In this document: piece by piece, positions 1 to 64,000 of the stretch
How the letters are laid out: each line of letters opens with the position of its first letter
Numbering within the stretch: position 1 is the stretch's first letter
DNA from: a virus
Reading direction: 5' to 3' (one strand)
DNA: 64,000 bases
Virus record (IMG/VR): IMGVR_UViG_3300047170_000049
Coordinates: 1 to 64,000 of that record
Notes under the pieces: generated by a model
Told to the model about the DNA's origin: nothing
Seen by the model: the letters and a program-made list of their open reading frames with translations, nothing else
Databases searched by the model: none
Made by a program: the position numbers and the translations under genes

Positions 1-2
1 AC

Positions 3-98
3 GATGAAGATAGATTAGGCGTTGCCGAGTTCACAACACAAGTTTTAGTTAAAATTCCAGATAAGTGTCAGCAATTGGCGAGGCTTTTATATGGATGA
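3..98 (+). CDS. 3' end of a LLYG-tail family protein (truncated by window edge)
   Basis: Manual translation DEDRLGVAEFTTQVLVKIPDKCQQLARLLYG-stop; 8-nt overlap with the ATG at 91. Confidence 0.8.
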   Translation, partial: DEDRLGVAEFTTQVLVKIPDKCQQLARLLYG

Positions 99-342
99 GC
101 CAGTAATTAATCAAGTGTACCACTGCATTCAAGATGGATGTCAAATACTCTTCAAGGTTCTTGCTGCGAATGTTAATGAAGGTAATTGGACCGTGTATGT
201 TTATCGCAATGAACTCATGTCGAAAGGCTTCATTGGTGGTGAGGTGTCAATGTATCCATATGAATGGCAACAATTGCAGGCTGGAATGAGACATATGCGA
301 CCAGAAGAAATGGTTATGATGGAGCTTCTATATGGCGAATGA
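91..342 (+). CDS. small LLYG-tail family protein
   Basis: Ends PEEMVMMELLYGE; coupled to neighbours. Confidence 0.85.
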   Translation: MDEPVINQVYHCIQDGCQILFKVLAANVNEGNWTVYVYRNELMSKGFIGGEVSMYPYEWQQLQAGMRHMRPEEMVMMELLYGE

Positions 343-574
343 TTGGTCATGGGCTGTGACAATTAAGAACATAGTGTTTATTAGCGACCCTCGTGTGAAG
401 AGTCCAATAATTCCAAGATATCAAATGGTCAAGTATCACCACAATTTAATTGGCCAAGCTGAATATAAGGGCAAGACGTTCGCATTAGGTGCCCCAGATG
501 ATTCCTTCATTCTAATGGCGTCCAGGGCTGATGCTAGGGATTTAGTCAATTTAGGGAGATTACTGTTTGAATAA
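332..574 (+). CDS. small LLYG-tail family protein
   Basis: Ends DLVNLGRLLFE; GGAG SD lies in the upstream gene's tail. Confidence 0.85.
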   Translation: MANDWSWAVTIKNIVFISDPRVKSPIIPRYQMVKYHHNLIGQAEYKGKTFALGAPDDSFILMASRADARDLVNLGRLLFE

Positions 575-803
575 GTTCATAAACGGTGATATAATAGTCC
601 AAATAGCGAATGAAGAGAATGATTATAGCTACTTCTTCCGAGTGTTGAACTTTGATGGCAAAGATTATTGGCTAAAAAGCTTCATTCACCATTATAATGG
701 TGATGAAATGAAGGCATTCCCTTCAGGGCAAAAGGGCACAGAGAACTATTGTCGTAAGGCTACGGATGAAGAAGTAGCCATGGTGGAGTTGCTTTATGAA
801 TGA
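567..803 (+). CDS. small LLYG-tail family protein, SH3/KOW-like N-terminus
   Basis: TTG start; begins KFINGDII, ends ATDEEVAMVELLYE. Confidence 0.85.
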   Translation: MNKFINGDIIVQIANEENDYSYFFRVLNFDGKDYWLKSFIHHYNGDEMKAFPSGQKGTENYCRKATDEEVAMVELLYE

Positions 804-1068
804 ATCCACTTGGACTTTAAAATATATTGGGAAGCGCATCTTGTTTAGAAAGATTAAAGAAAATATTGAAGTGTCACCTAAGAAGGTGGGTCAGAAACGC
901 ATTCTATTAGATATAGGCGATATCGTTCGTGTTATCTCTTTAACTGATTGGCGACTGGATTGCATTGTGCGTAAGAATGGTGAGTTGCATGACGTGACTC
1001 TAGATTATCATTGGACTCGTGGGCTTCGTGGTGAAGAGAAAGCCTTGGCAAAGGTGCTATATGGGTAA
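796..1068 (+). CDS. small LLYG-tail family protein
   Basis: Internal DIGDIVRV; ends GEEKALAKVLYG. Confidence 0.85.
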   Translation: MNESTWTLKYIGKRILFRKIKENIEVSPKKVGQKRILLDIGDIVRVISLTDWRLDCIVRKNGELHDVTLDYHWTRGLRGEEKALAKVLYG

Positions 1069-1291
1069 GTGGCATAAAGGCGATAAGGTTGTTTTAAGTG
1101 CTAAAGGACGAAAGTACGGTACGCTTTCTAAACACAAGGACACGATATTTGTTGTGCAAATTGAATGGTCCGATGACACCATAGATTTGACGTATGAAAA
1201 TGGAGCGCCAGCTTACGCTAACATCAAAAAAGGTTTATTCAAGCGACTTAATAAAGACATAGAACAACTGATGAGGCTCTTATATGCCTAA
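1061..1291 (+). CDS. small LLYG-tail family protein (start moved to 1061)
   Basis: Begins MGKWHKGDKVV, ends IEQLMRLLYA; 8-nt overlap start. Confidence 0.85.
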   Translation: MGKWHKGDKVVLSAKGRKYGTLSKHKDTIFVVQIEWSDDTIDLTYENGAPAYANIKKGLFKRLNKDIEQLMRLLYA

Positions 1292-1490
1292 TATTGACCA
1301 CGTTCCTAAAGTTCACTATGGCATATGGGATTTCACTCAAAGCCGTTACCGTACTATATGCCGCCATGAGCTTTACGCTAATGAGAATCTTAGAATCCAA
1401 CGCGAGTCATGGAGGCACGTCACCTGCAAGAAGTGTTTAAAAACATTGGGAAAAGAAGAATATAAGCTTTATACGTTGCTTTACGAATAA
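1284..1490 (+). CDS. LLYG-tail family protein with possible Zn-binding residues
   Basis: H, C and VTCKKC residues; ends KEEYKLYTLLYE. Confidence 0.85.
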   Translation: MPNIDHVPKVHYGIWDFTQSRYRTICRHELYANENLRIQRESWRHVTCKKCLKTLGKEEYKLYTLLYE

Positions 1491-1502
1491 GTGTGGTATT
1501 AT
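1476..1502 (+). promoter_or_regulatory. possible sigma70-type promoter inside the array
   Basis: TTGCTT-N15-TATTAT with extended TG, in the only intergenic gap of the array; spacer is short. Confidence 0.4.
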
Positions 1503-1510
1503 AAATACTT

Positions 1511-1738
1511 ATGAACGTTAAAGAGTTTCAAGATTTATTGCAAGCTAACTCGTTAGCTAGTGAGAATTGGCTAAAGCAGCAATATCAATTGATGGAAAAC
1601 GTTTCATTAATGCGCATGTTTGGTGAGACCGATGACGAGCTTCGTCGCCGTATTAATGTTGAAACACAGATGCGAACGTTAACTCCAGAACAGGCCGATA
1701 AGGTCATTGCCTTAAGGAAATTACTCTATGACTACTGA
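1511..1738 (+). CDS. LLYG-tail family protein, helical body
   Basis: GETDDELRRRI body; ends IALRKLLYDY. Confidence 0.8.
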   Translation: MNVKEFQDLLQANSLASENWLKQQYQLMENVSLMRMFGETDDELRRRINVETQMRTLTPEQADKVIALRKLLYDY

Positions 1739-1985
1739 CTTCTTTAACGGTACGATGTTCTTTGGCAGCATTCCAATGCCAAATATTAAGGGTATGGCAT
1801 CAACACTGCCTTATCCTCCTACAACCCCAGTGAAAGAGATTACATTCTTTAAAGTTGCCGAAAAGACTTTTATGTGCAGAGACAGTGCTGCACACATGAT
1901 GGCCATATTTGGCGATTACACCTATGAGGGAATTGTTCAATTAGTAGATGAAGAGCTTGAACTTTACAGGATGCTTTACGAATGA
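1728..1985 (+). CDS. small LLYG-tail family protein
   Basis: Ends DEELELYRMLYE. Confidence 0.85.
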   Translation: MTTDFFNGTMFFGSIPMPNIKGMASTLPYPPTTPVKEITFFKVAEKTFMCRDSAAHMMAIFGDYTYEGIVQLVDEELELYRMLYE

Positions 1986-2278
1986 GTGGGCCACAAGCTT
2001 ACGACGATAAGTTTGCCGTAGGCGATTACTTCGTTTACTACTCCACAAAGACCACAGAGCCTCAGTTTGTATGTGGTAAAATCACTAAGTTTGACGGTGA
2101 GCAATGGTATTTTGATTTTATTGATGCCAACGACGAATGGAAGCTCCACAACTATTTCCCAATGACTCCTGAAGTACATCGCTGGCACATACAGAGTCCA
2201 TTCTATCAAGAAGCATTCGTAGTGACCAAAGATGAAATGGAAAGATTCTCAAACCTATACAAGGTGCTCTATGCGTGA
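1982..2278 (+). CDS. LLYG-tail family protein, SH3/KOW-like N-terminus
   Basis: KFAVGDYF; ends FSNLYKVLYA. Confidence 0.85.
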   Translation: MSGPQAYDDKFAVGDYFVYYSTKTTEPQFVCGKITKFDGEQWYFDFIDANDEWKLHNYFPMTPEVHRWHIQSPFYQEAFVVTKDEMERFSNLYKVLYA

Positions 2279-2492
2279 ATGGGAAGTAGGCGACTGCTTT
2301 AAATACTTTGATGTGTTTATTTTTGTTGACCACATTGATTACGAAACTAAAGAGGTTAGGTTGACCAATGCCTTTGGTGGTTCAAGTATAGGCAAGCTTC
2401 ACGATGTTGCAGCACTTGCAGGTTACGGTCCAGAAACGTATCAGCTTTTAAGTAAAGGCGAAGCTTACCTTGCGAGGCTGTTATATGGCTAA
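2271..2492 (+). CDS. LLYG-tail family protein (start moved to 2271)
   Basis: Begins MREWEVGDCF, ends SKGEAYLARLLYG. Confidence 0.85.
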   Translation: MREWEVGDCFKYFDVFIFVDHIDYETKEVRLTNAFGGSSIGKLHDVAALAGYGPETYQLLSKGEAYLARLLYG

Positions 2493-2697
2493 GTACGCTA
2501 TAATCACTAAGCAAACGTGGGTTCACGCAGGTAGATGGATTATGCCTGGTGAAGTATTTAGAATGGTAAGATTGAAACGAGAAGGTAATAATATCCAGGG
2601 CTTAAAGATTGGCCACAACGTGTGCGCAGTTCGCAAAGAGTTTTATAAGACCTTGGATAAAAATGAGAATGAATTAGCGGAGTTACTCTATGACTGA
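2485..2697 (+). CDS. LLYG-tail family protein (start moved to 2485)
   Basis: Begins MAKYAII, ends NENELAELLYD. Confidence 0.85.
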   Translation: MAKYAIITKQTWVHAGRWIMPGEVFRMVRLKREGNNIQGLKIGHNVCAVRKEFYKTLDKNENELAELLYD

Positions 2698-3004
2698 CTT
2701 CCAGGTAGGCCAATGGGTTGTTTCTAAGAGCTTTGACGAATGGTACAACTTAGCTGCCAATATGCAGAATTTTGACCCAATAAACGCCAAAGAATGGTAT
2801 GATTTGGAATGGCCTAAAAACGTATTGAAAATAACCAAAGTAAGAGAAGCTGACCAATACGACGATGAAGGTACTGCAGCGGTATCTCCGTTCTTATATT
2901 TTGAAGGCTACGATAAGGATTGGAAGCAAGTGGGCTATTCATACCGTTGCTTTCGCCATTTAACCACGGAAGAGCAAGATTTAATGGATGTGTTGTTTGG
3001 GTAA
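2690..3004 (+). CDS. LLYG-tail family protein
   Basis: DFQVGQWVV; ends TTEEQDLMDVLFG; resembles 4169..4525. Confidence 0.85.
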   Translation: MTDFQVGQWVVSKSFDEWYNLAANMQNFDPINAKEWYDLEWPKNVLKITKVREADQYDDEGTAAVSPFLYFEGYDKDWKQVGYSYRCFRHLTTEEQDLMDVLFG

Positions 3005-3257
3005 GAAAGCGGTCCAAATGGGATTCGTTAGAATTACACAAGACTCTGAATACATCAATTCTTATAAGAAGGGGCAAATTAGTAGGCTCTACACTTCTGA
3101 AGATGATGATGGTGACCGAACCTATCACGTCATTGGTAAGTTTATTAAAATTCAAGGAAGTGGGAAGCCTTTATACCAAGGACTCCCAATACGACGCCAA
3201 GACTTTGAAGAGCTTACGGGTGACGAGTTAAAGCTAGCGGAGTTGATTTATGGTTGA
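2997..3257 (+). CDS. LLYG-tail family protein (TTG start at 2997)
   Basis: Ends TGDELKLAELIYG; 8-nt overlap start. Confidence 0.8.
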   Translation: MGKKAVQMGFVRITQDSEYINSYKKGQISRLYTSEDDDGDRTYHVIGKFIKIQGSGKPLYQGLPIRRQDFEELTGDELKLAELIYG

Positions 3258-3498
3258 GCACGTTTCATTTGGTAAATTGCCAAGCCGATATTACAAGTGC
3301 CTATTAGGTACGCATGGCTTTAACATGCTTAAAGCTTACGACTTTGACACACAAACCAATCAATACATCTTCAAGGTAATAGGAACTGGAATACGCCAGT
3401 GGCGTGATGAGTATTACACATTAGAGTCCATCTCAAGGTCAGGTTTTGATAAGATATCCTCAGAAGAGTATCACTTAGCGGAGTTGCTCTATGGGTAG
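3250..3498 (+). CDS. LLYG-tail family protein
   Basis: Ends SSEEYHLAELLYG. Confidence 0.85.
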   Translation: MVEHVSFGKLPSRYYKCLLGTHGFNMLKAYDFDTQTNQYIFKVIGTGIRQWRDEYYTLESISRSGFDKISSEEYHLAELLYG

Positions 3499-3757
3499 GA
3501 AGTTTGATATAGGTGACATTGTGACCGATGACGGTAAGTACCGCTGGGTGGTGATTACCGATAATCCATTAAAAGAAGATTTGAGCGACATTTGGGTTCT
3601 TCCTTACTCATCTAGACTAGAAACTTACGGAATGATTGGAATTTCCAATGGTAATTTTGGTGCTAAGTGGATGCACATGGCTGAGAACTTAGAACACGCA
3701 CGTTCACACCCAGGAGATAAAGCCCTTAAAGAATTAGTAGTGTTATTGTATGGATAA
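3491..3757 (+). CDS. LLYG-tail family protein
   Basis: KFDIGDIV; ends LKELVVLLYG. Confidence 0.85.
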   Translation: MGRKFDIGDIVTDDGKYRWVVITDNPLKEDLSDIWVLPYSSRLETYGMIGISNGNFGAKWMHMAENLEHARSHPGDKALKELVVLLYG

Positions 3758-3962
3758 GTACAAAGTGGGTGATATATTTAAAAGCAAGAATTCTGCCACT
3801 AAAGGGTTCTTTGTGTTGCGGTTTATTAATACACGGACGGCTAGCGTAGAGTGGGACCAGGATAGCAATGTGGGCGAAGTAATGCCTGTAAACAATTTGT
3901 TTGTTTGGTACAGGAAGCTAAATCCAGAAGAGATTATTGCCTATAACGTGCTTTATGGATGA
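3750..3962 (+). CDS. LLYG-tail family protein
   Basis: KYKVGDIF; ends PEEIIAYNVLYG. Confidence 0.85.
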   Translation: MDKYKVGDIFKSKNSATKGFFVLRFINTRTASVEWDQDSNVGEVMPVNNLFVWYRKLNPEEIIAYNVLYG

Positions 3963-4176
3963 TTTTAAAGTGGGTGATTGGATTAAACTACCACGCGGTG
4001 CTGTTGCAAAAATTCATGCGATTGAAATGCCTTACTTTTATTACACATTGGCCATGACCACTTCTTTAAATCCAAACCTAAGAAGGTCAGGTTTCAAAGA
4101 TTTATCCCATTTTTATAGGCACACGATAAAGCTCGAAGGCATTGAATTAGAAATAGCGAAGCTTCTCTATGATTGA
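3955..4176 (+). CDS. LLYG-tail family protein (start moved to 3955)
   Basis: Begins MDDFKVGDWI, ends IELEIAKLLYD. Confidence 0.85.
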   Translation: MDDFKVGDWIKLPRGAVAKIHAIEMPYFYYTLAMTTSLNPNLRRSGFKDLSHFYRHTIKLEGIELEIAKLLYD

Positions 4177-4525
4177 TTACACCGTTGGCGACTATGTTAT
4201 GCCCATTAGCTTACAAGAATGGAAAGACCTTTGCCATAAGGTTGAAGACCGCATATTTACCGATGCTGAAGAAGACAATTATTACTACGACGAATACCCT
4301 CAACACCCTGTCAAAGTTTTAAGACTTACGCCACCAAGACCCGACATAGTACCTGAAGACCCATGGCGTGAGTATTGGGAAGTTCACATTCAAATGACTA
4401 AAGAAGACGTTCATCAGGAAGATGTGTATGATGATGGCACTTACGGTTGGGACTTATTCATAGCCGATGCGTTTCGTAAGGCGACTGAAGAAGAGTTGAG
4501 ATTGTACAGGATTCTATTCCAATGA
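4169..4525 (+). CDS. LLYG-tail family protein, acidic
   Basis: DYTVGDYV; ends ATEEELRLYRILFQ. Confidence 0.85.
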   Translation: MIDYTVGDYVMPISLQEWKDLCHKVEDRIFTDAEEDNYYYDEYPQHPVKVLRLTPPRPDIVPEDPWREYWEVHIQMTKEDVHQEDVYDDGTYGWDLFIADAFRKATEEELRLYRILFQ

Positions 4526-4761
4526 AATTTCAAGAAGGTCGTTATTACAAATACACCAACGGCGACAACTACACGGCATTCTTCCAAGTTGCTGGAGATA
4601 ATACGAGGCGCTTTCGTATTAAACGATTTATGGAAATAAATCCTATTGGCATAGAATCATCAATGACTGGTCAATTCATTGAATATAATAGTCCGCTGTG
4701 GATTCACTCCATAGAAGTGGACAAGGACGAAGTAAAGCTGGCAGAGCTTTTATTCTTATGA
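4522..4761 (+). CDS. LLYG-tail family protein, last of the array
   Basis: KFQEGRYY; ends KDEVKLAELLFL. Confidence 0.85.
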   Translation: MKFQEGRYYKYTNGDNYTAFFQVAGDNTRRFRIKRFMEINPIGIESSMTGQFIEYNSPLWIHSIEVDKDEVKLAELLFL

Positions 4762-4771
4762 AAGATACTTA

Positions 4772-5233
4772 TTAAATAAGATTGAGTGACGAGCCGTTCT
4801 TCTGGGTGGATAGCTCATTTTGCATGAAAATCCCAATGAAGTTGGCCGTGAATGAAATGATGTCTTTAGCGTTCATAGACCATGAATCAGCAATGAACAT
4901 CGCTTGATAGATGGTTACGATAGAAGCACCTGATAGACGGTCAATGATTTCAATAGAAACGTATTGTTGATTGAAGTAATCACTCACACTGGATGCGTTC
5001 ATGATGTGGGCTCCATCGAGCCCACCTGAACCACGCATACGAAAGCCTGACATTGTGCCCGTGCATTGGTATGGGCCAGCTAATGCAATCTCTGCCGCAA
5101 ATGGTGAGTCAATGCCAGTGATAACCTTGGCCCCAACTGTGCGTTGATATGTGATAGACGTAGCGAAACCCACGACATTGCCGTTGATTTTAACCACTAC
5201 ACCTGCGCCTGTTTGTCTTTGTTGTAAACTCAT
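4772..5233 (-). CDS. tail-tube-like protein (tube initiator / baseplate tube paralogue)
   Basis: 153 aa beta-rich; pattern parallels the tube gene 50405..50890 (IEIIDRLSG vs IQIVDRQTG); end of baseplate operon. Confidence 0.65.
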   Translation of the reverse strand: MSLQQRQTGAGVVVKINGNVVGFATSITYQRTVGAKVITGIDSPFAAEIALAGPYQCTGTMSGFRMRGSGGLDGAHIMNASSVSDYFNQQYVSIEIIDRLSGASIVTIYQAMFIADSWSMNAKDIISFTANFIGIFMQNELSTQKNGSSLNLI

Positions 5234-5234
5234 C

Positions 5235-5492
5235 TTACTTACCTGTTAGCATGTCCAATAGATTGGACTCGTCTTCAGTTAATGCTCTAATACGACCGTC
5301 ATGTAGTCGCTTGATAAATCCCACTAGGTCTGTAGACATGGTGACCTTCACCGTCCAACTTCGCTTCATGTGGTAGAATGGGATTATCTCCACATGATTA
5401 TCTGAGTGTTGCCATACGTTTACGAGCATGTCGTATTCGGTAGACCACATGATACCAATGAACTCATTCACTGCAGTCCAGCGCTGATGCAC
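5235..5492 (-). CDS. divergent LLYG-tail family protein in the baseplate operon
   Basis: Ends LTEDESNLLDMLTGK; fills the gap between two structural genes. Confidence 0.65.
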   Translation of the reverse strand: MHQRWTAVNEFIGIMWSTEYDMLVNVWQHSDNHVEIIPFYHMKRSWTVKVTMSTDLVGFIKRLHDGRIRALTEDESNLLDMLTGK

Positions 5493-5495
5493 GGG

Positions 5496-7091
5496 TTAAC
5501 TCAAATCAGGACCGTAGTCGCCCACGATGTTGTTCATTCCAGGTCCGTTGGGATAAACGACGATGATGTTAAGAAATATGCCCGATGCCGATAAGGAGTT
5601 GATTAAGTTGATGGCTTGTTGACGGCCTTCGACTGTGCCCGTGACGTAAAATCCATAATCATCGCCATTGGTGTCAGGGATGTAGGGTTGACGTTGGAAA
5701 ATTAGAGTCATGTCAGAGCTATGGGACTTCTGAAACTTATATGATGGGTCGAGTAATATCGTACCAGATGAGGGCCTAGAGAAGTAACGAACTGGACCTT
5801 CTTGGTTTGAAGTGCCGTAATCGAATACAACGTAGTTTTCACCATCAGGGAAGATATTAGCGTTTTGCACGTTAACGATGGTGTAGACCTGACCTGCTTC
5901 AATGTTTTGGTTTAGTTGTGTGTAGGTCTCAGTAATACTGAAACCATGCTTGGGGTCGAACAAGTATGGGCCATAGTAAGGCTCAGTTGGGTCTGGAGTC
6001 ATGCCATGCAAGTGCGCTGAACCAATTAAAGTTCGCTTAACAATTTGTGTGGTAGCAGGCAAGAAACAAACAACTTCATAAGGGTTAACTTCATAGACTG
6101 AAGCGTAACGAGGCTGTTGTTGTATTACGTTGCGAATGGGCTTAAAGAACGTAACGTCTTGTGGGCTAGCTAATGTCACAGGCCCTTGAAGACTAAACGC
6201 TGGGTTTTGGATTTCAAAGAATGAATTACCAATGCTACCTGAAGTTACATCAATAATCGTATAAGAACCCTGGTTATTAGGTAAGAAGCCTGAACCAAAT
6301 AAGTTAACATAATCTCCACTCGAAATGAATTGTAAGCTAGGGTCTGGGCCACCAGTCCAAGTGAATCGAACGTTAGAGCCCACGATGCTAGAAGTAAATG
6401 TCGTGCCCACTAATTGGGTTGTAGGTCTGAGTTCAGGGAAGTCGATGTAGTTCTGGGCATTCCCACCAGTGATAGTAATGGATGACTTAGGCCCACGCGT
6501 ACCGCTAATTATTTGCACATAAGTCTTATTGACGGTCGTATCGAGGTAAGTTGTGGCTGTTAACGAGTAATCGCTATTGAATGCAGTTTGGGAAATAACG
6601 TTAGCTATCTCTAAAGCCGTGGCATTAGTGATGTCATTGAAATTGCCAGCGTTGAATGTGACAATTAATGGGACGGGGTTATTGTCCTGAAGGATTTGTA
6701 GGGTCATGCCATCTTGTAAGTGGAATGGTTCAGCTAATACGGATGTGGTATTAGCTTTGATTGCAGTCTCACCGTAGAATAGCTCTAAGATTTCAAGGAA
6801 GATGTTTGAGATGAGCTTATTGTTCGTAACGTCAACGGCAAGTTGAGCAAAGGTTGGGTCATCAATACCAACACCTGCAGGACGAGTAACGCCCATGCCT
6901 GAAGCAATACGGTCTAAGAATTGGCCTGTAGCTGTAGCTAAGAAGAGATTATCTTTGACGGCAAGGATGTTCGACTGGTTGGCATCATCGCCAGCACTAA
7001 TGGCAGCAATCACAGCATCGACGAACTTACCCTTCAATGCGGGATTGAGGAACTGACGGACTTGTTTTTCTCTTGGTGTGATATTAGCCAT
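5496..7091 (-). CDS. baseplate wedge protein (P2 gpI-like N-terminus)
   Basis: FLATATGQFLDRIASGMGVTRP motif; follows the gpJ-like gene; beta-rich. Confidence 0.7.
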   Translation of the reverse strand: MANITPREKQVRQFLNPALKGKFVDAVIAAISAGDDANQSNILAVKDNLFLATATGQFLDRIASGMGVTRPAGVGIDDPTFAQLAVDVTNNKLISNIFLEILELFYGETAIKANTTSVLAEPFHLQDGMTLQILQDNNPVPLIVTFNAGNFNDITNATALEIANVISQTAFNSDYSLTATTYLDTTVNKTYVQIISGTRGPKSSITITGGNAQNYIDFPELRPTTQLVGTTFTSSIVGSNVRFTWTGGPDPSLQFISSGDYVNLFGSGFLPNNQGSYTIIDVTSGSIGNSFFEIQNPAFSLQGPVTLASPQDVTFFKPIRNVIQQQPRYASVYEVNPYEVVCFLPATTQIVKRTLIGSAHLHGMTPDPTEPYYGPYLFDPKHGFSITETYTQLNQNIEAGQVYTIVNVQNANIFPDGENYVVFDYGTSNQEGPVRYFSRPSSGTILLDPSYKFQKSHSSDMTLIFQRQPYIPDTNGDDYGFYVTGTVEGRQQAINLINSLSASGIFLNIIVVYPNGPGMNNIVGDYGPDLS

Positions 7092-7344
7092 ATAAAATCT
7101 TGATTAACTCTGCTTCTTCGTTTTTAAGTCTGCGATAAAACAATTCAACTATGGAGTAAGCTTCTTCGGATGGTACTTCATCTTCCATGCCGACTATTGA
7201 ATAGACGTAAGCTTCACGCTGCACTTCTAGTATTTCAATAATCCACAACGGAATCATTACTTGGCGATAATCTTGAAACCCAAAGTCAAAAAAGCTTTCG
7301 TCCAGGGTTAAGTAATCGCCAACTTTGTAAAGCGGCCTACTCAT
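7084..7344 (-). CDS. LLYG-tail family protein in the baseplate operon
   Basis: LYKVGDYL; ends NEEAELIKILYG; its TAT-GGC supplies the ATG of 5496..7091. Confidence 0.85.
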   Translation of the reverse strand: MSRPLYKVGDYLTLDESFFDFGFQDYRQVMIPLWIIEILEVQREAYVYSIVGMEDEVPSEEAYSIVELFYRRLKNEEAELIKILYG

Positions 7345-7567
7345 ACAACAAAGCCACTAGCCTACGTTCATCTGAACTTAAGGGCTTGGCATTTGTTTCG
7401 AGTTCTTCTGTATCGTTAGCCGCTACTGGAGTCATATCGTAATCATCGGTTCCAACGTAGTGCCATGAATACCAAGGCGTTAGCCCACCTGAATGATATG
7501 CTTCAATGCGTATTAGTTTCTCACCGTTACGATTGAGCTTTAAGAATGTTCCAGGTGCGAATCTCAT
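7337..7567 (-). CDS. LLYG-tail family protein in the baseplate operon
   Basis: RFAPGTFL; ends SSDERRLVALLYE. Confidence 0.85.
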   Translation of the reverse strand: MRFAPGTFLKLNRNGEKLIRIEAYHSGGLTPWYSWHYVGTDDYDMTPVAANDTEELETNAKPLSSDERRLVALLYE

Positions 7568-7653
7568 CTATGTCTCGTAATCATTTTGATTCTAATGACG
7601 GTGTAGCAAATAGCCACAACACTCCAGAATCCAGCCCATGCTAAATCGTGCAT
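7564..7653 (-). CDS. 29-aa hydrophobic peptide (not in ORF track)
   Basis: MHDLAWAGFWSVVAICYTVIRIKMITRHR; TAATG overlap upstream and ATGA overlap downstream. Confidence 0.6.
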   Translation of the reverse strand: MHDLAWAGFWSVVAICYTVIRIKMITRHR

Positions 7654-10600
7654 TATGTAGCCGCCAATGAAACCACAACGTTAGTGATGGCATTTAGAAC
7701 AACTGGCTTCTCATTGGCCTTGGTAGAGATTTGTTCGTTATCAGCGTTGTATGTGGGTGAACTGATAGCCACGGCTTGAACACCGTCAACACTACCTGCA
7801 GCGGTAACCACATCACTGAACACAACTGGAGCGCCAACGCCTAGAGCATTAACATATGCTGCCACGGCTGATTGGACTCGTGATTGTAATAGGGTGAATG
7901 GCGTACCTGATTGGGTCTTAATAACAATATTCAATGTAACGAATAATGGGAGTGGAGAATCAATCTCAATGAATGAACCTGCCGCTGCCACACCAGGGAA
8001 TGATACGGTATCGGTTGGTTCGCCACGGATTACTTCGCCTACAGCATGGATTAGACCGCCGTAATACTTGTACGAGTCTTGGCCTGATTCAACTGCATTA
8101 CTGAAACCAAACTTACTAATGGCATTGATGTTTGAGCCTGCAGTTTGGTTAATCTTGGATGCTAGGTTAGCGCCATAAAGAATAACGTTTACCGTATTAG
8201 CATCGCTAGGGCTGATTGCGAGATTTTTAATCTTCTTGTATGCGTAGTATGGATTCTTTTCTAATACGAGAAATTGTTGGAAGTTAACACCTAAGTTAAC
8301 TGGGCCAACTGATACCGCTGACATTTCCACGACTACTTGGGTAGGTGAGGGGAATTGTGCGAATGTGTTGAGGTTACCTTGTACGGTGAAGCTACCTTCA
8401 TTGACTGCGCCTAGGATAGGACCAGTGATTTCAACGGTGTCACCAGGCATAACTGAATCATATGAATAAAAGCTTAGGTCTGAGTTGTTGGCTAAGGTAT
8501 AATTACCCTTAACGAAATTGGAGTTAAGGATATAGAAAGCGTTGTTACCAAATACCTTCTCGACCTTGAACACACCACGGTTTAAGCCCGTGAAGATGCC
8601 GTTCATGAGAACCCAGTCACCTTCTTGTAAGCCACCGCCTACGAAGTTAGGTTGAGTTCCAACACCAGTCCAGCTAACGCATACGAATTGGCCTTGAGCT
8701 TCAACCTTCATTTCAGTCGTGTTATTGCCTGAATGGGTGCGTTTGGTTTGGAATGAGCCTGCAGCACTAATGGTTATGGTAGCTAAATTGACTGAAGGCG
8801 TATTAGCTTGGATTTGGATGGTAGTCGATGATGTGGATTGAATGTTCTTATCTTGGGTAGCAGTGTTCTCAATCTCAATCCATTGGTTGGCATGTAAGCC
8901 ACCAACGTTATTCTTACTAATACCAAATACGGTATAGTTCGTATCGAGTTGCGCACCAGCTTGTGATACGGCAGACTCTACGGCATTAGCTGAACCACCA
9001 GATACTTCCACTGAACCACTAGAACCAAAGAGGTCTGAGTAAATCTGGATGCGGCCAGCTTTATCGCTAACGGTTATATTCCCTAAAGAACTTAGCCCAG
9101 TAACCGAGAATATGTTTAAGAACGCAGCTACTTGAGCCGCACGGGTTGGGATAAGGTAGTAGGTCTCACCAACTAGGCTATAGAGAGAAGAGCTTAATAG
9201 CGTAGGGCGTTTTAATACGAATTTATTCTGAGGGCTGATTTGCGTACCAATGTTACTAGAGCTAATCCAGTTCTCACCGTCCACTAGGTTTAAGTATGGG
9301 CTACCAGTATCGTCTTGCGTTGATGTGGTGATATTGCCCGTGCCTAACTCTAATTGGGTGGCAGTGACATAAGTGCTGAGGTTGTTGTTGATGTACGCAC
9401 CAATGAAGTTAGCCGTATTAAGTGATGGGCTAAGGGGATAGAACACGAAGTCGGTTTGGTTGTTTAACAGTACCGTACCTTCTGCCGAGCCTGCAACGTT
9501 AGTTATCTCGAAATACAAGTCCGATACTGCCGTAACAATATATGTCCCTTGGTTATTAGATACGAAGGATGATGTGGTGTTGATGTTTACGATGTCGCCC
9601 ACTTGAACGCCAGCGCCTGATACGAAGTTAGGTTGGTCACCAGCTACCCAAGAGTAACGATAAGTGTTGCCACTCGTATTAGTTACGTTCATTTGGGTAG
9701 TGTTATCCCAGTTACCACCAAGACGTTGAGGGTTGGAGGCTAAGAAGATTTGGATTTGGGTTACTTCTGATACCATTACATTGGATTGCAATGCTGATGC
9801 AGGAGTAGTTGGATAGAAGATACCTATTTGAGCATTATTGCCCGTGGGTCCATAAGAGCTATAGCTTAGGAGCATTCCATTGTTTGCACCTGCAGGGTCC
9901 ATGACTTGACGGGCCTTGAAGTAGATTTTGTAGTCTTGGAAGCTAAAGTTATTGCCGAATGAAGCAGGGTAATTAGCCGTAGGACCGTTCTCTGAGTCAT
10001 ACCCAGTGAATGTGGTCGTAGTGGGTAATGAGCTATTGGATACCGTACCATTGCGGCTTAGGGGGATGTTTAAAGACTTGTTAACTGAATCGCCATCAAG
10101 GATTACGACTAGGTTATCTTGTGAGTCGAAATCATATGGTACGCCATAAGCATATCTGTCGCCTGCAATAATGTCTCTGAGCTTTAGGTCTGGACGGATA
10201 GTTAATGCAGTTCCACTTTCTGCAGCCAATTGGGTATAGAGTTGGTTGTTTGAGCTAAATCCATCGGCAGGGTCTAAGAACTGAATGAGTTGGTTTGGAT
10301 TCTCATTAGCTGAATTATCCGTTGTTCCAGTAAAGTTGGTTGGGGGGATAGTTCCTGTACCTGTAGCCACCGTGTCGAATATAAAGTCAGGCATGGTGAA
10401 TTCAGATGTGAGTGATTCGTCATAAGCTATGTGCGATACGGTTGAAGCATCGTTATAACCTAATACGAAACCAATGATTTTACTTGAATCGTTAATACCA
10501 ACTACGGCGATACGACCTTCTGTAGGGCTAAACGTATTAGATACCAAGCGCAGAGTTGTTGCGTTGATTACTTCAGCAAACCCGCCTTGGAGTTGTGCAT

Positions 10601-12956
10601 TAATGTTTTGAGCTAATACGGATAAAGTCTGTAAGCCTGAAGGTAGGGTGATTTCTTGCAGTCCACCATCGGTTCTTACAATGATAAGTCCCGTAAGGGA
10701 TGCAATGTTAGGCGCTTGAACGGTTCCAGTGGTGCGGGTTACTTCAATCCAACTAAAGGTTGAGGTGTCCATAGCACTGATACGCCAGTACCCTTGGTTA
10801 TTGGCATCGAAGTTCACATCATCAAAGATTGCCCAGTCATCTATCTTAACGTTAGCGAACACACCAGGCACGGCAGAAGTATATCGCCATTGATTGCCTG
10901 AAGGGTTTGTTACGCTGATAGTGAGACCAGGGACCACGCCTGTCACAATATTGTCCGTAGGATAATCCACCACAACCCAGATTGTAGGTGTGGGTGTTGA
11001 GCCTAGGGTAATACTGCCAGAAGTAGCAACACTTGAGTCAGTGAAGCCTCTAGTATTTTGTGAACCTGCCGAAATAGAGTCATTGAGTTGGAGTGGGGTA
11101 GCAAGCTGCACTTGGCCTGTAGAACGGTTGAGGGCATAATCACTTGAACGACCCGTTGAAGCTAATCCATATGTGGGGGTGAACACGCCGTTAGCGGTTA
11201 ATGTCCCACCAGAGATAGTTATGGCAGCGTCATTATTAGGGCCGAGATTGGATGTTAGAACAATCTGGTTACCTGATACGACTGCCGTAATGCCTGGTAG
11301 TTTATTGGTGATGACGCCTGCCCATGATGCTAGTGAGTTTTGTTGGCTCAATAGGCTGTAACCAAAGGGCAAGAAGTCTGCATCAACAAACGTATATGTG
11401 GCAGCTTGGGTTGTGTCTACCGCGACGGTTAAGGTCTGAGGGGATGAGATGGGTGACCACGATGATTGAGGTGCTGAGGTAATCGTGGGTGTGGCACCGT
11501 CCTTAATTAATAACAAATCGTTCTTGTAGAGGCGAAGTGTGTAGGTCAGGGTATCAGCAAAGCCCATGAATTCATTAGCATCTACGCTACCATCGGTAGG
11601 TGCAGTTGCTTGCATGTCTTCATTTACGAAGCTATTTGCGAATAGGGTAACCGTTGTAGAGCTATCCGATGCGCGTGCTGAGAAAAGGAGTGTGGTGTCA
11701 TTATTAATCGAATTAACGACTTCAAATACAGTAGCTGCGTTTGGTGTAGCGAAATCGCTATCGTCAAACAAATGTTCAGATAAGATTCCACCTACCTTGA
11801 TTGAAAGCTTCATTCCACCTGTTATGGCGAATGGGCTTTGGAAGTTTGAAACTAGTAATGCCTTGGTGATGTCTTCATTTTGGAGTTGTAAGAAGATTTC
11901 ACCACCATTTGCGGCGTCGATTACTTGTTCAAAACCTTGTCCTGAGAAGATAGGTTGATACGCACTACCATCGTCAATATATAGGATTGACGGTTCGGTG
12001 CGGTTTGCAGGGGTAGTAATAGAGGCTGAACTGACTACTTTATTGTCATCGGTGGAGCTAACGCCAACAGCGGCGGCTTCGATAGCGAGTGCCGTGCCTT
12101 TGGTCCTGTTTTGCTCCGCGTTCTTAATGAGTTGGCGGTAGTCTCTATCAGTCATTACATCTTGACCTGTGACGTATGCGGTAGGGTTAGTTACCGTAGC
12201 GTCGATGAATGGGGCTGAAGAGAATTCAGTGATTGAAGCGGCTGGCACGTTGCCAATGCTTCCTAACTGAGTACATACGACTGGTATGTTGGATAGGGAT
12301 ACTTCGCCATCAGGGATGGTTGAAGTAATTAATACGCGAAATGTAATTGGGGCCGATGTCGTATTACGGGCTGTTTGAACGATAGCACCCGCATTAATAA
12401 TACGGTTACCACCTTGAGCTAATACGACGGCTTCAGATAAGTTGTGATTCTTTGTCGTATTAGTTACTAAGTTAATACGGTAGAATGAACCTATTTGGGT
12501 AATACTGGAATAATTGATTGGACCTTCGAGGTTGGGGGTTCCACGACCAATGTAGATTGCTCCACTGGATGGGAAGGCAGAGGCGTCCGAAACTAATACG
12601 GAAGCTGAACCTGCAGGGGGTGCAGCGGCACCAGCATAAACCTTGGTAGCGATTTTAACGAAATTATTAGAACTGATGGTAACTACACCCGTAGTGGCCG
12701 AAGCTTGTGTTCTTAAGACACCCTTACTGAAACCAATCTTATCCAAATCAGTCCCAGTAGCACGGTCAATGTCGATTGAGTTCAAAGCTGCGATAATATC
12801 GGCTTGGCTTCTAAAGTCTGACATGGCTGTAGCTTCTAGGAAGCTACGCACGGCGCTAGCGATGTTCAGGTCGTTAACGCCCGAACGGGACACGAATACA
12901 TTGATTAGGTCCTGTAGTATTGCCTGATATGCGCGTGGGTTTGGTGACGATGCCAT
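7653..12956 (-). CDS. baseplate J-like / T4 gp6-like wedge protein with large insertions
   Basis: IDRATGTDLD, GSIGNVPA, TGQDVMTDRDYR and GTALAI motifs at the N-terminus; J-type C-terminus (AVAAYVNALGVGAPVVFSDVV...VDGV). Confidence 0.85.
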   Translation of the reverse strand: MASSPNPRAYQAILQDLINVFVSRSGVNDLNIASAVRSFLEATAMSDFRSQADIIAALNSIDIDRATGTDLDKIGFSKGVLRTQASATTGVVTISSNNFVKIATKVYAGAAAPPAGSASVLVSDASAFPSSGAIYIGRGTPNLEGPINYSSITQIGSFYRINLVTNTTKNHNLSEAVVLAQGGNRIINAGAIVQTARNTTSAPITFRVLITSTIPDGEVSLSNIPVVCTQLGSIGNVPAASITEFSSAPFIDATVTNPTAYVTGQDVMTDRDYRQLIKNAEQNRTKGTALAIEAAAVGVSSTDDNKVVSSASITTPANRTEPSILYIDDGSAYQPIFSGQGFEQVIDAANGGEIFLQLQNEDITKALLVSNFQSPFAITGGMKLSIKVGGILSEHLFDDSDFATPNAATVFEVVNSINNDTTLLFSARASDSSTTVTLFANSFVNEDMQATAPTDGSVDANEFMGFADTLTYTLRLYKNDLLLIKDGATPTITSAPQSSWSPISSPQTLTVAVDTTQAATYTFVDADFLPFGYSLLSQQNSLASWAGVITNKLPGITAVVSGNQIVLTSNLGPNNDAAITISGGTLTANGVFTPTYGLASTGRSSDYALNRSTGQVQLATPLQLNDSISAGSQNTRGFTDSSVATSGSITLGSTPTPTIWVVVDYPTDNIVTGVVPGLTISVTNPSGNQWRYTSAVPGVFANVKIDDWAIFDDVNFDANNQGYWRISAMDTSTFSWIEVTRTTGTVQAPNIASLTGLIIVRTDGGLQEITLPSGLQTLSVLAQNINAQLQGGFAEVINATTLRLVSNTFSPTEGRIAVVGINDSSKIIGFVLGYNDASTVSHIAYDESLTSEFTMPDFIFDTVATGTGTIPPTNFTGTTDNSANENPNQLIQFLDPADGFSSNNQLYTQLAAESGTALTIRPDLKLRDIIAGDRYAYGVPYDFDSQDNLVVILDGDSVNKSLNIPLSRNGTVSNSSLPTTTTFTGYDSENGPTANYPASFGNNFSFQDYKIYFKARQVMDPAGANNGMLLSYSSYGPTGNNAQIGIFYPTTPASALQSNVMVSEVTQIQIFLASNPQRLGGNWDNTTQMNVTNTSGNTYRYSWVAGDQPNFVSGAGVQVGDIVNINTTSSFVSNNQGTYIVTAVSDLYFEITNVAGSAEGTVLLNNQTDFVFYPLSPSLNTANFIGAYINNNLSTYVTATQLELGTGNITTSTQDDTGSPYLNLVDGENWISSSNIGTQISPQNKFVLKRPTLLSSSLYSLVGETYYLIPTRAAQVAAFLNIFSVTGLSSLGNITVSDKAGRIQIYSDLFGSSGSVEVSGGSANAVESAVSQAGAQLDTNYTVFGISKNNVGGLHANQWIEIENTATQDKNIQSTSSTTIQIQANTPSVNLATITISAAGSFQTKRTHSGNNTTEMKVEAQGQFVCVSWTGVGTQPNFVGGGLQEGDWVLMNGIFTGLNRGVFKVEKVFGNNAFYILNSNFVKGNYTLANNSDLSFYSYDSVMPGDTVEITGPILGAVNEGSFTVQGNLNTFAQFPSPTQVVVEMSAVSVGPVNLGVNFQQFLVLEKNPYYAYKKIKNLAISPSDANTVNVILYGANLASKINQTAGSNINAISKFGFSNAVESGQDSYKYYGGLIHAVGEVIRGEPTDTVSFPGVAAAGSFIEIDSPLPLFVTLNIVIKTQSGTPFTLLQSRVQSAVAAYVNALGVGAPVVFSDVVTAAGSVDGVQAVAISSPTYNADNEQISTKANEKPVVLNAITNVVVSLAAT

Positions 12957-13017
12957 TAAAACAAATTCCTATTAAAGTAATCAAAGAAGGGTGGGGCTTG
13001 GAGATGGAACTAACTAT

Positions 13018-13043
13018 ATTAAGATTGTGTGATAAAGTATTGA
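13018..13043 (-). promoter_or_regulatory. putative phage late promoter
   Basis: TCA-atact-TTA-tcaca-CAATCTTAAT upstream of the baseplate J-like gene; 1 of 8 copies. Confidence 0.7.
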
Positions 13044-13067
13044 AATTACTCATGATTAATTTTAAGC

Positions 13068-13094
13068 TTAAGTTATTTCTAGACTAGCCGATAG
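13068..13094 (+). promoter_or_regulatory. sigma28 (FliA)-type promoter
   Basis: TTAAGTTA-N11-GCCGATAG versus consensus TAAAGTTT-N11-GCCGATAA; 6 nt before ATG 13101. Confidence 0.7.
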
Positions 13095-13100
13095 ACTGGT

Positions 13101-13346
13101 ATGGTAAAGACATTCCAAGTCGGTGACTTAGTGTCATTCAAAGGTAGTACGTCTTGGGGGATAATAGTCTCAATAGACGCCTACACTAGAAATACCCACA
13201 ATGTGTGGGTTAAGCCCATATGTGGAACGCCACGTTGGATGAACCCACCTCTAGGTGGCGAATGGTCTGTGACTATGGGTGATTTAATGGATATTCCAGA
13301 GGATTCGGAATATAAGGAGTTAGGTCAGTTACTTTATGGTGATTAA
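13101..13346 (+). CDS. LLYG-tail family protein
   Basis: TFQVGDLV; ends EYKELGQLLYGD. Confidence 0.85.
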   Translation: MVKTFQVGDLVSFKGSTSWGIIVSIDAYTRNTHNVWVKPICGTPRWMNPPLGGEWSVTMGDLMDIPEDSEYKELGQLLYGD

Positions 13347-13596
13347 ACCTGGAATGCTTTTTAAAACCGTACCTGACGATAATGGGAAAGTGTATTTCTA
13401 TATTGTGGATTGGGTTGATAAAAACGATGTTGGGTATCACAACATAGGGTTAAATGTTGGGACTGCAATAGACCAAGATGAGTTTGTTGATAATTTTGAA
13501 CCTGAATGGCATGGCCATCATTGGGAAGAAGTCTCTGATGAAGAGGCTTATGTTGTTAGACTTTTATATGGAGAAGGCGATGAAAAAGATGAATAA
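13336..13596 (+). CDS. LLYG-tail family protein with short extension
   Basis: IKPGMLF; ends SDEEAYVVRLLYGEGDEKDE. Confidence 0.85.
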   Translation: MVIKPGMLFKTVPDDNGKVYFYIVDWVDKNDVGYHNIGLNVGTAIDQDEFVDNFEPEWHGHHWEEVSDEEAYVVRLLYGEGDEKDE

Positions 13597-13747
13597 AGAC
13601 TTTCAAGTGGTAGACTTGAACACCCCAGAAAATCTAGAGCAAATCGAGCGATTGGTGAAACAGATTAAAGATGCCACCAATAGGCATTACGCTGTTAACA
13701 CACCATGCGGGTTCTTAATTGTGCCAGAAGGTGAGACCGTACAATGA
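13568..13747 (+). CDS. hypothetical protein (start 13568-13589)
   Basis: In-frame ATG inside the upstream LLYG codons; ATGA overlap with the next gene. Confidence 0.6.
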   Translation: MEKAMKKMNKDFQVVDLNTPENLEQIERLVKQIKDATNRHYAVNTPCGFLIVPEGETVQ

Positions 13748-13974
13748 AGATTTATGCCAAGGTGAGATTCCCATTCAATGCTCAGTCCAAAGAGAATCTC
13801 AATGACATTGTGGACTGGAAAATCGAAGAAGGCTCAATAGTGGAGATACTGCCTGATGGCGATAGCATCTTCCGAGCCATTGAATTTAAGAAACGGACTT
13901 TCTACATACCGCTGGTCAATATGTATGTGATGAGCGATGCAGAGTCCAAACTAGCAGAGGTATTGTTTGGCTAG
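13744..13974 (+). CDS. LLYG-tail family protein
   Basis: IEEGSIVEI; ends SDAESKLAEVLFG. Confidence 0.85.
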   Translation: MKIYAKVRFPFNAQSKENLNDIVDWKIEEGSIVEILPDGDSIFRAIEFKKRTFYIPLVNMYVMSDAESKLAEVLFG

Positions 13975-14209
13975 AGGTGGTTGGCACGAGTTTAGGATGG
14001 GCATGTTCATTCAGGGTAATCACGGTGAGCAAGCTCATTACCGCATTCAACAATGGAAGAATGCGTACCACATCACTTTACTCAAAGTATCAGGTGAGCA
14101 CCTGGGCTATGAAGTTATGATTGACATTGATACGCTTCATGAGAACTTTGAGCCAAGGCCAGACTATGTGTCCGACTACTACCGACTTTACGAAAACCTT
14201 AAGCTGTAG
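13967..14209 (+). CDS. divergent LLYG-tail family protein
   Basis: TTG start from the upstream LFG; EFRMGMFI; ends DYYRLYENLKL overlapping a convergent gene. Confidence 0.7.
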   Translation: MARGGWHEFRMGMFIQGNHGEQAHYRIQQWKNAYHITLLKVSGEHLGYEVMIDIDTLHENFEPRPDYVSDYYRLYENLKL

Positions 14210-16682
14210 GCGAAAGATTAAAGCTGATTGGCAGCGTACCTTGTTGGTTTGCTAGTTGAGCCACAATGGTAAGCGCAACGTAAGTATCGCCTTGTTGTAG
14301 TGAGAAGTTTTCAATAGCTCTGAAGCGTGCGTCCGTTGAGAACGTATTGTTTAAGTTCTTCAATATGTCAGATGCGTTCACATCAGCTTCTGAACCACCC
14401 AATTCAACACCTAAGCCGAATCCAGGATGGCCGAGTAAAGAGTTAATATTTGTAGTCACCTTAAGTTTAGCCGCTTGGGTTAGGTTCGTAACTCCATAAG
14501 CTAAGTTAGCAAAACCATTAGGGTCAATAGCCAAGTCACCGTTTGAATCTAATAAGAAGTCAATCTTACTGAACGCAAGTTGCTCTGGGTCTGCAGTGAT
14601 GTAGCTAATGGGCTTAGTGGTGAGCCCGTCAATTTGTGCAGGGTCAGCACTTGGGATGTAAAGGGTTGATGTGGAGTTCACCGTATAGGGCAAGTAAGCA
14701 AGCATTTCAGCGTTGTCTGCAGCCCGATAGATTGAAAGGTCAACCCCAACACCTTGGACTGTAACAATAAAGTTTGTCGAATTAATTTCCGATATAGCTG
14801 CAATCTGGAATTGGGTACGAGGTTGGGTATCAGATGATAAGAATATCTTCTGGCCCACATAAAGATTAGTCGTATCGGCAATATTGAATTCAGCATTGCT
14901 ACCGTTATTAAGTAGTGGCACGGTGAATCCCGTTTGGTCAACATAAGGAGCTTGGAGTCCATTGACTGCAGCAATCTCAATCCAACGTGTTGCATCGCCT
15001 AAGTAGGTTTGAGCCACCCATTCAAGTGTTCCATTGTATGGGAATGGAACTTGAAACTTAGAATTAGGCACAGTAAATGGGATATTGTTTGCTTGTGAAG
15101 CTGTATCCCAGAACTGTAGTGGGTCAACAGCTTGTGATTCGTCGAGTGAATCTGTAACGGTCAATGAAGCTAATGCCACGATGGTTTGTTGTAACGCATA
15201 GAGAATATCGAACGTGTCATCATCAATCACGCCATTAGGTGCAGCATTAGCCAAAGCATCGGCGGTTGATTGAAGGTTATTAGCTAACTTATTGATGAAG
15301 TTCTGATTGGTATTATTTACGGCGTTTTGTTGCACAGCTTGAATCGCTTGGGTTTGCGCTGCCGTTAGTGGGATAGATGACAAAGGCAGTGCTGCAGAGA
15401 ATGTAGGGTCGTTAATAAGATTCTGCAATCCTACTTGGTTATTAACGAATGAACCACCCGTGTTGCTTGGGTCATTCAAAGTGTCAGATACGGCGGCATC
15501 AAATTGAGTCTTAAGCTCAGGCTGATTAGCGAATGCGGCAGAGATTTGTGAAGAGTTGGTAAGCAAGTTGTTCGATAAGCTCTTAGAGATGTTACCAGGC
15601 AAGTCTGCAACGGCAGTGGCTAATCCAGTTAAGTCTTTCGCAAATAGAATGACTTGGTTCAATGGACCAATAATGTTGTTTTGAATGTCTGAGTTAACAG
15701 CACTGACCGTATTAGTTGCGAGTTGAACCGTTTGACGGGCATTATTTAATGCGTTCAAAGCGTTAACTAAAATATTAGTATTGCCGATACCAGGAGTGAG
15801 AATAGTTTGAGCTTTGATATTGCTCAAGCCTACGGAGTTGGTTGTACCCCATGCAGTAGCATTGAATGAGAAAACGTATTCCATTGGGGCATTAGCTGAC
15901 CTATCCACGCTGAAGGACTGTGGAGTTATGAGATAGGTGATACCATCTTTAGGCATCTCTAGAGCTAAACGAAGAGCTTGGTTATTGGGTGACTTCTTAG
16001 CTTCAGCATATGCTTCTAAGAACATTCGCAATAAGTGGAATTGAAAGTATCCTGATTGGTAAATAGCTGATTGACTTAGTTGCCCAGCGGTTGATGTAGC
16101 AGTGCTAAAGCTTGAAATGACATTAGAAGCTGAAGCGATTACTTGTTGTGCAGCTTGGATGGTTCCACCGAACAGCGTACCCAATACACCAGGCTGTGCA
16201 GCAAGGTTGTAAGCAGGACGTTGTGGCAAGATACCAGTAGTAGCTTGGATGCTAATTTGTCTAATTGGTGTCCCGTTATGCTCTTCCAAGACTCCGTTAG
16301 AAGTGATGGTGAGCTTAGATGCGAATGGCGTGGTAATGCGTAACGATTGAGGGTTGATGGGCATGGTGTAAGACGCGACGATTGAGTAGTTATCCCCACC
16401 TTGGTTAGACTTCAATACTAATAGATTGTAAGGGAATGATTGGTCCCAGTTATTTACAAATGAGTTGAACGCACCAAACGAAAGACCACGTTGCATTAAG
16501 CTATTGGAGTAGTTACTTAGGTCGATGATTGAGTTCATTGCAGACTGGAACGTAGAGTAGTCGGAACCTTGGTTTGAATAGTTCAATGGGGCCGTTCCAC
16601 CTGCAGGAACGCCTACAGCATTTTGCACGAATGCCTTAGCTGATGATTGAATTTGGTCTGTTGAAGGAGGAAAATCTACCAT
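14199..16682 (-). CDS. fused baseplate protein (tube-like N-terminus, LysM/tail-X-like domain, gp25-like C-terminus)
   Basis: PINPQSL...ISIQATTG; TLEWVAQTYLGDATRWIEIAAVNGL; NGDL...GVTNLTQA...HPGFGLG...DARF. Confidence 0.7.
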   Translation of the reverse strand: MVDFPPSTDQIQSSAKAFVQNAVGVPAGGTAPLNYSNQGSDYSTFQSAMNSIIDLSNYSNSLMQRGLSFGAFNSFVNNWDQSFPYNLLVLKSNQGGDNYSIVASYTMPINPQSLRITTPFASKLTITSNGVLEEHNGTPIRQISIQATTGILPQRPAYNLAAQPGVLGTLFGGTIQAAQQVIASASNVISSFSTATSTAGQLSQSAIYQSGYFQFHLLRMFLEAYAEAKKSPNNQALRLALEMPKDGITYLITPQSFSVDRSANAPMEYVFSFNATAWGTTNSVGLSNIKAQTILTPGIGNTNILVNALNALNNARQTVQLATNTVSAVNSDIQNNIIGPLNQVILFAKDLTGLATAVADLPGNISKSLSNNLLTNSSQISAAFANQPELKTQFDAAVSDTLNDPSNTGGSFVNNQVGLQNLINDPTFSAALPLSSIPLTAAQTQAIQAVQQNAVNNTNQNFINKLANNLQSTADALANAAPNGVIDDDTFDILYALQQTIVALASLTVTDSLDESQAVDPLQFWDTASQANNIPFTVPNSKFQVPFPYNGTLEWVAQTYLGDATRWIEIAAVNGLQAPYVDQTGFTVPLLNNGSNAEFNIADTTNLYVGQKIFLSSDTQPRTQFQIAAISEINSTNFIVTVQGVGVDLSIYRAADNAEMLAYLPYTVNSTSTLYIPSADPAQIDGLTTKPISYITADPEQLAFSKIDFLLDSNGDLAIDPNGFANLAYGVTNLTQAAKLKVTTNINSLLGHPGFGLGVELGGSEADVNASDILKNLNNTFSTDARFRAIENFSLQQGDTYVALTIVAQLANQQGTLPISFNLSPTA

Positions 16683-16691
16683 AAATTACCT

Positions 16692-18218
16692 TTATTGTAA
16701 TGTCTTAAAGATACGAGTCGTATCTGAAACCAAGTAACTCAAGGGCAAAGCCGTATTGAGTTGAACCTGATTGGTTGAAATAATATTTGCAATGGTCCTA
16801 GTGATTTCTGGTTGTGTTTCTGACACCGCTGTAATAGTATCGCCGATAGACAAACCAGTAACATCTGTAATGAATATGATTGGCTTACCTTCTTGGTCGG
16901 TCACAGCCTTAGTGAGGAAGTATGCGTTGTAATCCGTTGCTAAATTTGTGTTGTTTGTGCTCAACGTGTTCAGAGCGCCTAATGAAGAACTTGAATCAAA
17001 GTACCGACGAGCACTACCTGAAGCTCGATTTAGTCGAACGTCCAACCATTTATATCGTTCGTAATATGAACTGCCCACAATGCCGCCATATGTACCATCG
17101 CCATTATCTACAACATTGCCTACCGCCGTTAGAATTTGAGAAGCTCGACTAGTAATATAAGCTTGACGTGTAGTGATGAGCGTTTGCACTGGAGTTAAGC
17201 TTGCGTTCACGAATCTTCCAGTGGCACCAGTGTTAGGTTTTGCACCCCATGTGGTGAGCGTAGCAATAGCGGCATTATTTGCCGTAGTTGCACTAGCATT
17301 TTGAGTCATCTGTAACGTTCTATTGTCATTCTGAATCATTAATTGAGTGAGTTGAGCATTGATATTAGCTAGCCAAATCATGCGATTAGCGTCAATAAGC
17401 CCAGTGAGATTGGTTAATAGTTCCTGTAGAGTTGATGAGGTTAATGTGTTTCTTTCCGTATTAGTGAAACCAACGTGGGTGTTGGTAACGCTATCACCTG
17501 GTGAGAACGTACCCATAGAGCCTATGATTGGGGTAACTGTTAAAATTGGGTCTACGAATGGAGGTGTGATTTCTTGTCCAGGAGTAATGCCATTGACTAA
17601 GTAAATGCCTGAATTAGAGCCGCCATATACATAAATCAAATCGCCTACAGAAAATCCAGTATCGTCATTTACGGATAGCTGACCACTGGTGAAGCCTTCC
17701 GTGGCTATGGTTGTACTGCCAGTGGTAGCACCCGTGATACCATTCAACAACCACCCTAAAAGGTTTGTCAACCCAAAAGGTGAAGTTGATTGCGTAAGGA
17801 TATTACCTTCATAGACAGAAGCCGTGCCTACAGAGTTGTTGAGTCCGTTTACTGCGCTAACGATTTGCGGTATAAATAAAGTATAAGCAGGGGTAGTACC
17901 TGGAAAAAATAAAGCACCTGCACTTCCAGGGCTTTGTGCTGATGTAGATAAGTCACCAGCGGTGAATGGGCTAATTGTTCCATCAGAGTATTCAGCGGGT
18001 TCGATGCCATTGAGTAGCGTGCTTTCTGTTTCGTATGCGTTTGTTTGCGTGCGAAAAAAGTTATAAAACACGGCATTGGCAGCGTCAACATTTAAGAGCG
18101 CCGTTTGTTGTGCTGATAGAGATGCAGTTGTTTGCGCATACGCAGCATTCTCTTTGGCAATATTGATTTGCCTTCGAGTAATATCTAATCTTTGCTGCGT
18201 GGTAAAACTAATTCCCAT
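16692..18218 (-). CDS. virion structural protein (start moved to 18218)
   Basis: Thr/Asn/Gly-rich protein in the tail operon; TAATG overlap with the upstream gene. Confidence 0.65.
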   Translation of the reverse strand: MGISFTTQQRLDITRRQINIAKENAAYAQTTASLSAQQTALLNVDAANAVFYNFFRTQTNAYETESTLLNGIEPAEYSDGTISPFTAGDLSTSAQSPGSAGALFFPGTTPAYTLFIPQIVSAVNGLNNSVGTASVYEGNILTQSTSPFGLTNLLGWLLNGITGATTGSTTIATEGFTSGQLSVNDDTGFSVGDLIYVYGGSNSGIYLVNGITPGQEITPPFVDPILTVTPIIGSMGTFSPGDSVTNTHVGFTNTERNTLTSSTLQELLTNLTGLIDANRMIWLANINAQLTQLMIQNDNRTLQMTQNASATTANNAAIATLTTWGAKPNTGATGRFVNASLTPVQTLITTRQAYITSRASQILTAVGNVVDNGDGTYGGIVGSSYYERYKWLDVRLNRASGSARRYFDSSSSLGALNTLSTNNTNLATDYNAYFLTKAVTDQEGKPIIFITDVTGLSIGDTITAVSETQPEITRTIANIISTNQVQLNTALPLSYLVSDTTRIFKTLQ

Positions 18219-18481
18219 TATGCACCTGGTGGATTTCTTGGCAACGTGGCCAAGTATTGTTCGTTTAAAAAGTGATTTAGATATGCCACTTTGTTTGTGG
18301 TCCAAACCGTAAAGCTATCCAAGTATTTCTTGTCACGTTCATTCCATGACCACTCAGCATAAACCACGTCTTCATTGAGCTGATTCAAAGCATCAATCAA
18401 ACGCATGGGTGTATCGTCATAACAAGGGTCAGGGTTTATCTTGTGATAAAGTACCTTTTTAGGTATGTTACCGTAGTTCAT
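18218..18481 (-). CDS. hypothetical protein inside the tail operon
   Basis: 87 aa, FTVWTTNKV...LPRNP; fills the gap. Confidence 0.65.
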   Translation of the reverse strand: MNYGNIPKKVLYHKINPDPCYDDTPMRLIDALNQLNEDVVYAEWSWNERDKKYLDSFTVWTTNKVAYLNHFLNEQYLATLPRNPPGA

Positions 18482-18508
18482 AGGGGTTAACTGTCCTTTT
18501 TAGGCATG

Positions 18509-19609
18509 TTATGTGCCTACAAATACTGTGCTTGAGCCCGTGATAATGTTTGATATGACTGGGGCACCAAGATTACCAATACCGATACATTGCGAAATAC
18601 CCACGGCTGCAACTGGCACTGAGCCGTCACCAATCATATTGATTGTGCCTTTGAGTTGAGCAATGTTACCGCCTTGGAGCATTAAGTTTGCGCCAGCTTG
18701 GATATTAACGTTTGACCCTGCATTAATATTCCAATTAGAGCCTGATTTTTGATTCACATTAGATGAAACTTCTTGAGTGAAGTTATTGCCTGAGTTCACA
18801 GTCATGTCAGAGCCTGACTTGATAGTCATGGCGTCGCCTGATTCTATGTATTGCTTACCCGTAGCCTTGTCATTGATGTCGCCACCAGAAGTAATAGAGA
18901 TAGCTTTGTTGGCTTTATCTACCAGGATTGTTTCAGATTCATTGGTAATGGTGACATTTTTATTCACGCGGTCGAAGGTCATGGATTGGTTTTCATTATC
19001 GCTAACGATAACCTTGCCGTCTTTATCAATCTTAATCATCGTACCAGAAGCTGCAGCGTTGACTGGGTTACCAGATATGTCTGTGCCTGACTGGAATGAA
19101 ATAGTAAGAGCGCCGTCATTATCAATGAACTGCCTAATTCCATTGAATTGGAAGTCATGGAAGTGGCCGTCATCGGATGTACGAGCGATAGCGTTTTGGA
19201 GGTTCTTCATTCCACCTACGATAAACGCTGAACCTGCTTCCGTAACACCATTCAAGCATAGAACTAATACGAGCGAAGCATTGGTGGTGTTAGGCGTATT
19301 GGAATCAATAGGGTCGGGTCGTAGAGTGTACTCAGTGTAATCAGCTTGCCCACCAAACATATCCATTGTTCTACAACGGAAGTAGGTATGAAGGTTGACT
19401 GAACCATTCTCGTTAGATTCAAACACGTTAACGTCATACTCGATGGACTTACCTGAATAAGAATTGGGGTCATCTGGATAATAAATTTGTACAATCTGGC
19501 CCACAAGTAGCTTGAAGTTTGTCTTCGATAAGCTACGAGCCGATTGCATTGGTTTTGTTGAAAGGCCAGATGGTATTACTGAACCATCGCCTAATTCTTG
19601 CATTGACAT
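18509..19609 (-). CDS. baseplate central spike (gp5 / gpV-like)
   Basis: OB-fold-like N-terminus, 8-residue beta-helix repeats (NINAGSNVNIQAGANLML), C-terminal IITGSSTVFVG. Confidence 0.8.
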   Translation of the reverse strand: MSMQELGDGSVIPSGLSTKPMQSARSLSKTNFKLLVGQIVQIYYPDDPNSYSGKSIEYDVNVFESNENGSVNLHTYFRCRTMDMFGGQADYTEYTLRPDPIDSNTPNTTNASLVLVLCLNGVTEAGSAFIVGGMKNLQNAIARTSDDGHFHDFQFNGIRQFIDNDGALTISFQSGTDISGNPVNAAASGTMIKIDKDGKVIVSDNENQSMTFDRVNKNVTITNESETILVDKANKAISITSGGDINDKATGKQYIESGDAMTIKSGSDMTVNSGNNFTQEVSSNVNQKSGSNWNINAGSNVNIQAGANLMLQGGNIAQLKGTINMIGDGSVPVAAVGISQCIGIGNLGAPVISNIITGSSTVFVGT

Positions 19610-21444
19610 TATCCGATACCTATATTCTTAAGCGCGTTAGTCGCGGAGTTGTTCGCTATCAAGTTACCCAAAGCAGGGTTATTAGCCTGGTTTTGCTGGC
19701 TTGGAACACTTGATGTGCTTTGGTTTGCATCAAGCTTAGGATTATTAACGTCACCACTAATACCAGGCAGTATCTTGTCATTAACAGAAGCCTGGAGTGG
19801 GGTAATGTTGTAATAGTAATTTCCGTCCACTACGATTCCATTGCTTAATAAGGCTGTGGTCATAAAAGACTTAGTTCCAGTAATTTCATCTACACTATAA
19901 CGGTGTTCAATTCCTTCAATGTGAAATAGAACGTTTTGGTACTGAAGGTTGTCACCAACGCATATAGGTTCATATATACCACTCATTGTGATAGAACCGT
20001 TCAATTTTAAATGTCCGTTGATGTACCAGTCGCTAATTAGGTCAGTCCACGAACGGATGTTTGAGTTTAAGTTATTGGATTTAGTGCCATTACCGTTAAC
20101 ATCGGCATTATTCGTAAAGGTCCCGAAACGTCCACCCGTTCTTAAAATATCTAAATCGTCTATGGCGTAGTTCTTAGCCACAAGTTGATTATAGGTGGTC
20201 GCATCTGGATTAGCGAAGCTTGGTGACTTACCATAAACTTGGATAAAGTTAAATCGCACGGCGTCCGATGTACCAATGTTATAGTTCTGGATTTGTCGTT
20301 CAGCGGCAATGCTCCATACGGGTAAGTCTAAGAAGTTGGTAACAGGTATAGCATTGGAGTTTTGGAAGAACTTAGACGTAAAGGGCTTTTGTCGTATTAC
20401 CAATGTGGGCGCTATGTCACCTGAACCATCGCAACGTAAGCATGTGAACATCTCATTGATAGTCCCGTTACAATGTTGCTCTAATAGTCCCCATACGGTG
20501 GAATTAGAGAAGTTACTGGCAGGTACGAAGACATACCCATTGAGTTGAGTTGAAATGTCAGGTTCAAAGATTTTAGCATTAGGGTCAGTGACTTGGCTAT
20601 TGGGATACTTTTGAATGCCGATAAGTACGTTAAGCAAGTCATCGTATGTGTAACCAATGGCCTTAGTACCTGATGTGTCGAAGTTTAAGAACTGTGCTAC
20701 CAATGCAGGAATTGATAAGGCTTGGTTGGGAGTCTTAACTGCACCTTTGATGACACGGTTCTTAGGAGAAGGTCCAACGCCAAGGAATGTTTCGATAATG
20801 AAATTAAGAACGTCTTCTACGTTTTGTGATGGCTTACCATCGAACAATGCACGCCACTTATCTGAAATCTTAGCTAGGTCAAGGATTTGTGCTGCAGCGG
20901 CAGATTGCAATAGTTCATTGAAGTAGATTTGTGATTCAAGCTCAGTGAAAGCCTTAAGAGTTACGTTGTAACGGATAGACTTAATGCCTGTACCGCCGTC
21001 GGTGCTACTCACTTCACGGATTGCATTGACCTTACCATAGAACTTGAGACCAGAATCAAATCCACCATTAGGTAAGTTGTCGCCGAAAGCATTCTTTGTT
21101 TGAGCATTGGCCATGACTTGTTGGAATAAGCCAGCGTCATTGTGCATTATAATGAATGCGTTATCACCTGGAGCTAGGTTACGCATATAATCGTAGTTCT
21201 GGCCCGTGAGCATTACATCGGCTGTTTGGGTAGCAGAACCTTTATTATTAGTGATACTTACCGATAAGAGGTCTGAGGTAGAAATGATTATGCCTGTAGA
21301 AATGGCATTCGATGGTACGTTCTTAACATCATCGGTCGCGTGAAAGGTGTCACGGATAGAATAGGGCAGGAACACAATAGCAGCATTTGGAACTGACTGT
21401 TGTGAATCGCCTGAATTATTTTTGATGTTATATACTTGTGCCAT
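19609..21444 (-). CDS. baseplate hub protein (gp27 / gpD-like)
   Basis: Lies between tape measure and spike; PTLVIRQKPF, NGSITMSG...VGDNL...FHIEGIEHRY. Confidence 0.75.
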   Translation of the reverse strand: MAQVYNIKNNSGDSQQSVPNAAIVFLPYSIRDTFHATDDVKNVPSNAISTGIIISTSDLLSVSITNNKGSATQTADVMLTGQNYDYMRNLAPGDNAFIIMHNDAGLFQQVMANAQTKNAFGDNLPNGGFDSGLKFYGKVNAIREVSSTDGGTGIKSIRYNVTLKAFTELESQIYFNELLQSAAAAQILDLAKISDKWRALFDGKPSQNVEDVLNFIIETFLGVGPSPKNRVIKGAVKTPNQALSIPALVAQFLNFDTSGTKAIGYTYDDLLNVLIGIQKYPNSQVTDPNAKIFEPDISTQLNGYVFVPASNFSNSTVWGLLEQHCNGTINEMFTCLRCDGSGDIAPTLVIRQKPFTSKFFQNSNAIPVTNFLDLPVWSIAAERQIQNYNIGTSDAVRFNFIQVYGKSPSFANPDATTYNQLVAKNYAIDDLDILRTGGRFGTFTNNADVNGNGTKSNNLNSNIRSWTDLISDWYINGHLKLNGSITMSGIYEPICVGDNLQYQNVLFHIEGIEHRYSVDEITGTKSFMTTALLSNGIVVDGNYYYNITPLQASVNDKILPGISGDVNNPKLDANQSTSSVPSQQNQANNPALGNLIANNSATNALKNIGIG

Positions 21445-23642
21445 TATGAAGCGCCTGCGTTTCTACCAAACTTAGAATTGATACGTGATGCAGCTAAATC
21501 TAGTGCAGTAATAAAAGCTCCAAGACTCTTATTCAAAGCCTTACCATCTAATACGGTTGGGTCTTTATCCCCAGGATTGAGTGTTTCGTTTACGGTGTTT
21601 GCAATGTCCGTAGACTTCTTAATGTCGTTAGCACTTAGCTTAGTGTCGGTATCAATTTGTTGCTTTTGTTCACCTTCCAAGATTGCGTTGTTAGCTTGGA
21701 ACGCCTTTGAGTTATCTTGGTTACGTTGATTATCGACCACAGCTTGATTGACTGCTTTATTTTCAGCATCAGTGGATAGGATACTTCCACCTTTACCACG
21801 AGCCTTGAAGCCGTTTTGTTCTTGGTTAAGTTTAGCTTGCACCGTCTTTAGGTCTACGCGTTGGCCAGCAATAGCTGCACGTTTGATTTCTTTTTGAAGT
21901 GCAGTACCCTTGATTAACCCACCATTGACTTGTTCTTGTTGTTTAGTGAGTTCACCAGCCATTTTGATTTGTTGGTCATGACCGATACCTAAAGCTGCCA
22001 ACGTAGGGTTTTGTCCTTTAGTAATACCAGCTAGGTCGTTTTGTAATTCTTGTTTGATGGCTAATGATTTTGCCACGTCGCCACCAGCGTACTTACTGGA
22101 TATACGAGTCTGCATGTAATCACCGATACCACCAGCATTCGATTCAGCTTGGCGTAAGCTTACTGCACCCATAGAGGCTTGAACTTCACGCATAAGTTGA
22201 ATTGGGTCACGAGTGTTGGATAGACCTGAACCGATTAAGTCAGTGAAGGCTGCCGTATTGGATGTTCCACCAGTATTAGCTGCGAGTTGTGCGGCACCTG
22301 CATTGATTGCAGATTCAACTGCATTATCATTGAGGCCCATGGCTTTTGTTTTATTCATTGCAGCTTCAGCGCCACGAGCACCACTGGTATCGTAGTTTTG
22401 TAGATTACCTACGGTGCCTGCAATTTCACTAGCGTTATAGCCAAAGCGTTGTTGCATACGACCAGCTAAGTTAGTAGCCGATATTGCGCCTGCACCGCCA
22501 GTAGTACCTTTAAGTGATTGAGCTAACCCAATAGATTCGTCTTGTGATAAATCTCCAAATGTGTTGGCCATATTGGTAAAGCTAGAAAGTTGCTTCTCAT
22601 TGAGATTCAACCCACGCATTGCATTTACGTTACGACCTGAAGTGTTTAGAACGTGACTATAGAGGTGTGGTAAAATGGAATTATCTTTAATTGCTTCAAG
22701 GTTTTGTTGACCTAATTGAGTAATACGTTCGGCTCTTCCACCTTGGAAGTAGTCGCGATATGCCATGGGCACTACGCTACTTAAACCACGAATGAGTCCT
22801 GCACCGCCACCCCATAAGGCTCCAGTAGCAGCACCAGCGGCAGTTCCTGCGCCTGGAACAATACTACCACCCAATGCACCTAATGCGGCACCACCCAATG
22901 CACCTTCGATAGCTGGCCTGAATATGCCTGTAGTATAGTCACTGAATTGCTGTAAAGTAGCACCAGTTTTTGCACGCTTATAAGACTTAGACATTGCACC
23001 GTATTTGGCTTCCATTAAGAAGTCGGTGTTATTACCTTGGTAAGAACCAATCCTACGGCCAATTTGTGGTGAGCCTACATTACCAGCAATATTATAGGCA
23101 CCGTTATAGAGTTGAGGGGCCGATTGAATTGCTGATACGAGTGCAGCGCCTACGGCAGCGCCTAGCATCTTAGTTTTGAATCCCATCTTAGGAGCGGCAT
23201 CTTCTGGCGTGAGCATATCGGCTGTTTCTTGAGCCGTCGTAGCATCACGGGAAGACTGCATCATCTTTTGATTGAACTTACTCTTTTGTCTAATGGCACG
23301 GTCTAAAGCTTTTTGGTCATTAGCTTCTCTAGCACGAGCAATCTTTTCATCGGCCTGGATTGCGTGCTTCATGTATTTATCAGTAGCGGAGATTAACTTT
23401 TGAACATCTTGCGTTGCAGTTTCTTTGAGGGTTTTAGATAAGACCTTGCCTGCACTGGATAGGTTAAATCCAACTTTAGCAGCAAGCTTTTCAATGCCTA
23501 CTAGTTCTTTTGTTACGGCTTTGTAAGTGGCGACACTGGGACCTCGTTCAAGGTCCTTCATTATCTTCTTGGTCTCTTCGCCTTTTTTCTTAAGGTCTGA
23601 GTTGTCCCCTTTAATACTTACTTTAATTGAATGTTCTGACAC
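21444..23642 (-). CDS. tape measure protein
   Basis: Ala/Gly-rich helical 732 aa; IKVSIKGDNSDL N-terminus; between chaperones and hub. Confidence 0.75.
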   Translation of the reverse strand: MSEHSIKVSIKGDNSDLKKKGEETKKIMKDLERGPSVATYKAVTKELVGIEKLAAKVGFNLSSAGKVLSKTLKETATQDVQKLISATDKYMKHAIQADEKIARAREANDQKALDRAIRQKSKFNQKMMQSSRDATTAQETADMLTPEDAAPKMGFKTKMLGAAVGAALVSAIQSAPQLYNGAYNIAGNVGSPQIGRRIGSYQGNNTDFLMEAKYGAMSKSYKRAKTGATLQQFSDYTTGIFRPAIEGALGGAALGALGGSIVPGAGTAAGAATGALWGGGAGLIRGLSSVVPMAYRDYFQGGRAERITQLGQQNLEAIKDNSILPHLYSHVLNTSGRNVNAMRGLNLNEKQLSSFTNMANTFGDLSQDESIGLAQSLKGTTGGAGAISATNLAGRMQQRFGYNASEIAGTVGNLQNYDTSGARGAEAAMNKTKAMGLNDNAVESAINAGAAQLAANTGGTSNTAAFTDLIGSGLSNTRDPIQLMREVQASMGAVSLRQAESNAGGIGDYMQTRISSKYAGGDVAKSLAIKQELQNDLAGITKGQNPTLAALGIGHDQQIKMAGELTKQQEQVNGGLIKGTALQKEIKRAAIAGQRVDLKTVQAKLNQEQNGFKARGKGGSILSTDAENKAVNQAVVDNQRNQDNSKAFQANNAILEGEQKQQIDTDTKLSANDIKKSTDIANTVNETLNPGDKDPTVLDGKALNKSLGAFITALDLAASRINSKFGRNAGAS

Positions 23643-23646
23643 TTAT

Positions 23647-24099
23647 TTAATCCTTCAAAATCTTATTGACGCTTTTTGCAAGCTGGTTGATGGCGTCTTT
23701 AGCAGCGGCTTCAAGCTTTTCTGCGTCCTTGACCTTAGCTTTGGCTTTTTGAGCTTCTTCTTCACGAAGCTTACGGTTCATTTCAGCAATCCACGCATCG
23801 TCATCACTTAGTAATTCATTGCGCGGATTAGCGTACTTGGGAGGTTCGAGCATGATTGATGGTTTCTTATCGGTCAATTCAGCTAAACGCTCTTGCAAGT
23901 CTTCCTTGGTGTAATCTTCCATTTGGTCTTCCATGTAGATTAGAAGTGCATCAGGCACTGTCACTAGTTCATGAGCCAAATGAAGTGGGGTATTGTAAGT
24001 CTTTGAATAGTGACGATAAGCACGTTCGATATAAACGTCAATGTCATCACTGAGACAATTCTTAATCGCAATTTTTCTTAGATTAACTACCAAATTCAT
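23647..24099 (-). CDS. tail assembly chaperone (second, gpT-like position)
   Basis: Immediately upstream of the tape measure gene; charged helical. Confidence 0.55.
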   Translation of the reverse strand: MNLVVNLRKIAIKNCLSDDIDVYIERAYRHYSKTYNTPLHLAHELVTVPDALLIYMEDQMEDYTKEDLQERLAELTDKKPSIMLEPPKYANPRNELLSDDDAWIAEMNRKLREEEAQKAKAKVKDAEKLEAAAKDAINQLAKSVNKILKD

Positions 24100-24469
24100 T
24101 TTTGTTTTCTTGTTCGGCTATTTCTTCTACTTTTTTAAGCCAAGTTTCATATTCTTTGGCAATTGCAAGCATTAAATCGTAAATAGGCTGGGCATCAACT
24201 AGGAGTTGCCCGTTGTTTGAGCCTTCCCACCAAGTAGGCGATTTTACTATCCTTACCGCTAATTCGGCTAACGAGGAAGCCTTGAACTTGGTATCTTCGT
24301 CTACTCCCTTATCATCGGGTAGAAGCTCACTGTAGAGCCTTTCAAACTTAAAGCGTTCTGCGTGGGTCATAAGCAATTTGACCTCGAACACACCAATCCA
24401 TGGGCGCTTGGTAATTTCACCAGTTGAATCTAAATTGATTTGAACGATGTGGTTTGGCAACTTCGTCAT
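24083..24469 (-). CDS. tail assembly chaperone (start moved to 24469)
   Basis: LAELAVRIVKSPTWW; the late-promoter motif lies inside the listed 5' extension. Confidence 0.6.
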   Translation of the reverse strand: MTKLPNHIVQINLDSTGEITKRPWIGVFEVKLLMTHAERFKFERLYSELLPDDKGVDEDTKFKASSLAELAVRIVKSPTWWEGSNNGQLLVDAQPIYDLMLAIAKEYETWLKKVEEIAEQENKNEFGS

Positions 24470-24529
24470 AAGCGTTTTAATTCCTAATGTATTGGATGTA
24501 GAAGGCAGGAGAGGGGTGATAGAATCATA

Positions 24530-24555
24530 ATTAAGATTTCCGTCTAAACACCTGA
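24530..24555 (-). promoter_or_regulatory. putative phage late promoter
   Basis: TCA-ggtgt-TTA-gacgg-AAATCTTAAT upstream of the chaperone-TMP-hub-spike operon. Confidence 0.75.
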
Positions 24556-24586
24556 TTTTACTCATGAATAAAATGTTAAAAATTAA

Positions 24587-24615
24587 TTGCGCTATGTTTC
24601 AAAGTTAGGTATTAT
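24587..24615 (+). promoter_or_regulatory. sigma70-type promoter
   Basis: TTGCGC-N17-TATTAT, followed by GGAGG and ATG 24634. Confidence 0.6.
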
Positions 24616-24633
24616 TAAGTCATGGAGGGTTTT

Positions 24634-24798
24634 ATGAAATTACTATGGAAAGCCTACTACTTATTCAAAAAGGCCCACACTAAGGACGACTTGGTTCTTA
24701 AGGCTGACCGTTTAAGTGGCAAGAAGCCCGTTACGGTTGGGTACAGCATGGATTTATACGAGTTTACGCGCTTTGGCGACATGAGGAACACCAAATGA
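24634..24798 (+). CDS. 54-aa hypothetical protein (below ORF-track cutoff)
   Basis: GGAGG SD; MKLLWKAYYLFKK... Confidence 0.6.
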   Translation: MKLLWKAYYLFKKAHTKDDLVLKADRLSGKKPVTVGYSMDLYEFTRFGDMRNTK

Positions 24799-24962
24799 CT
24801 TTAACCTTAGCTTTGTTCCTTTATGTGATTATTACGGGCCTAGCGACCTTTATAGGAATGCAGGAGTATGGTGGGCGAGCGACCGTAGTTGAGTTTGCCG
24901 TTGCCATGTTCACTGGATGGGCCGCCATACCAATAAGGCTCTTAGTTAAGCTTGTCCGATGA
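24795..24962 (+). CDS. 55-aa membrane protein
   Basis: ATGA overlap; two hydrophobic segments. Confidence 0.55.
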   Translation: MTLTLALFLYVIITGLATFIGMQEYGGRATVVEFAVAMFTGWAAIPIRLLVKLVR

Positions 24963-25028
24963 GAGATGAGTTGTGTTTGATTTTTTTATTAATCATGACC
25001 CTATTTTGGGTTTTAGGCGGTAAGTGAT

Positions 25029-25190
25029 ATGTCCTATAACGACGAGCTTTGTGAATACTGCGAGAAATCCCAAGGCAGTCGCCTGAGATATGTCTCGTGC
25101 TGTAAGATGCACCTATGCAATGAGTGTTTGCATGACCATGGATGCGCGAAAGGAGAACAACCCGCTACTGATGCCGATGATGACAACTAA
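25029..25190 (+). CDS. 53-aa Cys/His-rich zinc-finger-like protein
   Basis: CEYC...SCCKMHLCNECLHDHGC. Confidence 0.6.
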   Translation: MSYNDELCEYCEKSQGSRLRYVSCCKMHLCNECLHDHGCAKGEQPATDADDDN

Positions 25191-25386
25191 ACTGTCAAAC
25201 TTTTTGACTGTCTAGTAAGTTACGAACGTTTTTGAGCACTTAGGAAAAGTGAACACAAGTTGACCGATAGGTAGGTCTTTCAACCTATCGAAACCACACG
25301 AAGTGGATGCTGGCACGACGCCTGCACTAAGGACTTGTATCGAACGAACGGTAGAATCAAACCAGTAGAACGTATGAGGGGGACCT

Positions 25387-25593
25387 ATGTTAACGAATAC
25401 CAATCAAGTGCCTGCTAGAACTTATGCCGCTGTTGAGGCAATCCTAGAAGTGGATGTTGAGTTTATCGCAAATGATAAACGTTATTTCTTTGCCGCTGGC
25501 TCCACAATCACTGTAGACCTTAATGAGAACATTGGATTTGCTCAAGGCGTCCACTTCTCACTTGAGCGTGACGAGTTTTCCATTCCTAATTAA
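25387..25593 (+). CDS. hypothetical protein
   Basis: GAGGGGG SD; 68 aa beta-rich. Confidence 0.7.
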   Translation: MLTNTNQVPARTYAAVEAILEVDVEFIANDKRYFFAAGSTITVDLNENIGFAQGVHFSLERDEFSIPN

Positions 25594-25620
25594 TCTATAA
25601 GCTAAAGTTGTTGTGCTGGT

Positions 25621-25639
25621 CCCCTGCGATAAGCAGGGG
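25621..25639 (+). terminator. GC-rich hairpin after 25387..25593
   Basis: CCCCTGC-GATAA-GCAGGGG; no clear U-tract. Confidence 0.4.
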
Positions 25640-25703
25640 CATAGCCACATATGGCAACATACAATCTAAAAAATCGTCGAACTTTTGTGCATATATTTTC
25701 AAA

Positions 25704-25730
25704 TAATTTCAAGCATTTGCTTACCGATAT
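25704..25730 (+). promoter_or_regulatory. weaker sigma28-type promoter
   Basis: TAAT-N15-ACCGATAT directly before the candidate structured RNA. Confidence 0.45.
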
Positions 25731-25739
25731 GTAAATCAG

Positions 25740-25882
25740 GTATAGTTAAGTGAGCCCGTAGACTCAGCATTAACTCTTATTTTATTCGGTTTTAAAATAA
25801 ACTAATTTGTCCTCAAAGCTAATACCAAAAGTGTCTAAGAAGTTCCTAAGAGTTGGGGCCACTTAGGTATGAGTGTCTATAC
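25740..25882 (+). ncRNA. candidate structured RNA or structured leader
   Basis: Nested complementary blocks GTATAG/CTATAC, TAAGTG/CACTTA, GCCC/GGGC, AACTCTTA/TAAGAGTT, plus crossing ACTCA/TGAGT; no ORF. Confidence 0.4.
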
Positions 25883-26007
25883 TCCTTACATTCTAAAAAT
25901 CCCTATCTGCACCAAAACTAGACTTGACCCGTGGCACGCCTGTTGCTAATACTAACAATAACAACTTAATTAACTGCACCCTATGGTGCTTAACCAGGAG
26001 AATAAAG

Positions 26008-26601
26008 ATGTTCAATGAATCAACGGTAAAAGCAGTGTTCGAGTCTACCCCTACGGCTGGCACAATTCGAGATGTTCTAAGCGAACGTATTCGATTTCGC
26101 CACCAAACAAACCTCAACAAATTCAGGAACGACCTCTTAAGTGCTGGTCACAAGATTGTTGAAAAAGAATATATCGAGACCTTTCAGAAGCTAGACCAAC
26201 TTGGTGTAGGGTCACTGATTATTGGTCGCCGTGGCAAGCCTAACCGCTTCCTGTGGAACTATAACCTCAAGGACGTAGCAAAGTCTGCCAAAGGCACGGC
26301 TAAGGCTACCACACCCATCGTTAAAGTCGAAGCGAAAGCTGAAGCAGCACCCGTTAAAAAAGAAGTTAAAATGGGCTTGACAAAGCGCGGCAGACCCTTT
26401 AGAAAGGTGCTTGCTGCACCGAGTCAACCCGCGAAACTGGCTACCCAAGTGAGCGTCCCTGTGCCAAAGATTTCTGCAGCACCTGTAGTTAACAAAGATG
26501 TTGCGAAAGCTCCGTTGGCCGTTACGATTAACTTACCATCGAACGTAAGCAAGGATGACATTGCAGCACTCTTACAGCTTGTGAGTGAATTGGGAAAATG
26601 A
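26008..26601 (+). CDS. putative DNA-binding protein (winged-helix-like N-terminus, Lys/Ala/Pro-rich tail with AT-hook-like KRGRP)
   Basis: AGGAG SD before 26008; FQKLDQLGVGSLIIGRRGKPNRF; KRGRP. Confidence 0.6.
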   Translation: MFNESTVKAVFESTPTAGTIRDVLSERIRFRHQTNLNKFRNDLLSAGHKIVEKEYIETFQKLDQLGVGSLIIGRRGKPNRFLWNYNLKDVAKSAKGTAKATTPIVKVEAKAEAAPVKKEVKMGLTKRGRPFRKVLAAPSQPAKLATQVSVPVPKISAAPVVNKDVAKAPLAVTINLPSNVSKDDIAALLQLVSELGK

Positions 26602-26966
26602 AAGTATTGGTCATCGAACCAGAAGATGATATAGCAAACGTCATCGAAGACATTCTAAAAGAAGAACTCCCTAATTGTGAGGTAATAAAAGCTAAGACAA
26701 TACCTGCAGTTAGGGAACTTCTTAAGGATGGGAGTGTAGGATTTATTATTGCGGACCACTACTACTCTTATCATTCTAAACTTTTAGATTTATTTAAAGA
26801 CTTGACCCACACTGAGATTTTGATATTAAGTTCATACAAAGGGGTGGAAGAGCATTGTGCTCATATCAAAAATAAACACATAGTGAAAAAACCATTCAGC
26901 TTAGACGAACTATGTGGTGTTATCAGGAGGGTTAAGGGTGAAGGTAAGGACCAAGGACCAACTTAA
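26598..26966 (+). CDS. stand-alone response-regulator receiver (CheY-like) domain
   Basis: KVLVIE, FIIAD (phosphoacceptor), ILILSS, KPFSLDEL. Confidence 0.8.
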   Translation: MKVLVIEPEDDIANVIEDILKEELPNCEVIKAKTIPAVRELLKDGSVGFIIADHYYSYHSKLLDLFKDLTHTEILILSSYKGVEEHCAHIKNKHIVKKPFSLDELCGVIRRVKGEGKDQGPT

Positions 26967-27102
26967 GCAGCTAAAGAAAAAAGAGCTTGTTGAGCTAATA
27001 CTAAAGATGCAAGACGTAGCAATGGACGCAAGGAGGCTAGTCGAGTCCACTGTTATCGCATTAGCGATAATTAAAGCTCACAAAGAAAGAAAATGCCATT
27101 AA
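26914..27102 (+). CDS. small basic helical protein
   Basis: LKQLKKKELVELILKMQ; true start probably GTG near 26938. Confidence 0.5.
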   Translation: MVLSGGLRVKVRTKDQLKQLKKKELVELILKMQDVAMDARRLVESTVIALAIIKAHKERKCH

Positions 27103-27159
27103 ACATAGGCTGTTAAAACTTTATGAAATAAGTGCAAAAAGAGTGATATATAGTCTTAT

Positions 27160-27738
27160 GTGGCTAGAATTGTGTTCTTACTTCTATTATGTTGCATCTC
27201 CGCTAAGGCACTAGAATTAGTACCGCCTTATCCATGGGAAGTGACCGATGAAAATGCCCGTCGAATTCACGAATGGGACCGCATTGTTGCGTGCAAGCCA
27301 CCCGAAGATACCTTCATTAAAACCTACGTTAAGCCACCAGGCAATTTAGCCGCTGGTGACCAGGTTACAGCCATTCAAGGCAAGTTTCTGGCTAATGAAG
27401 AAAACATCGTATTAGACCAAGCCAAGAACGCGGCTTCCAAGGCCGTCATAGAATCTAACCCTAGCCTACAGAAGACCATGGATAAAGCCCAGGCCATGGC
27501 TCCTAAAGTCCAAGCCACCACATTTAGTATCAAGCACGACTTGAAATATGACCTTCCAAGTAATACGGCGCTATACACTGCACAAGCTGACTCAGTGAAC
27601 TTTACTTGGCGACATGAAACTTATAATTCCATGGACCATGCAAGTTTAGCCTATAAGGTTAACCCCGAATGCAGCTATGGCATTAGGATTGATTCCCCAT
27701 TCACATCACCGTTATTGTTTTTAGAAAGCAAGTGGTAA
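27160..27738 (+). CDS. exported hypothetical protein
   Basis: Signal peptide MARIVFLLLLCCISAKA; beta-rich C-terminus ending in W. Confidence 0.7.
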   Translation: MARIVFLLLLCCISAKALELVPPYPWEVTDENARRIHEWDRIVACKPPEDTFIKTYVKPPGNLAAGDQVTAIQGKFLANEENIVLDQAKNAASKAVIESNPSLQKTMDKAQAMAPKVQATTFSIKHDLKYDLPSNTALYTAQADSVNFTWRHETYNSMDHASLAYKVNPECSYGIRIDSPFTSPLLFLESKW

Positions 27739-28044
27739 ATGACTGCCGATGAAGTTCTCACAGTAGAAAAAGGTAATTGGGTTGTCCCAATGGTGACTTT
27801 AAAATTTAACAACTTCAACATGCTTACCATGCACAAAGCATATTGCGTCGAAGGTGTTGAACGCAGTGAGTACCCACTTAACTCTAGAGACCCACAATCT
27901 GCGATTCTAACTGATACTTATATTTACATCAAAAACGACGAAGGTCACATTGCCCCATTCAATTTAGAAGGTGGCGTTCAATGGCTTCTTTTAAAAACAG
28001 AAGAAGAAGCGCATCTCTACGAAACACTGTTCTCTAAGGAATAA
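27739..28044 (+). CDS. LLYG-tail family protein
   Basis: VEKGNWVV; ends TEEEAHLYETLFSKE. Confidence 0.75.
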   Translation: MTADEVLTVEKGNWVVPMVTLKFNNFNMLTMHKAYCVEGVERSEYPLNSRDPQSAILTDTYIYIKNDEGHIAPFNLEGGVQWLLLKTEEEAHLYETLFSKE

Positions 28045-28045
28045 A

Positions 28046-28276
28046 ATGAAAATTGGTCGTATCAAAGAAGACCTGGTACACGGCAGATGGGCCGTTTTCA
28101 ACGCAGGTCAGATTGTTGTAATTAATGCTGGCGAAGGTGTGCCTAAAGACCAATACAGCGTGACCATTTTCAAACCCAAAGAAGGTTCATGGGGCCATAC
28201 TAGCAATGTAGAAAGAAAAAATGTTGAAGTGCTTAGTGGGGATGCGAAAAGATTATTCTATCTTCTCTTTCGCTGA
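28046..28276 (+). CDS. LLYG-tail family protein
   Basis: FNAGQIVV; ends SGDAKRLFYLLFR. Confidence 0.8.
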   Translation: MKIGRIKEDLVHGRWAVFNAGQIVVINAGEGVPKDQYSVTIFKPKEGSWGHTSNVERKNVEVLSGDAKRLFYLLFR

Positions 28277-28642
28277 GGCATTTACGTTAACTTTTACGTC
28301 CACGTTAGATTTTCCATGGTCATGGCCTTCTTCGTTATCTCCGCTAAAGTCTTTAGAAGCGATAATTGAGCCGTTCTTACCATTCTGAAACCCACGACCC
28401 CAGTATAAAGCAGCACAGGCATAGAACAAGCTTTGCGCTTGGTTTATGTCGATGCCATCTAGGGCTTTAGACCACTTACCAATAACTCCGACAACGCAGA
28501 GATTGAAGCTAATCCACATCATCGTGTAAGAAACGCTACCACGGCCACTCTTAGGGTCGGTCAGCAATGGCAAAGGAATACCTTTGCGATTCATCTTGGT
28601 AACAAATTCCTTATATTTTAAAGTTAAGTCATCTATGGTCAT
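28253..28642 (-). CDS. holin-like membrane protein
   Basis: Two hydrophobic segments, charged C-terminus, own copy of the late-promoter motif. Confidence 0.5.
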   Translation of the reverse strand: MTIDDLTLKYKEFVTKMNRKGIPLPLLTDPKSGRGSVSYTMMWISFNLCVVGVIGKWSKALDGIDINQAQSLFYACAALYWGRGFQNGKNGSIIASKDFSGDNEEGHDHGKSNVDVKVNVNASAKEKIE

Positions 28643-28651
28643 ATATTCTTA

Positions 28652-28677
28652 ATTAAGATTTTCATGTAACATAATGG
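28652..28677 (-). promoter_or_regulatory. putative phage late promoter
   Basis: CCA-ttatg-TTA-catga-AAATCTTAAT, 9 nt before the ATG. Confidence 0.7.
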
Positions 28678-28723
28678 AATTATTGAGATTTATAGCTACA
28701 GGTAAAATTATTGTGCAGCGTCC

Positions 28724-28751
28724 TAAAGTTTCTCAAATGAGACTCCGAATA
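28724..28751 (+). promoter_or_regulatory. sigma28-type promoter
   Basis: TAAAGTTT-N12-TCCGAATA. Confidence 0.55.
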
Positions 28752-28861
28752 GATGAATGTAGGACGTATTTGTTCGACTGTGGCTCATGCGTGTGCCAAT
28801 AGCCCTGCAAATATTTACCTGCGTGAAAATTTAATCGAATTAACCTATAAAGGAGATTTTT

Positions 28862-29146
28862 ATGGAAAGTCAATACTTTATCACGCCTCATGCTGCCCAA
28901 CAGTTTCTCAGTCGATTTAATGACGCAATTAAGCCATTTAAAAACGCAAAGCCATTAGACTTCTTTAAAGAAGCCGTTAAAATCACTGTAAAGGCCGAGA
29001 ACCGTAATTGGATTGATTACCACTACAATGTGCGTATTAACGCCGTATTCGTCTCAGACCGCATTACAAAGACTATAATCACTACCTTCATACCTAAAGA
29101 CGAAATTAAGTATGCTGAAGCAATTTTTTTGAAGAAAGCAGCGTGA
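28862..29146 (+). CDS. hypothetical protein, possibly RelE/DUF4258-like fold
   Basis: AAGGAG SD; ITPHAAQQF...TIITTF pattern. Confidence 0.6.
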   Translation: MESQYFITPHAAQQFLSRFNDAIKPFKNAKPLDFFKEAVKITVKAENRNWIDYHYNVRINAVFVSDRITKTIITTFIPKDEIKYAEAIFLKKAA

Positions 29147-29418
29147 GGTGTGATATGGTAGCAATAGTGGGAGTTCTTACGTTCTTAAGTTTCTTATTTC
29201 TTAAAAAGTCCCGTCGGGAAGTTGATATTCAAGCCCGATATACGCACTTAGCGCTTTTTAGGAGATACGGACATAAGCATTATAAAGAGCCTATGTTCTT
29301 AAATCCACTAACTAAGAACGTGAACGACGTTGACACTTATTATTTTCATACCAAGGACTTGGGGCCTGAAAATCATATCTGGGACTCAAACCTTAAAAGA
29401 GGCTGGTTAAAAAAGTGA
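29143..29418 (+). CDS. hypothetical protein with N-terminal TM
   Basis: Hydrophobic N-terminus; operon spacing. Confidence 0.55.
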   Translation: MRCDMVAIVGVLTFLSFLFLKKSRREVDIQARYTHLALFRRYGHKHYKEPMFLNPLTKNVNDVDTYYFHTKDLGPENHIWDSNLKRGWLKK

Positions 29419-29642
29419 AGGCTATAAAATACTTCAACGTCTACAATGGCAATTTAAGTACGGCTCTTTGGGGTGAACTTTGCTTCGTGGAGAAAGATGC
29501 CACGCCAGTTTCTTCAGTCAATGACCGCACGGTAACTGGACCATTTGATAGTATTAAAGAAGCCCAGGAATCATTTTCCAAATATGAAAAGACTAAGAAA
29601 TACTTTCTTTTTACCGAACAGGTAGTGTTTAATTTAAAATGA
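29415..29642 (+). CDS. hypothetical protein
   Basis: GTGA overlap. Confidence 0.6.
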   Translation: MKAIKYFNVYNGNLSTALWGELCFVEKDATPVSSVNDRTVTGPFDSIKEAQESFSKYEKTKKYFLFTEQVVFNLK

Positions 29643-29661
29643 TGCAACAAAGGAGCACTAC

Positions 29662-30141
29662 ATGAACATTATTTTCTTAGATTTTGACGGAGTTTTGAAT
29701 TCTGCCCAGTCCAGTGTGTTTTGGAGTAAACAAGGCCACCCATATGGTCTAGTTAATAACAAGGTCCGTGGCTATAACCGCTTTTGCCCTATAGCGATGT
29801 CCAACTTGAATTACATCTTGGAGGCGTCACCTGAGACCAACGTTGTGATTTCATCTTCATGGCGCTTAGGTAATACGTTTGAAGAGTTAAAAATCATACT
29901 CACAGAGAATGGCTTTGCTCACCCTGACAGGCTTATAGGGGTCACCCCACACTTGCCAGGTAAGATTCGTGGCAATGAGATTGACCAGTGGTTCACAGAT
30001 ACAGACCTAGACGTTAGTAAGTACGTCATCATTGATGATGATTCAGACATGGGCGATATGACCAAATACTTAGTGCAGACCCATTACGGGGTTGGACTAT
30101 CCTGGGTTGAAATTGAGAAAGTGTTGGAATTACTAAAATGA
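29662..30141 (+). CDS. HAD-superfamily phosphatase (Swiss-army-knife RNA-repair type)
   Basis: FLDFDGVLN, VISSSWR, RGNEI, YVIIDD. Confidence 0.9.
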   Translation: MNIIFLDFDGVLNSAQSSVFWSKQGHPYGLVNNKVRGYNRFCPIAMSNLNYILEASPETNVVISSSWRLGNTFEELKIILTENGFAHPDRLIGVTPHLPGKIRGNEIDQWFTDTDLDVSKYVIIDDDSDMGDMTKYLVQTHYGVGLSWVEIEKVLELLK

Positions 30142-30356
30142 TTGAAGCATACACTGGGTACGAATTGTCACAATATGAAGACGGTAAACCCCGTGTGTGC
30201 AACTTCCAAGCTGGCATGTTTTGGTGCCAGCATAGGACATTATTTGAAGTATTCAGACCTGAGCATGGTGGCATGGGTTGGATATGCGAGAACTGTAAAC
30301 ATTTTCACCCCAGTAAAGAAGCTTATTTAAAGAATCTTTTATTTAATAAGGAGTAG
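30138..30356 (+). CDS. Zn-binding hypothetical protein, possible divergent LLYG-tail member
   Basis: C, CQH and CENC residues; ends KEAYLKNLLFNKE. Confidence 0.65.
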   Translation: MIEAYTGYELSQYEDGKPRVCNFQAGMFWCQHRTLFEVFRPEHGGMGWICENCKHFHPSKEAYLKNLLFNKE

Positions 30357-30360
30357 CCAC

Positions 30361-30591
30361 ATGGCCGCCAAAAAGAAAGCATTATCTAACGAAGAAAAGC
30401 TTGAGCTAAAAATTGAAGAACTTGAGTCTACCATTTCAGATTTACGAGATGAGCTAGCTGACATGGAAGAGCGTCTTTACGCCGAAGAAGACAAGGTTCA
30501 GGATTTGGAGATTGAGCTTGAAGAGACCCAATCAAAGTTGCAAGATAAAGAAGACGACGAAGAAGAGGAAGACTATGACGAAGGGTTCTGA
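30361..30591 (+). CDS. very acidic coiled-coil protein
   Basis: AAGGAG SD; heptad Leu pattern, strongly D/E-rich. Confidence 0.75.
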   Translation: MAAKKKALSNEEKLELKIEELESTISDLRDELADMEERLYAEEDKVQDLEIELEETQSKLQDKEDDEEEEDYDEGF

Positions 30592-30772
30592 TTTCTTCCG
30601 AGTACCAATGATTATCATTGCTATTGCGGCAGGGTTCGTCTTGCCGCAAATTTGGCCCGAAGCTGATGTGATGTTTATTTTAGAAGTGGGTGGGATTGTT
30701 TCTTTGAGCTTTGCGGCTCTATTTGGAATCTTAAACGTCTACTTGAACAAACGATGCAAACGGTTAGATTAA
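30575..30772 (+). CDS. small two-TM membrane protein
   Basis: MTKGSDFF...; two hydrophobic helices. Confidence 0.55.
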   Translation: MTKGSDFFRVPMIIIAIAAGFVLPQIWPEADVMFILEVGGIVSLSFAALFGILNVYLNKRCKRLD

Positions 30773-31279
30773 ACGCTTAAATCCCTTAGATTCTAGAAAA
30801 TTGTAATCGTCTATTGGCATTGCTGTAGCTGGGTCGTAAACATCACCCAATTGGAAAATATCTTCCATTATATAATCAACTAGTTCAGAGCACACCATTG
30901 TCTTTTGGCCATCAGCAAATGGGTTAGTTATCTTCTTACCAAAGAATCGTGCCACCAATACGCAGCCAATTCCAACTATGTTCATAACTCCGTAAGGGGT
31001 GCCGAGTTTATTTTGAGCCCATTGAATGGTCTTAAGCTTGGTGTCATCTGATACTGGAATTTCAAATTCAGCTTTAATATCTTCCACCGTATCGAAGTTA
31101 TCGGCAGTAATCATGTTCACTAGGCGACCAGATGCTTGATAGATAATCCACTTATTGGTGTATGTGTCGTAATAGCGAATGTAGGCATGTGAAAATGAGC
31201 TTTTACCTACAGTGCGAATCAACAAAGAAAACAAGTTAAAGCTTTTAGGAGTTGAGAATCCTACTATGATTGTATCCAT
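30764..31279 (-). CDS. permuted papain-like (YiiX/YaeF, NlpC/P60 superfamily) enzyme
   Basis: FSHAYI (His first), GTPYG, VCSELV (Cys last). Confidence 0.8.
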   Translation of the reverse strand: MDTIIVGFSTPKSFNLFSLLIRTVGKSSFSHAYIRYYDTYTNKWIIYQASGRLVNMITADNFDTVEDIKAEFEIPVSDDTKLKTIQWAQNKLGTPYGVMNIVGIGCVLVARFFGKKITNPFADGQKTMVCSELVDYIMEDIFQLGDVYDPATAMPIDDYNFLESKGFKRLI

Positions 31280-31827
31280 TATGAACCTGGATTTGGGGTT
31301 AGAGGGATACCGAGATATGTTTGAATCTTGTTTAAATAGGTGTACATTATGTCATTTGTTAAGAATGGAGATAGGGCAGCTTTTGCATCAGAAGTATCCG
31401 CTATGAGATTATTAATTTCTTGAATTCCAGCGTACAAAGAACCTGCAGATAGGTAATTATAGAGATTTGCCAAATAATTGGATACTGGAATTGTCTGGCC
31501 AGCTTGAGTGATTCCAGCTAATACATTTTGTGCTGCATATTCCAGAAGTAGGCTATTGCCAAAATTTTGTGCATTACTAATTGAGCGTTGAATAATTGTT
31601 TCAATTGGTAGGGAATTTACATAAGCTGATAAAATTGAATTTAAAGTGGTTTGGTCTTCTGAGGATAGGGCGTCTTGAAACCAACACAAGACGGACATGG
31701 TTGGACCGCTACCATCTCTTTCTATGTAAACTAATGTAGTAGCAATATTGCTAGCTTGAATTGAAGCAAATAGAATTTCTGGATAATCAACCTGTTGTGT
31801 AAATGAATAGCTAGTCATTGTTGCCAT
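31279..31827 (-). CDS. hypothetical late protein (fibre-associated)
   Basis: TAATG-coupled in the fibre-like operon. Confidence 0.65.
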   Translation of the reverse strand: MATMTSYSFTQQVDYPEILFASIQASNIATTLVYIERDGSGPTMSVLCWFQDALSSEDQTTLNSILSAYVNSLPIETIIQRSISNAQNFGNSLLLEYAAQNVLAGITQAGQTIPVSNYLANLYNYLSAGSLYAGIQEINNLIADTSDAKAALSPFLTNDIMYTYLNKIQTYLGIPLTPNPGS

Positions 31828-32300
31828 TATGCTATCCTAACGACATCAAAGGTTAAACCAGTGACTGTCACGGTTCCTGCACTTGTTACTGAACTGATTG
31901 CAATTGCTTGACTTCCGTTTACCGTTACAATTTTATTTGTAGCTAAAGACATACTTTGAAACGTCGCCAGAGCAGCACTTGAAAATGGCGTTGCGCTTCT
32001 CTTGGTATCTGCTTGAGCAGTTCCACCAACAGTCATAGTAACGCTTAACGTGTTTCCACCAGCACTTGATGCAGTGATATTGCAGCTAAAAATAACTAAA
32101 TACGTGCCAGCCGCTGGCGTTACCGTTGCACCGCCTATTACGCCTGCAGTCGTGCTTACAGTCAAAGCAGAGGTGCTGTTAACTTCATTGTTGGTTAAGC
32201 CTTGAGCAACAGCATTTCCAGCGGAATTAACGGAAAGGGGTGCTCCAGCGGTAGCGCCAAAGATGTATTGACCTACAAATATTGTAGAGCCTTTAATCAT
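31827..32300 (-). CDS. virion beta-sandwich protein
   Basis: Ala/Thr/Gly/Ser-rich; TPAAGTYLVIFS. Confidence 0.65.
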   Translation of the reverse strand: MIKGSTIFVGQYIFGATAGAPLSVNSAGNAVAQGLTNNEVNSTSALTVSTTAGVIGGATVTPAAGTYLVIFSCNITASSAGGNTLSVTMTVGGTAQADTKRSATPFSSAALATFQSMSLATNKIVTVNGSQAIAISSVTSAGTVTVTGLTFDVVRIA

Positions 32301-34609
32301 TAGGTTAACTCCTGAATGCCTATATATGCAGCCGTTCCAGAAGTGATGGCGTAAATAGCTCCAGTAGAAAAAGAATATTCATCCATCCAAAACTTTTCGC
32401 CAGGGAATAAAGTTATACCCAATTGGTATCCCGCTGCATTTCCATTAAAACCTAAAGATATTTGTTGTGCAGTTGTATTGCTTAGATACAAACCTTTTCG
32501 GTTTGCGTTTGCGCCTAAGATTAAAGTTGATGTGGTACCGACCGATGCCGTAGTTGGTGCTGAAAAAGTTCTTGGCACTTTTGTAGACATCAATTGTGCG
32601 CCATTGCCGTCTGAATTTAAAGCATTTCCAGAAGAATCAAGTATTTTGGTCGAAATATAACCGTTTGAATCAACCGTTAGTTTTCTCCAGGGATATGTGC
32701 CGTCAGCAATTTCTGAATTTGCACCACTGGTATCTCCCAAAAAAACACCGTTATTTGTCAGCAATCCACTACTAGAAGGCGCACTAGAACCAGCAATGGC
32801 AAGCATAGTAATAGGCAGATTATTTGCCGTTGGACCTGTAAGTCCTGTGCGCATTGTAGCCACAACGTTATTTAATTCGTCTATGGCCCAAAAAGCTAAA
32901 TCGCCCCTAAAAAATACATAATATTTGTGTGCAAGGTTATCGGTAGGCTGTGCATTATTGCCAGAAGTTGAAAGGTCTTGAATTACATTTCTAGTTCCTG
33001 TAGAGTAGGTTACAGCATACATCTTTCCAGTTGTAGAAATTTCATAACCAATTCCGTTGGTAATTGGAGATGCTGCGGTAGGAGTAGCTGGCAGGTTTGC
33101 CATACCCCAAAACCTATAAGCGTTATTAATAACTGGAAACTCTACATTGATATCTGTCATGCTGGCTAAAAAGCCAGGAGACGTTTGTTTAAAAACTGCT
33201 TGAGTCTGTAAATAAGAATAACCGTTGGCAGTTGTGCCTGTCCCAAGCTGAGTATATCCTAGAGTACCAGTTGTGGCTGCAGAGCCACCACCAGCGGCTA
33301 CGGGCGTATTCCATCTATTCGTAGTATCAAGACCAACGTCAAAAGAATCAAAAAACAATTGTTTAGCAATGGCACCCATCGGACTTGTTTCCATGAGGGC
33401 AACTGCCATGTTTCCATATTGAGTTAATGCGCGTGGGGTAGCAGTGCCTTGTGGAATAAGTCTCGTTTGTACTCTTAAAAAAGTAGTAGAAAGAATTCCA
33501 GTATTGGTTATTAAAACTCTGTAATAAGTAGCTGCAGTATCAAAAGTTCTAGCGTCGGCAACGTTTGAGAAAGTGTAATACGTGTCTTTTATGTCCCAGT
33601 TTGTACCGTCAGGAGATTGTTGAACCTGTACAGTACATGGCTGGTCCGCAGATACAAGCACATCAATTAAACCCTCTGTGGGTGTGGTCTCTATTGTGCC
33701 TGTAAACGATGCACCGGCGGCAAGGTTTGTAGTGGTACTATTATTAGTTGACGTAATTATGCTTTGAACTGAACTAACTCTTAGATATTGATTACCATTA
33801 GTTGCTGTGTCAGAACCAATTGCGTTACCAGAACCATCAGAAAGCCAAGCAGATGTAAGGTTATTTGCAGCTACTAAGGAAATAGGCTGAACGGCAAAAA
33901 CTGAAGTAGATGCACGAATATTTACGTTTGCAGTGCCAGAAGTATAAGATGTAAATTGAATGGTAATACTTGCACTTGTTGGGAATCCAACTAATCTGTA
34001 GTTGCCATTTGTCGTTATATTTTGTTGCAGAACAGAGTTCAATAAGGGCTGGATGTAAAGTTGTTTTGAATCAAAAGGATTCTGGGCCAAGGCTGTTATG
34101 GTGCCGACCCATGTACCACCAATGTCAATGTTTATCGTACTAGTGCCATTAAGATTTGGTAACGTGACTACAGATGATAAGCTAGTTAAGGTTCCAGTAA
34201 TGTTAACATCGCTTGGACCAACTGTTTGACCGATATTAATGGTATTACTACCAGCACTGGAATTCCATGCGATAGCCGCTGTACCTGAAGTGTAAGCTGT
34301 CATTGCCAATCGAACTGATTGATAACCACCACAAGGTATTGTTAAAACTGTATTTGCAGTTAAGGTGCTAGTGGCCTGACCAGTAGTAAGAGAGTATGCT
34401 GTTAATGAGTTCCAGTTACCGTCGGCACTTAAGCATTGGATTGATAAAGTCCCAACCCAAGTACCAGTAATACTAAATATTACGGTAGAACAGCCGTTTG
34501 TGACCGCTGCAACGTTACCGTTAAGGGCAGCTATTGTGCCCGAACCACTTACGTCATAGTCGGCAACTGCTTGTGCTGGTGCATTATATGCTGTAGCGTC
34601 ACCTGACAT
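32300..34609 (-). CDS. multidomain fibre / receptor-binding-like virion protein
   Basis: Tandem beta-sandwich repeats (GTWVGT...YTSGTA twice), QQSPDGTNWD module, lectin-like segment. Confidence 0.65.
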   Translation of the reverse strand: MSGDATAYNAPAQAVADYDVSGSGTIAALNGNVAAVTNGCSTVIFSITGTWVGTLSIQCLSADGNWNSLTAYSLTTGQATSTLTANTVLTIPCGGYQSVRLAMTAYTSGTAAIAWNSSAGSNTINIGQTVGPSDVNITGTLTSLSSVVTLPNLNGTSTINIDIGGTWVGTITALAQNPFDSKQLYIQPLLNSVLQQNITTNGNYRLVGFPTSASITIQFTSYTSGTANVNIRASTSVFAVQPISLVAANNLTSAWLSDGSGNAIGSDTATNGNQYLRVSSVQSIITSTNNSTTTNLAAGASFTGTIETTPTEGLIDVLVSADQPCTVQVQQSPDGTNWDIKDTYYTFSNVADARTFDTAATYYRVLITNTGILSTTFLRVQTRLIPQGTATPRALTQYGNMAVALMETSPMGAIAKQLFFDSFDVGLDTTNRWNTPVAAGGGSAATTGTLGYTQLGTGTTANGYSYLQTQAVFKQTSPGFLASMTDINVEFPVINNAYRFWGMANLPATPTAASPITNGIGYEISTTGKMYAVTYSTGTRNVIQDLSTSGNNAQPTDNLAHKYYVFFRGDLAFWAIDELNNVVATMRTGLTGPTANNLPITMLAIAGSSAPSSSGLLTNNGVFLGDTSGANSEIADGTYPWRKLTVDSNGYISTKILDSSGNALNSDGNGAQLMSTKVPRTFSAPTTASVGTTSTLILGANANRKGLYLSNTTAQQISLGFNGNAAGYQLGITLFPGEKFWMDEYSFSTGAIYAITSGTAAYIGIQELT

Positions 34610-34620
34610 TTAAACCTCAA

Positions 34621-35730
34621 TTAGGAAATTTGATTGCCTTCTACAGTTGCGTAGACGTTGAACACTTGAATTGGGTCTTCATTGGTGATGATGACGTTCA
34701 CTGTTCCAGCGGCTGCGATAGTAGGAGGTGCTGTGACCGTTAGGTCGATATTGGGATTAGAAGCTGAGTTGAATGCCACGAAAAGATTAGTAGAACCGTT
34801 TTGAACTACAGCTTTGATTGCTCCACGAGCACTTACGAAAACCCTTTCTAGAGAGAATGTGTGTCCAGTGGGCACGGTGTAAGTCAACGTTACGGAAGCT
34901 CCAACAGCTAAGTTAGCTGAAGTCAATGCGTTTTGAATTGGTGTGCCGACTGAGCCAGTGGTGATGGTAACTGGAACAGGATTTGAAACAGTGACGGCAG
35001 CATTCGCAACTTGTAAATTGGCAAGAACACTACCTAAAGCATTTGTGCCTGCAGGAAGTGGGCTGTTTGGTGATAGAGCCACAACTTCTGCAGCTTGAGT
35101 TGCGCCTGCAGCGGTGGAAGCTGGAGCAACTGCCACGGTATTTGTACCATCAGTTATTTTGACTGAACCGATGGTATTCGTACCAGCATTTAAGCCGACA
35201 GTACCGATTGAGTTTGTACCAGTAGGTACGGGTGAGTTAGGGCTTAATGCAACTACTTCGGCGGGTTGAGTTGCCGTTGCAGCGGTTGATGCTGGAGTCA
35301 CGCCAGCAACGTTAGTGCCGTCCGTGATTTCAACTTTACCGATAATATTTGTACCTGCAGGGAGTGCGGTAGCAATGTTTGTTTTTAAGTTACCTACGGC
35401 ATCTAATTGAAGAGCCGCTTGCTGAAGATTTGTAAGGGTGATACCTGCAGAGTTGTATTGGCCGCCAGAAAGCATCGACTTCGTGGCTGCAGTTCCAGGT
35501 TGAACTGAACCGTCGGATATGTCTTGTGTAACCCAAGGTGATGTGGATTGAATGACGGTAACGATGTCCGCTGCAGTTAATGCACGAATTTGACGTGGGT
35601 CAATTTGAACACCACCAACGTCAATACCAACGTCTAGTGCTCTTTGCGCTCCGTTTACCTGAGATGTGACGCCGTTGTCACTTGAATCATATAAACTTAT
35701 TGGCTGAAAGCCACCTGCATCACCACTCAT
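34621..35730 (-). CDS. fibrous virion protein with internal repeats
   Basis: GTNxIGxV repeats and a duplicated ITDGTN...EVVALSPNSP block. Confidence 0.7.
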   Translation of the reverse strand: MSGDAGGFQPISLYDSSDNGVTSQVNGAQRALDVGIDVGGVQIDPRQIRALTAADIVTVIQSTSPWVTQDISDGSVQPGTAATKSMLSGGQYNSAGITLTNLQQAALQLDAVGNLKTNIATALPAGTNIIGKVEITDGTNVAGVTPASTAATATQPAEVVALSPNSPVPTGTNSIGTVGLNAGTNTIGSVKITDGTNTVAVAPASTAAGATQAAEVVALSPNSPLPAGTNALGSVLANLQVANAAVTVSNPVPVTITTGSVGTPIQNALTSANLAVGASVTLTYTVPTGHTFSLERVFVSARGAIKAVVQNGSTNLFVAFNSASNPNIDLTVTAPPTIAAAGTVNVIITNEDPIQVFNVYATVEGNQIS

Positions 35731-35742
35731 TACTAATACCCC

Positions 35743-35952
35743 TTATTTTCCTTGTAATTTCAAAGCTTTTTCAGCTTCTGCAATTTTAATTTCTAACTCA
35801 GCTTCCGTTGCAAGTTGAACGTCGATAGTCTTTTGAATTCGAGCAATTTCGTCTTTTCGTTCGTCTTGGGTTAATTCCATACCCATACGAGCCGCTGCAA
35901 CTTGAGCTTTTTGGACTTTTAATTTTTTTAGGTCTAATTCTGTAACTGCCAT
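35743..35952 (-). CDS. small coiled-coil protein
   Basis: First gene after a late-promoter motif. Confidence 0.7.
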   Translation of the reverse strand: MAVTELDLKKLKVQKAQVAAARMGMELTQDERKDEIARIQKTIDVQLATEAELEIKIAEAEKALKLQGK

Positions 35953-35972
35953 ATATAGCCTCTGTGATTATA

Positions 35973-35998
35973 ATTAAGATTTTAACCTAACTATGTGA
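35973..35998 (-). promoter_or_regulatory. putative phage late promoter
   Basis: TCA-catag-TTA-ggtta-AAATCTTAAT. Confidence 0.75.
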
Positions 35999-36009
35999 AA
36001 TAACTGCTT

Positions 36010-36891
36010 TTATTCTGTCACTTCCACTGCTTGGATTCTTGCTTCAAAGTCTGCAGCACTTGGCCTATTGTGTATTACCCAAACCTGGACCACATCTTCT
36101 GGATTTAAACTCAAGCCACGGGTCGGTTCGTCCGATATGAATTCAGACACAGCATTGAAATCACCCCAATAGGTACGCTTTCTAGCTGAAACCACTGAGT
36201 TAATTTGAATATCGAAGGTAGCGACGTTTTCGCCGCTCATCTCTATTCTTTGCAAATAAGAATTTGTAACGGCCATTGGTACGGTATATGTAGCTACCAA
36301 TGTAGAGATGCCTGAAGGTACGGAGGTAATCTCATTAAACACTGACTTTATGACTTCAACGCCACCAGTGCCAGTTTGAGTAATAACGTTGATTGACCCA
36401 TCGGCATTGACTTTGACTTCATTACCCGACCCGTCACCTGAAGCAATTTTAACCACGTTAGGGAAAGATGATGTGAAGGCGACTGGAAGTGGGTTTGAGT
36501 TAGAATAGCCATTACCAAAGAAATCGACGTTGAATGTGCGAATGGCTACCGTAGGGTCGCGTTGATAGACGGCTTTGATGATTTCATCAGGTGGAGGGCC
36601 GCTAGGCTTGACTTGCATCGCAGCCGATAAGATGGCGTTATCACTGACTAAGTAGGCGCTAACATCAACGGGTGGGGCATTAATGCCTTTACCAATGGGG
36701 CCTACGACTAATTCTGTGGAGCTTAAAACGTATTTGACTTCGACTGAAAGGTTAGGTTGGGTGTTGGACGTAAGTAAGACTAGTGACTTATTGAAAAGAC
36801 CAGTAGTATCGGCTACTTCTATGATACCTTGTACTGTCCCGTTGGCAGTAAAAGGTTCTCTTACCGCTTCCCAGCTTTTCTCTAAAGCCAT
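36010..36891 (-). CDS. virion structural protein
   Basis: YSNSNPLPV, VNADGSINV and ATYTVP motifs typical of fibre-type proteins. Confidence 0.65.
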   Translation of the reverse strand: MALEKSWEAVREPFTANGTVQGIIEVADTTGLFNKSLVLLTSNTQPNLSVEVKYVLSSTELVVGPIGKGINAPPVDVSAYLVSDNAILSAAMQVKPSGPPPDEIIKAVYQRDPTVAIRTFNVDFFGNGYSNSNPLPVAFTSSFPNVVKIASGDGSGNEVKVNADGSINVITQTGTGGVEVIKSVFNEITSVPSGISTLVATYTVPMAVTNSYLQRIEMSGENVATFDIQINSVVSARKRTYWGDFNAVSEFISDEPTRGLSLNPEDVVQVWVIHNRPSAADFEARIQAVEVTE

Positions 36892-36942
36892 TTATTCACC
36901 ATGTCCCAAACACCACTACCCATGTAGAGGCTTACCTAATGT

Positions 36943-36968
36943 ATTAAGATTTTCGTCTAAGGACCTGA
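36943..36968 (-). promoter_or_regulatory. putative phage late promoter
   Basis: TCA-ggtcc-TTA-gacga-AAATCTTAAT. Confidence 0.75.
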
Positions 36969-37035
36969 TTTTATTAAAGAATTAACTGTATTAGTTTTAT
37001 ATTTTTATTTTCCTATTTTCCTTAACATTGGTGAT

Positions 37036-37224
37036 ATGTATATGGTGAGGGAGAAACAAATGACGATTGATAATAAAACTAAGATTGAGCGTTTGAAAGT
37101 AACCTTGGCCCTTTGTGAGATAGCCCTGGAAGAGGGCTGGGATGTAATGAGCGAACAAATTAAACGTATGAAAGCGGAGATGAAAGTTCTTGTTGGCAAA
37201 AAGACTAAGCGTAAGAATTCTTAA
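37036..37224 (+). CDS. small hypothetical protein
   Basis: GAGGGAG SD before an internal ATG near 37060. Confidence 0.55.
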   Translation: MYMVREKQMTIDNKTKIERLKVTLALCEIALEEGWDVMSEQIKRMKAEMKVLVGKKTKRKNS

Positions 37225-37921
37225 GCTGACTTTAGTTTCAGCATTTATACTCAGCGTGATTTTTCACGGTGTGAGTATGTGTATTGTATTGAAGACGCCC
37301 TTGAAGAAAAAATCATCACCCATTGAAGTGACGATTCAAGAAGGCAAGCAAGCGCCTAAAGGTGAAGTGAAGCCTAAGCAAGGTGATGGCCCTAGAGAAT
37401 TAAGCGATAAAGAAAAAGCTGCATTAGCTGAAAAGGCTGCGAAAGCTCAAGCCGAAGCAATGTCTAAGGCCCGTGCTGAAGCTAGAAAGATGGCTCAACA
37501 ACAATTAGCTGCATTGGGGATGCTTCATAAGCAATTCCCTGAACTATTTGGTAACCACAATCACGTCTTAGAAAAAGTCCCTGGAATCATGGGTAAACCT
37601 AATACGCGAAGAACTGGTTATTACGGCATTGGGATTGAAGATGCTAAATGGCAAGACGTTATTTTTAACGGACAAATTATCCATGGTTCTGAGGTCACAC
37701 AAGTATTTGCAGGCTACCCTGCCGATGAAAACGGTATTTTAGTAGGCGATGTTATTGTGGAAGTTGACGGACACTTGGGACCAAGCGGCCAGGCAATTAT
37801 CATAGGTGAATCTGATGCGCCCATTCATTTAACCATATGGCGCAACGGAAGAATTATTGAATTTAGCTTTAAGAGAGGATGGGTTGTTACTGATGGAACG
37901 TCGGGCCGTCGTAATCCTTAA
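37190..37921 (+). CDS. membrane-anchored PDZ-domain protein with TonB/TolA-like anchor
   Basis: TM with S-x3-H (SVIFH), Lys/Ala helical linker, YYGIGI...VFAGYPADENGILVGDVIVEVDG...LTIWRNG. Confidence 0.8.
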   Translation: MLAKRLSVRILKLTLVSAFILSVIFHGVSMCIVLKTPLKKKSSPIEVTIQEGKQAPKGEVKPKQGDGPRELSDKEKAALAEKAAKAQAEAMSKARAEARKMAQQQLAALGMLHKQFPELFGNHNHVLEKVPGIMGKPNTRRTGYYGIGIEDAKWQDVIFNGQIIHGSEVTQVFAGYPADENGILVGDVIVEVDGHLGPSGQAIIIGESDAPIHLTIWRNGRIIEFSFKRGWVVTDGTSGRRNP

Positions 37922-38045
37922 ACATAGACGCGATAAGAAGATACGTCAAAGGCGAGTGCAAAATACACTGGCCAGTTTGTTTTTCTCTGCATTAGTTTTA
38001 GCCATTAGCTGTATGGGAGTGTGGATTGTCAAATCGGGTTTTTAA
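37857..38045 (+). CDS. small membrane protein
   Basis: Basic stretch followed by a TM; start uncertain. Confidence 0.45.
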   Translation: MNLALREDGLLLMERRAVVILKHRRDKKIRQRRVQNTLASLFFSALVLAISCMGVWIVKSGF

Positions 38046-38373
38046 CTACGGAAAGGCGAATATTACTTTAAGTGGCGTGCCGTTGCCTTCAGGAAATAAC
38101 AATATTGGGTCTATATTAAATAGTCCCGCTATTACCAACACAGGTTTTTACGTTGCCACAGTTTGGCCATACTTAGGCCATAGAGGGCCTGCTTCCATAA
38201 CGGAAACCATAAGTGATTACGGTGTTGGCTATAAAACTTATTATTATTGGATAGATATGATTGATACTGGGATTAAGCAAGAGGTAGACAACATTCAAAA
38301 TCAACTTTTTAAGCCACACGAACGATTGTTGAGTTTGGATTGCTTACCTTTAGCCGAACTACTCTTTGGATAG
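38026..38373 (+). CDS. LLYG-tail family protein with fibre-like N-terminal motif
   Basis: PLPSGNNNIGSI; ends LPLAELLFG. Confidence 0.75.
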   Translation: MSNRVFNYGKANITLSGVPLPSGNNNIGSILNSPAITNTGFYVATVWPYLGHRGPASITETISDYGVGYKTYYYWIDMIDTGIKQEVDNIQNQLFKPHERLLSLDCLPLAELLFG

Positions 38374-38381
38374 GATTTACT

Positions 38382-38966
38382 ATGAGTAATTTTGATATTG
38401 CCACCCACGAGTTTGAATTTAAGTACGATGCGACTGGCGTTAAGCTAGGTAAATTCAAAGCATTTGCTGAAAAGCACGACCCACTTCGTTTCATTGAAGT
38501 GGCAAGCTGGGATACCTACTACGCCAATAAAGACACTAAGAGCAATATTGAATTCATGCGCTTCAGGCAAGGTCCAAGTCCAGAATTGACCATTAAATCC
38601 AAGCTTAACGAAAATAACAACAATAAGCGTATTGAGATTGACCTTCCTTTGGATAACCACCGCTTGAACGAGAGTGTGGTTAAAGCTTATTGCGATAGCA
38701 TGGGCTTTGAAGAGAACTTTAGGCTTTACAAGGTGTGCTTCATCTATTTCTACGAGAAGGTCGATATTGTTTATTACATTTCCTACAATGAAGAAATGAA
38801 GGAAGTAGGCCGCTACGTTGAAGTTGAGGCCCGTAAGGACGTTGCGTTCGACACCTCAGAAGAGGCTTGGGATGCCGTCATTCAATTTGAACAAAAACTA
38901 GCATATTTAGGAATTACTCCACAGAACCGTATGAAGAAGTCCCAATGGGAAATAAATCGAAAGTAA
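38382..38966 (+). CDS. CYTH (triphosphate tunnel metalloenzyme) domain protein
   Basis: EFEFKY (ExExK), DTYY, FMRFR, ELTIK, RIEID, YVEVE. Confidence 0.85.
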   Translation: MSNFDIATHEFEFKYDATGVKLGKFKAFAEKHDPLRFIEVASWDTYYANKDTKSNIEFMRFRQGPSPELTIKSKLNENNNNKRIEIDLPLDNHRLNESVVKAYCDSMGFEENFRLYKVCFIYFYEKVDIVYYISYNEEMKEVGRYVEVEARKDVAFDTSEEAWDAVIQFEQKLAYLGITPQNRMKKSQWEINRK

Positions 38967-39187
38967 GCCGTCGCATCAAGCGCGGCGACATTTTTAAACT
39001 AGCTAATGGCTTATTTTTAAAAGTGACTAAGATTAACAAGACCATAGACGGTACTTGGTACTCAGTTAAGCCGCTCTTCATCGAAGATGAGCCTTATGGT
39101 GTGTATGGAGAATACTTCTCTTCAAAACATATGAAGAAAGTGAAACTAAACCGCTTGGAGAAGCTTTTGCTTAAGTTGTTATTATGA
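38945..39187 (+). CDS. divergent LLYG-tail family protein
   Basis: IKRGDIF; ends NRLEKLLLKLLL. Confidence 0.7.
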   Translation: MGNKSKVSRRIKRGDIFKLANGLFLKVTKINKTIDGTWYSVKPLFIEDEPYGVYGEYFSSKHMKKVKLNRLEKLLLKLLL

Positions 39188-39528
39188 AAAAACCAATCGA
39201 CATAAAAATAGAGCGCGTTCTTCCCTACGATAATCACATATTAGATTCCGTACATTACTTATCCAAGACGTTGGACATAAAAGACCTGGAAGAGGCTGCG
39301 CAAGCCGCTATAGCAAACATGGGCACTCCAGACCGCTTCATCTTAGACCCTCTTACGGCCAAGGCTTACGCACAAGCGGCTGGTATTGACTGGGCTTGGC
39401 ATTCATTAAAGTGGGAAAAACTCAAAGCCAAACTCCCAGGCTTACCTGAAAACATATCCGATGAGCAAATAGATGAAATGGGCCGTGCAGAAAAGAAACT
39501 AGCGAAGATTCTGTATGGGAAGACCTAA
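39184..39528 (+). CDS. LLYG-tail family protein
   Basis: Ends RAEKKLAKILYGKT. Confidence 0.8.
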   Translation: MKKPIDIKIERVLPYDNHILDSVHYLSKTLDIKDLEEAAQAAIANMGTPDRFILDPLTAKAYAQAAGIDWAWHSLKWEKLKAKLPGLPENISDEQIDEMGRAEKKLAKILYGKT

Positions 39529-39784
39529 GAAGCCGCTGCATTTTCACATAGGCCAAATGCTGGTTTGCTGGCCAAATGGCAAGCTTAAGAACTTTCATTT
39601 AGTTAAGGTTACAGACTACCATTCTAATACGCATTACGATGTTATGGTTTTAAAAGGTTACGGCCATAAACCAGGTAAAATAGTTGCTTGGACCCGTCAA
39701 TTCGTGGAAGAAAATTTCTTTACATGCGATAGTGAAGAACAGGCGGCATTAATCGAAGAAATGGCCAAGGTGTTGTTTGCATAG
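39515..39784 (+). CDS. LLYG-tail family protein
   Basis: FHIGQML; ends LIEEMAKVLFA; ATG comes from the upstream TAT-GGG. Confidence 0.85.
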   Translation: MGRPKKPLHFHIGQMLVCWPNGKLKNFHLVKVTDYHSNTHYDVMVLKGYGHKPGKIVAWTRQFVEENFFTCDSEEQAALIEEMAKVLFA

Positions 39785-40025
39785 CCTATTTGACCCATCT
39801 CTTAGCATTGGTGATACTGTAATCGGCAGAGATGATTATTCAGTTTTTATAGGACAAATTGTTGACATACACGAACACGAATATGAGCTTCATTCACTAT
39901 ATGACTCCGACGGTAATTCTTGGCGTGAAGGAACTATAGAGCTTTCATTTAACTATCGTTTACATTTCCCACTACGCTTAGTCACGCCTGAAGAGCTAGA
40001 ATTATTTCGTCTATTGTTTAAATAA
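39777..40025 (+). CDS. LLYG-tail family protein
   Basis: TTG start; LSIGDTV; ends TPEELELFRLLFK. Confidence 0.85.
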   Translation: MHSLFDPSLSIGDTVIGRDDYSVFIGQIVDIHEHEYELHSLYDSDGNSWREGTIELSFNYRLHFPLRLVTPEELELFRLLFK

Positions 40026-40087
40026 ATTCCAACCGTCCACTGCATTTTGTAATATACTTAATGTAATCAATAAAACAAGGAGTCAAA

Positions 40088-41713
40088 ATGAAACAGCCTT
40101 ACGACGTGTTTACGTCAAAATTCGCGCAGGATATTTACCTTCAAAAATACTCTAAAGATGGTGTCGAGACATGGGCGGACACCGCCAAGCGAGTTACTGA
40201 TGCAGTATGCTCACAACTGCTTGACGCCAAATCCCGTGAAAAGATTTACCACATCATTCTAGAGAGAAAATTCATTCCAGGTGGAAGATACCTTTATTCT
40301 GCAGGTAGGGAATTCCATCAAGTAAATAATTGCTTCTTATTCCGTGCAGAAGACTCACGCGAATCATGGGCTGATACCATGCAAAAAATAACGGCAAGCT
40401 TAATGACTGGTGGAGGGATTGGGGTTGAATACTCTAAGCTCCGTGCTGAAGGCGAAATAATTCGTCGTACTGGTGGAACGTCCACTGGCCCTATTGCCTT
40501 GATGAACATGGTCAATGAAGCTGGACGATACATAATGCAAGGTGGTCAGCGTCGTAGTGCTATATGGGCTGGTCTTAATTGGTCACACAAAGACGTTTCA
40601 AAATTCATTCACTTAAAAGACTACTCCGAGGCACTAAAAGGTGCGAAACTTGCTGATTTCAACTTTCCACTTCCAATGGAGTTAACCAATATATCTGTAG
40701 TCTACGACACTGAATTTTTCATTGCCGTAGAAAATGAAAACCACCCCAAGCATCAAGAAGCCCTCAAAGTCTGGTTGGATAACTGCCGACAAGCATTTTC
40801 AAGTGCTGAACCTGGTATGAGCTTTAACTTCACTAAAGATAATGAAAACCTACGCAATGCCTGCACGGAAGTAGTCTCAGAAGAGGATAGCGATAAGTGT
40901 AATCTTGGCACCATATGGATGAACCGTATTAAAGACAAAAAAGAATTAGCTGAAGTAACCAAGTATGCTACTTTATTTCTTTTGTGCGGTGGGATTTACT
41001 CAGACATTCCCACCCAACGTATTAGAGAAATTGGCGTTAAGAATAACCGTATTGGTTTAGGGTTGGGTGGAATCCACGAATGGCTTATGTCTCGTGGGTT
41101 AGAGTATGAAGTGAACCCTGAACTACACAAATGGCTTTCTATTTACGAGCAAGAATCTGACTCAGCGGCTTTCGTAGGCTCTAAACAACTTGGAGTTGCC
41201 GTCCCTAAAGGCGTGCGTGCAATTGCACCCACTGGCACTATTGGAATCATTGCTGAGACCACAACGGGCATTGAGCCTTTATTTTGCAAAGCATACAAGC
41301 GTCGTTACTTTAAAGAAGGTAAATGGATGTTCCAGTATGTAGTGGACGGTGCCGTGAAGCGTCTTCTGGACCAAGGCGTGAAAATTGAGCACATAAAAGA
41401 CTCATATGACTTAACTTTTAAGCAAAGGGTGAAATTCCAAGCCGATGTTCAAAACTATGTGGACATGGCAATTTCTTCTACTTGCAACATGCCTAAGTGG
41501 GGCTCAGAAGAAAATAGTGAGTCTAATTATGAAAAGAACGCTAATACACTACTTAAGTACGCGAAACGACTTAGGGGTTTTACCGTTTACCCAGATGAAT
41601 CTCGTGGAGGCCAGCCTTTAACGCGAGTTGACCTACAGGAAGCTCTTAAGGACGAAGGTAGGGTATTTGAAGAGACTGTAAACGAATGTATTAATGGCGT
41701 GTGTGGAATTTAA
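40088..41713 (+). CDS. nrdJ: ribonucleotide reductase, probably class II (B12-dependent)
   Basis: FIPGGR, NNCF, GGGIG, RRSA, NACTE, CNLG, APTGT, GIEP and C-terminal CxxxxC; no beta-subunit gene adjacent. Confidence 0.85.
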   Translation: MKQPYDVFTSKFAQDIYLQKYSKDGVETWADTAKRVTDAVCSQLLDAKSREKIYHIILERKFIPGGRYLYSAGREFHQVNNCFLFRAEDSRESWADTMQKITASLMTGGGIGVEYSKLRAEGEIIRRTGGTSTGPIALMNMVNEAGRYIMQGGQRRSAIWAGLNWSHKDVSKFIHLKDYSEALKGAKLADFNFPLPMELTNISVVYDTEFFIAVENENHPKHQEALKVWLDNCRQAFSSAEPGMSFNFTKDNENLRNACTEVVSEEDSDKCNLGTIWMNRIKDKKELAEVTKYATLFLLCGGIYSDIPTQRIREIGVKNNRIGLGLGGIHEWLMSRGLEYEVNPELHKWLSIYEQESDSAAFVGSKQLGVAVPKGVRAIAPTGTIGIIAETTTGIEPLFCKAYKRRYFKEGKWMFQYVVDGAVKRLLDQGVKIEHIKDSYDLTFKQRVKFQADVQNYVDMAISSTCNMPKWGSEENSESNYEKNANTLLKYAKRLRGFTVYPDESRGGQPLTRVDLQEALKDEGRVFEETVNECINGVCGI

Positions 41714-41825
41714 AAATTAGTTTGCTTATTTCTTAAAGTGTGTTAAATTAAAGACTGATTGACCTCCCCTAACCCTGACATGCCTGCCCGTGGGCGGCTT
41801 TCCCCAAAGCCAACACGGGTATCGA

Positions 41826-42077
41826 ATGATTTTATTAAAGTGCATATCCGAATGCAACATCGGAAAAGAAGCTAAGAATGGGGACTGGAAGGTAGAGATG
41901 ACCTTTCACCCTGGTCAATACTATAATGCAGTTGGCCAAGGTAATACAAGTTTTAATGGCCGTTATTACGCCTTTAAAATCAAAGGTAAGGTGGTTAGGA
42001 TAATGTCAGATAACTTTGAGCCCTTAGAGGATAAGGAAGTAGCCCATTTAGCACAATTATTATTCACTGAGGATTGA
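41826..42077 (+). CDS. LLYG-tail family protein (start moved to 41826)
   Basis: FHPGQYY; ends KEVAHLAQLLFTED. Confidence 0.8.
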   Translation: MILLKCISECNIGKEAKNGDWKVEMTFHPGQYYNAVGQGNTSFNGRYYAFKIKGKVVRIMSDNFEPLEDKEVAHLAQLLFTED

Positions 42078-42102
42078 CTTTCCCGTATTAGTTTGTTATC
42101 CT
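42074..42102 (+). promoter_or_regulatory. sigma70-type promoter
   Basis: TTGACT-N17-TATCCT with extended TG. Confidence 0.6.
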
Positions 42103-42128
42103 GTAAGAGTAATAACTAAGGGGGTTTT

Positions 42129-42395
42129 ATGAAAACAATCGAGATGGCTCAAAAAAACGGTGTGTACGTCCCAAATGGTACGGTAGCCAATGAAAGCCGT
42201 AACTATGGCCCCTACACCCAGTTCGCCACTCCCAAACAAACCCCTAAAAACACGAAATTAGGGATTAGTTGGTATTTAAAAGAATTTTTCAAAGGTATGC
42301 TGTTTGGCTCTTTCTTCTCCTTCCTTTTTGGTGGGATTTTTGCTGGTGGCCTAATGGTGATTCCAGTGGTTATTAACAACAAGGATAAGAAATGA
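42129..42395 (+). CDS. membrane protein
   Basis: C-terminal TM; AAGGGGG SD. Confidence 0.65.
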   Translation: MKTIEMAQKNGVYVPNGTVANESRNYGPYTQFATPKQTPKNTKLGISWYLKEFFKGMLFGSFFSFLFGGIFAGGLMVIPVVINNKDKK

Positions 42396-42634
42396 ACATT
42401 CTTGATGAACTTAAAGACAAGATTACTGAAGTGCAGACCATCACGGTGGGGACGGATGAAATTCTTGTAATAAAACTCAGACATGACGAGGTATCTCAAG
42501 AGGAAATAAATAAAGTTCATAAAGTTTTTGAAGCCAAACTTCCTAAAACAAAGGTGTTGATTTGCGATGATTTATTTCAGTTCATTAAAATCTCTAATGA
42601 CGAGTTAAAACTCATTGACCTATTGAAGGGGTGA
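42392..42634 (+). CDS. divergent LLYG-tail family protein
   Basis: Ends SNDELKLIDLLKG. Confidence 0.7.
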   Translation: MNILDELKDKITEVQTITVGTDEILVIKLRHDEVSQEEINKVHKVFEAKLPKTKVLICDDLFQFIKISNDELKLIDLLKG

Positions 42635-42924
42635 ACATGGTTAAGTTCTTCAAAAATCTTTTCAAACGTAAGCCTAAATTCCAAATCTCTGACCGCTTTG
42701 CAGCCTTAATTTTTGAAGTAGCTACAGGCAACAAGGCAATGATTGCACCTGCCATTTTGGTTCACCGTGCCTATCTTAAAGAATATGGCGATAAGTACAA
42801 AAAGACCAATGAATACTTCTACATGAGCGAAGTTGATAATGTCATTCCCGACTACATCTTCAAAGCTGATGTGCGCCGTAAACTTCTTCAAAAATATGGT
42901 TCAAACGCACAAAGAAATTTTTAA
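42631..42924 (+). CDS. hypothetical protein
   Basis: GTGA overlap. Confidence 0.6.
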   Translation: MNMVKFFKNLFKRKPKFQISDRFAALIFEVATGNKAMIAPAILVHRAYLKEYGDKYKKTNEYFYMSEVDNVIPDYIFKADVRRKLLQKYGSNAQRNF

Positions 42925-42981
42925 AAAATAGCCACTTTTGTGATATTAACTGAATGAGAAACAATCACAAAGGAGCTATGA

Positions 42982-43647
42982 ATGATTCCCAGTAAATTCC
43001 CTAAAGCATTAGTTGTAGAGATTGAAGGGCTTGATGGCTCTGGCAAGACCACGGGTTTAAAATACCTAGTGGAGCAACTGACCGCTAAAGGCTTTAAAGT
43101 CTTATCTACCCGCGAAGTTGGCAGTACCCATATTCCAGTGTGCGCTGACCTAAGAAAAATTGTCTTAAACCCTGAACTGACCTTGGATGGGACGACCATG
43201 GAATTCATCTTCGCAGCAATGCGTATTGAAAACCAAAAGTTCTATAAGTCAGTTGAAGAAGAGTATGATTTCATCATCTCTGACCGTGGATGGCTCAGTC
43301 ACCTTGCTTATACAGACCAAAACGTGAGTAATGAATTCACCCAAGCCTTCTACAAAGGCATTGTAGCTCCGCTAACCAAATTACCTGACAAGATTCTTTA
43401 TTTTGACATTGCACCTGCTACAGCTTTTGAGCGTATGCAAAAACGCGGTGAACTGCCTGATTCCATTGAGAAAAAAGGCGCTGTGTTTATGGAACGCGTG
43501 GCTAAGAGCTTTAAATCTCACATGATGAGCTACGGAGTATTTAGCCGTATTAGCCATGTTGATGCCAATAAGACTTTAGCAGAAGTTCAAACAGAACTGG
43601 ACGGGCACATTGAAGCTCTAGTTAAAGCCCGTGACGAAAAAGAGTAA
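42982..43647 (+). CDS. tmk: thymidylate kinase
   Basis: IEGLDGSGKTT, TREVG, ISDRG..S..AY, PD. Confidence 0.92.
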   Translation: MIPSKFPKALVVEIEGLDGSGKTTGLKYLVEQLTAKGFKVLSTREVGSTHIPVCADLRKIVLNPELTLDGTTMEFIFAAMRIENQKFYKSVEEEYDFIISDRGWLSHLAYTDQNVSNEFTQAFYKGIVAPLTKLPDKILYFDIAPATAFERMQKRGELPDSIEKKGAVFMERVAKSFKSHMMSYGVFSRISHVDANKTLAEVQTELDGHIEALVKARDEKE

Positions 43648-43882
43648 GGTAATATTTTACATTGGTTTATTTCTAGTGGGCCTATCCATTGAAAGAGCGT
43701 GGGATGCCCACTTAGAGTATTGTTTAAAACTGAATTGGGTTACGGCACGAAATGCTTATCTCACTAGCTGCATTCAAGCGGTTAAAGACTTGCCTCTTAA
43801 AGGCCAGAACAAGAATTTAATCATTCGTGGCTATTGTAATAAAATGACCGATTCATACTTGGAATGGATTTATGGGAAATAA
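43631..43882 (+). CDS. hypothetical membrane-anchored protein
   Basis: N-terminal TM, three Cys. Confidence 0.6.
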   Translation: MTKKSKVIFYIGLFLVGLSIERAWDAHLEYCLKLNWVTARNAYLTSCIQAVKDLPLKGQNKNLIIRGYCNKMTDSYLEWIYGK

Positions 43883-44645
43883 GAACTGGGCAGATTACTT
43901 TGATGTCAATAGTTTATTAACCCAAAAAGGTGGTGATGGTGGAGATACCCCCTCACATGAAGGGTTAGCTTGGTTGGCCGCTCACTTTGGTGGTAACTTT
44001 CCATCTCCATTAGGTTATGGTAATTTCATTTACGAAGTATCGCCAAATGAAAAGTTAATTCGTAACCCAATTACATACAACAACCCTAACGATACTTCTA
44101 GAGACCAATACCGTGCCGTTGTTGTGGCAGACTTCTTTCAAAACCCACACGGCTTGTTTTCGCAGGATTTTTATAAAAATCTACCCAAAAACTTCCTAGG
44201 ATGGGCTCATTACCCCAATGGTGATGTGTTTAATCCACAAGATTACGTCTTGTTTCACCCAAATGCAAATTATGCTTGGAAGCTCCTCAGTGATGTAATG
44301 GCGCTCTTTGGCGTACTCACTTTGGTGTGCTGGACAACTCGTAAGCCTGGGTTTATCACTAAAGCCCTTGGTAAGCTATGGTGGCCCTTCATTGCAATGA
44401 ATCCACCTAATAATCAAGGTGTTCAAGGGTCTTTGCGTGGCCCCGATTACACATCAGATGATTTAGGTACGATTGAAACGCTGTTGTATTCAAAATACAA
44501 CGGTACATTCTTAAATAAACTTAACAGATGGATTTATAGAACCTTTCGACCTAATGGTGTTCAATGGGCTTTAGATTCTTACTTTGCAGAAGACATTGCA
44601 CCACCAATTAACGAAATCTCTCAAGGCATGGTGAAAGAATTATGA
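43872..44645 (+). CDS. hypothetical protein
   Basis: 257 aa, coupled on both sides; DGGDT, LIRNP and SRDQ segments. Confidence 0.75.
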   Translation: MGNKNWADYFDVNSLLTQKGGDGGDTPSHEGLAWLAAHFGGNFPSPLGYGNFIYEVSPNEKLIRNPITYNNPNDTSRDQYRAVVVADFFQNPHGLFSQDFYKNLPKNFLGWAHYPNGDVFNPQDYVLFHPNANYAWKLLSDVMALFGVLTLVCWTTRKPGFITKALGKLWWPFIAMNPPNNQGVQGSLRGPDYTSDDLGTIETLLYSKYNGTFLNKLNRWIYRTFRPNGVQWALDSYFAEDIAPPINEISQGMVKEL

Positions 44646-45202
44646 TTAAATTTATTGGACTGGATTGCGAAACAGGTGGTTTTGCTGGGACGAGCTTACT
44701 TAGCTTCTTCTTTGGTATTTACGACGAAAACTATCAGCTATTGGACGGCCTGGAACTATTCGTCAAGCCTAAAGATGGTATCTATCACGTTACCGCTGAA
44801 GCTTTGGGTATTAACGGCATTAACCTCATTAATCACGATAAGGTCGCCGTAACCTACGAAGCTGGTGGTAAGCTTTTATGGGACTTTCTTGTCAAACACT
44901 CAGACAATGGAAAGAATAAGTTACTACCCTTAGGGCACAATGTTTATTTTGATATTCAGCGTCTTACCCCTGACTTGATGACCAAGAAGACATGGAATAT
45001 GTTCGTAAGTTACCGATTGGTAGACTTAGGCGGGATAGTAACCGCATTGAAGTTAGCAGGTAAGTTGCCTCATTCCATATCTGGAAGCTTAGGTTCAATT
45101 TGTAAGCACTTTGGGGTTCAATTAACCAATGCCCACGATGCCAAGGCCGATGTTACGGCTACCGTAGAATGTGTCAAACATTGTGTGGAGTTGATGAAGT
45201 GA
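44642..45202 (+). CDS. DEDDh 3'-5' exonuclease (DnaQ-like)
   Basis: LDCETGG, GHNVYFD, AHDAKADV. Confidence 0.9.
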   Translation: MIKFIGLDCETGGFAGTSLLSFFFGIYDENYQLLDGLELFVKPKDGIYHVTAEALGINGINLINHDKVAVTYEAGGKLLWDFLVKHSDNGKNKLLPLGHNVYFDIQRLTPDLMTKKTWNMFVSYRLVDLGGIVTALKLAGKLPHSISGSLGSICKHFGVQLTNAHDAKADVTATVECVKHCVELMK

Positions 45203-45360
45203 GTGAAATTGCTGAATGGGTGCTAGCCCAGATGCACGAACCATGCGAATTTTGCGGGTTACATCATATTACCCCAGAAGATGAGCGCCAATGTGAAGAA
45301 CTCATGGAAGAAATGTTCAATAAGAAATTGGCTAAAGTAATTGAAGAACTAAACCGATAG
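45169..45360 (+). CDS. small Zn-ribbon-like protein
   Basis: CEFCGLHH...C; start probably GTG near 45199. Confidence 0.55.
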   Translation: MCQTLCGVDEVSEIAEWVLAQMHEPCEFCGLHHITPEDERQCEELMEEMFNKKLAKVIEELNR

Positions 45361-45367
45361 AGGTCGT

Positions 45368-45748
45368 ATGAGCTATCCCACGGAATGCAAACATTGCAAA
45401 AAGTATCAATGGCCCGATAAATATTGCTGCAAAGCAAACTTTCGTGACCGCACGGATAACTCAGTTTTGATTGACGTTAAACCCATTCGTTACAACCACG
45501 AATCTGTCTACTTCGTGCCCGTGTTCCAAAAAAACTTTAAAGACGATGGTACGCCCGAGTACAGCCCTACATTTACTTATTCTTTTGAACTTTGCACCAG
45601 TGATGAACAAATGGCCTGGAGCTTTGAACCTGATTATGTGCTGGTACTTAAGGGCACGTTTGATGCGACCACTCAACCATTTATAATCAAAGGGGACGAA
45701 GATGATAAGTCTGTTGTTCAAACTCCTGGCGGGACATGCGTTAGCTGA
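45368..45748 (+). CDS. hypothetical protein with N-terminal Cys cluster
   Basis: GAGG SD; CKHC...YCC. Confidence 0.65.
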   Translation: MSYPTECKHCKKYQWPDKYCCKANFRDRTDNSVLIDVKPIRYNHESVYFVPVFQKNFKDDGTPEYSPTFTYSFELCTSDEQMAWSFEPDYVLVLKGTFDATTQPFIIKGDEDDKSVVQTPGGTCVS

Positions 45749-46055
45749 TTTCGCCCTACAAAGCGACTTTATCGCTAATAATAAGAATCGCCATTCTATA
45801 CCCAAGGGTTACAACCCAGACCTTCATGGTCCAATGCAAACCATCTGGCCATACGTTCTGACCTCCCATGCCTTAATTCACGGCCTAATGGTGTTCCTGG
45901 CCACGGGAAGCACTACCCTGGGATTAATCGAGACTGGTGCTCATTGGGTGATTGATTTTGGGAAATGTGAAAAATGGTATGGAATTCACACGGACCAGTG
46001 GTTACACATTGGTTTTAAAGTCGCTTATGTGTTATTCTTAGGACTACATGGATAA
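45702..46055 (+). CDS. DUF3307-type membrane protein
   Basis: HALADFALQ, HALIH, HWVID..K, DQWLH. Confidence 0.85.
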   Translation: MISLLFKLLAGHALADFALQSDFIANNKNRHSIPKGYNPDLHGPMQTIWPYVLTSHALIHGLMVFLATGSTTLGLIETGAHWVIDFGKCEKWYGIHTDQWLHIGFKVAYVLFLGLHG

Positions 46056-46347
46056 TTACGACCAGCGTATTGAAGAATTTAAGGCTAGAATCGCCGTAGA
46101 GCCTGAGTGGTGCGAGGAACTGTTCCGTTACGCTACCATAAGGCTATTAGCGGCAAAATATGCGTATTATGTATTGAATGACCCCTATCAATCTGACATA
46201 GCCTACGACCTAGATGAAAAAGGCTGGTATGTTATGGGTAGAGCGTTGGGGCACTTGAAAGAAGACGATACCTCACCTTGTGTCGATTGGAATGAAAATC
46301 ACCCATTAGCCGCTGAAGCTATTGCTTTGGCAAAGGAATTAGTATGA
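46048..46347 (+). CDS. stand-alone NAD-dependent DNA ligase subdomain Ia-like protein
   Basis: YAYYVLNDPYQSDIAYD matches the LigA YY-x-x-D-x-P-x-x-x-D-x-x-YD motif. Confidence 0.7.
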   Translation: MDNYDQRIEEFKARIAVEPEWCEELFRYATIRLLAAKYAYYVLNDPYQSDIAYDLDEKGWYVMGRALGHLKEDDTSPCVDWNENHPLAAEAIALAKELV

Positions 46348-46565
46348 CCGATTTATTTTGGATTGTGTGGGCTGGAATTTCACTTTTTAACGTAATGTTG
46401 GTGGGGCACGAATATGCTTCACAGATTAGACGTGATGGTGAGGTTGTTGGGTTTAAGTGTGTTGCAGGGGTTTTATTTGCCCCGTTCTTTTTGGCTTTCA
46501 CGATAGGCTACCGCATCAAAAAATTCCCTAAATTCAAAGTTTCTATTCAAAAGGACAACACATGA
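46344..46565 (+). CDS. small membrane protein
   Basis: Two hydrophobic segments. Confidence 0.6.
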   Translation: MTDLFWIVWAGISLFNVMLVGHEYASQIRRDGEVVGFKCVAGVLFAPFFLAFTIGYRIKKFPKFKVSIQKDNT

Positions 46566-47134
46566 AAACTTGGTTCACTAGCGATACCCACTTTGGCCAC
46601 TTGAACGTCATTAATTATTGCAAACGCCCATTCACTGGCATTGAGCATATGAATGCAGAGATGGTGCGTCTTTGGAATGAGACTGTGGCTCCTGAAGATA
46701 CCGTTTACTTTCTGGGTGATTTTTCACTGGGCAAACAAGCGGTGGTAGAGATTTTACCTAAGCTCAATGGCATAAAACACTTGATTGCGGGTAACCACGA
46801 CCGTTGTCACCCAGCACACGCCAAGAAAGAAGCTAAGATTGCAGCTATGACCCAGTGGTACTTGGAAATGGGCTTTGCGACCGTTCAATTGGAACTTAAG
46901 ATTAATATTGCAGGCCACTCAGTGAAACTTCACCACATGCCCTATAGCGGTGACCATACGGAGATGGAACGCTATGGTAAGTACCGTCCTAAGAATGAAG
47001 GCGACTGGCTTCTTTGCGGTCACGTCCACGACCTTTTCAAGATTAAGGGTAAGCAAATTAACGTAGGCGTTGATGTTTGGGACTTTAAACCCGTAAGCTC
47101 AGAACAAATTGCAGAGATTATTAATGGAGCATAA
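46562..47134 (+). CDS. calcineurin-like metallophosphoesterase
   Basis: SDTHFGH, LGDF, GNHD, HHMP, GHVH, NVGVD. Confidence 0.9.
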   Translation: MKTWFTSDTHFGHLNVINYCKRPFTGIEHMNAEMVRLWNETVAPEDTVYFLGDFSLGKQAVVEILPKLNGIKHLIAGNHDRCHPAHAKKEAKIAAMTQWYLEMGFATVQLELKINIAGHSVKLHHMPYSGDHTEMERYGKYRPKNEGDWLLCGHVHDLFKIKGKQINVGVDVWDFKPVSSEQIAEIINGA

Positions 47135-47477
47135 AAAAGGCGATGTCTTTTGGATGCGAAGGAAATCTGCCATTGGTGGCGCGCCTAAGAATTTCATGCG
47201 CATTATCCAGCTAGACGGCAATCCAAGACTGACAAATTTAGCTCAATACGACAGTGAGTATCTTTACAACATAGTGCATTTACGGCATTACTCAAATAAT
47301 CCACATAGAGTCAAAAAGGTAGCTTCAGAACATGATTTGGATTCTTTTTGGATTAAAATGAGCGATGACGAAGCATATTTGGCAAAATTATTATTTCAAG
47401 TTTTAGACTTTAAAGAGTATGAAGAGACTTCAAGAATTAGGGCTGGTCAATTTTTAAAAAAGATAGGGGTAATATGA
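47124..47477 (+). CDS. LLYG-tail family protein with C-terminal extension
   Basis: HKKGDVF; internal SDDEAYLAKLLFQ followed by about 25 aa. Confidence 0.75.
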   Translation: MEHKKGDVFWMRRKSAIGGAPKNFMRIIQLDGNPRLTNLAQYDSEYLYNIVHLRHYSNNPHRVKKVASEHDLDSFWIKMSDDEAYLAKLLFQVLDFKEYEETSRIRAGQFLKKIGVI

Positions 47478-47710
47478 ACATTTATTTCAAATACTGGCTT
47501 CCTAAAGACGTTGATGTAGAAGTAATGGAATGGTACGGTATTCGTTTTGGTAGGCATTCAAAAAGTCACAATTATAATGCCTGGGACCTGAATATTGTCA
47601 TTCCAGGTAAAGGTGTATACGAATTAACGATAACAGATAACCATGCGAAATTTCTCAAGGAATGGGGGAAAGACTTTAAAATTGTGGTTGATTGGCAATT
47701 ATTCCCTTAA
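47474..47710 (+). CDS. hypothetical protein
   Basis: ATGA overlap. Confidence 0.65.
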   Translation: MNIYFKYWLPKDVDVEVMEWYGIRFGRHSKSHNYNAWDLNIVIPGKGVYELTITDNHAKFLKEWGKDFKIVVDWQLFP

Positions 47711-47733
47711 GTTTTAAACATAAAAACCGATAG
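47707..47733 (+). promoter_or_regulatory. sigma28-type promoter
   Basis: TTAAGTTT-N11-ACCGATAG. Confidence 0.7.
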
Positions 47734-47749
47734 AATATATAGAAAGAAG

Positions 47750-47953
47750 GTGATTATGTTAGAGTTTATAGTTAATTATCTTACAGTTGATGCGGTGGCC
47801 TCTTTGTTTGTAGGCGTTATTATCTACGCAAAAAGAAACCAAATCAAATACGCCTTACGCGCTTGGTTGGCCGTTCCTGCAGGTTGTTCACACCCTGAAG
47901 AGATTGAAGCTGATGATGAATTTATTAATGACTATGACAGTGAGGAAGAGTAA
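47750..47953 (+). CDS. small membrane protein with acidic tail
   Basis: TM followed by a D/E-rich C-terminus. Confidence 0.6.
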   Translation: MIMLEFIVNYLTVDAVASLFVGVIIYAKRNQIKYALRAWLAVPAGCSHPEEIEADDEFINDYDSEEE

Positions 47954-48097
47954 TGTGCAATTGTTCTGGACCCTGCCGATGCAGTGAAAAGAATGAAAAA
48001 TTAAAGGCAGAACTTGAAGCCTTTAAGCTAAATAACACCATTGACGAGCTTATTAAAGAATTGCAAAGCCTCAAGCTAGAGGTCAAGGAGTTGAAAC

Positions 48098-48391
48098 GTG
48101 AGCCATCAAACTAAAGGTCCATGGTTTGTAAATGCTGAAGACGGTGCGGATTTCACCGCCATATCCACTAATCCAAATGGCGATGGCAGTATAGAATTTG
48201 AAAAGGAAGTATTAGGCGCTTCCGAATGGTTGAGAGTCAAGCCTGAAGATTTGCGATTGATGGCAGCGGGGCCTGAACTTTTGGAAGCCGCGAAATTAGC
48301 ATTAGACATTGCCGTTGCTGGACAATTCCGTGTTCTTGAAAAAACTCTAAGGGCAGCTATTAAAAAGGCAGAAGGTGATGAAGGTAGGTAA
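48098..48391 (+). CDS. phage hypothetical protein (HTxGPW...AAPELLEA type)
   Basis: HQTKGPW and LMAAGPELLEA; AAGGAG SD. Confidence 0.75.
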   Translation: MSHQTKGPWFVNAEDGADFTAISTNPNGDGSIEFEKEVLGASEWLRVKPEDLRLMAAGPELLEAAKLALDIAVAGQFRVLEKTLRAAIKKAEGDEGR

Positions 48392-48527
48392 AATCATCAC
48401 CTTTACAATTTATGATGGTAGCCGAGTCCATGCCGTCATAACGAAAATACATGACAATGGCAACGTAGAGATTGCCAATGGCACTATATTGATTCTGACA
48501 GGTTCTGAAGAATTTACTTAAAAATAC

Positions 48528-48554
48528 TAAAGTTTTAAAAACAGATGCCGAATA
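48528..48554 (+). promoter_or_regulatory. sigma28-type promoter
   Basis: TAAAGTTT-N11-GCCGAATA, followed by AAGGAG and ATG 48579. Confidence 0.7.
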
Positions 48555-48578
48555 GTAGTATGTAACAAGGAGAAACAT

Positions 48579-49142
48579 ATGAAATTCAGTATCAAAGACC
48601 CAAATCGCCTGAACTACTTCCGCTGCATGGACTGTCTGTCCACGATGACTTCTTACGAAACCCCAGTAATGTGCGCTTGTGATGGTTTACTTGTACCGAT
48701 GGGTCAGGTTTACGACAAGCATTACGGTGAAGAAGTTGTGCGCCCTGCTTGTGACGGACGTTGCACCCACTCCGCTGGCCCGATTTGCACATGCAAATGT
48801 GGTGGTGCCAATCATGGTACTGGCAAATTAGTCAAAACCGTGGTAATTAATGGTGTGGTTAAAGTAACTGAAGTTGACGCAGATGCTCATAAACGTGCTC
48901 AAGAATGGCGTGAAGCTTTTAACGCTGCCCGTGACCGTTTTGAAAAACACCTGGCCGCTCCTTTCAATGAGATGGTAGCAAACCAAGGCAAGGTTAACAA
49001 TGTTCAATTTTGGACCATTCGCCGCGCCTATAGCAGTGGCAAGTTCCACTTAAGCAAAATATCTCAAATGAAAGTACACAAGGCACGCATGGAGGCAGCA
49101 AAAACTGCCTTCCCCGTTCCTTTGGAGGTTGTCAATGAGTAA
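48579..49142 (+). CDS. Cys-rich Zn-binding protein
   Basis: CMDC, CACD, CDGRCTHSAGPICTCKCGGANHG. Confidence 0.8.
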   Translation: MKFSIKDPNRLNYFRCMDCLSTMTSYETPVMCACDGLLVPMGQVYDKHYGEEVVRPACDGRCTHSAGPICTCKCGGANHGTGKLVKTVVINGVVKVTEVDADAHKRAQEWREAFNAARDRFEKHLAAPFNEMVANQGKVNNVQFWTIRRAYSSGKFHLSKISQMKVHKARMEAAKTAFPVPLEVVNE

Positions 49143-49368
49143 TGTAGCGTTTAGAAGGTCAAGAATTAATAGGGTAATTGAAAAGAAAGCTATTAGCGAA
49201 GATGTGTCAGTTAACAAGGGGGATTTGGTTCAAGTTATTAATGTAGGTAAAGGCACCATAAGATGTAAGCCTGTTAAAACCCCTGATTATGTAGTCGATT
49301 TTGAAGTTGCTGATTTAGAGCACTTAACTAAGGAAGAGAACGAATTAGCAAATTTATTGTTTGGATAA
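49135..49368 (+). CDS. LLYG-tail family protein, SH3-like
   Basis: VSVNKGDLVQVI; ends TKEENELANLLFG. Confidence 0.85.
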   Translation: MSNVAFRRSRINRVIEKKAISEDVSVNKGDLVQVINVGKGTIRCKPVKTPDYVVDFEVADLEHLTKEENELANLLFG

Positions 49369-49398
49369 AACTAAAGGGCACCTTTCGATGCCCTCTAG
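49367..49398 (-). terminator. intrinsic terminator at the convergence point
   Basis: CTAAAGGGCA...TGCCCTCTAG hairpin with a U-tract on the minus strand. Confidence 0.55.
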
Positions 49399-49441
49399 TG
49401 GGATACTGCCGCCCGATAGCTTGATTTACCGTTCGGCAATT

Positions 49442-49516
49442 TGGTAGCGGGTCTAGGAGTCTAACCTAGCGTGATACGGTTATGAGCCGCACCAGTCCAC
49501 ACGTTCTCTACCCGCG
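49442..49516 (-). tRNA. tRNA-Met(CAT), initiator-like, non-canonical
   Basis: CGCGGGT...CTCATAA...CTAGG TTAGACT CCTAG ACCCGCTACCA; unpaired C1, encoded CCA. Confidence 0.85.
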
Positions 49517-49522
49517 AAATAA

Positions 49523-50323
49523 TTAACGTCTAACAGTCCAAAAGTCTGAAGCAAGGTCATCGCTTGAGATGTAAGCGTATGGCATAAAAAAGTATCCACG
49601 AACACCCCAGTCAGGTCCCCAACTATTACGAATCTTCATCATTTGAGTTTTATCATCGTAACCTACGCACATAACTGCATGACCACCTTCTGGTGCGTCA
49701 TCGCCTGAAGGCATTGCAAGAATACCGTCTTTAGCCATTTGCTCAGATTCCATTTGTGAATAAACGGTGAATCCAAATACGAATGGGAATCCAGCGGCCA
49801 AACAATGCTTCATATCGTCCAAAGATTCTAAACGAAGGTATTGGCTAATCTTATGCGTAGCAGCTTGAGTGAAAGATTCTTGCGTTGGTTTATGATAAAG
49901 GTTGTTTGGATTGTAGGGCCAAACTAATTCGGTGCAAGCTCCAATAGAAGCTAAAGTTTTAATACCGTCACGAAGTTGAGCGCCACCGTCTTGATGTGGG
50001 TCACCTTCTAAAACTCGTTCATTCCAGTAAATGAATAAACGGCTTACATGCTCAAACTTAGCATCGAACTCTTCAGGAGCGTTAGTTTGACTAGCTTTCA
50101 TTTCAGCTAATTCCAAGAATTCAAGATTACCAGCTAAAGAGTTGGCGGTACATGAACCGATTTGGCCTTGGTCGAAAACAGGTGAGCATAGTGGCTCTAA
50201 ATCGACTGAAGCAGGTAACGCTGCAGGTGCTACATCAGCAAGTCTTAAAGTTTTATATTTCTTATCTCTATGGTCAGGTAGGTCTGGGTTCCAATTATAT
50301 TTTTTCATGGTCTTTCCTTTCAA
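49523..50323 (-). CDS. papain-family (C1) cysteine protease
   Basis: DQGQIGSCTAN, GGHAVMCVGY, IRNSWGPDWG..GYF; start may be 50308. Confidence 0.92.
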   Translation of the reverse strand: MKGKTMKKYNWNPDLPDHRDKKYKTLRLADVAPAALPASVDLEPLCSPVFDQGQIGSCTANSLAGNLEFLELAEMKASQTNAPEEFDAKFEHVSRLFIYWNERVLEGDPHQDGGAQLRDGIKTLASIGACTELVWPYNPNNLYHKPTQESFTQAATHKISQYLRLESLDDMKHCLAAGFPFVFGFTVYSQMESEQMAKDGILAMPSGDDAPEGGHAVMCVGYDDKTQMMKIRNSWGPDWGVRGYFFMPYAYISSDDLASDFWTVRR

Positions 50324-50325
50324 GT

Positions 50326-50351
50326 AAAAGGCCAGTATCTCTACTGGCCTT
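50326..50351 (-). terminator. intrinsic terminator after the tube gene
   Basis: AAGGCCAGTA-TCTC-TACTGGCCTT perfect hairpin; TTTT on the minus strand. Confidence 0.65.
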
Positions 50352-50404
50352 CGGACCCCTCAGTTATTTCACATTCGGGGGATTCATCATCGGGTGTTTA
50401 GAGA

Positions 50405-50890
50405 TTAGAATTCTGGAGTTGCTGGGATAACTCCACCGCCGTCATTAACGTCCGTATCGCTACTTTCGTCATGAGCGCGTAAGCCTTGGAAGGTAATGCT
50501 AATGTCACTAACCGCTCTAGCAGTAACACCAGAGTTATATCCAGTGGGACGGCAATGAAGGGCTGTGAAAATAGCTTGTCCAGTTTGACGGTCAACAATT
50601 TGAATTGTTAAATCATCAGCGGACATAAGTTGGTTAAGTTGGGGAAGTCCAGCGGCTTCATAAGCACCTTGACCAACAACACGATAACCAGTAGCAGTGA
50701 TATTGATTGCTTCTTGTCCCGTGTAGGTGATTTCTGCAGGTGAGTATCTGCCTAAGATATAAGCTGGGTTCGTATCGTAGTTGACACCCCAAGTACAACT
50801 GGTGAAAATACCGATTGTTTGAGCTTGTCCGCTAGCAGAGGCAATTTGTACAATTGCTCTGGACCCATGTAATACATTTTGGTCTGCCAT
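50405..50890 (-). CDS. tail tube protein
   Basis: 161 aa directly after the sheath gene; AAGGAG SD; ILGRYSPAEI. Confidence 0.85.
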   Translation of the reverse strand: MADQNVLHGSRAIVQIASASGQAQTIGIFTSCTWGVNYDTNPAYILGRYSPAEITYTGQEAINITATGYRVVGQGAYEAAGLPQLNQLMSADDLTIQIVDRQTGQAIFTALHCRPTGYNSGVTARAVSDISITFQGLRAHDESSDTDVNDGGGVIPATPEF

Positions 50891-50910
50891 TTTAAATTCT
50901 CCTTAATTTC

Positions 50911-53709
50911 TTAAGCTGAAGCCGAGGTACTGATACCTTCGATTGTTAAATCAATTGGGATAAAGTAGATTGCGCCAGCTTCAATGAGGTCAATCTTAAC
51001 TGACATAACGCCAGCGTTGATTTGAACGTCGATGCTGTTGTATCCACCTGGTGCTTTAGCTGTAGCGACTGTGTACTTATTGTGTAAGAACTCAGCCATT
51101 TTAGCTTTACAGAATCCCACCGCAAGGGCTGCAGAAACATCGGCAACACTTTGACCGACGAACGCAGTCTTGAGACTTTGTGCGAGGCTAAGTGCCATAA
51201 TGTCACTAACATAAACAGCTTGTAGGCTGTTGTAGACGAAGTTTTTGTCCACACCGTATGTGGTTTGGTCTGAAGGGTACGCGAATCCACCGTTTGGTTG
51301 AGCTTGGATTGGTAACAACCCAGCTAACAGTGCATCTTCAACATCGGACACATCTCCATCATCGAAATCGTTAGCGGCTTGAATGACGCCAGAGATATTG
51401 ATTGATTTATTGAAGATAGCCTTGTAACCACCAGCGGCTTGCATACCTGCAGCAACTGCAGCACCCATCCAAGGTTGGAATTGAGTGGTGTTACCAGTTG
51501 ATTGCGATACGTTGAAAACGTCTTGGAAAGAACAAGTTACGCGGAAGCTTGCAAGGTTCTGAGCTTCTGCTTGAGCATTTGCGAACGTGTCGCGAATGGA
51601 GCAAAGTGCAGAACGATGTTTCTTAACTTTAGGAGTAGACATCGCGATAACGTGTGATTTCACTAAAGAGTTAACCGCTCTAACGGTGTAAGTTGAGCTT
51701 GGGTCAGTTAAACCTGAAGCAATGTCGAGGGTCGCATCTTGTGAAACAAGAGGAACTACGAAGTTACAGGTAACACCAGCAAGTGCGTCGATAGCGTTTG
51801 ACCAGTCAAGGCCAGTTGAACCACCCTTAGCTCCGTTAGCTAAGAAGGTAGCAGCTTGTGCGCTAGGAAGACCAGCTTTTGCGATTGCTCCGTAACCAGC
51901 TAATTGTGAACTAGCGAGACTTCTAGTACCTAAAGTTAGGTCATAAAGGTCAGACTTGATTTCACCAGGTTGGAAGCCTTCGTCACTAGCAATTCCGATG
52001 CTTTGAACTTGGTCGAGAACGCTGATTGGACGTTGACCTTGTAAAGATGAGAAGAGACTAGCTGAGTAACCAGTGTTTGAATTGATTAAGTTAACTAAGT
52101 CGTTAATGGTTGATAATTGACTTAAGTTAATGCTGAGGTTTGCACCTTGGCCACCAGTAACGGTAGTTGTGAAGATGTTTTGCCCAGAAACTTGATTGAT
52201 GCTTGCACTAGCAGTTGTACCGTTGTAACCTAAGCTAAATACGATATTTCCACCGACAGTGTAATTTTCTTGCTTGGTGCTTGACACGAGATTGATGGTC
52301 TTTTGGAGTTGAGCATCAGACTCAAGTAAAGTTCCTAAGAAAGAAGCGGCAGAGGTCGTACCTTGGTTAAGGAACATATTGCCAACGTTGGTAGCTCCAC
52401 CATTGTCATAAAGTTCCATGGTCTTTCCAGCACCCTTGATTTGTTGGTCAAGGTCTTGAACATCGCTAATAGCTGCGATTGGGGTAGAAGCTACTGAAAC
52501 TGGAGAACCGTTGCTCAAGCGAGACATCGTAATGAATGCGCTTGAAGAGTTATTAGCGGTAGAGGTAATTTGATACCAACCGATATTAGCATTACCAGCG
52601 CCTGCGAAAGCAGAACCTGAAGGAATGCTAACCCAGTCACCAACGCGAGGGCTTGAGGCCCATAATTGGCCTGCAGCTAATGTCATGGTGAGGTTAGAAC
52701 CAACTGCAACTGAAGTGATAGTTTGGCCAGTCAACCCAGTGAGGATTTGACGGTCAGTACCAGAAAGGTTATTGATTTGGAGGTAGCTCCAGTCAATAAG
52801 GTCATTACTAGGCGTACCAGTGATGGTAGCACTAGAAACCGCTACAGGGGCTCCTGCAGTAATCTTAGTTGCGCTTAATTGAGCTAATGAGGTTGTGTTT
52901 GAAATTGCAGTAACTACATACCAACCAACATTTGCATTTCCTGAGCCAGCTAATACTGAGCCAGAAGGGATTTGCATGGTATCGCCAACTTGAGGCGCTA
53001 CGCTGAATAAGGTAGGAGCGGTCAATGTTACGTTAACATTTTGACCTGAAACTGATAATGAAGCAACTTGCCCACCAGAACCTAGAGCAAGACGATTAGT
53101 TCCACCGACTGCATTAATGCCTGAAAGTGAAGTTAATGCACTTGCAAGGGCAGCGGGTGTTTCGTTAGCTGAAATGGCTAAGGTTTGTTTAGCTCCACCG
53201 TTAACTCGTGCGGCCAATGAAGCGCCAGAAGAGTTAGGGACATAGGAGAACTGTCCAGAAGTAGGAGCGGCTTCAAGGGTTGTGTCTTGAATTTGGAAAT
53301 AAATGAGGTTACCAGGTTGTCCAGCTAATTTAGCTACGAACATACCGTGGTTATCTTGGGTAGCCTTGGAAGCTCTAACACCTTCGTTAACTTTGACGAT
53401 AACGATGGATTGTGGAGCACCTTGGATTGCTTGGCTAGCTGAAGGCGTAACGGCAGCACGGAAAGCGTCAATTAAACGACCTGTTCCGTATTTAGCGACA
53501 AGTTTAGAAATATCACCAGGGCCGAAAACGTTATTAGCAAGTTTACCTTCTGAAGGGTCATCCCAGGCTGGACCTTGGTCTGCTTCACCAACTAGAGCAA
53601 CTACGCCCGTGGTAGCAATACCCGTGGGATTGCTAGCTACGTTAACAGTGACGGCAGAATCTGGTACGATTAACGTATATCCTGAAGGGTCTGTGTATGT
53701 GAAAGCCAT
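50911..53709 (-). CDS. tail sheath protein
   Basis: VALVGEADQGP N-terminus; LANGAKG, LLAGLLPI, DQTTY and IYFIPIDLTI sheath C-terminal motifs. Confidence 0.9.
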   Translation of the reverse strand: MAFTYTDPSGYTLIVPDSAVTVNVASNPTGIATTGVVALVGEADQGPAWDDPSEGKLANNVFGPGDISKLVAKYGTGRLIDAFRAAVTPSASQAIQGAPQSIVIVKVNEGVRASKATQDNHGMFVAKLAGQPGNLIYFQIQDTTLEAAPTSGQFSYVPNSSGASLAARVNGGAKQTLAISANETPAALASALTSLSGINAVGGTNRLALGSGGQVASLSVSGQNVNVTLTAPTLFSVAPQVGDTMQIPSGSVLAGSGNANVGWYVVTAISNTTSLAQLSATKITAGAPVAVSSATITGTPSNDLIDWSYLQINNLSGTDRQILTGLTGQTITSVAVGSNLTMTLAAGQLWASSPRVGDWVSIPSGSAFAGAGNANIGWYQITSTANNSSSAFITMSRLSNGSPVSVASTPIAAISDVQDLDQQIKGAGKTMELYDNGGATNVGNMFLNQGTTSAASFLGTLLESDAQLQKTINLVSSTKQENYTVGGNIVFSLGYNGTTASASINQVSGQNIFTTTVTGGQGANLSINLSQLSTINDLVNLINSNTGYSASLFSSLQGQRPISVLDQVQSIGIASDEGFQPGEIKSDLYDLTLGTRSLASSQLAGYGAIAKAGLPSAQAATFLANGAKGGSTGLDWSNAIDALAGVTCNFVVPLVSQDATLDIASGLTDPSSTYTVRAVNSLVKSHVIAMSTPKVKKHRSALCSIRDTFANAQAEAQNLASFRVTCSFQDVFNVSQSTGNTTQFQPWMGAAVAAGMQAAGGYKAIFNKSINISGVIQAANDFDDGDVSDVEDALLAGLLPIQAQPNGGFAYPSDQTTYGVDKNFVYNSLQAVYVSDIMALSLAQSLKTAFVGQSVADVSAALAVGFCKAKMAEFLHNKYTVATAKAPGGYNSIDVQINAGVMSVKIDLIEAGAIYFIPIDLTIEGISTSASA

Positions 53710-53744
53710 TATTTATCTCCTATTAATTCGTAACTGTTAACTAC

Positions 53745-53770
53745 ATTAAGATTTGTAGTTAAACTGTTGA
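53745..53770 (-). promoter_or_regulatory. putative phage late promoter
   Basis: TCA-acagt-TTA-actac-AAATCTTAAT upstream of the sheath gene. Confidence 0.75.
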
Positions 53771-53782
53771 AATCATTCAATT

Positions 53783-54058
53783 TTATTTTTCTACTTCAAT
53801 ACCAAAGTTCTTCACGCCTTCAATCCACTTTGAGGGCTTATCTAGCCAACCAAGCGATTGTAGGTGGATTTTGCAGGCCACCATATGACGTTCGTCACCG
53901 TTTTTAATGCAGGCATTCCAGAATTGCTCAAAGGATTTCCACATAACAGGTGGGGTATTTTGAACAGTTCCTTTAGTGTCACGCACTGCAGGTCTAACGG
54001 CAGACTCTTTGTGTTCTGGTGCTTTTACGTTACTTGGCATACTAGTTGGACGTGGCAT
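53783..54058 (-). CDS. hypothetical late protein
   Basis: AAGGTG SD; located just before the sheath gene. Confidence 0.7.
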   Translation of the reverse strand: MPRPTSMPSNVKAPEHKESAVRPAVRDTKGTVQNTPPVMWKSFEQFWNACIKNGDERHMVACKIHLQSLGWLDKPSKWIEGVKNFGIEVEK

Positions 54059-54066
54059 AAATCACC

Positions 54067-55602
54067 TTATTTCTTACGTTCGATAATATCGAGCATATCT
54101 TTGATAGTGTCTTTGGGTTTAGGCTGTTCTTCTTTGGGTACCTCTTCCGACTTAGGAAGGTTAGGCTTTGGCATATTTTTAAGTTCAGCTAAAACTCTCT
54201 TAGCTTCTGGCTTTGCTTGTTCTTCAGGTAGTTTGCCCATTTTTGAAGTACCGCGACGTTTAGGTGTTTCACCCCTTGGGGCATGGACACCTTTTTCATC
54301 AGCCTTTTGCATATTCTCAGAATTCATTCGATTTTCTTTGGGTTCATCTTGAGTGGGGCCACCAGCGGCAGAATCGTGCGCTGGCATAAGTGGCTTACCC
54401 ATTTCACTCATTTGCATATCGCACTTATCGAGGCAACGTTTTAGAGCCTTGAGGTTATGCTGTATGGCGTTCTTTTGGAAAATCTTATGGCCTTCTTTTT
54501 GTTCAGCGGGTTTGTTGGCAATCATATGGTCTTCAACCAAGTGCTCAACATTTTCGCCTAATTTAGCATCTTGTTTTTCATCAGGATTAGCTTCACTCAT
54601 AAGAACCTGTGGTTTATTCAAACCGTCTTCTAATGACTCAGCTTTACCAAAGTGGAAAGCATCACGCATGGATTGCTGTGCAGCTTGAGCGCCTGATGGA
54701 GGTGGAGGTGGTGGTTGATTAGAACCGTCTTTTTGTAACTCCGACTTAGGAAGATTAGGTTTAGGCATTTGCTTCAATTGATTGAGCTTTGATTTGTGTG
54801 AAGCGATTGAAGGTACGCCGCTAGCTTGTTGCGCAGCACCAGCATGGCTTTGGCCAGAATTTGGTTGAACAGGAGTGTGAACCCCTTGTTGCATATCGGC
54901 TGGATTACCTTTTAATAGTTTATGCAATCCCTTTAGATGACGGTCGATAGGTTGTGCCATAATGTCTGCCTTTTGTAAGGTTTCTTCAATTGCTTGCAAC
55001 TTTTCTAATACGCTAGCCACGGTTGGCTTATCTTCTGCTTTTTCAAATAATGTTCCAGGGAGTCTGGTTTGAGGGTCAACTTTTTTAACTGGTTTTGGTT
55101 GTGGTTTTGGTTGTTCGGGCATTTTCTGTCCTGCAGCGGCAGCGCCTGCTTGTGCAAAACCATCAATAATGGCTTTAACTGGTTTTTTAACCATATCACC
55201 TAAAGATTTGTGCATTCCCATACCCATTCCCATATTAACTGAAATGTGAGGTGCGGTATTAGCTGGTTTGGCAGGAGCGCCAGTGGAAGTTCCACCAACT
55301 ACTGCGCCTTCGGATTTAGGAAGGTTAGGCTTAGGCATATGAATTAATTGATGCAATTGTTTCAAATGACTTTGTTTAGCTGAGTGATTCATAACCCTGG
55401 AAGCTGCAGCAACATCTCGTTTGGCAGAAACGGGTGTAGTCATCTTGTCAGAAAGTTGTTGGAGCTTGTTAGAGCTTCTGACTTCCATGCCAGCGGTCGA
55501 TTGACCTTTTACATCTGGTCTAGCTGGGTGGACACCTGCCTTATCCAAATCGTAGGATGGTTGAAACTTGTCTTCTTTTTTGAGGTCTTTTTTGTCTGCC
55601 AT
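54067..55602 (-). CDS. low-complexity repeat protein, putative internal head protein (start 55602)
   Basis: Three MPKPNLPKSE units; many hydrophobic-x-K-[AS] sites. Confidence 0.7.
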   Translation of the reverse strand: MADKKDLKKEDKFQPSYDLDKAGVHPARPDVKGQSTAGMEVRSSNKLQQLSDKMTTPVSAKRDVAAASRVMNHSAKQSHLKQLHQLIHMPKPNLPKSEGAVVGGTSTGAPAKPANTAPHISVNMGMGMGMHKSLGDMVKKPVKAIIDGFAQAGAAAAGQKMPEQPKPQPKPVKKVDPQTRLPGTLFEKAEDKPTVASVLEKLQAIEETLQKADIMAQPIDRHLKGLHKLLKGNPADMQQGVHTPVQPNSGQSHAGAAQQASGVPSIASHKSKLNQLKQMPKPNLPKSELQKDGSNQPPPPPPSGAQAAQQSMRDAFHFGKAESLEDGLNKPQVLMSEANPDEKQDAKLGENVEHLVEDHMIANKPAEQKEGHKIFQKNAIQHNLKALKRCLDKCDMQMSEMGKPLMPAHDSAAGGPTQDEPKENRMNSENMQKADEKGVHAPRGETPKRRGTSKMGKLPEEQAKPEAKRVLAELKNMPKPNLPKSEEVPKEEQPKPKDTIKDMLDIIERKK

Positions 55603-55759
55603 ATAAACCTTATTTTTTATCTTTCGCTTCAATGACAACTGGAGAATTAACAAATTCAGGTTGTGTGGTCGTTAATGGAGCATTTTGAATCATAGGTTGA
55701 TTACCAATCCTAGGAGCAATGTCTTTGGCTTCCGATTTGGGTAAATTGGGTTTCGCCAT
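54145..55759 (-). repeat. four copies of M[PA]KPNLPKSE
   Basis: 54145-54174, 54739-54768, 55309-55338 and 55730-55759, with synonymous divergence. Confidence 0.9.
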
Positions 55760-56059
55760 ATTCTTAAGGTGATTTAACAAACCACGGTGAATACTTTTAG
55801 CTTTTGCAGCATGTCTCTCAGGGTCACTGACTCGACCGTAGCCGTGTGCAATAACACCTGGAACTTTTGCATCGGCTCTGCGAACTTCAATACCGACATC
55901 GCTTACGCCTGGAGTAACAGTCTTTTGATTCTCTAGGGCATCACGGCCTTCGCTATCAAATTGTTTAAATGCTCCGCGAATCATTCTCTTCTCGGAATCA
56001 CTTACGGTCTTTTTTAGCTCCGCTAGTTTCACTAGACGTTCCAGTATTGCTTTCATCAT
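55610..56059 (-). CDS. putative internal head protein carrying one KPNLPKSE unit
   Basis: GVSDVGIEVR...LKNMAKPNLPKSE; TAATG-coupled start at 56059. Confidence 0.7.
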   Translation of the reverse strand: MMKAILERLVKLAELKKTVSDSEKRMIRGAFKQFDSEGRDALENQKTVTPGVSDVGIEVRRADAKVPGVIAHGYGRVSDPERHAAKAKSIHRGLLNHLKNMAKPNLPKSEAKDIAPRIGNQPMIQNAPLTTTQPEFVNSPVVIEAKDKK

Positions 56060-56556
56060 TAGACTTTCCACTGACCAGATTTAAAATGATGAACAATATC
56101 GGGAATAGCATCCTTCTCAGAAGAATGAGCATTTGGCGACCTACCAATGACTGAACCATCGGACGATTGAACGTGTTGAACGCTCCATGGATTTTTGGGT
56201 GCAGTCATATCAAATTCCATGCGATAATGATTTTTTCCACCAGGCTGGCCAATATTGTATCTCAATATGTGACCATGCTTTTCTGGTTTAGAAGTTAGCA
56301 TTTTTAAGCCCATAGGTTGTTGACCTGCCATTTGTGGTTTTGGGTCTACAACTGCGAAAGGCTTGGGTTGATTTGGAATAACTGGTGCAGCGGGGCCTTT
56401 GGGTTGTAACATTCCATGAGGCTGTTGAGTCCAGTGTTCGTCACCAACGGCTTTTTCCATTAGCTCACTATTCTTAAGCGTCAACTGAATAGCGGCTTTT
56501 AAGTCCTTCAATTCAGAGAGTTTTTTGATGTGTTCAGCTAATGCTTTCTTATCCAT
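56059..56556 (-). CDS. hypothetical late protein
   Basis: N-terminal helix resembles that of the next gene; LMEKA site. Confidence 0.7.
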   Translation of the reverse strand: MDKKALAEHIKKLSELKDLKAAIQLTLKNSELMEKAVGDEHWTQQPHGMLQPKGPAAPVIPNQPKPFAVVDPKPQMAGQQPMGLKMLTSKPEKHGHILRYNIGQPGGKNHYRMEFDMTAPKNPWSVQHVQSSDGSVIGRSPNAHSSEKDAIPDIVHHFKSGQWKV

Positions 56557-56567
56557 ATCCAGTATTA

Positions 56568-56593
56568 ATTAAGATTTGTACCTAACATATTGA
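56568..56593 (-). promoter_or_regulatory. putative phage late promoter
   Basis: TCA-atatg-TTA-ggtac-AAATCTTAAT. Confidence 0.75.
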
Positions 56594-56595
56594 TT

Positions 56596-57615
56596 TTATT
56601 CATCATCTACGGGGTCAATAGGGTCCAAGGACCCACGCCAGCCTTGCATGTCAACTTCAGGCAATAAAGACGCTGGTGATTGCATACCATCAATGGTGAT
56701 GGTAGGTGCAATTCCTTGAATGCCTTTATCCGTGGTATCAGGCCAAGACATGCCAACTCTGCCACGAAGAGTGATTTGGCGATGCCACAATACGTTAGGG
56801 TCCTCAGGGGCACTGCGAGTTAAGCCATCATATGCAATGGTTCCAACTTCAAACCCACGAGCTTCAAAAAGAGTTTGCTTGTATTTTAAAAGAATGAACA
56901 TGAGGATTTGGAATAAGTACATTGTGTCAACCGCATCTGTGGTATGAACACCTAGGGTGTAGTTATTCCAGAAGTACAGGAACTTGCGAGTTTGAATAAA
57001 ATTATTCGTATTAGGTCGAATGGTACAACCATTCAGATTGGGTACTTTCCCTTGGGGAATTGTGATAATTAAGTTTTCTTCATCGAGAACAGTTTCAATG
57101 ACGTAAGCCACATCATTTACTTCATCGTAAACGAATTGACCTTCAAAAACATTAGTCAAGTCAACGTCGGGGCCGAAAGTAACTTGTCCAGTTTGAGGTA
57201 TTACTGCTAGAGGGGTTACTGGGCCTAATATTTTTTGAGGTTGTTGGTATGAGCCTAAAAACTCTTCTGGGGTAACATTGCGGGTCTCAAAACCATCGCC
57301 TAGGCCAGCTTTAGCTTGGTCTTCACTACCACCGTTTAATTCAATGGTAATGCAAGGGAATTTCACATGGTCATCAACACGATGAGCCATTACCACGAAG
57401 ATTTCTTTCTTCATGAATGCTAGAAACTTTTGAACTTCAGCTTTACCGTAGGACTTGTCGGTGTAGGGGTCAGTTAAGATTTGATTAGCAATATCATATA
57501 TATAGTTGGGATTGGCACGAATATCTGACAAGGCTGTTTTGATAGCCGTGAACAAGATTAAATCGTCCTGGAAAATCCCAGGAGTAGATGTGGGGGGATT
57601 AGTAAAATCAACCAT
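56596..57615 (-). CDS. neck / tail-terminator-like protein
   Basis: KFPCITIEL...ED, YTLGVHT, RQITL; upstream of the sheath gene. Confidence 0.6.
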   Translation of the reverse strand: MVDFTNPPTSTPGIFQDDLILFTAIKTALSDIRANPNYIYDIANQILTDPYTDKSYGKAEVQKFLAFMKKEIFVVMAHRVDDHVKFPCITIELNGGSEDQAKAGLGDGFETRNVTPEEFLGSYQQPQKILGPVTPLAVIPQTGQVTFGPDVDLTNVFEGQFVYDEVNDVAYVIETVLDEENLIITIPQGKVPNLNGCTIRPNTNNFIQTRKFLYFWNNYTLGVHTTDAVDTMYLFQILMFILLKYKQTLFEARGFEVGTIAYDGLTRSAPEDPNVLWHRQITLRGRVGMSWPDTTDKGIQGIAPTITIDGMQSPASLLPEVDMQGWRGSLDPIDPVDDE

Positions 57616-57623
57616 ACTTCTAT

Positions 57624-57649
57624 ATTAAGATTTTGGCCTAAGTTGCAGA
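57624..57649 (-). promoter_or_regulatory. putative phage late promoter
   Basis: TCT-gcaac-TTA-ggcca-AAATCTTAAT. Confidence 0.7.
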
Positions 57650-57654
57650 TATTG

Positions 57655-58422
57655 TTAGGTTTTTGACTGCATCTCTTGGATGAAAGCAGACCATAGAGCG
57701 TCTATCTTTGCTTCAGCTTCTTTAAAGGCACCAAGTGGCTTAGTTCCAGGGTGCCACCATTTACCAGTACCTTTTTGTTTTTCTGAAACAACACGGAAGG
57801 TAAAGATGTCGCGCATGACTTTAGTCTTGCCGTTTTTCATCTGCACTTCGCGTTGATAGATATTGACGCCTGCTAAGAGTGGAATCTTAGAACGTATGGA
57901 GTTGGCGAATTCCATATCGACGGTGGCAGCGGCGACTTTGCCTAATTTAGGCTTTCCGTCATCATCGAGTATGGTTTTATTTAGCTTAAGTTTTTTAAGT
58001 TCACTCTTAACGTGTTCAGCTAATTGCATTTCAGCACGAGACATATCTTGTGGTCGTTTATTGTGCTTGAAAGGAATGATTGCGTACCGCTTACCGTCTT
58101 TACCCACTTTAGACTTAGGGCCGTGAGTTAAGGCTTCAATCATGTCATGGGCAGGTTGACCGTCTTCAATCCAGTTGGCTTCAGGTTGAAGATAAACAAC
58201 CCAAACGCTATCATTTTCGCTACTAATTTTTAGAGCGTCCATGTAAGTGCTTAAAGATGAATGCAATGTGTGGGTGGCCTTGTCAGTGATAAACGCATGG
58301 GTTTCTAAAGCAATGCGTTTCAAACCCATCTTTGATTGCTCAATAAGGGATTCGGACATATTGTCGATAGTCTTGCCTAGAGCTTCTAGCTCCGCTTCTA
58401 TGCTTAAATCTTTTTTTGCCAT
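57655..58422 (-). CDS. neck / tail-completion protein
   Basis: ANWIEDG, YAIIPFKH, TFRVVS...WWHPG. Confidence 0.6.
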   Translation of the reverse strand: MAKKDLSIEAELEALGKTIDNMSESLIEQSKMGLKRIALETHAFITDKATHTLHSSLSTYMDALKISSENDSVWVVYLQPEANWIEDGQPAHDMIEALTHGPKSKVGKDGKRYAIIPFKHNKRPQDMSRAEMQLAEHVKSELKKLKLNKTILDDDGKPKLGKVAAATVDMEFANSIRSKIPLLAGVNIYQREVQMKNGKTKVMRDIFTFRVVSEKQKGTGKWWHPGTKPLGAFKEAEAKIDALWSAFIQEMQSKT

Positions 58423-61400
58423 TATTTTTTCTTCTTATTATCAGGATGGTTGGCAATTTGAAATTTTAAAGCCTGCAAGTCGTGATGGTCTTCTTCTCTG
58501 TTACCAGTATGAGACATTTTTTCTTCAAGTTCATCGTGGTCTTGCTGAAGTTCCTTAAGAGGTCTGATTTTTTCAGATTGTTGCAAGGGTTGACCTTGAG
58601 AACCTTCGTCGGGGTCATTCATGGTTGATAGAGATTGCCATGAACCATCAGGCTTTTTAATCTTTTCATTACCTGGACCATAAGTTCTCTCTGAACCTGG
58701 AGCGTAAACCTTCTTACCGTGAGTAATGGGTTTATCTTTTGGAGCGCTAATTTGTGGAGCTTGACCTTGCTGTTGCTGCGCTGGCGCTTGTTGTTCTTGG
58801 CCTGGTTGAGCATTGGGGTCTTGTTCTGGAGCTTGCAATTCATCGGGATTAATTTGCGCTTCTTTCATCGTAGTCATTAGAGACTGGATGATTTCTGAAA
58901 TTGCATTATACACATCAGGAGCTTGTGAACGTAGTTGTTCAATCAACATCTTGTTTTGGTCAAGATTTTGTAGCGTTTGCGCTAATTGAGCCTTAGTAGC
59001 ATCACTGATGGGTGATGGCGCAGGTTCGGCTTTACGAATAATATCTTTGTAAGTGGGCTTACCCTTAAACTCAGGATTATCTTGCGTGGGGAGTTCACCA
59101 TAATGGCCTTCTTGATATTTCATCGCCTTGGGAATCTTACCGTAACCTTCTTGCATATGTACTGGTAATGGAACTTCCAAATCAGGATGTTCGCCACCAT
59201 GTGATGCAGCATAGTCATTATGAAACTTAGTATAGGCTTCTTTTAATTGGTCCAAATGCCCAGGAGTAACTTCTTTGTTATTAGAAGGTACGATTTTGTT
59301 CTTTTGACCCCAACGTAGGATAGCTTTGCCGCCCTGTCCACCTTGACCTTCTTTTAACGCATCAATTTCTTCGATAACTCTATTAGGATGAACCTTAATT
59401 GATTGTTGTTGACCAGAAATTGGTGCCTTAGATTCAGGCTGCCAAATATGAATTGGAGTATCGCCTAAACCCTTGTTACGCATATGCTCTTTGAACGCTT
59501 CGTGAATAACTTCACTTGGATGACGCCCATTGAATGCAATTTCTTGAATTTTATTAAGATGGTCTTCTGGAAAATTATCTTTTGCACGTTCCATTGCATC
59601 GGCAGCTTGCTCAGGAGTGATTGCTCCAGTGCGAACGGCTTCCTTAGCTTGCTGTGCCGCTTTCTTAATAAGTGACTGACCTAAATCAGTTTGAACTTCA
59701 TCAACGTGGAAGCCTTCACCAGGATTACCAGTGAAACGCACCCAGCCTAATGTATTCTTTTTAACAGGGTGGCCAGAAGAGAATGTATGCTCTTGCAACT
59801 TACGGAATGTACCTAGAACACCAGCTTTTTGCATTTGTTGAAGTTGGTCTTCAGTGTAGTTCATTTGGAAAACATTTTGTTTCTTGTCGCTATGTCTTTG
59901 AGCGCCTTCCCAATCTGCAATTGAGGAATTGTAGGTGGTGGCAGGCATAGCATCAATGTGATTTTGAATGTCTTGTGAAGTAATCGTTCCTTTAGGACCG
60001 AAAAGCTTGTCAATTGCATTGGTGTTAACACCAGCGGCCTTGAAGTCTTGCTTCTTCATTTGTCCACCATTAGCAGCAACGTAATCTCTTAGTTGTCGTA
60101 ATGGGTGGGTTCCAAGCTTAACATTTACTTGGTTTTCATTCTTAGGGAAGCGATTAGCATAAACACTTTGAACGGCTTCACGAACATCTTCATTTGGATG
60201 ATTCGCTAAACTATCTACTTGTGGACGTGTAGCAGCATGATGACTAATAGCTTCAGCTTTTAATTTATCATTATCCCCACTTAAAGCATTTTGAATATCA
60301 TCTGGAGTAAGCTTAAATTTGTTATCAAAAATCTTCTTAGCAGTGTAACGGTCAGTATCGTTACTGTCTTTGGTAGCAGCTAAAGCCTTACGAGCATGTT
60401 CTTCATTTGCATTAGGATGGTCAAGTATAGTTTCAATATCTGAGTCATTGTCTTTAGCTATGGCTTGGTCCAACGCTCCATGAAGGTGTTCTGCATTGGC
60501 ATTAGGATTTTTAATAGCTAATTCTTTTAAAGTTTTACTGGCATTAGGATTAGCAATAACTTGAGAGATATGCTCTGGGCGCACATTATTATGGCGCATT
60601 ACATCTTCTTGAGCCTCTTCAGAATAATTGTCATTGTTGTTATCGGCCAAAACTTTGGAGATTAGTTCAGGAGGTAGGTTGGGGTGTTTGGCCGCTTCTT
60701 TACGAACCATACCAAGTGGATGCTTTAATCCTTGGTCTAATTGCTCAGGAGTTACATCGGTGGAGTTCTTACTCCATGGCTGCTTTATAGCCTTAACGAC
60801 ATGATTAGGTAGCCAATCTTCTTGTGAAGTGGCGTTCTCTAAATCATTTTCAAAAAGGTCATGAGTTCTTTGACTAACGTCATCGTTTATGGACTCATCG
60901 TAGTTTTCATACAACTGGTCAGGGGTTTGTTCATTATCAATCGCTTCTTGCCAAGCCTTGTCAGCTTCTGCATCGCGTTTGGCATATTCAGGATGGTCTT
61001 CAATACCAATACTATTGCTGTGATTTGCATAGTCAATAGTAGGAGGCTCTTGCTCTTCATTAGGGTCTAGATTTTGCTGACCATCTTTATATTCTGGGTT
61101 TGGACCATTCCAATCATATTTGTCAGCTAGATGTTCTTTCTTCCAGTCTTCTTTAGACTTATCGAAGTACGCATTAGAAAGTTCATCGTCATTGTAGTTG
61201 TCACTTATAAACGATTTCCAAGGATAGTTCTCGGCAGCATCTTCACGAGCTTCTTCGCTATAACGTTCCCACTTATCGTCTTCGTTCTCGTCACGAACAC
61301 GGTCTCTAAAGTCATCTAAAGCATACCCCTTACCATCATCATCGTTATCCCAATGTGATAGCATTTCAGTAGCGTGCTTGGGGTCAACTTCGGAGTTTTG

Positions 61401-62348
61401 AAAAAGATTATACTTGGAATCAAAATCACCATGATGTTTAATATGTTCAATAGCTTCAGGTGTTAGATGCCTACTTGCAGCTAATGATTGCATCATCTTT
61501 TTATCATAATGCTTACCATTAGTCCAATTATTCCATTTAGCAGCTTCCTCTGAATCCATATCACCAGGATTATAAATATCCTCTGGTGATTTTTCAGGTT
61601 GACCGCCAAGCATACCTAATTTGGCTTCAACATACGCCTTGCGACGTTCGGGTGGTAATTTATCTAACAAGCCGTTGAGGTCTGAGGAACTGAGACTGTG
61701 TGAGCGTGCTAAGAGTTTAGCCGCTGCATTTTCGTCAAGGTGCTGTGAGTTAGTAATAGACCCAGGTAATTTTTCCGATTCATAATTTTTTGATTGTAAA
61801 AGCTTATCGAAAAGATTCTTGGTCATTGCAGGATGATTGACCATTTGATTAGATATGGTGGCTTGTGGATTATCTAGAATTTGGTCTAAGTGTTGGCTGT
61901 TAAATAAAGGCTGCTTTGTTATATGGCTCAGGTCAACTTTGTTGTCAACATCTGCGCGTTTTGATTTTGCGCCATGCTCTTTAATAATTTTGCTGATTTT
62001 TTCTGGGGAAAGCTTCAAATATTCTATGGCGTTTTCTGCGTTACGCTTATCCCAATAATCATCGTCTTTATTTGTATTTTTAAGCTTCTCAGCTAGAGCG
62101 TCATAAATTTTATCATTATTTGCTGGAGTATCGTGTTGGTGACCCTTTAGCGCACTATAAAATTTAGTAATAGCAGATTCATGGTTATCTTCTGAAGAAT
62201 TAAAAGCGTTAGACAATAGGTCACGATATTCTTGAGGTGTGAAGTGCTCAGAATTAATGTATTTTTGTACTTGTGCTTCCTTTTCAGGATTACTGAGGTC
62301 AGCGCCAGTAAAAACACCATGTATTCTTTTTGTCTTAGCTTTTGGCAT
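58422..62348 (-). CDS. large multidomain protein: HEAT/LRV-like repeats, acidic region, polyvalent-protein-like domain
   Basis: Repeated HPN/NPNA helical units; GWVRF...HVDEVQTD; Q/P-rich C-terminus. Confidence 0.75.
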   Translation of the reverse strand: MPKAKTKRIHGVFTGADLSNPEKEAQVQKYINSEHFTPQEYRDLLSNAFNSSEDNHESAITKFYSALKGHQHDTPANNDKIYDALAEKLKNTNKDDDYWDKRNAENAIEYLKLSPEKISKIIKEHGAKSKRADVDNKVDLSHITKQPLFNSQHLDQILDNPQATISNQMVNHPAMTKNLFDKLLQSKNYESEKLPGSITNSQHLDENAAAKLLARSHSLSSSDLNGLLDKLPPERRKAYVEAKLGMLGGQPEKSPEDIYNPGDMDSEEAAKWNNWTNGKHYDKKMMQSLAASRHLTPEAIEHIKHHGDFDSKYNLFQNSEVDPKHATEMLSHWDNDDDGKGYALDDFRDRVRDENEDDKWERYSEEAREDAAENYPWKSFISDNYNDDELSNAYFDKSKEDWKKEHLADKYDWNGPNPEYKDGQQNLDPNEEQEPPTIDYANHSNSIGIEDHPEYAKRDAEADKAWQEAIDNEQTPDQLYENYDESINDDVSQRTHDLFENDLENATSQEDWLPNHVVKAIKQPWSKNSTDVTPEQLDQGLKHPLGMVRKEAAKHPNLPPELISKVLADNNNDNYSEEAQEDVMRHNNVRPEHISQVIANPNASKTLKELAIKNPNANAEHLHGALDQAIAKDNDSDIETILDHPNANEEHARKALAATKDSNDTDRYTAKKIFDNKFKLTPDDIQNALSGDNDKLKAEAISHHAATRPQVDSLANHPNEDVREAVQSVYANRFPKNENQVNVKLGTHPLRQLRDYVAANGGQMKKQDFKAAGVNTNAIDKLFGPKGTITSQDIQNHIDAMPATTYNSSIADWEGAQRHSDKKQNVFQMNYTEDQLQQMQKAGVLGTFRKLQEHTFSSGHPVKKNTLGWVRFTGNPGEGFHVDEVQTDLGQSLIKKAAQQAKEAVRTGAITPEQAADAMERAKDNFPEDHLNKIQEIAFNGRHPSEVIHEAFKEHMRNKGLGDTPIHIWQPESKAPISGQQQSIKVHPNRVIEEIDALKEGQGGQGGKAILRWGQKNKIVPSNNKEVTPGHLDQLKEAYTKFHNDYAASHGGEHPDLEVPLPVHMQEGYGKIPKAMKYQEGHYGELPTQDNPEFKGKPTYKDIIRKAEPAPSPISDATKAQLAQTLQNLDQNKMLIEQLRSQAPDVYNAISEIIQSLMTTMKEAQINPDELQAPEQDPNAQPGQEQQAPAQQQQGQAPQISAPKDKPITHGKKVYAPGSERTYGPGNEKIKKPDGSWQSLSTMNDPDEGSQGQPLQQSEKIRPLKELQQDHDELEEKMSHTGNREEDHHDLQALKFQIANHPDNKKKK

Positions 62349-62351
62349 ACA

Positions 62352-63356
62352 TTAGTCTTTCTTCAACAAGGTCATCAAAAGGTTATACTCAGGATTACTT
62401 TGGAGTAACTTCCTTTTAGCTTTGTGACGGGCCATGTGAGCTTTCATACCCTCATCGGCCTTATTCGCTTTTTCTTTAGCGTCATCTTCTGCACTAGACA
62501 TAAGTGCATTGTTTATGTCTTCACTATGGTCTGGGGTCTGGATAGTAGGCTGGACCTGTCCTTGCTTAATATCCGTAGCAATACCCACTAATGAAGATAC
62601 CACATTTACGACCGATTCGTAGATTTCTGGTGCTTCCGTTTTAACTTTATCTAACATTGGCTTATTTTGCTGCACACTTTGTAAAGTCTGCATTAACTGT
62701 TGTTTTAATTCAGGTGGCAAAGCATTCCCAGGTGAAGCGGGTTGACCAGAATCTGGTTGTTGTTGACCAGATTGTGGTTGTATTGACTGGGAAGGGTCTT
62801 GAGCCACGGCAGCGGGTGCTTGTGGCTGTGCAGGTTGTACGGACGCACCTGAAGGGTTTAATTGTGCAGGTTGAGGGTCGGTTGAATTAGTTTCGCGTAT
62901 TAGTTCTGGATTAGGTGTGCTTAGGTCTGAGGCTTCTAGACCTTGTTCAGGGTAAAGCTCATCAGTCTCATCTTCCATGGGCTCTTCATTTTCAAATTCC
63001 ATGTCAGGTTGATAAACTTTAATACCATGGGCATCGTTAGCTTCTAAGTTAGCTAATGCTTTTTCAGCATCTTCTAGTGAGTCGCCTACCCCAATTAAAA
63101 GGTCTTTATCTAATACAATTTTGAATTGTTTTTCAATGTCGTTAAGGGCATCAATATTGTCGATGTCTAATTGTACGACAGTATTGCCTTCGAGCATTGC
63201 TACAACTTCGCCTTGCTTCTGTGCAATGACAGAACGTATTAGGCGATGCAGCATTTCCTTGTGGCGCATAAGCCACTTAGCGTCGGTTATGTTACGAGCT
63301 TCTTCTAGGAAAGGTGCTGATATGATGGCGACAATTTTATTTTCTTCCATTGGCAC
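62352..63356 (-). CDS. protein with a degenerate mCpol/GGDEF-like domain and a helical domain shared with 58422..62348
   Basis: GEVVAMLEGN...LLIGVGDSLEDAEKALANLE...IKVY; QTLQSVQQNKPMLDKVKTEAPEIY. Confidence 0.6.
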   Translation of the reverse strand: MPMEENKIVAIISAPFLEEARNITDAKWLMRHKEMLHRLIRSVIAQKQGEVVAMLEGNTVVQLDIDNIDALNDIEKQFKIVLDKDLLIGVGDSLEDAEKALANLEANDAHGIKVYQPDMEFENEEPMEDETDELYPEQGLEASDLSTPNPELIRETNSTDPQPAQLNPSGASVQPAQPQAPAAVAQDPSQSIQPQSGQQQPDSGQPASPGNALPPELKQQLMQTLQSVQQNKPMLDKVKTEAPEIYESVVNVVSSLVGIATDIKQGQVQPTIQTPDHSEDINNALMSSAEDDAKEKANKADEGMKAHMARHKAKRKLLQSNPEYNLLMTLLKKD

Positions 63357-63999
63357 GACTCATCAATGATTTATAAAGCATCTCTATAGAATCCGTGTCC
63401 CAATCTTCCTTGAATGACATTGAAATGGCTGCGCCTTCAGCTTTAATGACAGGTTCTGATAGTGCTTTGAAGCAAGCGCATCTTACTGGTGTGCCGCTTT
63501 TAATTTCTGACTCACCACAATCTGGGCATGTGCTATTTTGTGACTTGTTAAGGCTCATCTTAAGAGACTTTACGAACGGATTTGGCACTTTAGGCCCCGT
63601 TTGTGGAGCTTTAGCGGCAGTTCCAGGAGCTTTAAGGTTTGGCAGCTTCATCTTAGAAGGCTTAAGGTTGGCATCTGTAGCTGGGGTCTTATCACCCATG
63701 ATGCCAGTCTTAGGTTCTTTTACGCCACCAGCACTACCAGCTTTTGGAGGTGCAGGCATTGCAGGCATCAATCCTGCTTTATCAAGTTCGTCGGTCTTAA
63801 TTGTTAGTTCAGGAGCTTTAGATTCTTTGGAGTGAGCCACAACACGCATAAGGTCATCAACCTTATCGTTAAGCATCTGCATCTGGGTATCATTAAGCTT
63901 TTGCTCTAACTCGTCAATTCGTTCATGTACTGAAGAATCTTCTTTGGCTGATTTTTCTTCTGGTTTCGATTTTTCGCTTTGGTCTGGTCCCATTTGAGA
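63337..63999 (-). CDS. 3' part of a late protein with a Zn ribbon (frame open to window edge)
   Basis: CPDCGE...CACF; no in-frame stop upstream of 63993. Confidence 0.75.
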   Translation of the reverse strand, partial: SQMGPDQSEKSKPEEKSAKEDSSVHERIDELEQKLNDTQMQMLNDKVDDLMRVVAHSKESKAPELTIKTDELDKAGLMPAMPAPPKAGSAGGVKEPKTGIMGDKTPATDANLKPSKMKLPNLKAPGTAAKAPQTGPKVPNPFVKSLKMSLNKSQNSTCPDCGESEIKSGTPVRCACFKALSEPVIKAEGAAISMSFKEDWDTDSIEMLYKSLMSRANGRK

Positions 64000-64000
64000 A

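Follow-up and report, generated by a model that had tools for sequence, protein, structure and literature searches.

The window analysed here is the first 64 kb (64,000 nucleotides) of a phage contig of 159,288 bp from moss metagenomes. Its left end is occupied by a tandem array in which 20 of 20 consecutive ORFs in 1-4761 carry a common C-terminal tail, just as an earlier note on this DNA had claimed; the count includes the 3' end of a gene starting at 159150 and running into 1-98. The array was also thought to run off the left edge, and it does span the contig ends (156555-159288 plus 1-4761), broken by a single gene of 257 aa. Its members in the window are as follows:

1..98, + strand: 3' end of the array member starting at 159150; N-terminus VKRGDWV, tail QQLARLLYG
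91..342, + strand: array member, 83 aa, beta-rich body, no clear GD motif; tail PEEMVMMELLYGE
332..574, + strand: array member, 80 aa; tail RDLVNLGRLLFE, where TTT-G includes the TTG at which the next gene starts
567..803, + strand: array member, 78 aa; N-terminus FINGDII, tail TDEEVAMVELLYE
796..1068, + strand: array member, 90 aa; internal LDIGDIV, tail GEEKALAKVLYG
1061..1291, + strand: array member, 76 aa; WHKGDKV, tail KDIEQLMRLLYA
1284..1490, + strand: array member, 68 aa, Cys/His (Zn-type) body; tail KEEYKLYTLLYE, uncoupled to the next gene
1511..1738, + strand: array member, 75 aa, all-helical body with 4 helices in the model; tail TPEQADKVIALRKLLYDY
1728..1985, + strand: array member, 85 aa; tail DEELELYRMLYE
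1982..2278, + strand: array member, 98 aa; FAVGDYF, tail KDEMERFSNLYKVLYA
2271..2492, + strand: array member, 73 aa; WEVGDCF, tail KGEAYLARLLYG
2485..2697, + strand: array member, 70 aa; tail KNENELAELLYD
2690..3004, + strand: array member, 104 aa; FQVGQWV, tail TTEEQDLMDVLFG
2997..3257, + strand: array member, 86 aa, TTG start within the preceding tail; tail TGDELKLAELIYG
3250..3498, + strand: array member, 82 aa; tail SSEEYHLAELLYG
3491..3757, + strand: array member, 88 aa; FDIGDIV, tail GDKALKELVVLLYG
3750..3962, + strand: array member, 70 aa, the modelled one, barrel strands and helix 59-69; YKVGDIF, tail NPEEIIAYNVLYG
3955..4176, + strand: array member, 73 aa; FKVGDWI, tail EGIELEIAKLLYD
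4169..4525, + strand: array member, 118 aa; YTVGDYV, tail TEEELRLYRILFQ
4522..4761, + strand: final array member, 79 aa, without a coupled gene downstream; FQEGRYY, tail KDEVKLAELLFL

A genome search with a tail profile, as the earlier note had proposed, was done with a PSSM trained on the 19 complete array tails. The cut-off of 10 bits or more was reached by 21 other small-ORF C-termini genome-wide, where 20 shuffled genomes gave 0.3 on average. Of 33,059 windows taken from inside long proteins, only 3 scored as high. The tail was absent from all large phage proteins (polymerase, sigma). The previous count of 34-39 tail proteins holds, because the 20 array ORFs are joined in the window by 15 further ones outside 1-4761 and by three marginal ORFs (13955, 30117 and 38891). 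Genome-wide, the family has ~49 members and takes up ~12 kb, or ~8% of the 159-kb genome. The observation of a shared tail is real, and larger than first reported. The dispersed members in the window are listed below:

5235..5492, - strand: dispersed member within the late structural operon; tail TEDESNLLDMLTGK, aromatic replaced by Thr
7084..7344, - strand: dispersed member, 86 aa; YKVGDYL, tail KNEEAELIKILYG; TAT-GGC-TAA includes the ATG of a 531-aa structural gene
7337..7567, - strand: dispersed member, 76 aa; FAPGTFL, tail SSDERRLVALLYE
13101..13346, + strand: dispersed member, 81 aa; FQVGDLV, tail DSEYKELGQLLYGD
13744..13974, + strand: dispersed member, 76 aa; tail SDAESKLAEVLFG
27739..28044, + strand: dispersed member, 101 aa; tail TEEEAHLYETLFSKE
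28046..28276, + strand: dispersed member, 76 aa; FNAGQIV, tail SGDAKRLFYLLFR
38026..38373, + strand: dispersed member, start uncertain; tail SLDCLPLAELLFG
39184..39528, + strand: dispersed member, 114 aa; tail RAEKKLAKILYGKT
39515..39784, + strand: dispersed member, 89 aa; FHIGQML, tail EEQAALIEEMAKVLFA
39777..40025, + strand: dispersed member, 82 aa; LSIGDTV, tail TPEELELFRLLFK
41826..42077, + strand: dispersed member, ~83 aa; tail DKEVAHLAQLLFTED
42392..42634, + strand: weak member, 80 aa; tail SNDELKLIDLLKG, aromatic replaced by Lys
47109..47477, + strand: member with an internal tail followed by a 25-aa extension; N-terminus HKKGDVF, tail SDDEAYLAKLLFQ
49135..49368, + strand: dispersed member, 77 aa, uncoupled; tail TKEENELANLLFG

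Similar arrays are present in related phages on other metagenomic contigs. In a close relative (L138), structural proteins are 85-94% identical to those of this phage, identity falls to 35-72% among 17 array orthologues in synteny, and about half of the relative's 37 array genes lack a counterpart here. The member at 5235..5492 shows 80% identity to its orthologue in the relative, and the Cys/His member at 1284..1490 shows 72% with its counterpart. Among orthologue pairs the tail is 57% and the body 46% conserved, only a slight difference. Judged from these comparisons, the family is fast-evolving, with heavy gene turnover.

The description of the tail as a C-terminal amphipathic helix stood for the helix but not for its length, as the conserved unit starts earlier, at a strand-like Φ-[RK]-x-Φ. 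From there it continues into an N-capped helix, ΦTxEExxLxxLL[FY], straight after the barrel and without linker, no G/P/S-rich segment being found ahead of the helix; T/S-x-x-E is a classical helix capping box. Leucine occupies position -1 in 48 of the 49 members and in 33 of 34 in the relative, and position -5 in 42 of 49, encoded there by all six codons and on bodies without detectable similarity. The conservation at these two positions is stricter than usual at a buried position. Hydrophobic side chains make up five of the final six positions, on more than one face of the helix, and between 0 and 25 residues follow the helix, depending on the member.

The end of the tail is also coding at a second level. 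Coupled genes amount to 33 of 49, mostly with an 8-nt overlap and with up to 28 of them in tight series; the ATG or TTG that starts the next gene lies within TAT-Gnn or TTT-Gnn at the tail end, and codon -3 (GAG, AAG or AGG) is Shine-Dalgarno-like. Because the next start codon lies in the tail, it explains the choice between tyrosine and phenylalanine (Tyr:Phe 24:7 in coupled vs 3:11 in uncoupled genes, Fisher p=7e-4), and this overlapping start together with its Shine-Dalgarno (SD) largely accounts for the Tyr-[GEDA] end and residue -3. Residues L-12, T-11, E-9, E-8, L-5, L-2 and L-1 are conserved equally in coupled and uncoupled genes. That the tail is not a simple DNA repeat was borne out: TRF detected no tandem repeat in the DNA, tails use all six leucine codons, and direct repeats are limited to a 28-nt segment at the junctions (7 copies, 66-86% identity). 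It might be argued that tail codons, SD, start and first codons are kept at the nucleic-acid level, for re-initiation or as the point of recombination when cassettes are gained or lost, with the protein motif as a by-product. Such a reading, which we consider highly improbable, would fit the SD-like codon and start inside the tail, the recurrent 28-nt segment, the heavy turnover of gene content between relatives, and some low-depth contigs of other moss metagenomes that match at gene junctions only, with unlike flanks and joints falling between tails. However, coupling needs ~15 nt and conservation extends over ~17 codons, which are freely synonymous, and what is conserved looks like an N-capped amphipathic helix. 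Moreover, 16 uncoupled genes keep T-11, E-9, E-8, L-5, L-2 and L-1 equally well, which largely refutes junction-level constraint as the sole cause.

The bodies upstream of the helix had been called essentially unalignable by eye, which is only partly right, as 29 members out of 49 share an N-terminal GD strand. Its motif, [FWYLIV]x.G[DEQ]x[VILFYW], occurs in 4 of 284 other ORFs (1.2 expected from shuffles), and when 25 members are aligned, the N- and C-terminal blocks prove conserved and the middles between them variable and gapped. An AF2 model (pLDDT 75) contains strands at 9-12, 22-27, 32-35 and 54-56 and a helix at 59-69, which begins two residues past the last strand. In an exhaustive profile search, multi-repeat SH3-type proteins matched at profile positions 3-56 only, and full-length matches (positions 1-64) were exclusively small phage proteins. 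The fold neighbours are small SH3-like barrels: DUF4222 aligns over residues 1-73 (TM 0.71), and the alignments with PWWP, chromo, MBT and HspQ (Z 3.7-4.4) run from residue 1-3 to residue 70 and therefore cover the helix. In PWWP/chromo-type barrels the C-terminal helix is packed, and the helix of the model superposes on it; from these superpositions of modest significance (Z about 4-5) we infer that it would pack on its own barrel. Most bodies belong to one fold family, an SH3-like barrel plus helix. The beta-barrel-like, Zn-binding and helical bodies seen initially were recovered as well, the tail helix occurring on at least three body types (SH3-like barrel, CxxCxGxG/Zn and all-helical). 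In a minority of members the helix sits on a Zn-finger or all-helical body; among them are the all-helical g1511, the CxxCxGxG g131670 and the Cys/His g1284. No family in Pfam or PHROG searches fits the members, in keeping with the first impression that this was not a described system, and the majority of tail proteins form one undescribed family, a tiny beta-barrel plus helix.

The earlier note had read the set as a library of variable modules with a docking tag for one hub. A large library of divergent small modules with a common C-terminal helix on at least three body types does exist, but the tag is weakened by the one-fold majority, the lack of a linker, the PWWP/chromo-like superposition and the SD/start overlap. 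As a docking or degron element, the helix would bring all members, and whatever their bodies hold, to a candidate hub such as an AAA+ protease (host Lon/Clp, or phage Cdc48-like AAA plus ClpP), the phage's MoxR-VWA-peptidase pair or chaperonin, or the procapsid. Apart from the diversity of bodies, leucines near-invariant over ~85 sequences of two phages regardless of body argue for this function, as do the core equally conserved in the 16 uncoupled, dispersed genes and the precedents for transferable hydrophobic/acidic C-terminal tags (T4 clamp-binding ends, LarA, HspQ). The phage is also unusually rich in proteostasis genes: GroEL-like, Cdc48-like AAA adjoining ClpP, S8 protease, MoxR AAA_5 plus DUF2201 VWA-peptidase, and two trypsin-like peptidases. 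The MoxR/DUF2201 pair is flanked by members here and in a second phage contig, although adjacency is weak evidence in genomes packed with tail genes. On the other hand, no hub was identified, a flexible linker between body and helix is absent, polymerase and sigma have no tail and a phage clamp was not found, and the 0-25 residues beyond the helix argue against free-C-terminus recognition of the HbYX or PDZ types. Since most bodies are of one fold, moreover, the tail need not be modular, and altogether we regard a docking or degron tag as rather unlikely, though still a serious rival.

It is improbable, in our opinion, that the LxxLL[FY] face joins members as homo- or hetero-oligomers, an assembly that equimolar synthesis through translational coupling would aid. 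Twelve residues make a short helix for a coiled coil on its own, and the same helix is kept in dispersed, uncoupled members, even if the broad hydrophobic arc (positions -5, -4, -2, -1 and 0), the tight series of up to 28 coupled genes and the fold neighbour R67 DHFR, one of the SH3-like mini-barrels known as oligomers, are consistent with it.

The explanation that we favour, with about an even chance of being correct, is a lineage-specific expansion of a barrel-plus-helix scaffold serving as a variable binder library. The scaffold would be an SH3-like five-stranded beta-barrel with Φx.GDxΦ in the first strand, whose last strand, Φ-[RK]-x-Φ, would lead without linker into the N-capped amphipathic C-terminal helix [TS]xEExxLxxLL[FY]. 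The so-called tag would be this scaffold helix, its leucine/aromatic hydrophobic face predicted by the model to lie against the barrel as in PWWP/chromo-type folds, and alignment would be easiest there because insertions and deletions abound in the barrel loops. In the tandem arrays, the last five tail codons would also serve as SD and start of the next gene, and with the SD-like codon -3 and starts embedded in 8-nt overlaps the whole array would be translatable by coupling. In the Zn-finger and helical members, helix and junction would have been kept and the body upstream of the junction most likely replaced. Each member would act as a binder, small and stable, and the hypervariable surface of its barrel, to judge from the pattern of variation, may recognise differing host or phage targets, with a putative role in host take-over or counter-defence. 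Within the scaffold the helix would be the constant element, and it may give a shared contact surface as well. Its occurrence on non-barrel bodies counts against this reading, as it suggests a role independent of barrel capping; the strict conservation of its leucines and the spread of hydrophobic residues over more than one face count against it too.

Among the closest known systems are the small SH3-like barrel proteins of phages and bacteria (DUF4222, DUF951, DUF4314, DUF1653, R67 DHFR and DsrB), with the same 60-110 aa, GD-type first strand and barrel. ESM Atlas clusters match with TM 0.56-0.71, DUF1653 (Z 4.4) and R67 DHFR (Z 3.7) were matched in the PDB, and the shape is common to many uncharacterised phage proteins. 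None of the Pfam HMMs of these families (DUF4222 etc.) matches any member, and none of them is known for a conserved ExxLxxLL[FY] helix or arrays of dozens per genome. The Royal-family or chromo-like domains (chromo, PWWP, Tudor, MBT) consist of an SH3-fold barrel plus a C-terminal helix (PMC5906684). In both these domains and our members the helix comes directly after the barrel, and PWWP 2nas aligns over 69 of 70 residues, the MRG701 chromodomain over residues 3-70 and MBT over 68 residues (Z 3.7-4.2, within the generic range of fold similarity), but neither a sequence match nor evidence of an aromatic cage was found, and the context here is a bacteriophage. In phage T4, the C-terminal clamp-binding ends of gp43, gp55 and gp33 are interchangeable (PMC2988020). 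These are short hydrophobic-plus-acidic segments docking unrelated proteins on one hub, whereas here the tail is found on ~50 small proteins, none of them polymerase or sigma, the motif is a longer N-capped helix, and no phage sliding clamp gene was detected in this genome. LarA and HspQ are small Lon regulators and substrates acting via a hydrophobic C-terminal helix or degron, which is transferable (PMC10665427). The fold of HspQ (YccV, SH3-like) is weakly similar (5ycq, Z 4.4, residues 1-70), although both regulators are single host genes with other degron sequences and not a viral family. In concept, a module that binds varying targets is likewise combined with a short, constant C-terminal docking element for a degradation machine in SspB, a tethering adaptor with a ClpX-binding tail and a long disordered linker, and in the poxvirus ankyrin/PRANC F-box-like proteins, adaptor families with many paralogues; in contrast, our members have no long linker and no sequence relationship to them. 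Finally, coupled genes of known phage operons likewise show stop/start overlaps (ATGA or 8-nt) with the SD in the upstream gene. Unlike in those operons, the same overlap recurs here ~30 times inside a conserved protein motif, so that Tyr/Phe, and then G, E, D or A, are set by the start codon of the neighbour.

Every ORF of 1-4761 terminates in the C-terminal tail described in the earlier note, and the array of these small genes crosses the contig ends, with seven further members at 156555-159157 and an eighth running from contig position 159150 to window position 98. A PSSM trained on the 19 complete array tails and run on every stop-to-stop ORF from 40 aa upwards confirmed the dispersed members genome-wide, reaching at least 10 bits at 21 more C-termini versus 0.3 in shuffled genomes; of 33,059 windows taken inside long proteins, only 3 attained this score. 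With the weaker cases included, the family comprises about 49 members of 56-118 aa, some 35 of them inside the window, which make up about 8% of the genome. The earlier remark that the tail is not a simple DNA repeat also held, since its codons are freely synonymous and TRF reports no tandem repeats; the only recurrent DNA in the array is a 28-nt junction segment with copies 66-86% identical, and a simple repeat as the cause of the tail was ruled out by this repeat analysis.

The virus that carries this family has a complete contig (CheckV) of 159,288 bp with 42% G+C, whose first 64 kb form the window, and the DNA derives from moss metagenomes. It encodes a contractile-tail virion (sheath 50911-53709, tail tube 4772-5233, baseplate and other virion proteins) together with RNR, thymidylate kinase and a Pol III alpha/DnaB/primase/RecA replication module. 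A trypsin-like peptidase (PHROG 16701) at 49523-50323 (-) adjoins the tube and sheath genes, and the same arrangement is seen in an IMG/VR relative (L004:3758-4630). Among named phages the nearest is Myxococcus phage Mx1, whose sheath is 40% identical; a profile search of the whole Mx1 record gave a single weak N-terminal match, and the tail family is absent from it. No GenBank phage was matched by megablast with window 1-8000, a scan of genome contigs with the sheath as query found no relatives, and the two 17-kb IMG/VR fragments with related sheaths (L004 and L005) hold no family member.

Numbering of the tail from its aromatic residue as position 0 allowed us to compare the 49 members of this phage with 34 of a close relative.

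Residue preferences along the tail (49 own members and 34 of the relative; paired frequencies are own / relative)
-15: hydrophobic or aromatic, 65%
-14 / -13: basic, 41% at -14 and 24-35% at -13
-12: hydrophobic, mostly Leu, 76% / 71%
-11: Thr, Ser, Asn or Asp, not tallied as a single class
-9: acidic, 67% / 59%
-8: acidic, 67% / 56%
-7: often hydrophobic, 59% / 76%
-5: Leu, 42/49
-4: small or hydrophobic, 90%
-3: charged, 74% / 62%
-2: Leu, Val or Ile, 43/49 own and 33/34 relative
-1: Leu, 48/49 own and 33/34 relative
0: Tyr or Phe, 92% / 88%

The sequence T/S-x-x-E is a classical helix capping box. Because of this box and the residue pattern, we read the tail unit as a last strand that passes through an N-cap into an amphipathic helix of three turns. 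A flexible linker between body and helix was not found: positions -20 to -13 are not rich in G, P, S or N and show instead a strand-like Φ-[RK]-x-Φ pattern. A MinD-type membrane-targeting helix was discarded, as the polar face is acidic and not basic. That the helix serves as an oligomerisation element appears quite unlikely to us. A homodimer co-fold of two copies of the barrel member 3750-3962, with the alignment of 25 members as input, scored 0.15 (mark 0.42, controls not run) and weighs on neither side of the question of binding.

The end of the tail has a second reading at the level of the RNA. Coupling to a following gene is seen in 33 of the 49 members, where the next ORF, at least 55 aa long, has its start 1-14 nt ahead of the stop codon's end. 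Of these 33 coupled members, 23 present the 8-nt overlap TAT-Gnn-TRA with the ATG inside, the Phe variant TTT-Gnn giving a TTG start for the next gene. Codon -3 is GAG, AAG or AGG in 24 of the 33, which places an SD-like element 7 nt ahead of the start. Tyr and Phe occur in a ratio of 24:7 among coupled members versus 3:11 among uncoupled ones (Fisher p=7e-4), and from this pattern and the start overlap it follows that the Tyr-[GEDA] end belongs to the initiation signal of the next gene. On the other hand, L-12, T-11, E-9, E-8, L-5, L-2, L-1 and the aromatic residue are equally conserved in the 16 uncoupled dispersed genes, and therefore the tail core reflects a constraint at the protein level. 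A purely nucleic-acid cause of the conservation is highly improbable. Dual coding is unusually clean here, with the neighbour's start setting both the Tyr/Phe choice and the last residue some 30 times in succession, and it advises caution when C-terminal 'tags' are read in coupled operons. The HbYX motif, which needs a penultimate Tyr at a free C-terminus, was rejected in this regard: position 0 is Phe in 18 of the 49 members, 0-25 residues follow the aromatic, and Tyr tracks the ATG. Recognition of the PDZ or HbYX kind is equally discarded by the variable distance to the C-terminus and by a last residue that is not hydrophobic. The member 7084-7344 holds in its TAT-GGC-TAA (window 7084-7091) the start codon of 5496-7091 (-), a late structural gene of 531 aa, which couples the translation of this virion gene to that of a family member.

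As for the bodies preceding the tail, their description as unalignable stood only in part. All-vs-all phmmer recovered just 2 pairs, yet an N-terminal GD motif, [FWYLIV]x.G[DEQ]x[VILFYW], occurs in 29 of the 49 members versus 4 of 284 other ORFs, with 1.2 expected by shuffles, and it sits deeper in the sequence in several additional members. The AF2 model of 3750-3962, built from an alignment of 25 paralogues, has a pLDDT of 75 and predicts barrel strands followed by a helix at residues 59-69, which begins 2 residues past the last strand. When the profile was searched exhaustively against 1.84 billion representatives, long multi-repeat proteins matched it over positions 3-56 alone and bore weak Pfam labels (SH3_15, KOWx, SH3_13, HAS-barrel), the end-to-end matches being short phage proteins. 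The fold neighbours of the model are generic SH3-like mini-barrels (TM 0.56-0.71, Z up to 5.3), with DUF4222 giving the best TM (0.71 across residues 1-73), and DUF951, DUF1653, R67 DHFR, Tudor, NusG-KOW and HspQ also among them. The barrel-plus-helix folds PWWP, chromo and MBT superpose on the entire model, helix included, yet with a Z of only 3.7-5.3, or 3.7-4.5 for the chromo-like/Royal domains, and at the sequence level no conserved barrel aromatics indicative of a chromo-like/Royal aromatic cage are evident in the 25-member alignment. A five-strand SH3-like barrel with a GD-type first strand thus describes the majority class only, and there is no single fold for all members, the helical and Zn-binding bodies noticed before being real in a minority:

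1511-1738: helical member, modelled as four helices
contig 131670-131840: Zn member, two CxxCxGxG knuckles plus tail, with a CxxCxGxG neighbour
1284-1490: Cys/His member, body 72% conserved in the relative

Annotation resources gave no recurrent family for these proteins: none in Pfam among 25 members at E<=1 nor among 10 array members, likewise none in PHROGs, and no match above threshold to the HMMs of DUF4222, DUF951 or other named small-barrel Pfam families. Word-indexed protein searches with member alignments returned almost exclusively the phage's own proteins, a degenerate DNA pattern of the tail had 3 chance matches in IMG/VR and 120 in JGI metagenomes, none within an array, and our literature searches did not find a description of such a family. 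As Pfam and PHROGs lack a matching family and metagenomic relatives are few, we are dealing with a new protein family that provides a searchable motif.

Those relatives indicate that the family is not confined to this phage contig. Six tandem members were found on one 1.3-kb contig, some 50 overlapping genes of 70-90 aa lie on a 21-kb contig of a different sample together with a MoxR AAA_5 and a DUF2201 gene, and additional fragments with relatives were also recovered. In the close relative, a 39-kb contig (L138), the stretch from the fibre genes to the tail tube contains 37 small genes, 34 of them with tails. Structural proteins of both phages are 85-94% identical and 17 syntenic array orthologues 35-72%, and counterparts are missing for about half of the relative's array genes and for several of those in this phage. 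Between orthologues, identity is 57% for the tail, 56% for the N-terminus and 46% for the body; synonymous sites are saturated between the two phages (pS 0.71-0.75), which makes dN/dS uninformative. These identities and the gene turnover show the array as a fast-evolving, high-turnover region whose genes are individually maintained. The member 5235-5492 (-), located inside the structural operon, shares 80% identity with its orthologue versus 35-72% for array members, and might for this reason serve a constant function tied to the virion. A 257-aa gene (contig 157636-158409, L003:4636-5409) with a lipoprotein-signal-like N-terminus (…LIGC…) breaks the array, and the close relative has two different signal-peptide/membrane genes at the equivalent place (10329-11106); a variable cassette of secreted or exclusion type may occupy this part of the array. 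Low-depth contigs of other moss metagenomes align with the array near junctions only, or join a tail to a later one (window 113/524, 1736/1949, 2611/2689 and 4502-4540), which hints at related strains with different cassettes between conserved junctions, a sign too thin to use.

The phage also has an unusually large proteostasis set beyond the window, at contig 100464-102278, 122259-124278, 126424-127251 and 128880-131342 (loci L006, L007 and L008), with tail-family genes interspersed among its genes:

contig 100464-102278: GroEL/Cpn60-like protein, 604 aa
contig 122259-124278: Cdc48/p97-like AAA, 335 aa, at 122259-123266, beside a ClpP-like protease at 123589-124278
contig 128880-131342: MoxR AAA_5 ATPase at 128880-130046 with a DUF2201 VWA-metallopeptidase at 130164-131342

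The rest of the set comprises an S8 subtilase, a trypsin-like peptidase and a peptide deformylase, the phage as a whole having two trypsin-like peptidases. Two adjacent small proteins, L008:3339-3674 and contig 131670-131840, bear DnaJ-type CxxCxGxG zinc knuckles, with the C-terminus LRKLLRG in one and LQLCDILYGSV in the other; both represent the tail family in Zn-finger form and lie immediately after the MoxR/VWA pair.

Such a context suits the view that the helix is a common docking or degron tag directed to a putative hub, which we regard as somewhat doubtful. The same helix type is found on helical and Zn bodies, its leucines are nearly invariant through all codons, its hydrophobic arc is broad, the proteostasis gene set is remarkable, and transferable C-terminal tags have precedents in the clamp-binding ends of T4 (PMC2988020) and in LarA and HspQ, small Lon regulators that bear C-terminal degrons (PMC10665427). 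However, body and helix are joined without a linker, the helix lies at a variable distance from the C-terminus, up to the 25 residues of the longest extension (member 47109-47477), and none of the large phage proteins, Pol III alpha and sigma among them, has the tail. The flexible linker of an SspB-like tethering adaptor is not present, and a T4-type clamp-binding tail does not fit tailless Pol III alpha and sigma in a phage where no DnaN-type clamp domain was found, the host clamp being a conceivable partner. A stronger version, unlikely in our opinion, would make the helix a universal address label by which about 50 interchangeable mini-binders deliver different host proteins to one machine, the most attractive candidates being the phage's own AAA+/ClpP or MoxR-VWA-peptidase module, or the host Lon. 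If true, the phage would encode an evolvable set of adaptors by which targets are sent to proteolysis or sequestered, the counterpart in a bacterial virus of the F-box/PRANC families, and a docking label would offer a natural compact platform in which 70-aa binders with a 12-aa tag bring many targets to one machine.

The reading that we favour, with confidence and doubt evenly balanced, is that a single miniature scaffold, in which a capping helix follows the barrel, gave rise to the tail family by lineage-specific expansion. The conserved residues would be those that define the fold, surface loops would have diverged past recognition, and array junctions would be locked by translational coupling. 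The helix may be packed on the barrel as in chromo-like folds, a model that leans on weak superpositions. From the constant scaffold, the hypervariable surface, the rapid turnover and the many copies, we infer a putative repertoire of binders aimed at host proteins. Large phages are rich in small orphan genes, with few handles on their roles, and a fixed scaffold with hypervariable surfaces and a turnover far above that of virion genes are what one would expect to see in a repertoire of binders engaged in an arms race. Paralogous families of small proteins in large phages are already known; the scale, the conserved terminal helix common to several folds and the repeated dual-coded junction are new.

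Follow-up and report, generated by a model that had tools for sequence, protein, structure and literature searches.

Consecutive genes of an array of tiny phage genes are probably joined by translational coupling of the −8 class (ATGNNTRA) that is written into a conserved C-terminal helix. The array lies at the start of the window, i.e., the 64,000-nucleotide stretch analyzed here (positions 1 to 64,000 of virus record IMGVR_UViG_3300047170_000049). In this explanation, which we hold with high confidence as a whole, most of the products would end in one short amphipathic helix, the hydrophobic face of the helix would serve the peptide and its exposed and terminal residues the RNA, and the block would consist of many tiny accessory genes on one long polycistronic message. 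Simultaneous selection on peptide and RNA, as proposed in the initial annotation, was supported by synonymous-codon tests in two genomes and by orthologue comparison.

The plus-strand block contains about 34–35 tiny genes (153878..159288 and 1..4761 of the 159-kb genome) and continues across the record end, the record being circular-like. Its distal part (1..4761, plus strand) carries 20 consecutive genes with the C-terminal motif L-x-x-[LV]-[LI]-[YF], here called tag genes; 47 small genes of this kind were found in the whole 159-kb genome. The array had been thought to start at base 80, which was not borne out: a tag gene spanning the record ends (159150..98) precedes that point, and the block begins at 153878. 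Sigma-70-like sites are depleted in the block (6 found vs 15.2 expected), and the terminator/hairpin check gave no plus-strand terminator of note in the block and none at the joints. One related phage contig, whose neighboring tube protein is 85% identical, served as the comparator; it carries the same array, with 26 joints there and 26 here.

Geometry of the joints

All 16 overlaps listed in the initial annotation were found by direct sequence reading, 14 of 8 nt (ATG/TTG-NN-TRR) and 2 of 11 nt. The stop/start distance in the window array is −8 at 14 joints, −11 at two, and −4 at two; same-strand pairs coupled by termination-reinitiation have distances from −8 to about +6 nt. The joints given below were read from open reading frames and SD positions, and each tail is followed directly by its stop codon. 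On the plus strand, 8-nt overlaps with GGAG or GAGG follow the tails LARLLYG (75..98, GAGG 7 nt before ATG 91), LGRLLFE (551..574, GGAG 8 nt before TTG 567, which arises from TTT-G), MVELLYE (780..803, GGAG, ATG 796), LMRLLYA (1268..1291, GAGG, ATG 1284), LARLLYG (2469..2492, GCG-AGG giving GAGG, ATG 2485), LAELLYD (2674..2697, GCG-GAG giving GGAG, ATG 2690), LAELIYG (3234..3257, GGAG, ATG 3250), and LAELLYG (3475..3498, GGAG, ATG 3491). AAGGTG precedes the 8-nt overlaps of LAKVLYG (1045..1068, ATG 1061) and LYKVLYA (2255..2278, ATG 2271). The remaining 8-nt overlaps are those of LMDVLFG (2981..3004, weak SD, TTG 2997 from TTT-G), LVVLLYG (3734..3757, ATG 3750) and AYNVLYG (3939..3962, ATG 3955), which form the left and right edges of gene 3750-3962 and have no SD, and IAKLLYD (4153..4176, ATG 4169). 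The 11-nt overlaps belong to MELLYGE (316..342, GGAG 7 nt before ATG 332), whose orthologous joint in the relative is of 8 nt, and LRKLLYDY (1712..1738, AAGGA, ATG 1728). The same type of joint was read outside the array, at LIKILYG (7084..7107, minus strand, TAT GGC TAA), which leads into ATG 7091 of a 531-aa tail-fibre-like gene, and at LGQLLYGD (13320..13346, plus strand), whose 11-nt overlap contains the ATG (13336) of an 86-aa gene that lacks the tag.

GGAG or GAGG stands 7 nt upstream of the start at nine array joints. A usable SD, mostly 7 nt upstream, was found at 11/26 joints as a 4-mer and at 19/26 as a 3-mer, while among the 16 array joints with a start in the aromatic codon, five lack a usable SD (2997, 3750, 3955, and 4169) or have just AAGG. 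The starts at the 26 coupled joints are ATG (22) and TTG (4). At 13/19 array joints, the proposed start is the first possible one after an in-frame stop 3–42 nt upstream; an earlier in-frame start codon is present for 5/19. Of the 16 aligned genes, 12 have the N-terminal motif M-x-[KD]-[FWY]-x-x-G-D with its Met at the proposed ATG, and orthologues in the related array have the same start codon position and similar first residues. TTG starts had been proposed at 567, 2997, 13967, and 39777, and two of these are secure. TTG 567 is the sole start ahead of the conserved N-terminal KFxxGD motif, and the orthologue of the gene at 2997 likewise starts at a TTG within a Phe codon, having TTG only, where our phage also offers ATG 2988 and ATG 3018. 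The starts at 13967 and 39777 are candidates.

These joints differ from other gene ends of the same genome. Genome-wide, 22/22 TAT-G tails lead into an open frame of 58 codons or more, compared to 30% when the equivalent position is taken at other gene ends (p ~3e-12). Overlaps of −8, −11, or −14 follow 20/45 tag genes and 13/198 other genes (Fisher p 4e-9); among the latter, the commonest overlaps are −4 (32) and −1 (20), and −8 occurs at 6/198.

The proposed mechanism would operate as follows. The exposed residue three before the aromatic is Glu, Lys, or Arg, encoded as GAG, AAG, or AGG, frequently preceded by Ala as GCG, and the combined codons yield GGAG, GAGG, or AAGG. Seven bases on, the last two bases of TAT and the G of the final codon form ATG, and the upstream stop falls within codons 2–3 of the next gene, giving ATG-NN-TRR and the 8-nt overlap. 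A terminating ribosome would stand just 2 nt away from the following start, next to an in-register SD, and could start again, and SD-aided termination-reinitiation would hand translation down the chain of genes. We infer real translational coupling at the joints on this basis.

Termination-reinitiation coupling at short overlaps has been described by Huber et al. in 2019 (PMC6728339) and 2023 (PMC10666635); −8 overlaps (ATGNNTGA) are reported to fall within the termination-reinitiation window and to reinitiate worse than −4 or −1 overlaps (PMC10666635). As in those systems, the genes are co-directional, the start lies within the upstream gene, the overlap is of the −8 class (ATGNNTGA), and the SD lies in upstream coding sequence. 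In contrast to them, −8 rather than −4 or −1 is the rule here and recurs at 20-odd joints in succession, and the overlap bases come from one conserved peptide motif. Since a single peptide motif supplies the bases of the joint, the constraint can be separated position by position. This would be ordinary translational coupling in a tidy arrangement. No new mechanism is revealed. The array is an unusually clean natural example of two codes using the same bases. A practical consequence for gene finders is that starts 8 nt within the previous gene, TTG included, are to be expected.

Selection on the RNA and on the peptide

In the tails, codon choice reveals selection on the RNA over and above that on the peptide. 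The tail Tyr is TAT in 24/28 cases vs 47.6% in gene bodies (p 3e-5), and Tyr before G in tails is TAT in 22/25 vs a context-specific 50% (p 8e-5). Glu at −3 is GAG in 8/8 (background 28–34%), and Ala at −4 is GCG in 7/10 coupled and 1/9 uncoupled tails (background 7–14%). Under synonymous resampling of the 26 coupled joints, SD 4-mers occur at 11 vs 1.1 expected (0/5000 resamplings reached 11) and any SD 3-mer at 19 vs 8.2. In the relative, which has 19 joints at −8, the tail Tyr is TAT in 25/25 (53% in its gene bodies), and SD counts exceed the synonymous expectation for 3-mers (17 vs 8.3) and 4-mers (5 vs 1.2); as the two genomes are related, this replication is not fully independent, although their synonymous sites appear to be saturated. 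Among 14 orthologous pairs, 12 have the same aromatic codon, and the sole two synonymous changes lie at joints at which this codon has ceased to provide the start in our phage. The Tyr to Phe ratio is 22 : 4 in coupled and 6 : 15 in uncoupled tails (p 2e-4). Judged by these comparisons, the RNA need is shown to pick among equivalent residues (Tyr over Phe, G/A/E/D as the last residue, and E/K/R at −3), and the wobble bases of the Tyr and SD codons are shown to be under extra constraint. The joints in the two phages thus show which positions of the helix serve the protein and which the ribosome, with the RNA need visible as the decider between equivalent residues.

The overlaps could instead be a by-product of packing, in which Tyr-Gly ends contain ATG by chance, compaction makes the overlaps, and the RNA is not selected. 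The genome has 42% G+C, and among prokaryotic overlaps in general, −8 ranks third in frequency (PMC10666635). However, we give this reading hardly any credence, because TAT makes up just 48–50% of Tyr codons even before G, the minority codons GAG, GCG, and AGG dominate the SD positions in coupled tails only, the aromatic wobble base is conserved between orthologues while the Leu wobble bases are not, and the pattern repeats in the relative.

According to the initial annotation, the aromatic codon is TAC or TTC wherever it is not used as a start. Tabulated genome-wide, this holds for Tyr, as every TAT-G tail is followed by an open frame and 3/3 closed-frame Tyr-G tails have TAC, but it fails for Phe, as TTT is found in 10/15 uncoupled Phe tails. 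The four genes offered as an internal control (ending at 1490, 1985, 4525, and 4761; plus strand) are weaker evidence than claimed. First, the genes ending at 1985 (tail LYRMLYE with TAC, 1962..1985) and 4525 (LYRILFQ with TTC, 4502..4525) keep a −4 link, with ATGA overlaps at 1982 and 4522 and AGGA 10 nt upstream. The joint in the relative orthologous to 1962..1985 reads TAT GAG TAG (−8) and shares the ATGAGT start. Second, the gene ending at 1490 (LYTLLYE with TAC, 1467..1510 including a 20-nt spacer) adjoins a deletion scar; the orthologous tail in the relative has TAT-G and starts a gene that is still present there. Third, the gene ending at 4761 (LAELLFL with TTC, 4738..4761) is the last of the block and has no same-strand gene downstream. 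Furthermore, the 1490 and 1985 tails are 73% identical over 49 nt and are not independent controls.

The peptide is selected as well, as seen in the freely varying Leu codons of the tails. The tails consist of a capping box (L-[TS]-x-E-E), a hydrophobic face (L..LL[YF]), and a last residue that is usually Gly. Among orthologous tails, Leu −1 is kept in 14/15 pairs with a differing codon in 9, and Leu −2 in 12/15 with a differing codon in 8. The aligned tails show that the hydrophobic residues are under purifying selection while their codons change freely between synonyms. It is very unlikely that the tail is kept solely for translation initiation, the peptide having no function of its own. The Tyr/Phe choice, the last residue, and the −3 residue do track the RNA need, and the aromatic is lost in some uncoupled tails (..LLE, ..LLK, and ..TLQ before the stop). 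However, 21 tails without an internal start still keep L..LL[YF], the Leu residues are conserved through six codons with frequent synonymous change between orthologues, and the capping box [TS]xEE further upstream plays no part at the RNA level.

The likeness of the joints might also be inherited, the array having grown by tandem duplication of one gene with its joint. Weak paralogy (3750-3962 vs 3955-4176, z 4.0; the relative's R30 and R32 both matching 3250-3498) and a subfamily with three genes in each of the two phages are consistent with such growth. However, the same joint serves unrelated downstream genes (the tail fibre gene at 7091 and the gene at 13336). In addition, gene bodies barely align (3 pairs with E < 1e-3 among 47 tag proteins), yet the joints keep their signals, which requires continuing selection. 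Inherited sameness is unlikely as the full account, and it complements rather than replaces coupling written into the helix.

One tag-protein subfamily was modelled as a small barrel with the tail helix (pLDDT 78.6), with weak chromo-barrel/Tudor-like matches only (E 0.14 or worse), and this model suggests that the tail in some members may simply be a fold element. The model of gene 3491 (pLDDT 52) was too poor for use. A modular C-terminal tag would be carried by unrelated domains; the gene bodies do not align with one another, and at least one of them was predicted, judged by eye, to be all-helical. More remotely, the nascent tail helix might act within the ribosome at termination and favor restart.

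Gain and loss of whole genes

Comparison of the two arrays supported the view, drawn from sequence, that whole genes are gained and lost at joints, with the joint intact in several cases. There are 21 orthologues in identical order, 13 of our genes are missing from the relative, and 18 are found in the relative only. The initial annotation had described each gene as a chainable cassette that can be inserted or shuffled. The many whole-gene differences uphold insertion and deletion, but shuffling found no support, as 21/21 shared genes keep their order and no reordering was seen with this one comparator. Gains and losses bounded by clean joints were found in at least four events: gene 3750-3962 and gene 1061-1291, both missing from the relative, the relative's R35, and its five-gene block R27-R31 all have clean −8 joints on both sides. 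At joint 3234..3257, the orthologues of the two flanking genes are separated in the relative by five genes that are not found here. Other losses were untidy. The spacer 1491-1510 is a gene remnant, with a 10-nt exact match (GTGGTATTAT) to codons 9–12 of the gene that the relative retains at this spot, and decayed copies lie in the relative's gaps of 170–209 nt.

These observations raise the question of whether the joint is kept mainly as homology for in-register exchange, with its translation signals secondary. Direct repeats in the array are nearly all located at joints, including one of 34 nt at 76% identity (3749-3782 vs 3954-3987) that flanks gene 3750-3962. When non-allelic joints are compared between the two phages, they are 79% identical over 43 nt, and the relative has CTC before the Tyr in 17/29 tails vs 9% in its gene bodies, which looks like homogenization of joints. 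Together with the clean −8 joints flanking events and the 13 and 18 unshared genes among 21 in order, these features make the reading possible. However, gene order is unchanged, exact matches between joints are short (9–14 nt), several losses are untidy, clean events would persist by selection alone, and the case comes from one comparator, so that we regard it as doubtful, though not negligible. Under the preferred reading of coupling written into the helix, the likeness of joints would favor in-register gain and loss of whole genes.

Relation to known phage gene borders

Two known phage systems resemble these joints in part. PeSL cassettes (promoter-early stem-loops) of T4-type phages were described by Arbiol et al. 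in 2010 as intergenic transcription signals composed of a strong promoter and a terminator hairpin (PMC2839356; PMC4122927). Like PeSLs, the joints are short repeated elements bordering small accessory genes in a hypervariable region, and insertions, deletions, and replacements fall there. Unlike PeSLs, they sit within two overlapping reading frames and would act on translation. The defining promoter and stem-loop of PeSL-type cassettes are missing: there is no intergenic DNA, no promoter, and no hairpin at the joints, and promoter-like sites are fewer than expected. In phage evolution, connectors for the turnover of accessory genes are known at the level of transcription, and the joints would be an example at the level of translation.

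Only tentatively, a joint can be viewed as the translational counterpart of a PeSL, at which unequal recombination brings about in-frame gain, loss, or duplication of whole genes. The peptide constraint would keep about 25–45 nt alike at each border and thereby allow unequal recombination between joints. If this were true, each product would be translated at once, and the CTC homogenization in the relative would be a footprint of exchange. The alike stretch at each border consists of the tail helix and the M-x-K-F-x-x-G-D start of the next gene.

The start-associated sequences (SAS) of Cluster K mycobacteriophages, reported by Pope et al. in 2011, are a nearly invariant 13-bp DNA word (GGGATAGGAGCCC) located 3–7 bp upstream of the start (PMC3203893). 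Like SAS, the joints are a repeated element whose SD core closely precedes the starts of many non-structural genes and which in some cases spans the upstream stop. They were rejected as SAS, as the best repeat family is of 28 nt at 68–86% identity, with longest shared exact words of about 10–14 nt. Compared to SAS, the DNA of the joints is degenerate and the conserved object is the peptide; the fixed parts are the SD core, TATG, and the stop.

Setting of the array and geometry of its joints

The window covers bases 1 to 64,000 of a phage record of 159,288 bp with 42% G+C. Gene calling by codon-usage scoring with an SD and start-codon term yielded 245 genes covering 95% of the genome, and the long genes carry the usual AGGAG-type ribosome-binding sites about 7 nt 5′ of the ATG. 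The ends of the record meet inside a gene, a 78-codon open frame (159150..98, that is, genome 159150-159288 and window 1-98); because this frame crosses the ends, the record is taken to be circular or circularly permuted and the array to run unbroken across them. The array is part of a block of about 34 small plus-strand genes that extends from a divergent gap at 153713-153878 to 4761, where it faces a convergent tail-tube-like gene. Sigma-70-like sites are fewer inside the block than in shuffled sequence (6 versus 15.2), and no convincing plus-strand terminator was seen when one was looked for there; on these grounds, one long polycistronic message would be the simplest reading of the block. 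A 39-kb contig assembled from a public run (L024, the relative) encodes a homologue, 85% identical, of the tube-like protein adjoining the array and carries a complete homologous block of 39 genes in 10.7 kb with the same flanking genes. The related contigs derive from samples SRR29078101, SRR29078250 and SRR21686402.

All sixteen overlaps listed in the initial annotation were present on direct reading. At these joints, where the last codons of one gene also carry the SD and start codon of the next, the upstream gene ends in ...[LV][LI]-Tyr-Gxx-stop, and the next ATG consists of the last two bases of TAT and the following G. The resulting ATG-NN-TRR is an 8-nt overlap, which becomes 11 nt with one added residue. 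At 13 of 19 joints of the array in the window, no start codon lies between the proposed start and an in-frame stop 3-42 nt upstream; at nine joints, GGAG or GAGG stands exactly 7 nt 5′ of the ATG.

Defined as L-x-x-[LIVMT]-[LIVMF]-[YF] followed by 0-3 residues, the tail is carried by 47 small genes (tag genes) genome-wide. The ATG of every TAT-G tail (22 of 22) leads into an open frame of 58 codons or more, and the frame is closed after 6-12 codons in all three Tyr tails with TAC-G; at the same position of untagged gene ends, it is open in 30%. An 8-, 11- or 14-nt overlap follows 20 of 45 tag genes versus 13 of 198 other genes, after which the usual spacings are -4 (32) and -1 (20). Two tails with three extra residues, ..LFSKE* and ..LLFNKE* (window 27739-28044 and 30138-30356, plus strand), have Lys-Glu codons that spell AAGGAA or AAGGAG, with the next ATG at +1 and +4 from the stop; these extensions would be a second way in which a tail end supplies the next ribosome-binding site.

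Three independent lines agree in placing the probable true starts at the proposed codons. The motif M-x-[KD]-[FWY]-x-x-G-D opens 12 of 16 aligned array proteins, with Gly-Asp as residues 7-8 from the proposed ATG. The relative's orthologues start at the same codon, and their first residues are similar (MANDWSWAVTIK / MAKDWSWAVTIK; MPNIDHVPKVHY / MANIDHTPKVHY). Among the TTG starts proposed earlier within Phe codons, that at 567 is favored because no other start codon precedes the conserved N-terminal motif, and that at 2997 because the relative's orthologue also has TTG in a Phe codon and lacks an ATG at the alternative position; those at 13967 and 39777 are possible but have no such support. 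In both phages, the gene that follows a ..ARLLYS* tail (..ARLLFS* in the relative) has no start in the usual place (genome 157122-157388; L024:11067-11318). It seems to start 23-29 nt upstream, with TTG in our phage and ATG in the relative, and its KFKxGD motif is placed as if an ATG stood two codons earlier.

We infer coupling from the geometry of the joints. With its P site on the last sense codon, a ribosome terminating at TRR would stand 2 nt downstream of the ATG, and the SD 7 nt upstream of the ATG would lie within reach of the same small subunit, so that restart would take a shift of only 2 nt. Such a mechanism would belong to translational coupling at short overlaps. In published surveys, the -8 ATGNNTGA overlap is the third in frequency after -4 and -1, falls inside the spacing window taken to indicate termination-reinitiation, and is reported as less efficient than shorter overlaps (PMC10666635).

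Several side observations concern related gene ends. A 531-aa tail-fibre-like gene (window 5496-7091, minus strand) starts in the TAT-G of a tag gene. In L019, a relative whose baseplate protein is 64% identical, the fibre gene too begins inside its upstream gene, with an 8-nt overlap (L019:14145-14152), and that upstream gene is untagged and ends in Asn-Gly (AAT GGC TGA); the overlapped start is thus older than the tag at that spot. Tail-like C-termini without the aromatic residue were also seen (..NLLDMLTGK, ..ALWQTLQ, ..ALWKILNE and ..KLRKLLRG; window 5235-5471, minus strand, and genome 158411-158710, 158692-158910 and 131339-131677). In ..KILNE, Asn (AAT) occupies the aromatic position, and AAT-G still gives the next gene's ATG with an 8-nt overlap.

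Peptide and RNA constraints on the tail

The proposal that selection acts on both peptide and RNA was borne out on each side. For the peptide, the motif is kept in twenty-one tails that hold no start, all six Leu codons are used at the two Leu positions, and the tail is preceded by a capping-box-like L-[TS]-x-E-E without any RNA role.

For the RNA, codon choice goes beyond what the peptide specifies, as judged against background shares taken from gene bodies. Tail Tyr is TAT in 24 of 28 cases (p 3e-5; background 47-48%) and in 22 of 25 when G follows (p 8e-5; background before a G, 50%). In the 26 start-holding tails, Glu three residues before the aromatic (-3) is always GAG (8/8; background 28%, or 34% before Leu), Lys at -3 is AAG in seven of eight, and Arg at -3 is AGG or AGA in all four (AGG background 9-11%). 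Ala one position further upstream (-4) is GCG in 7/10 tails with a start versus 1/9 without (background 9-14%, and 6.6% before Glu, Lys or Arg). When codons were redrawn from genome usage with each peptide fixed (5000 draws), an SD 4-mer at the working distance was expected at 1.1 joints versus 11 observed, a number reached by 0/5000 draws, and any SD 3-mer at 8.2 versus 19. The same holds in the relative, where Tyr tails use TAT in 25/25 versus 53% in gene bodies, with 17 SD 3-mers versus 8.3 expected and five 4-mers versus 1.2. In addition, the RNA need decides which residue is used. Tyr and Phe stand at 22:4 in tails with a start and 6:15 in tails without (p 2e-4); start-holding tails always have Gly, Ala, Glu or Asp next after the aromatic, and the others almost anything; and Glu, Lys or Arg occupies -3 in 20/26 versus 9/21.

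Fifteen orthologous tails were compared codon by codon between the two phages. Leu at -1 is kept in 14/15 pairs, with a different codon in nine, and Leu at -2 in 12/15, with a different codon in eight. Of the 14 pairs sharing the aromatic residue, 12 have the same codon for it, and the sole two synonymous changes (TAT in the relative, TAC in ours) fall at joints where our gene no longer starts there. The codon at -3 is identical in eight pairs and synonymously changed in one. This comparison is the clearest sign that a second constraint acts on those bases.

The initial annotation had offered an internal control, namely that genes ending at 1490, 1985, 4525 and 4761, where the aromatic codon is not used as a start, have TAC or TTC. 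Tabulation of these codons against overlap upheld it in spirit for Tyr, although on special cases, and went against it for Phe, for which TTT is the commoner codon in uncoupled tails (10/15). At 1985, where our phage has TAC GAA TGA (-4), the relative has TAT GAG TAG (-8); the two share the ATGAGT start codon, and only its position against the upstream frame has moved. At 1490, the relative's tail (TAT GAC TAA) starts an 87-codon gene absent from ours, and the 20-nt spacer found here instead retains 10 nt exactly matching codons 9-12 of that gene, which makes it a deletion scar. Joints 1985 and 4525 keep AGGA 10 nt 5′ of their ATGA starts and, from this geometry, would still be coupled; 4761 is the end of the block's last gene. 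The TAC tails at window 1445-1493 and 1940-1988 are 73% identical over 49 nt (..GCTTTACGAATRAGTG), closer than most tail pairs.

In many tails, the first Leu or Ile codon has TA as its last two bases and G or A as the next base (TTA-GCG, CTA-GCG, ATA-GCG, TTA-AGG; window 316-4176). This places TAG or TAA in the downstream frame 12 nt 5′ of the ATG, which may be a chance product of TTA usage.

Array proteins and distribution of the tail

The bodies of the array genes are mutually unalignable, with three pairs among 47 proteins at E < 1e-3, and Pfam and PHROGs gave no usable family match for them. One subfamily, with three genes per phage, is confidently predicted to form a small barrel ending in the tail helix (pLDDT 78.6); the structural neighbours of this model are weak chromo-barrel/Tudor-like matches only, and an Atlas search gave SH3-like leads only. 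A structure model of a second array protein was unusable. A possible likeness of the tail to the T4 clamp-binding C-terminus, or to the first helix of LuxR/excisionase HTH domains, was considered, and both ideas were dropped; the phage's large replication proteins are without the tail.

The only named relative is Myxococcus phage Mx1, whose tail-fibre and portal proteins are 35-42% identical to those of our phage, which also encodes a portal protein. Shared proteins were noted at genome 100464-102278 and 110893-114279 and window 40088-41713: a GroEL-like chaperonin, a DnaE-type polymerase III alpha subunit and a class I ribonucleotide reductase, which Mx1 encodes too, and a baseplate J-like protein common to a large uncultured clade (269 proteins at E <= 1e-10).

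Beyond these two phages, the tail is lacking in the nearest sequenced relatives. None was found in the roughly 80 small genes of the whole Mx1 genome; tag genes are missing from a 108-kb, 67% complete IMG/VR relative whose portal is 55% identical, and a profile of the tail alignment matched nothing in it; and the tail is absent from contigs at about 50% baseplate identity. Baseplate relatives at 46-64% identity have other small genes at the array spot, and L019 has one tag-like tail. A near-identity search of the phage collection with bases 1-6000 gave no match, a protein search with gene 4169-4525 returned only itself, and a degenerate DNA pattern for LAELLYG-stop gave two chance matches only in IMG/VR. 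Against 1.84 billion representative proteins, the barrel-subfamily profile returned four proteins of 103, 117, 111 and 109 residues, matching four of the six queries in length, and no family member outside the two phages.

Probable gain and loss of genes at the joints

Pairing of the two blocks by phmmer gave 21 orthologous pairs at 35-72% identity in exactly the same order, with 13 genes in ours only and 18 in the relative only, a few of which may be orthologues diverged past recognition. Gene 3750-3962 is found in ours only and has a -8 joint at each side; a 34-nt repeat (76% identity) spans both joints, and there is weak similarity between this gene and its neighbour (z 4.0). Gene 1061-1291, also in ours only, is likewise clean. 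On the relative's side, the orthologues of 3955-4176 and 4169-4525 are separated by one extra gene, and those of 2997-3257 and 3250-3498 by five. The relative's overlaps are 8 nt at 19 of 35 joints, 11 nt at four and 14 nt at one, and the clean gene differences between the phages all have -8 or -11 joints. Untidy differences comprise the scar after 1490 and three gaps of 170-209 nt in the relative (L024:12067-12266, 13159-13369 and 13632-13803); the first of these is a decayed gene, as it retains 78% identity to the 3′ end of gene 158692-158910 in ours.

These differences fit the entry and exit of whole genes at joints. The initial annotation had pictured each gene as a chainable cassette that could be inserted or shuffled, and had called for comparison of array order and breakpoints in a related phage. 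The comparison supports insertion and deletion, some losses being untidy; the shuffling finds no counterpart, as no reordering was seen. A single comparator cannot separate recombination at a joint from selection for clean products. The same LAKVLYG tail ends two unrelated bodies, 796-1068 and R16 of the relative; a breakpoint was considered here and rejected, as the AAGGTG type recurs elsewhere and may have arisen by convergence. O29 was aligned as a possible chimera of two paralogues of the relative, and this idea was dropped.

In evolutionary behavior, the joints are like the PeSL connectors found in T4-type phages (PMC2839356) and, to a lesser degree, like Cluster K mycobacteriophage start-associated sequences (PMC3203893). 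However, the defining features of those elements are absent, as the joints are not intergenic and have no promoter or hairpin and no invariant DNA word. The distinctive point is that a peptide helix is what is conserved; the two codes are therefore separable position by position and can be tested with synonymous changes.

The direct repeats of the array lie nearly all at joints, and non-corresponding joints of the two phages reach 79% identity over 43 nt. In 17 of the relative's 29 tails, Tyr follows a Leu written CTC, a codon with a share of 9% in gene bodies; the count in ours is 5 of 25. This excess is a lineage-specific homogenisation for which translation alone seems an insufficient explanation. 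The heptamer CTCTATG occurs 16 times in the relative's array (L024:9000-19727) and six times in ours.

Follow-up and report, generated by a model that had tools for sequence, protein, structure and literature searches.

The strong enrichment of a two-box motif supports the presence of a genuine class of sigma-28-type promoters in the genome of an uncultured Mx1-like myovirus. By comparison and by elimination, these promoters are probably read by host RNA polymerase carrying a flagellar sigma factor of the FliA/SigD/WhiG class. The window considered here, 64 kb in length, is the first part of the complete 159,288-bp genome, in which an ORF spans the ends of the record, so that the record junction is contiguous.

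Genome-wide, the motif was found in 12 strong copies; it equals the sigma-28 (FliA) consensus TAAAGTTT-N11-GCCGATAA. Three copies are located inside the window (13068, 47707 and 48528), together with a variant with N12 spacing at 28724. These four main sites were recovered where the first-pass annotation had placed them and, as it had also claimed, they precede plus-strand accessory gene clusters, being intergenic and co-oriented with the genes. The sites and the genes related to them are as follows.

13068..13094, plus strand: sigma-28-type promoter, TTAAGTTA-N11-GCCGATAG, in a divergent intergenic region
13101..14209, plus strand: five small genes behind the 13068 promoter, at least three with a shared C-terminal tag (..LLYG / ..VLFG type)
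25244..25270, plus strand: weak candidate, GAAAAGTG-N11-ACCGATAG, -35 box with 4 of 8 positions mismatched, 6 mismatches in total
25704..25730, plus strand: weak candidate, TAATTTCA-N11-ACCGATAT, good -10 and poor -35 box, 6 mismatches in total
28724..28751, plus strand: sigma-28-type variant with a 12-nt spacer, TAAAGTTT-N12-TCCGAATA, intergenic, with the gene at 28862 following after 110 nt
28862..30591, plus strand: six small genes downstream of 28724, including a HAD_SAK_2 phosphatase-like one (29662-30141) and one for a tagged protein (30138-30356)
47707..47733, plus strand: sigma-28-type promoter, TTAAGTTT-N11-ACCGATAG, with the longer -35 form CCCTTAAGTTT
47750..48521, plus strand: four small genes (67, 53, 97 and 47 aa) behind the 47707 promoter
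48528..48554, plus strand: sigma-28-type promoter, TAAAGTTT-N11-GCCGAATA, longer form CTAAAGTTT-N11-GCCGAATAG
48579..49368, plus strand: two genes (187 aa, and 79 aa with the tag) behind the 48528 promoter
91..4761, plus strand: about 18 tagged mini-genes in an array that itself lacks sigma-28-type sites
153810, 154342, 154779 and 157649: four sigma-28-type promoters heading the block that starts at 153,878

A ribosome-binding site and a start codon usually lie 16-45 nt past the -10 box. They are found 16-23 nt on at 47707, where the first gene codes for a predicted membrane mini-protein, and the 48528 promoter is followed by the ribosome-binding site AAGGAG and then ATG 48579. At 13068, the -10 box ends only 6 nt ahead of ATG 13101, so that the first gene would be leaderless or begin at GTG 13131; a BLASTP comparison with the N-terminus of a paralogue gave no significant similarity in favour of the start at 13101, and a Pfam search with the genes of 13101..14209 returned no match. 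This promoter, located 33 nt from a late-type motif for the minus-strand baseplate gene, heads mini-proteins sharing the C-terminal tag, in agreement with the earlier proposal that one such promoter drives a tagged cluster. The array at 91..4761 continues, over the record junction, the plus-strand block starting at 153,878. Among the products of the cassettes behind the sigma-28-type sites are a GDSL lipoprotein, a CheY-like receiver and a MoxR ATPase paired with a VWA-metallopeptidase, in addition to the tagged mini-proteins.

With regard to the less regular sites, the boxes at 28724 with their flanking C and G (CTAAAGTTT-N12-TCCGAATAG) agree with the phage's own consensus, and the spacing alone is off by one. 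The first-pass annotation had also listed weaker copies at 25244 and 25704: their -10 boxes are indeed present, but the -35 boxes are poor. The -10 box at 25244 may be real given the bias of CCGATAG on the plus strand (8 intergenic versus 3 genic occurrences), and 25704 taken alone is indistinguishable from chance. Two other sites are doubtful, namely 14768, antisense within a minus-strand gene, and 45333, which overlaps the termination codon of the preceding ORF and is followed by GAGG and ATG.

Enrichment was scored against the E. coli FliA consensus, set beforehand (PMC2859248). On both strands of the whole genome with N11 spacing, 5 sites have at most two mismatches, where 300 third-order Markov simulations gave 0.22 (maximum 2); with at most three mismatches, there are 15 sites against 2.49 +/- 1.5 (maximum 7). 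In the 17.3 kb of intergenic DNA, the counts were 5 versus 0.01 and 11 versus 0.31 +/- 0.56 (maximum 3), respectively, in 200 dinucleotide-preserving shuffles, and the comparison with shuffled DNA suggested in the earlier annotation thus reveals a strong enrichment. A reversed-pattern control gave 1 match compared with 6 for the true pattern. The plus strand holds 13 of the 15 sites with up to three mismatches. Intergenic DNA, about 9% of the genome, contains or borders 12 of the 15. The information content peaks in C-TAAAGTT and CCGA, while the 11-nt spacer carries none, a distribution that fits selection on two boxes and not a copied repeat. As a general caution, a consensus match is not function, and the weakest copies (25244, 25704, 14768 and 45333) could be due to chance. 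Nevertheless, it is highly improbable that the whole set consists of chance matches or of a dispersed repeat devoid of promoter function, in view of the 20- to 500-fold enrichment over two null types, the consistent strand and intergenic placement, the unconserved spacers, and the translation signals that usually come within 20-45 nt.

Mutational analysis in E. coli identified T1, A3 and G5 as critical bases of the FliA -35 element, and mutation of A3, A4 or G5 of the -35, or of CCGA of the -10, abolishes FliA-dependent activity (PMC2859248). In the phage, the -35 octamer TAAAGTTT has A3, A4 and G5 in all 12 strong sites and T1 in 11 of them. The -10 box GCCGATAA contains CCGA in 12 out of 12, and is preceded by G in seven. 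The spacer measures 11 nt in every strong site, a 12-nt spacer occurring only in the weaker 28724, 14768 and 45333. The sites exceed chance in frequency and stand upstream of co-oriented small accessory genes. Both the match, with the right spacing, to a consensus fixed in advance and the invariance of those bases whose mutation abolishes activity argue for recognition by a host FliA-type factor.

Two other promoter classes are present in the phage, with the following representatives in the window.

13018..13035, minus strand: late promoter of the TTAG-N3-AAAATCTTAAT type, serving virion genes
24530, 28652, 35973, 36943, 53745, 56568, 57624 and 63892: further late copies
27135..27155, plus strand: extended -10 box, TGATATATAG
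near 3770, 37032 and 42941: further extended -10 copies

The late motif occurs in 21 copies on the minus strand of the genome and in none on the plus strand. Outside the window, the extended -10 class precedes GroEL, PolIII-alpha and other replication genes.

Just past the -10 box, a G and then an A/T-rich, C-poor stretch are conserved, the stretch after CCGA being present at all 12 strong sites; we counted this feature against a reading of the sites by a host flagellar sigma. One could then regard the two boxes as operator or activator sites and place the true -10 in a TATA-like stretch 2-5 nt downstream, used by the host primary sigma. The constancy of the stretch after the CCGA box and the similar TATATAG of the extended -10 class speak for such an arrangement, as does the fact that overlapping sigma-70-like promoters are somewhat enriched in other phages (4.67 vs 3.79 +/- 0.23). 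In this genome, however, the top sigma-70 scores overlapping the sites do not exceed those of shuffles, and, except at 13068, neither a TG extension nor a -35 hexamer stands at the right distance. Moreover, the highest information resides in the sigma-28 boxes, while the TATA-like stretch floats in position. Sigma-70-type promoters (TTGACA-N16-18-TATAAT or an extended -10 box) overlapping the 12 strong sites are not enriched (4.25 vs 4.67 in shuffles), nor are those of the 44-50 kb region (14 vs 13.7). We therefore regard this arrangement as improbable, and the absence of sigma-70 enrichment at the sites adds to the case for a host flagellar sigma.

The motif might instead be read by a phage-encoded factor, either an unrecognised sigma or a partner that binds the -35 and completes a truncated sigma of the phage. 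Own specificity factors are common among phages, and about 80% of the small proteins of this phage are without annotation. The T4 models would be gp55 completed by gp33 and the sliding clamp, and sigma-70 remodelled by MotA/AsiA. A six-frame search of the phage for Pfam sigma region 2 and region 4 domains found none, and a search for a FlgM-like anti-sigma was also negative. The sole sigma-like gene, P0001 (G000 94783-95772, minus strand), aligns with positions 2-186 of the 224 of the FliA_WhiG model and goes no further. The first region-4 helices are likewise the last part present in each of the 16 homologues aligned with it, and region 4.2 is absent. The closest sigma homologues are 60-80% identical; P0003 and P0013, carried on contigs of 71 kb and 140 kb, have 60% and 41% identity, respectively. 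In profile comparisons, P0001 comes nearest to primary SigA/RpoD (E 8e-11), with WhiG at a much greater distance (7e-5). The phage has no full sigma-28-like gene, and no phage sigma appears able to read the -35 box.

The existence of P0001, a sigma-family protein lacking region 4.2, speaks for such a factor, but every Mx1-like relative has a sigma of this type and few have the motif, which is absent from most of the 17 complete ones. It is canonical in the distant relatives G011 (three copies of TTAAGTTT-N11-GCCGATAA) and G006 (three copies), with sigmas of no more than about 28% identity. The late motif, for its part, tracks the phage sigma, falling from 21 copies here to 2 in the closest relative and to none in distant ones. 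A motif that stays canonical despite such sigma divergence, while the late motif changes with the sigma, points to a reader supplied by the host.

A scan of IMG/VR for the exact consensus retrieved at least 120 loci, 40 of them with 2-11 co-directional sites and representing bona fide phage contigs. In 14 multi-site records (5 complete genomes), no FliA/WhiG-type sigma was detected at E<=0.01, which again favours a host factor. These unrelated phages with motif arrays also have no P0001-like protein, and a private factor could hardly hold the exact bacterial consensus and spacing over unrelated lineages. The closer resemblance of P0001 to primary sigmas than to WhiG also speaks against a phage-encoded reader. 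Such a reader is thus unlikely, and recognition by the host flagellar sigma is the more probable explanation.

A mechanism can be proposed for these promoters. Region 4 of the flagellar sigma would bind the -35 octamer (C)TAAAGTTT and, after an interval of 11 nt, regions 2 and 3 would bind the composite -10 element (G)CCGATAG. Transcripts would start about 7 nt past the -10 box, a position compatible with the spacing of the translation signals, giving short-leader mRNAs for the accessory cassettes. The phage would then follow three programmes, with the extended -10 class for replication genes, presumably read by the host primary sigma, the late class for virion genes, presumably read by the truncated phage sigma, and the flagellar-sigma class, through which accessory genes would be decoupled from the other two and coupled to the motile state of the host.

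As regards that host, the nearest cultured relative of the phage is the Myxococcus phage Mx1 (OR576727.2; 40% amino-acid identity for the tail sheath and 33% for PolIII-alpha). The two share a helicase and sigma gene pair but differ in that sigma-28-type sites are absent from Mx1 at equal stringency. Myxococcus, the host of Mx1, is, to our knowledge, non-flagellate, and the lack of the motif in Mx1 was listed in favour of a host FliA as the reader. A megablast search with 10 kb of the phage against cultured phages gave no match, and the phage GroEL, used as a host-search query, retrieved no relative. The ribonucleotide reductase matched only two short phage-like contigs, both in one Oligoflexales-like MAG; when 20 kb of phage sequence (44-64 kb) were compared with that MAG, no DNA match appeared. 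With the sigma profile, Mx1-like contigs were found binned into Patescibacteria, Flavobacteriaceae, Saprospiraceae and Elusimicrobia, as well as the same bog MAG. Such mis-binning across many phyla makes the hint of a Bdellovibrionota host a weak one, and binning was not relied on. For the attack-phase Bdellovibrionota predator put forward in the first-pass annotation, these two contigs are the sole hint. FliA is present in the hinted MAG and in 20 of its 21 relatives, although the binning of the phage contigs there is unreliable. The sigma-28 motif is about 3-fold enriched genome-wide in the Oligoflexales-like clade (203 vs 64). The 250 nt preceding each of 15 flagellin genes from Oligoflexales-like genomes contain no canonical site, and the motif is not enriched in the hinted MAG itself (8 vs 7); both observations were counted against a host FliA as the reader.

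In the textbook scheme of phage transcription, the host primary sigma acts first, followed by phage-made sigmas or polymerases. There is about an even chance that the wiring of early or accessory genes to the host flagellar sigma is a widespread, undescribed strategy shared by many unrelated uncultured phages; a search of the open-access literature on phage use of FliA-dependent promoters yielded nothing relevant. If so, a phage of a motile host could confine the expression of these genes to swimming cells, or begin it at once in them, and such a host might have its flagellum as the phage receptor or be an attack-phase predator. In this phage, one switch would place the MoxR and VWA-metallopeptidase pair and the CheY-like receiver under common control with the tagged mini-proteins, apart from the replication and virion programmes. 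The MoxR and VWA-metallopeptidase pair is proposed to act on the tagged mini-proteins, and the stand-alone CheY-like receiver could interfere with host motility signalling. The use of an alternative host sigma for motility would represent a new way for viruses to read cell physiology, provide a simple sequence marker for hosts with a FliA-family sigma, and offer ready-made strong sigma-28 promoters for Bdellovibrio-type chassis.

Among known systems, T4 late transcription relies on gp55, a sigma without the -35-reading part, together with gp33 and the clamp. The phage resembles T4 in having a late promoter class of its own and a sigma-family protein from which region 4.2 is missing. However, a T4-type system fits its late motif and not the sigma-28-type sites, since their conserved -35 box would be unreadable by such a sigma. 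The class 3 flagellar promoters of E. coli and Salmonella, given as TAAAGTTT-N11-GCCGATAA for sigma-28 in PMC2859248 (citing Koo et al. 2009, Wozniak and Hughes 2008), have in common with the phage sites two octamers, the 11-nt spacer, the same critical invariant bases and a position just upstream of the gene served. They differ in that the phage sites precede non-flagellar accessory genes on a lytic-type phage genome, have a -10 ending with G and not A (CCGATAG), and often show a T-rich run and CC before the -35. Of 140 attack-phase promoters of Bdellovibrio bacteriovorus, 92 have the FliA-type motif TTAAG-N16-CCGATA (Karunker et al. 2013, PMC3627812), and the spacing printed there exceeds that of most phage sites by one base. 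As in the phage, where the TTAAG variant of the -35 is found at 4 of the 12 sites, flagellar-sigma promoters are used there far beyond flagellar genes, and their dominance in the attack phase indicates that hosts in which such a sigma dominates transcription exist in nature.

With regard to the phage genome as a whole (G000, the complete IMG/VR record), a loose whole-genome scan combined with alignment and an iterated matrix yielded 12 strong sigma-28-type sites, together with moderate ones. Among them are the four main sites of the window that the first-pass annotation had described as flagellar (FliA) promoters (13068, 47707, 48528 and 28724), which were recovered with the sequence it gave. 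As for its two weaker copies, at 25244 and 25704, the -10 box is good but the -35 part did not hold.

Sigma-28-type sites in G000
13068, plus strand, strong
47707, plus strand, strong
48528, plus strand, strong
64863, plus strand, strong
71805, minus strand, strong
71828, plus strand, strong
128813, plus strand, strong
130050, plus strand, strong
153810, plus strand, strong
154342, plus strand, strong
154779, plus strand, strong
157649, plus strand, strong
28724, moderate, spacer of 12 nt
79003, minus strand, moderate
123185, moderate

The G000 consensus consists of a T-rich run, CC, TAAAGTTT (or TTAAGTTT), 11 unconserved bases and (G)CCGA(T/A)AG. Over the strong sites, A3, A4 and G5 of the -35 box and CCGA of the -10 box are invariant, and in the E. 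coli aer promoter mutating A3, A4, G5 or the CCGA bases abolishes FliA-dependent activity (PMC2859248). Past the -10 box, the 12 G000 sites and 172 distinct sites from other phage contigs show G at +1 in 58-59%; the bases that follow are rich in A/T and poor in C, having T at +7 and A at +10/+11, and this pattern may represent the start-site context.

The sigma-28-type sites are a real observation. Scoring used the E. coli consensus TAAAGTTT-N11-GCCGATAA (PMC2859248), which was set beforehand. Over the whole genome, 5 sites were found at up to two mismatches versus 0.22 expected (maximum 2), and 15 at up to three versus 2.49 +/- 1.5 (maximum 7), in 300 third-order Markov simulations. Enrichment over shuffled intergenic DNA, the check proposed with the first-pass annotation, was likewise obtained (200 dinucleotide shuffles), with 5 sites versus 0.01 expected at up to two mismatches and 11 versus 0.31 +/- 0.56 (maximum 3) at up to three. 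Ordinary sigma-70 promoters showed no enrichment at 44-50 kb (14 versus 13.7 in shuffles), nor did those overlapping the 12 G000 sites (4.25 versus 4.67 in shuffles); at the sites of other phages, overlapping sigma-70 promoters were slightly enriched (4.67 versus 3.79 +/- 0.23).

G000 is a myovirus of 159,288 bp, rated complete by CheckV, with a G+C content of 42%; the window covers its bases 1-64000. Its minus strand holds the baseplate, sheath and tail genes, and further genes encode a PolIII-alpha polymerase, a GroEL-type chaperonin and a DnaB-like helicase. The candidate sigma-28-type promoters head accessory genes. The one at 13068 precedes five (13101-14209), of which at least three end in the C-terminal tag common to many mini-proteins of this phage, and that at 47707 precedes four mini-genes. 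Two genes lie behind 48528, encoding proteins of 187 aa and 79 aa, the latter tagged; behind 28724 lie six, one encoding a HAD_SAK_2 protein. Outside the window, 128813 leads to a MoxR-type AAA ATPase gene, adjoined by the VWA/metallopeptidase gene headed by 130050; 157649 leads to a GDSL lipoprotein, and such sites also head further tagged proteins. Two additional features lie in or next to such blocks:

G000 154392-154754 (L013:2392-2754, a piece of G000), directly behind the 154342 site: stand-alone response-regulator receiver (CheY-like, PF00072, 65 bits)
Window 49442-49516, minus strand, right after the 48528 block and opposite to it: tRNA-Met (CAT anticodon), the only tRNA gene of G000

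The receiver could act as a decoy in the chemotaxis or motility signalling of the host. At 13068, the -10 box ends 6 nt ahead of the first ATG of the block (window 13094-13131), and the predicted mRNA would be either leaderless or translated from the GTG at 13131, behind GGTGA. The tagged array at 91-4761 of the window lacks a sigma-28-type site. Since a single tagged ORF spans both record ends (159100-159288 and window 1-96), the record is circularly permuted, and the plus-strand block that begins at 153,878 continues into this array without interruption. A stretch of about 1.2 kb in the window (24799-26007) has hardly any convincing ORF; it contains a short inverted repeat (~25263-25295) and, at two isolated positions, CCGATA boxes, and is possibly a non-coding RNA or regulatory region.

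Intergenic k-mer enrichment and inspection revealed two further motifs, so that G000 has three promoter classes: sigma-28-type, late and extended -10. The late motif, TTAG-N3-AAAATCTTAAT with the block AATAAAATCAA upstream, occurs 21 times, always on the minus strand and each time ahead of virion genes. The extended -10 box, TGATATATAG, lies ahead of replication genes, GroEL and PolIII-alpha among them, as well as of some plus-strand blocks within the window. G000 71725-71875 (L008:9725-9875) holds a divergent pair of sigma-28-type promoters, with roughly 15 nt between the -35 boxes; as the late motif follows the minus-strand one at 71.8 kb, the late genes for 692 and 714 aa may be under dual promoter control.

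Which factor reads the sigma-28-type motif? A six-frame search of G000 for Pfam sigma domains hit neither region 2 nor region 4, and no FlgM was found. Profile matches identified one sigma-like gene:

G000 94783-95772, minus strand: P0001, 329 aa

P0001 matches the sigma70-ECF model (E 2e-10) and the FliA_WhiG model (E 6e-8, covering only positions 2-186 of 224), and exceeds the Pfam region 3 cut-off. It stops right after the first region 4 helices, as do all 16 aligned homologues (of 25 found), and its AlphaFold model is consistent with this early stop (mean pLDDT 72; last helices 292-309 and 314-322). Among solved structures, primary SigA/RpoD comes closest to its profile (E 8e-11, the alignment stopping where region 4 starts), with just 7e-5 for WhiG. 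The early stop and this ranking indicate that P0001 is, as judged from sequence and model, unable to read a -35 box and not specifically FliA-like.

Among cultured phages, Myxococcus phage Mx1 is the nearest relative (40% amino acid identity in the tail sheath, 33% in PolIII-alpha); it shares the helicase and sigma-factor gene pair and lacks the sigma-28-type motif. With 10 kb as megablast query, cultured phages gave no DNA-level match. Truncated sigmas of the P0001 type are encoded by 95 IMG/VR contigs; 17 of these records reach 90% completeness or more, and of the 17, G000, G011 and G006 are the only ones with a clear sigma-28 motif. Three copies of TTAAGTTT-N11-GCCGATAA lie close to the right end of G011, and G006 has three copies of the motif, one perfect; each copy is closely followed by a ribosome-binding site and a small gene. 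The sigmas of these two relatives are about 28% identical to P0001, and their motif is still the bacterial consensus. The late motif behaves in the opposite way: of the relatives, the closest, G001 (sigma 40% identical), shares it with G000, and distant ones lack it. Varying along with the phage sigma, the late motif appears to belong to that sigma. The sigma-28 motif remains canonical even where the phage sigma has diverged, which suggests that a conserved host factor reads it. The main rival, an unrecognised phage factor reading the motif, appears unlikely to us.

The motif extends to other uncultured phages. An IMG/VR scan with the exact 16-base consensus returned at least 120 loci; among those listed, 40 carry 2-11 sites at up to two mismatches, almost always on one strand. 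These contigs encode terminase, portal, ligase and methylase, and several lineages are represented. In 14 multi-site records, among them five complete genomes, no FliA/WhiG-type sigma was detected at E<=0.01, the same search having picked up P0001 in G000. Co-directional, near-perfect arrays occur in unrelated phages (L255, L270, L226, L260, L302, L263 and others); L255, for example, has 11 sites in 5 kb, and L270 has nine. Because L260, L302 and L263 carry a TTGACA hexamer inside the 11-nt spacer, their sequence suggests interleaved sigma-70 and sigma-28 promoters.

With regard to the host, G000 has strong Shine-Dalgarno sites (intergenic k-mer enrichment), which, together with the use of sigma-28-type promoters, argue for a motile, Shine-Dalgarno-using bacterium. 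The MAG 'Deltaproteobacteria bacterium bog_1112' has two short contigs with copies of the G000 ribonucleotide reductase, 80-83% identical. The first, L099, is taken as phage-derived, since it matches another phage gene (g123) as well, the gene order being different; the match seen on the other (L100) is the reductase only, and 20 kb of G000 gave no DNA match in bog_1112. FliA is present in this MAG at the model's cut-off, and 20 of its 21 nearest genomes have it, one of the genomes being labelled Oligoflexales, and the FliA proteins of nearby genomes group with Oligoflexus, Silvanigrella and Bdellovibrio. TWAAGTT-N13/14-CCGAWA occurs 203 times in these genomes versus 64 in the reversed control, many sites sharing with the phage the T-rich run and CC ahead of the -35 box. 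Two Oligoflexales-like genomes, G049 (54 stringent sites versus 7 reversed) and G048 (27 versus 4), offer hints of an expanded FliA regulon resembling that of Bdellovibrio. Against the host hint, the MAG itself has 8 versus 7, and the flagellin genes of its relatives lack a canonical sigma-28 site within 250 nt. The host hint from binning is weighed against by Mx1-like contigs in MAG bins of at least five unrelated groups. Six such GTDB contigs (L343-L348, one of 165 kb) are in bins labelled Patescibacteria, Flavobacteriaceae, Saprospiraceae, Elusimicrobia and Deltaproteobacteria, and are probably contamination. A Bdellovibrionota host, proposed in the first-pass annotation, is in our view possible but rather doubtful.

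We consider it somewhat probable that the phage borrows the flagellar sigma factor of its host for a separate programme of accessory genes. No description of phage genes under FliA-dependent promoters was found in the open-access literature. A known bacterial counterpart is B. bacteriovorus, in which FliA-type promoters (TTAAG-N16-CCGATA) make up 92 of 140 attack-phase promoters (PMC3627812) and are strong in attack-phase cells (PMC12622784).
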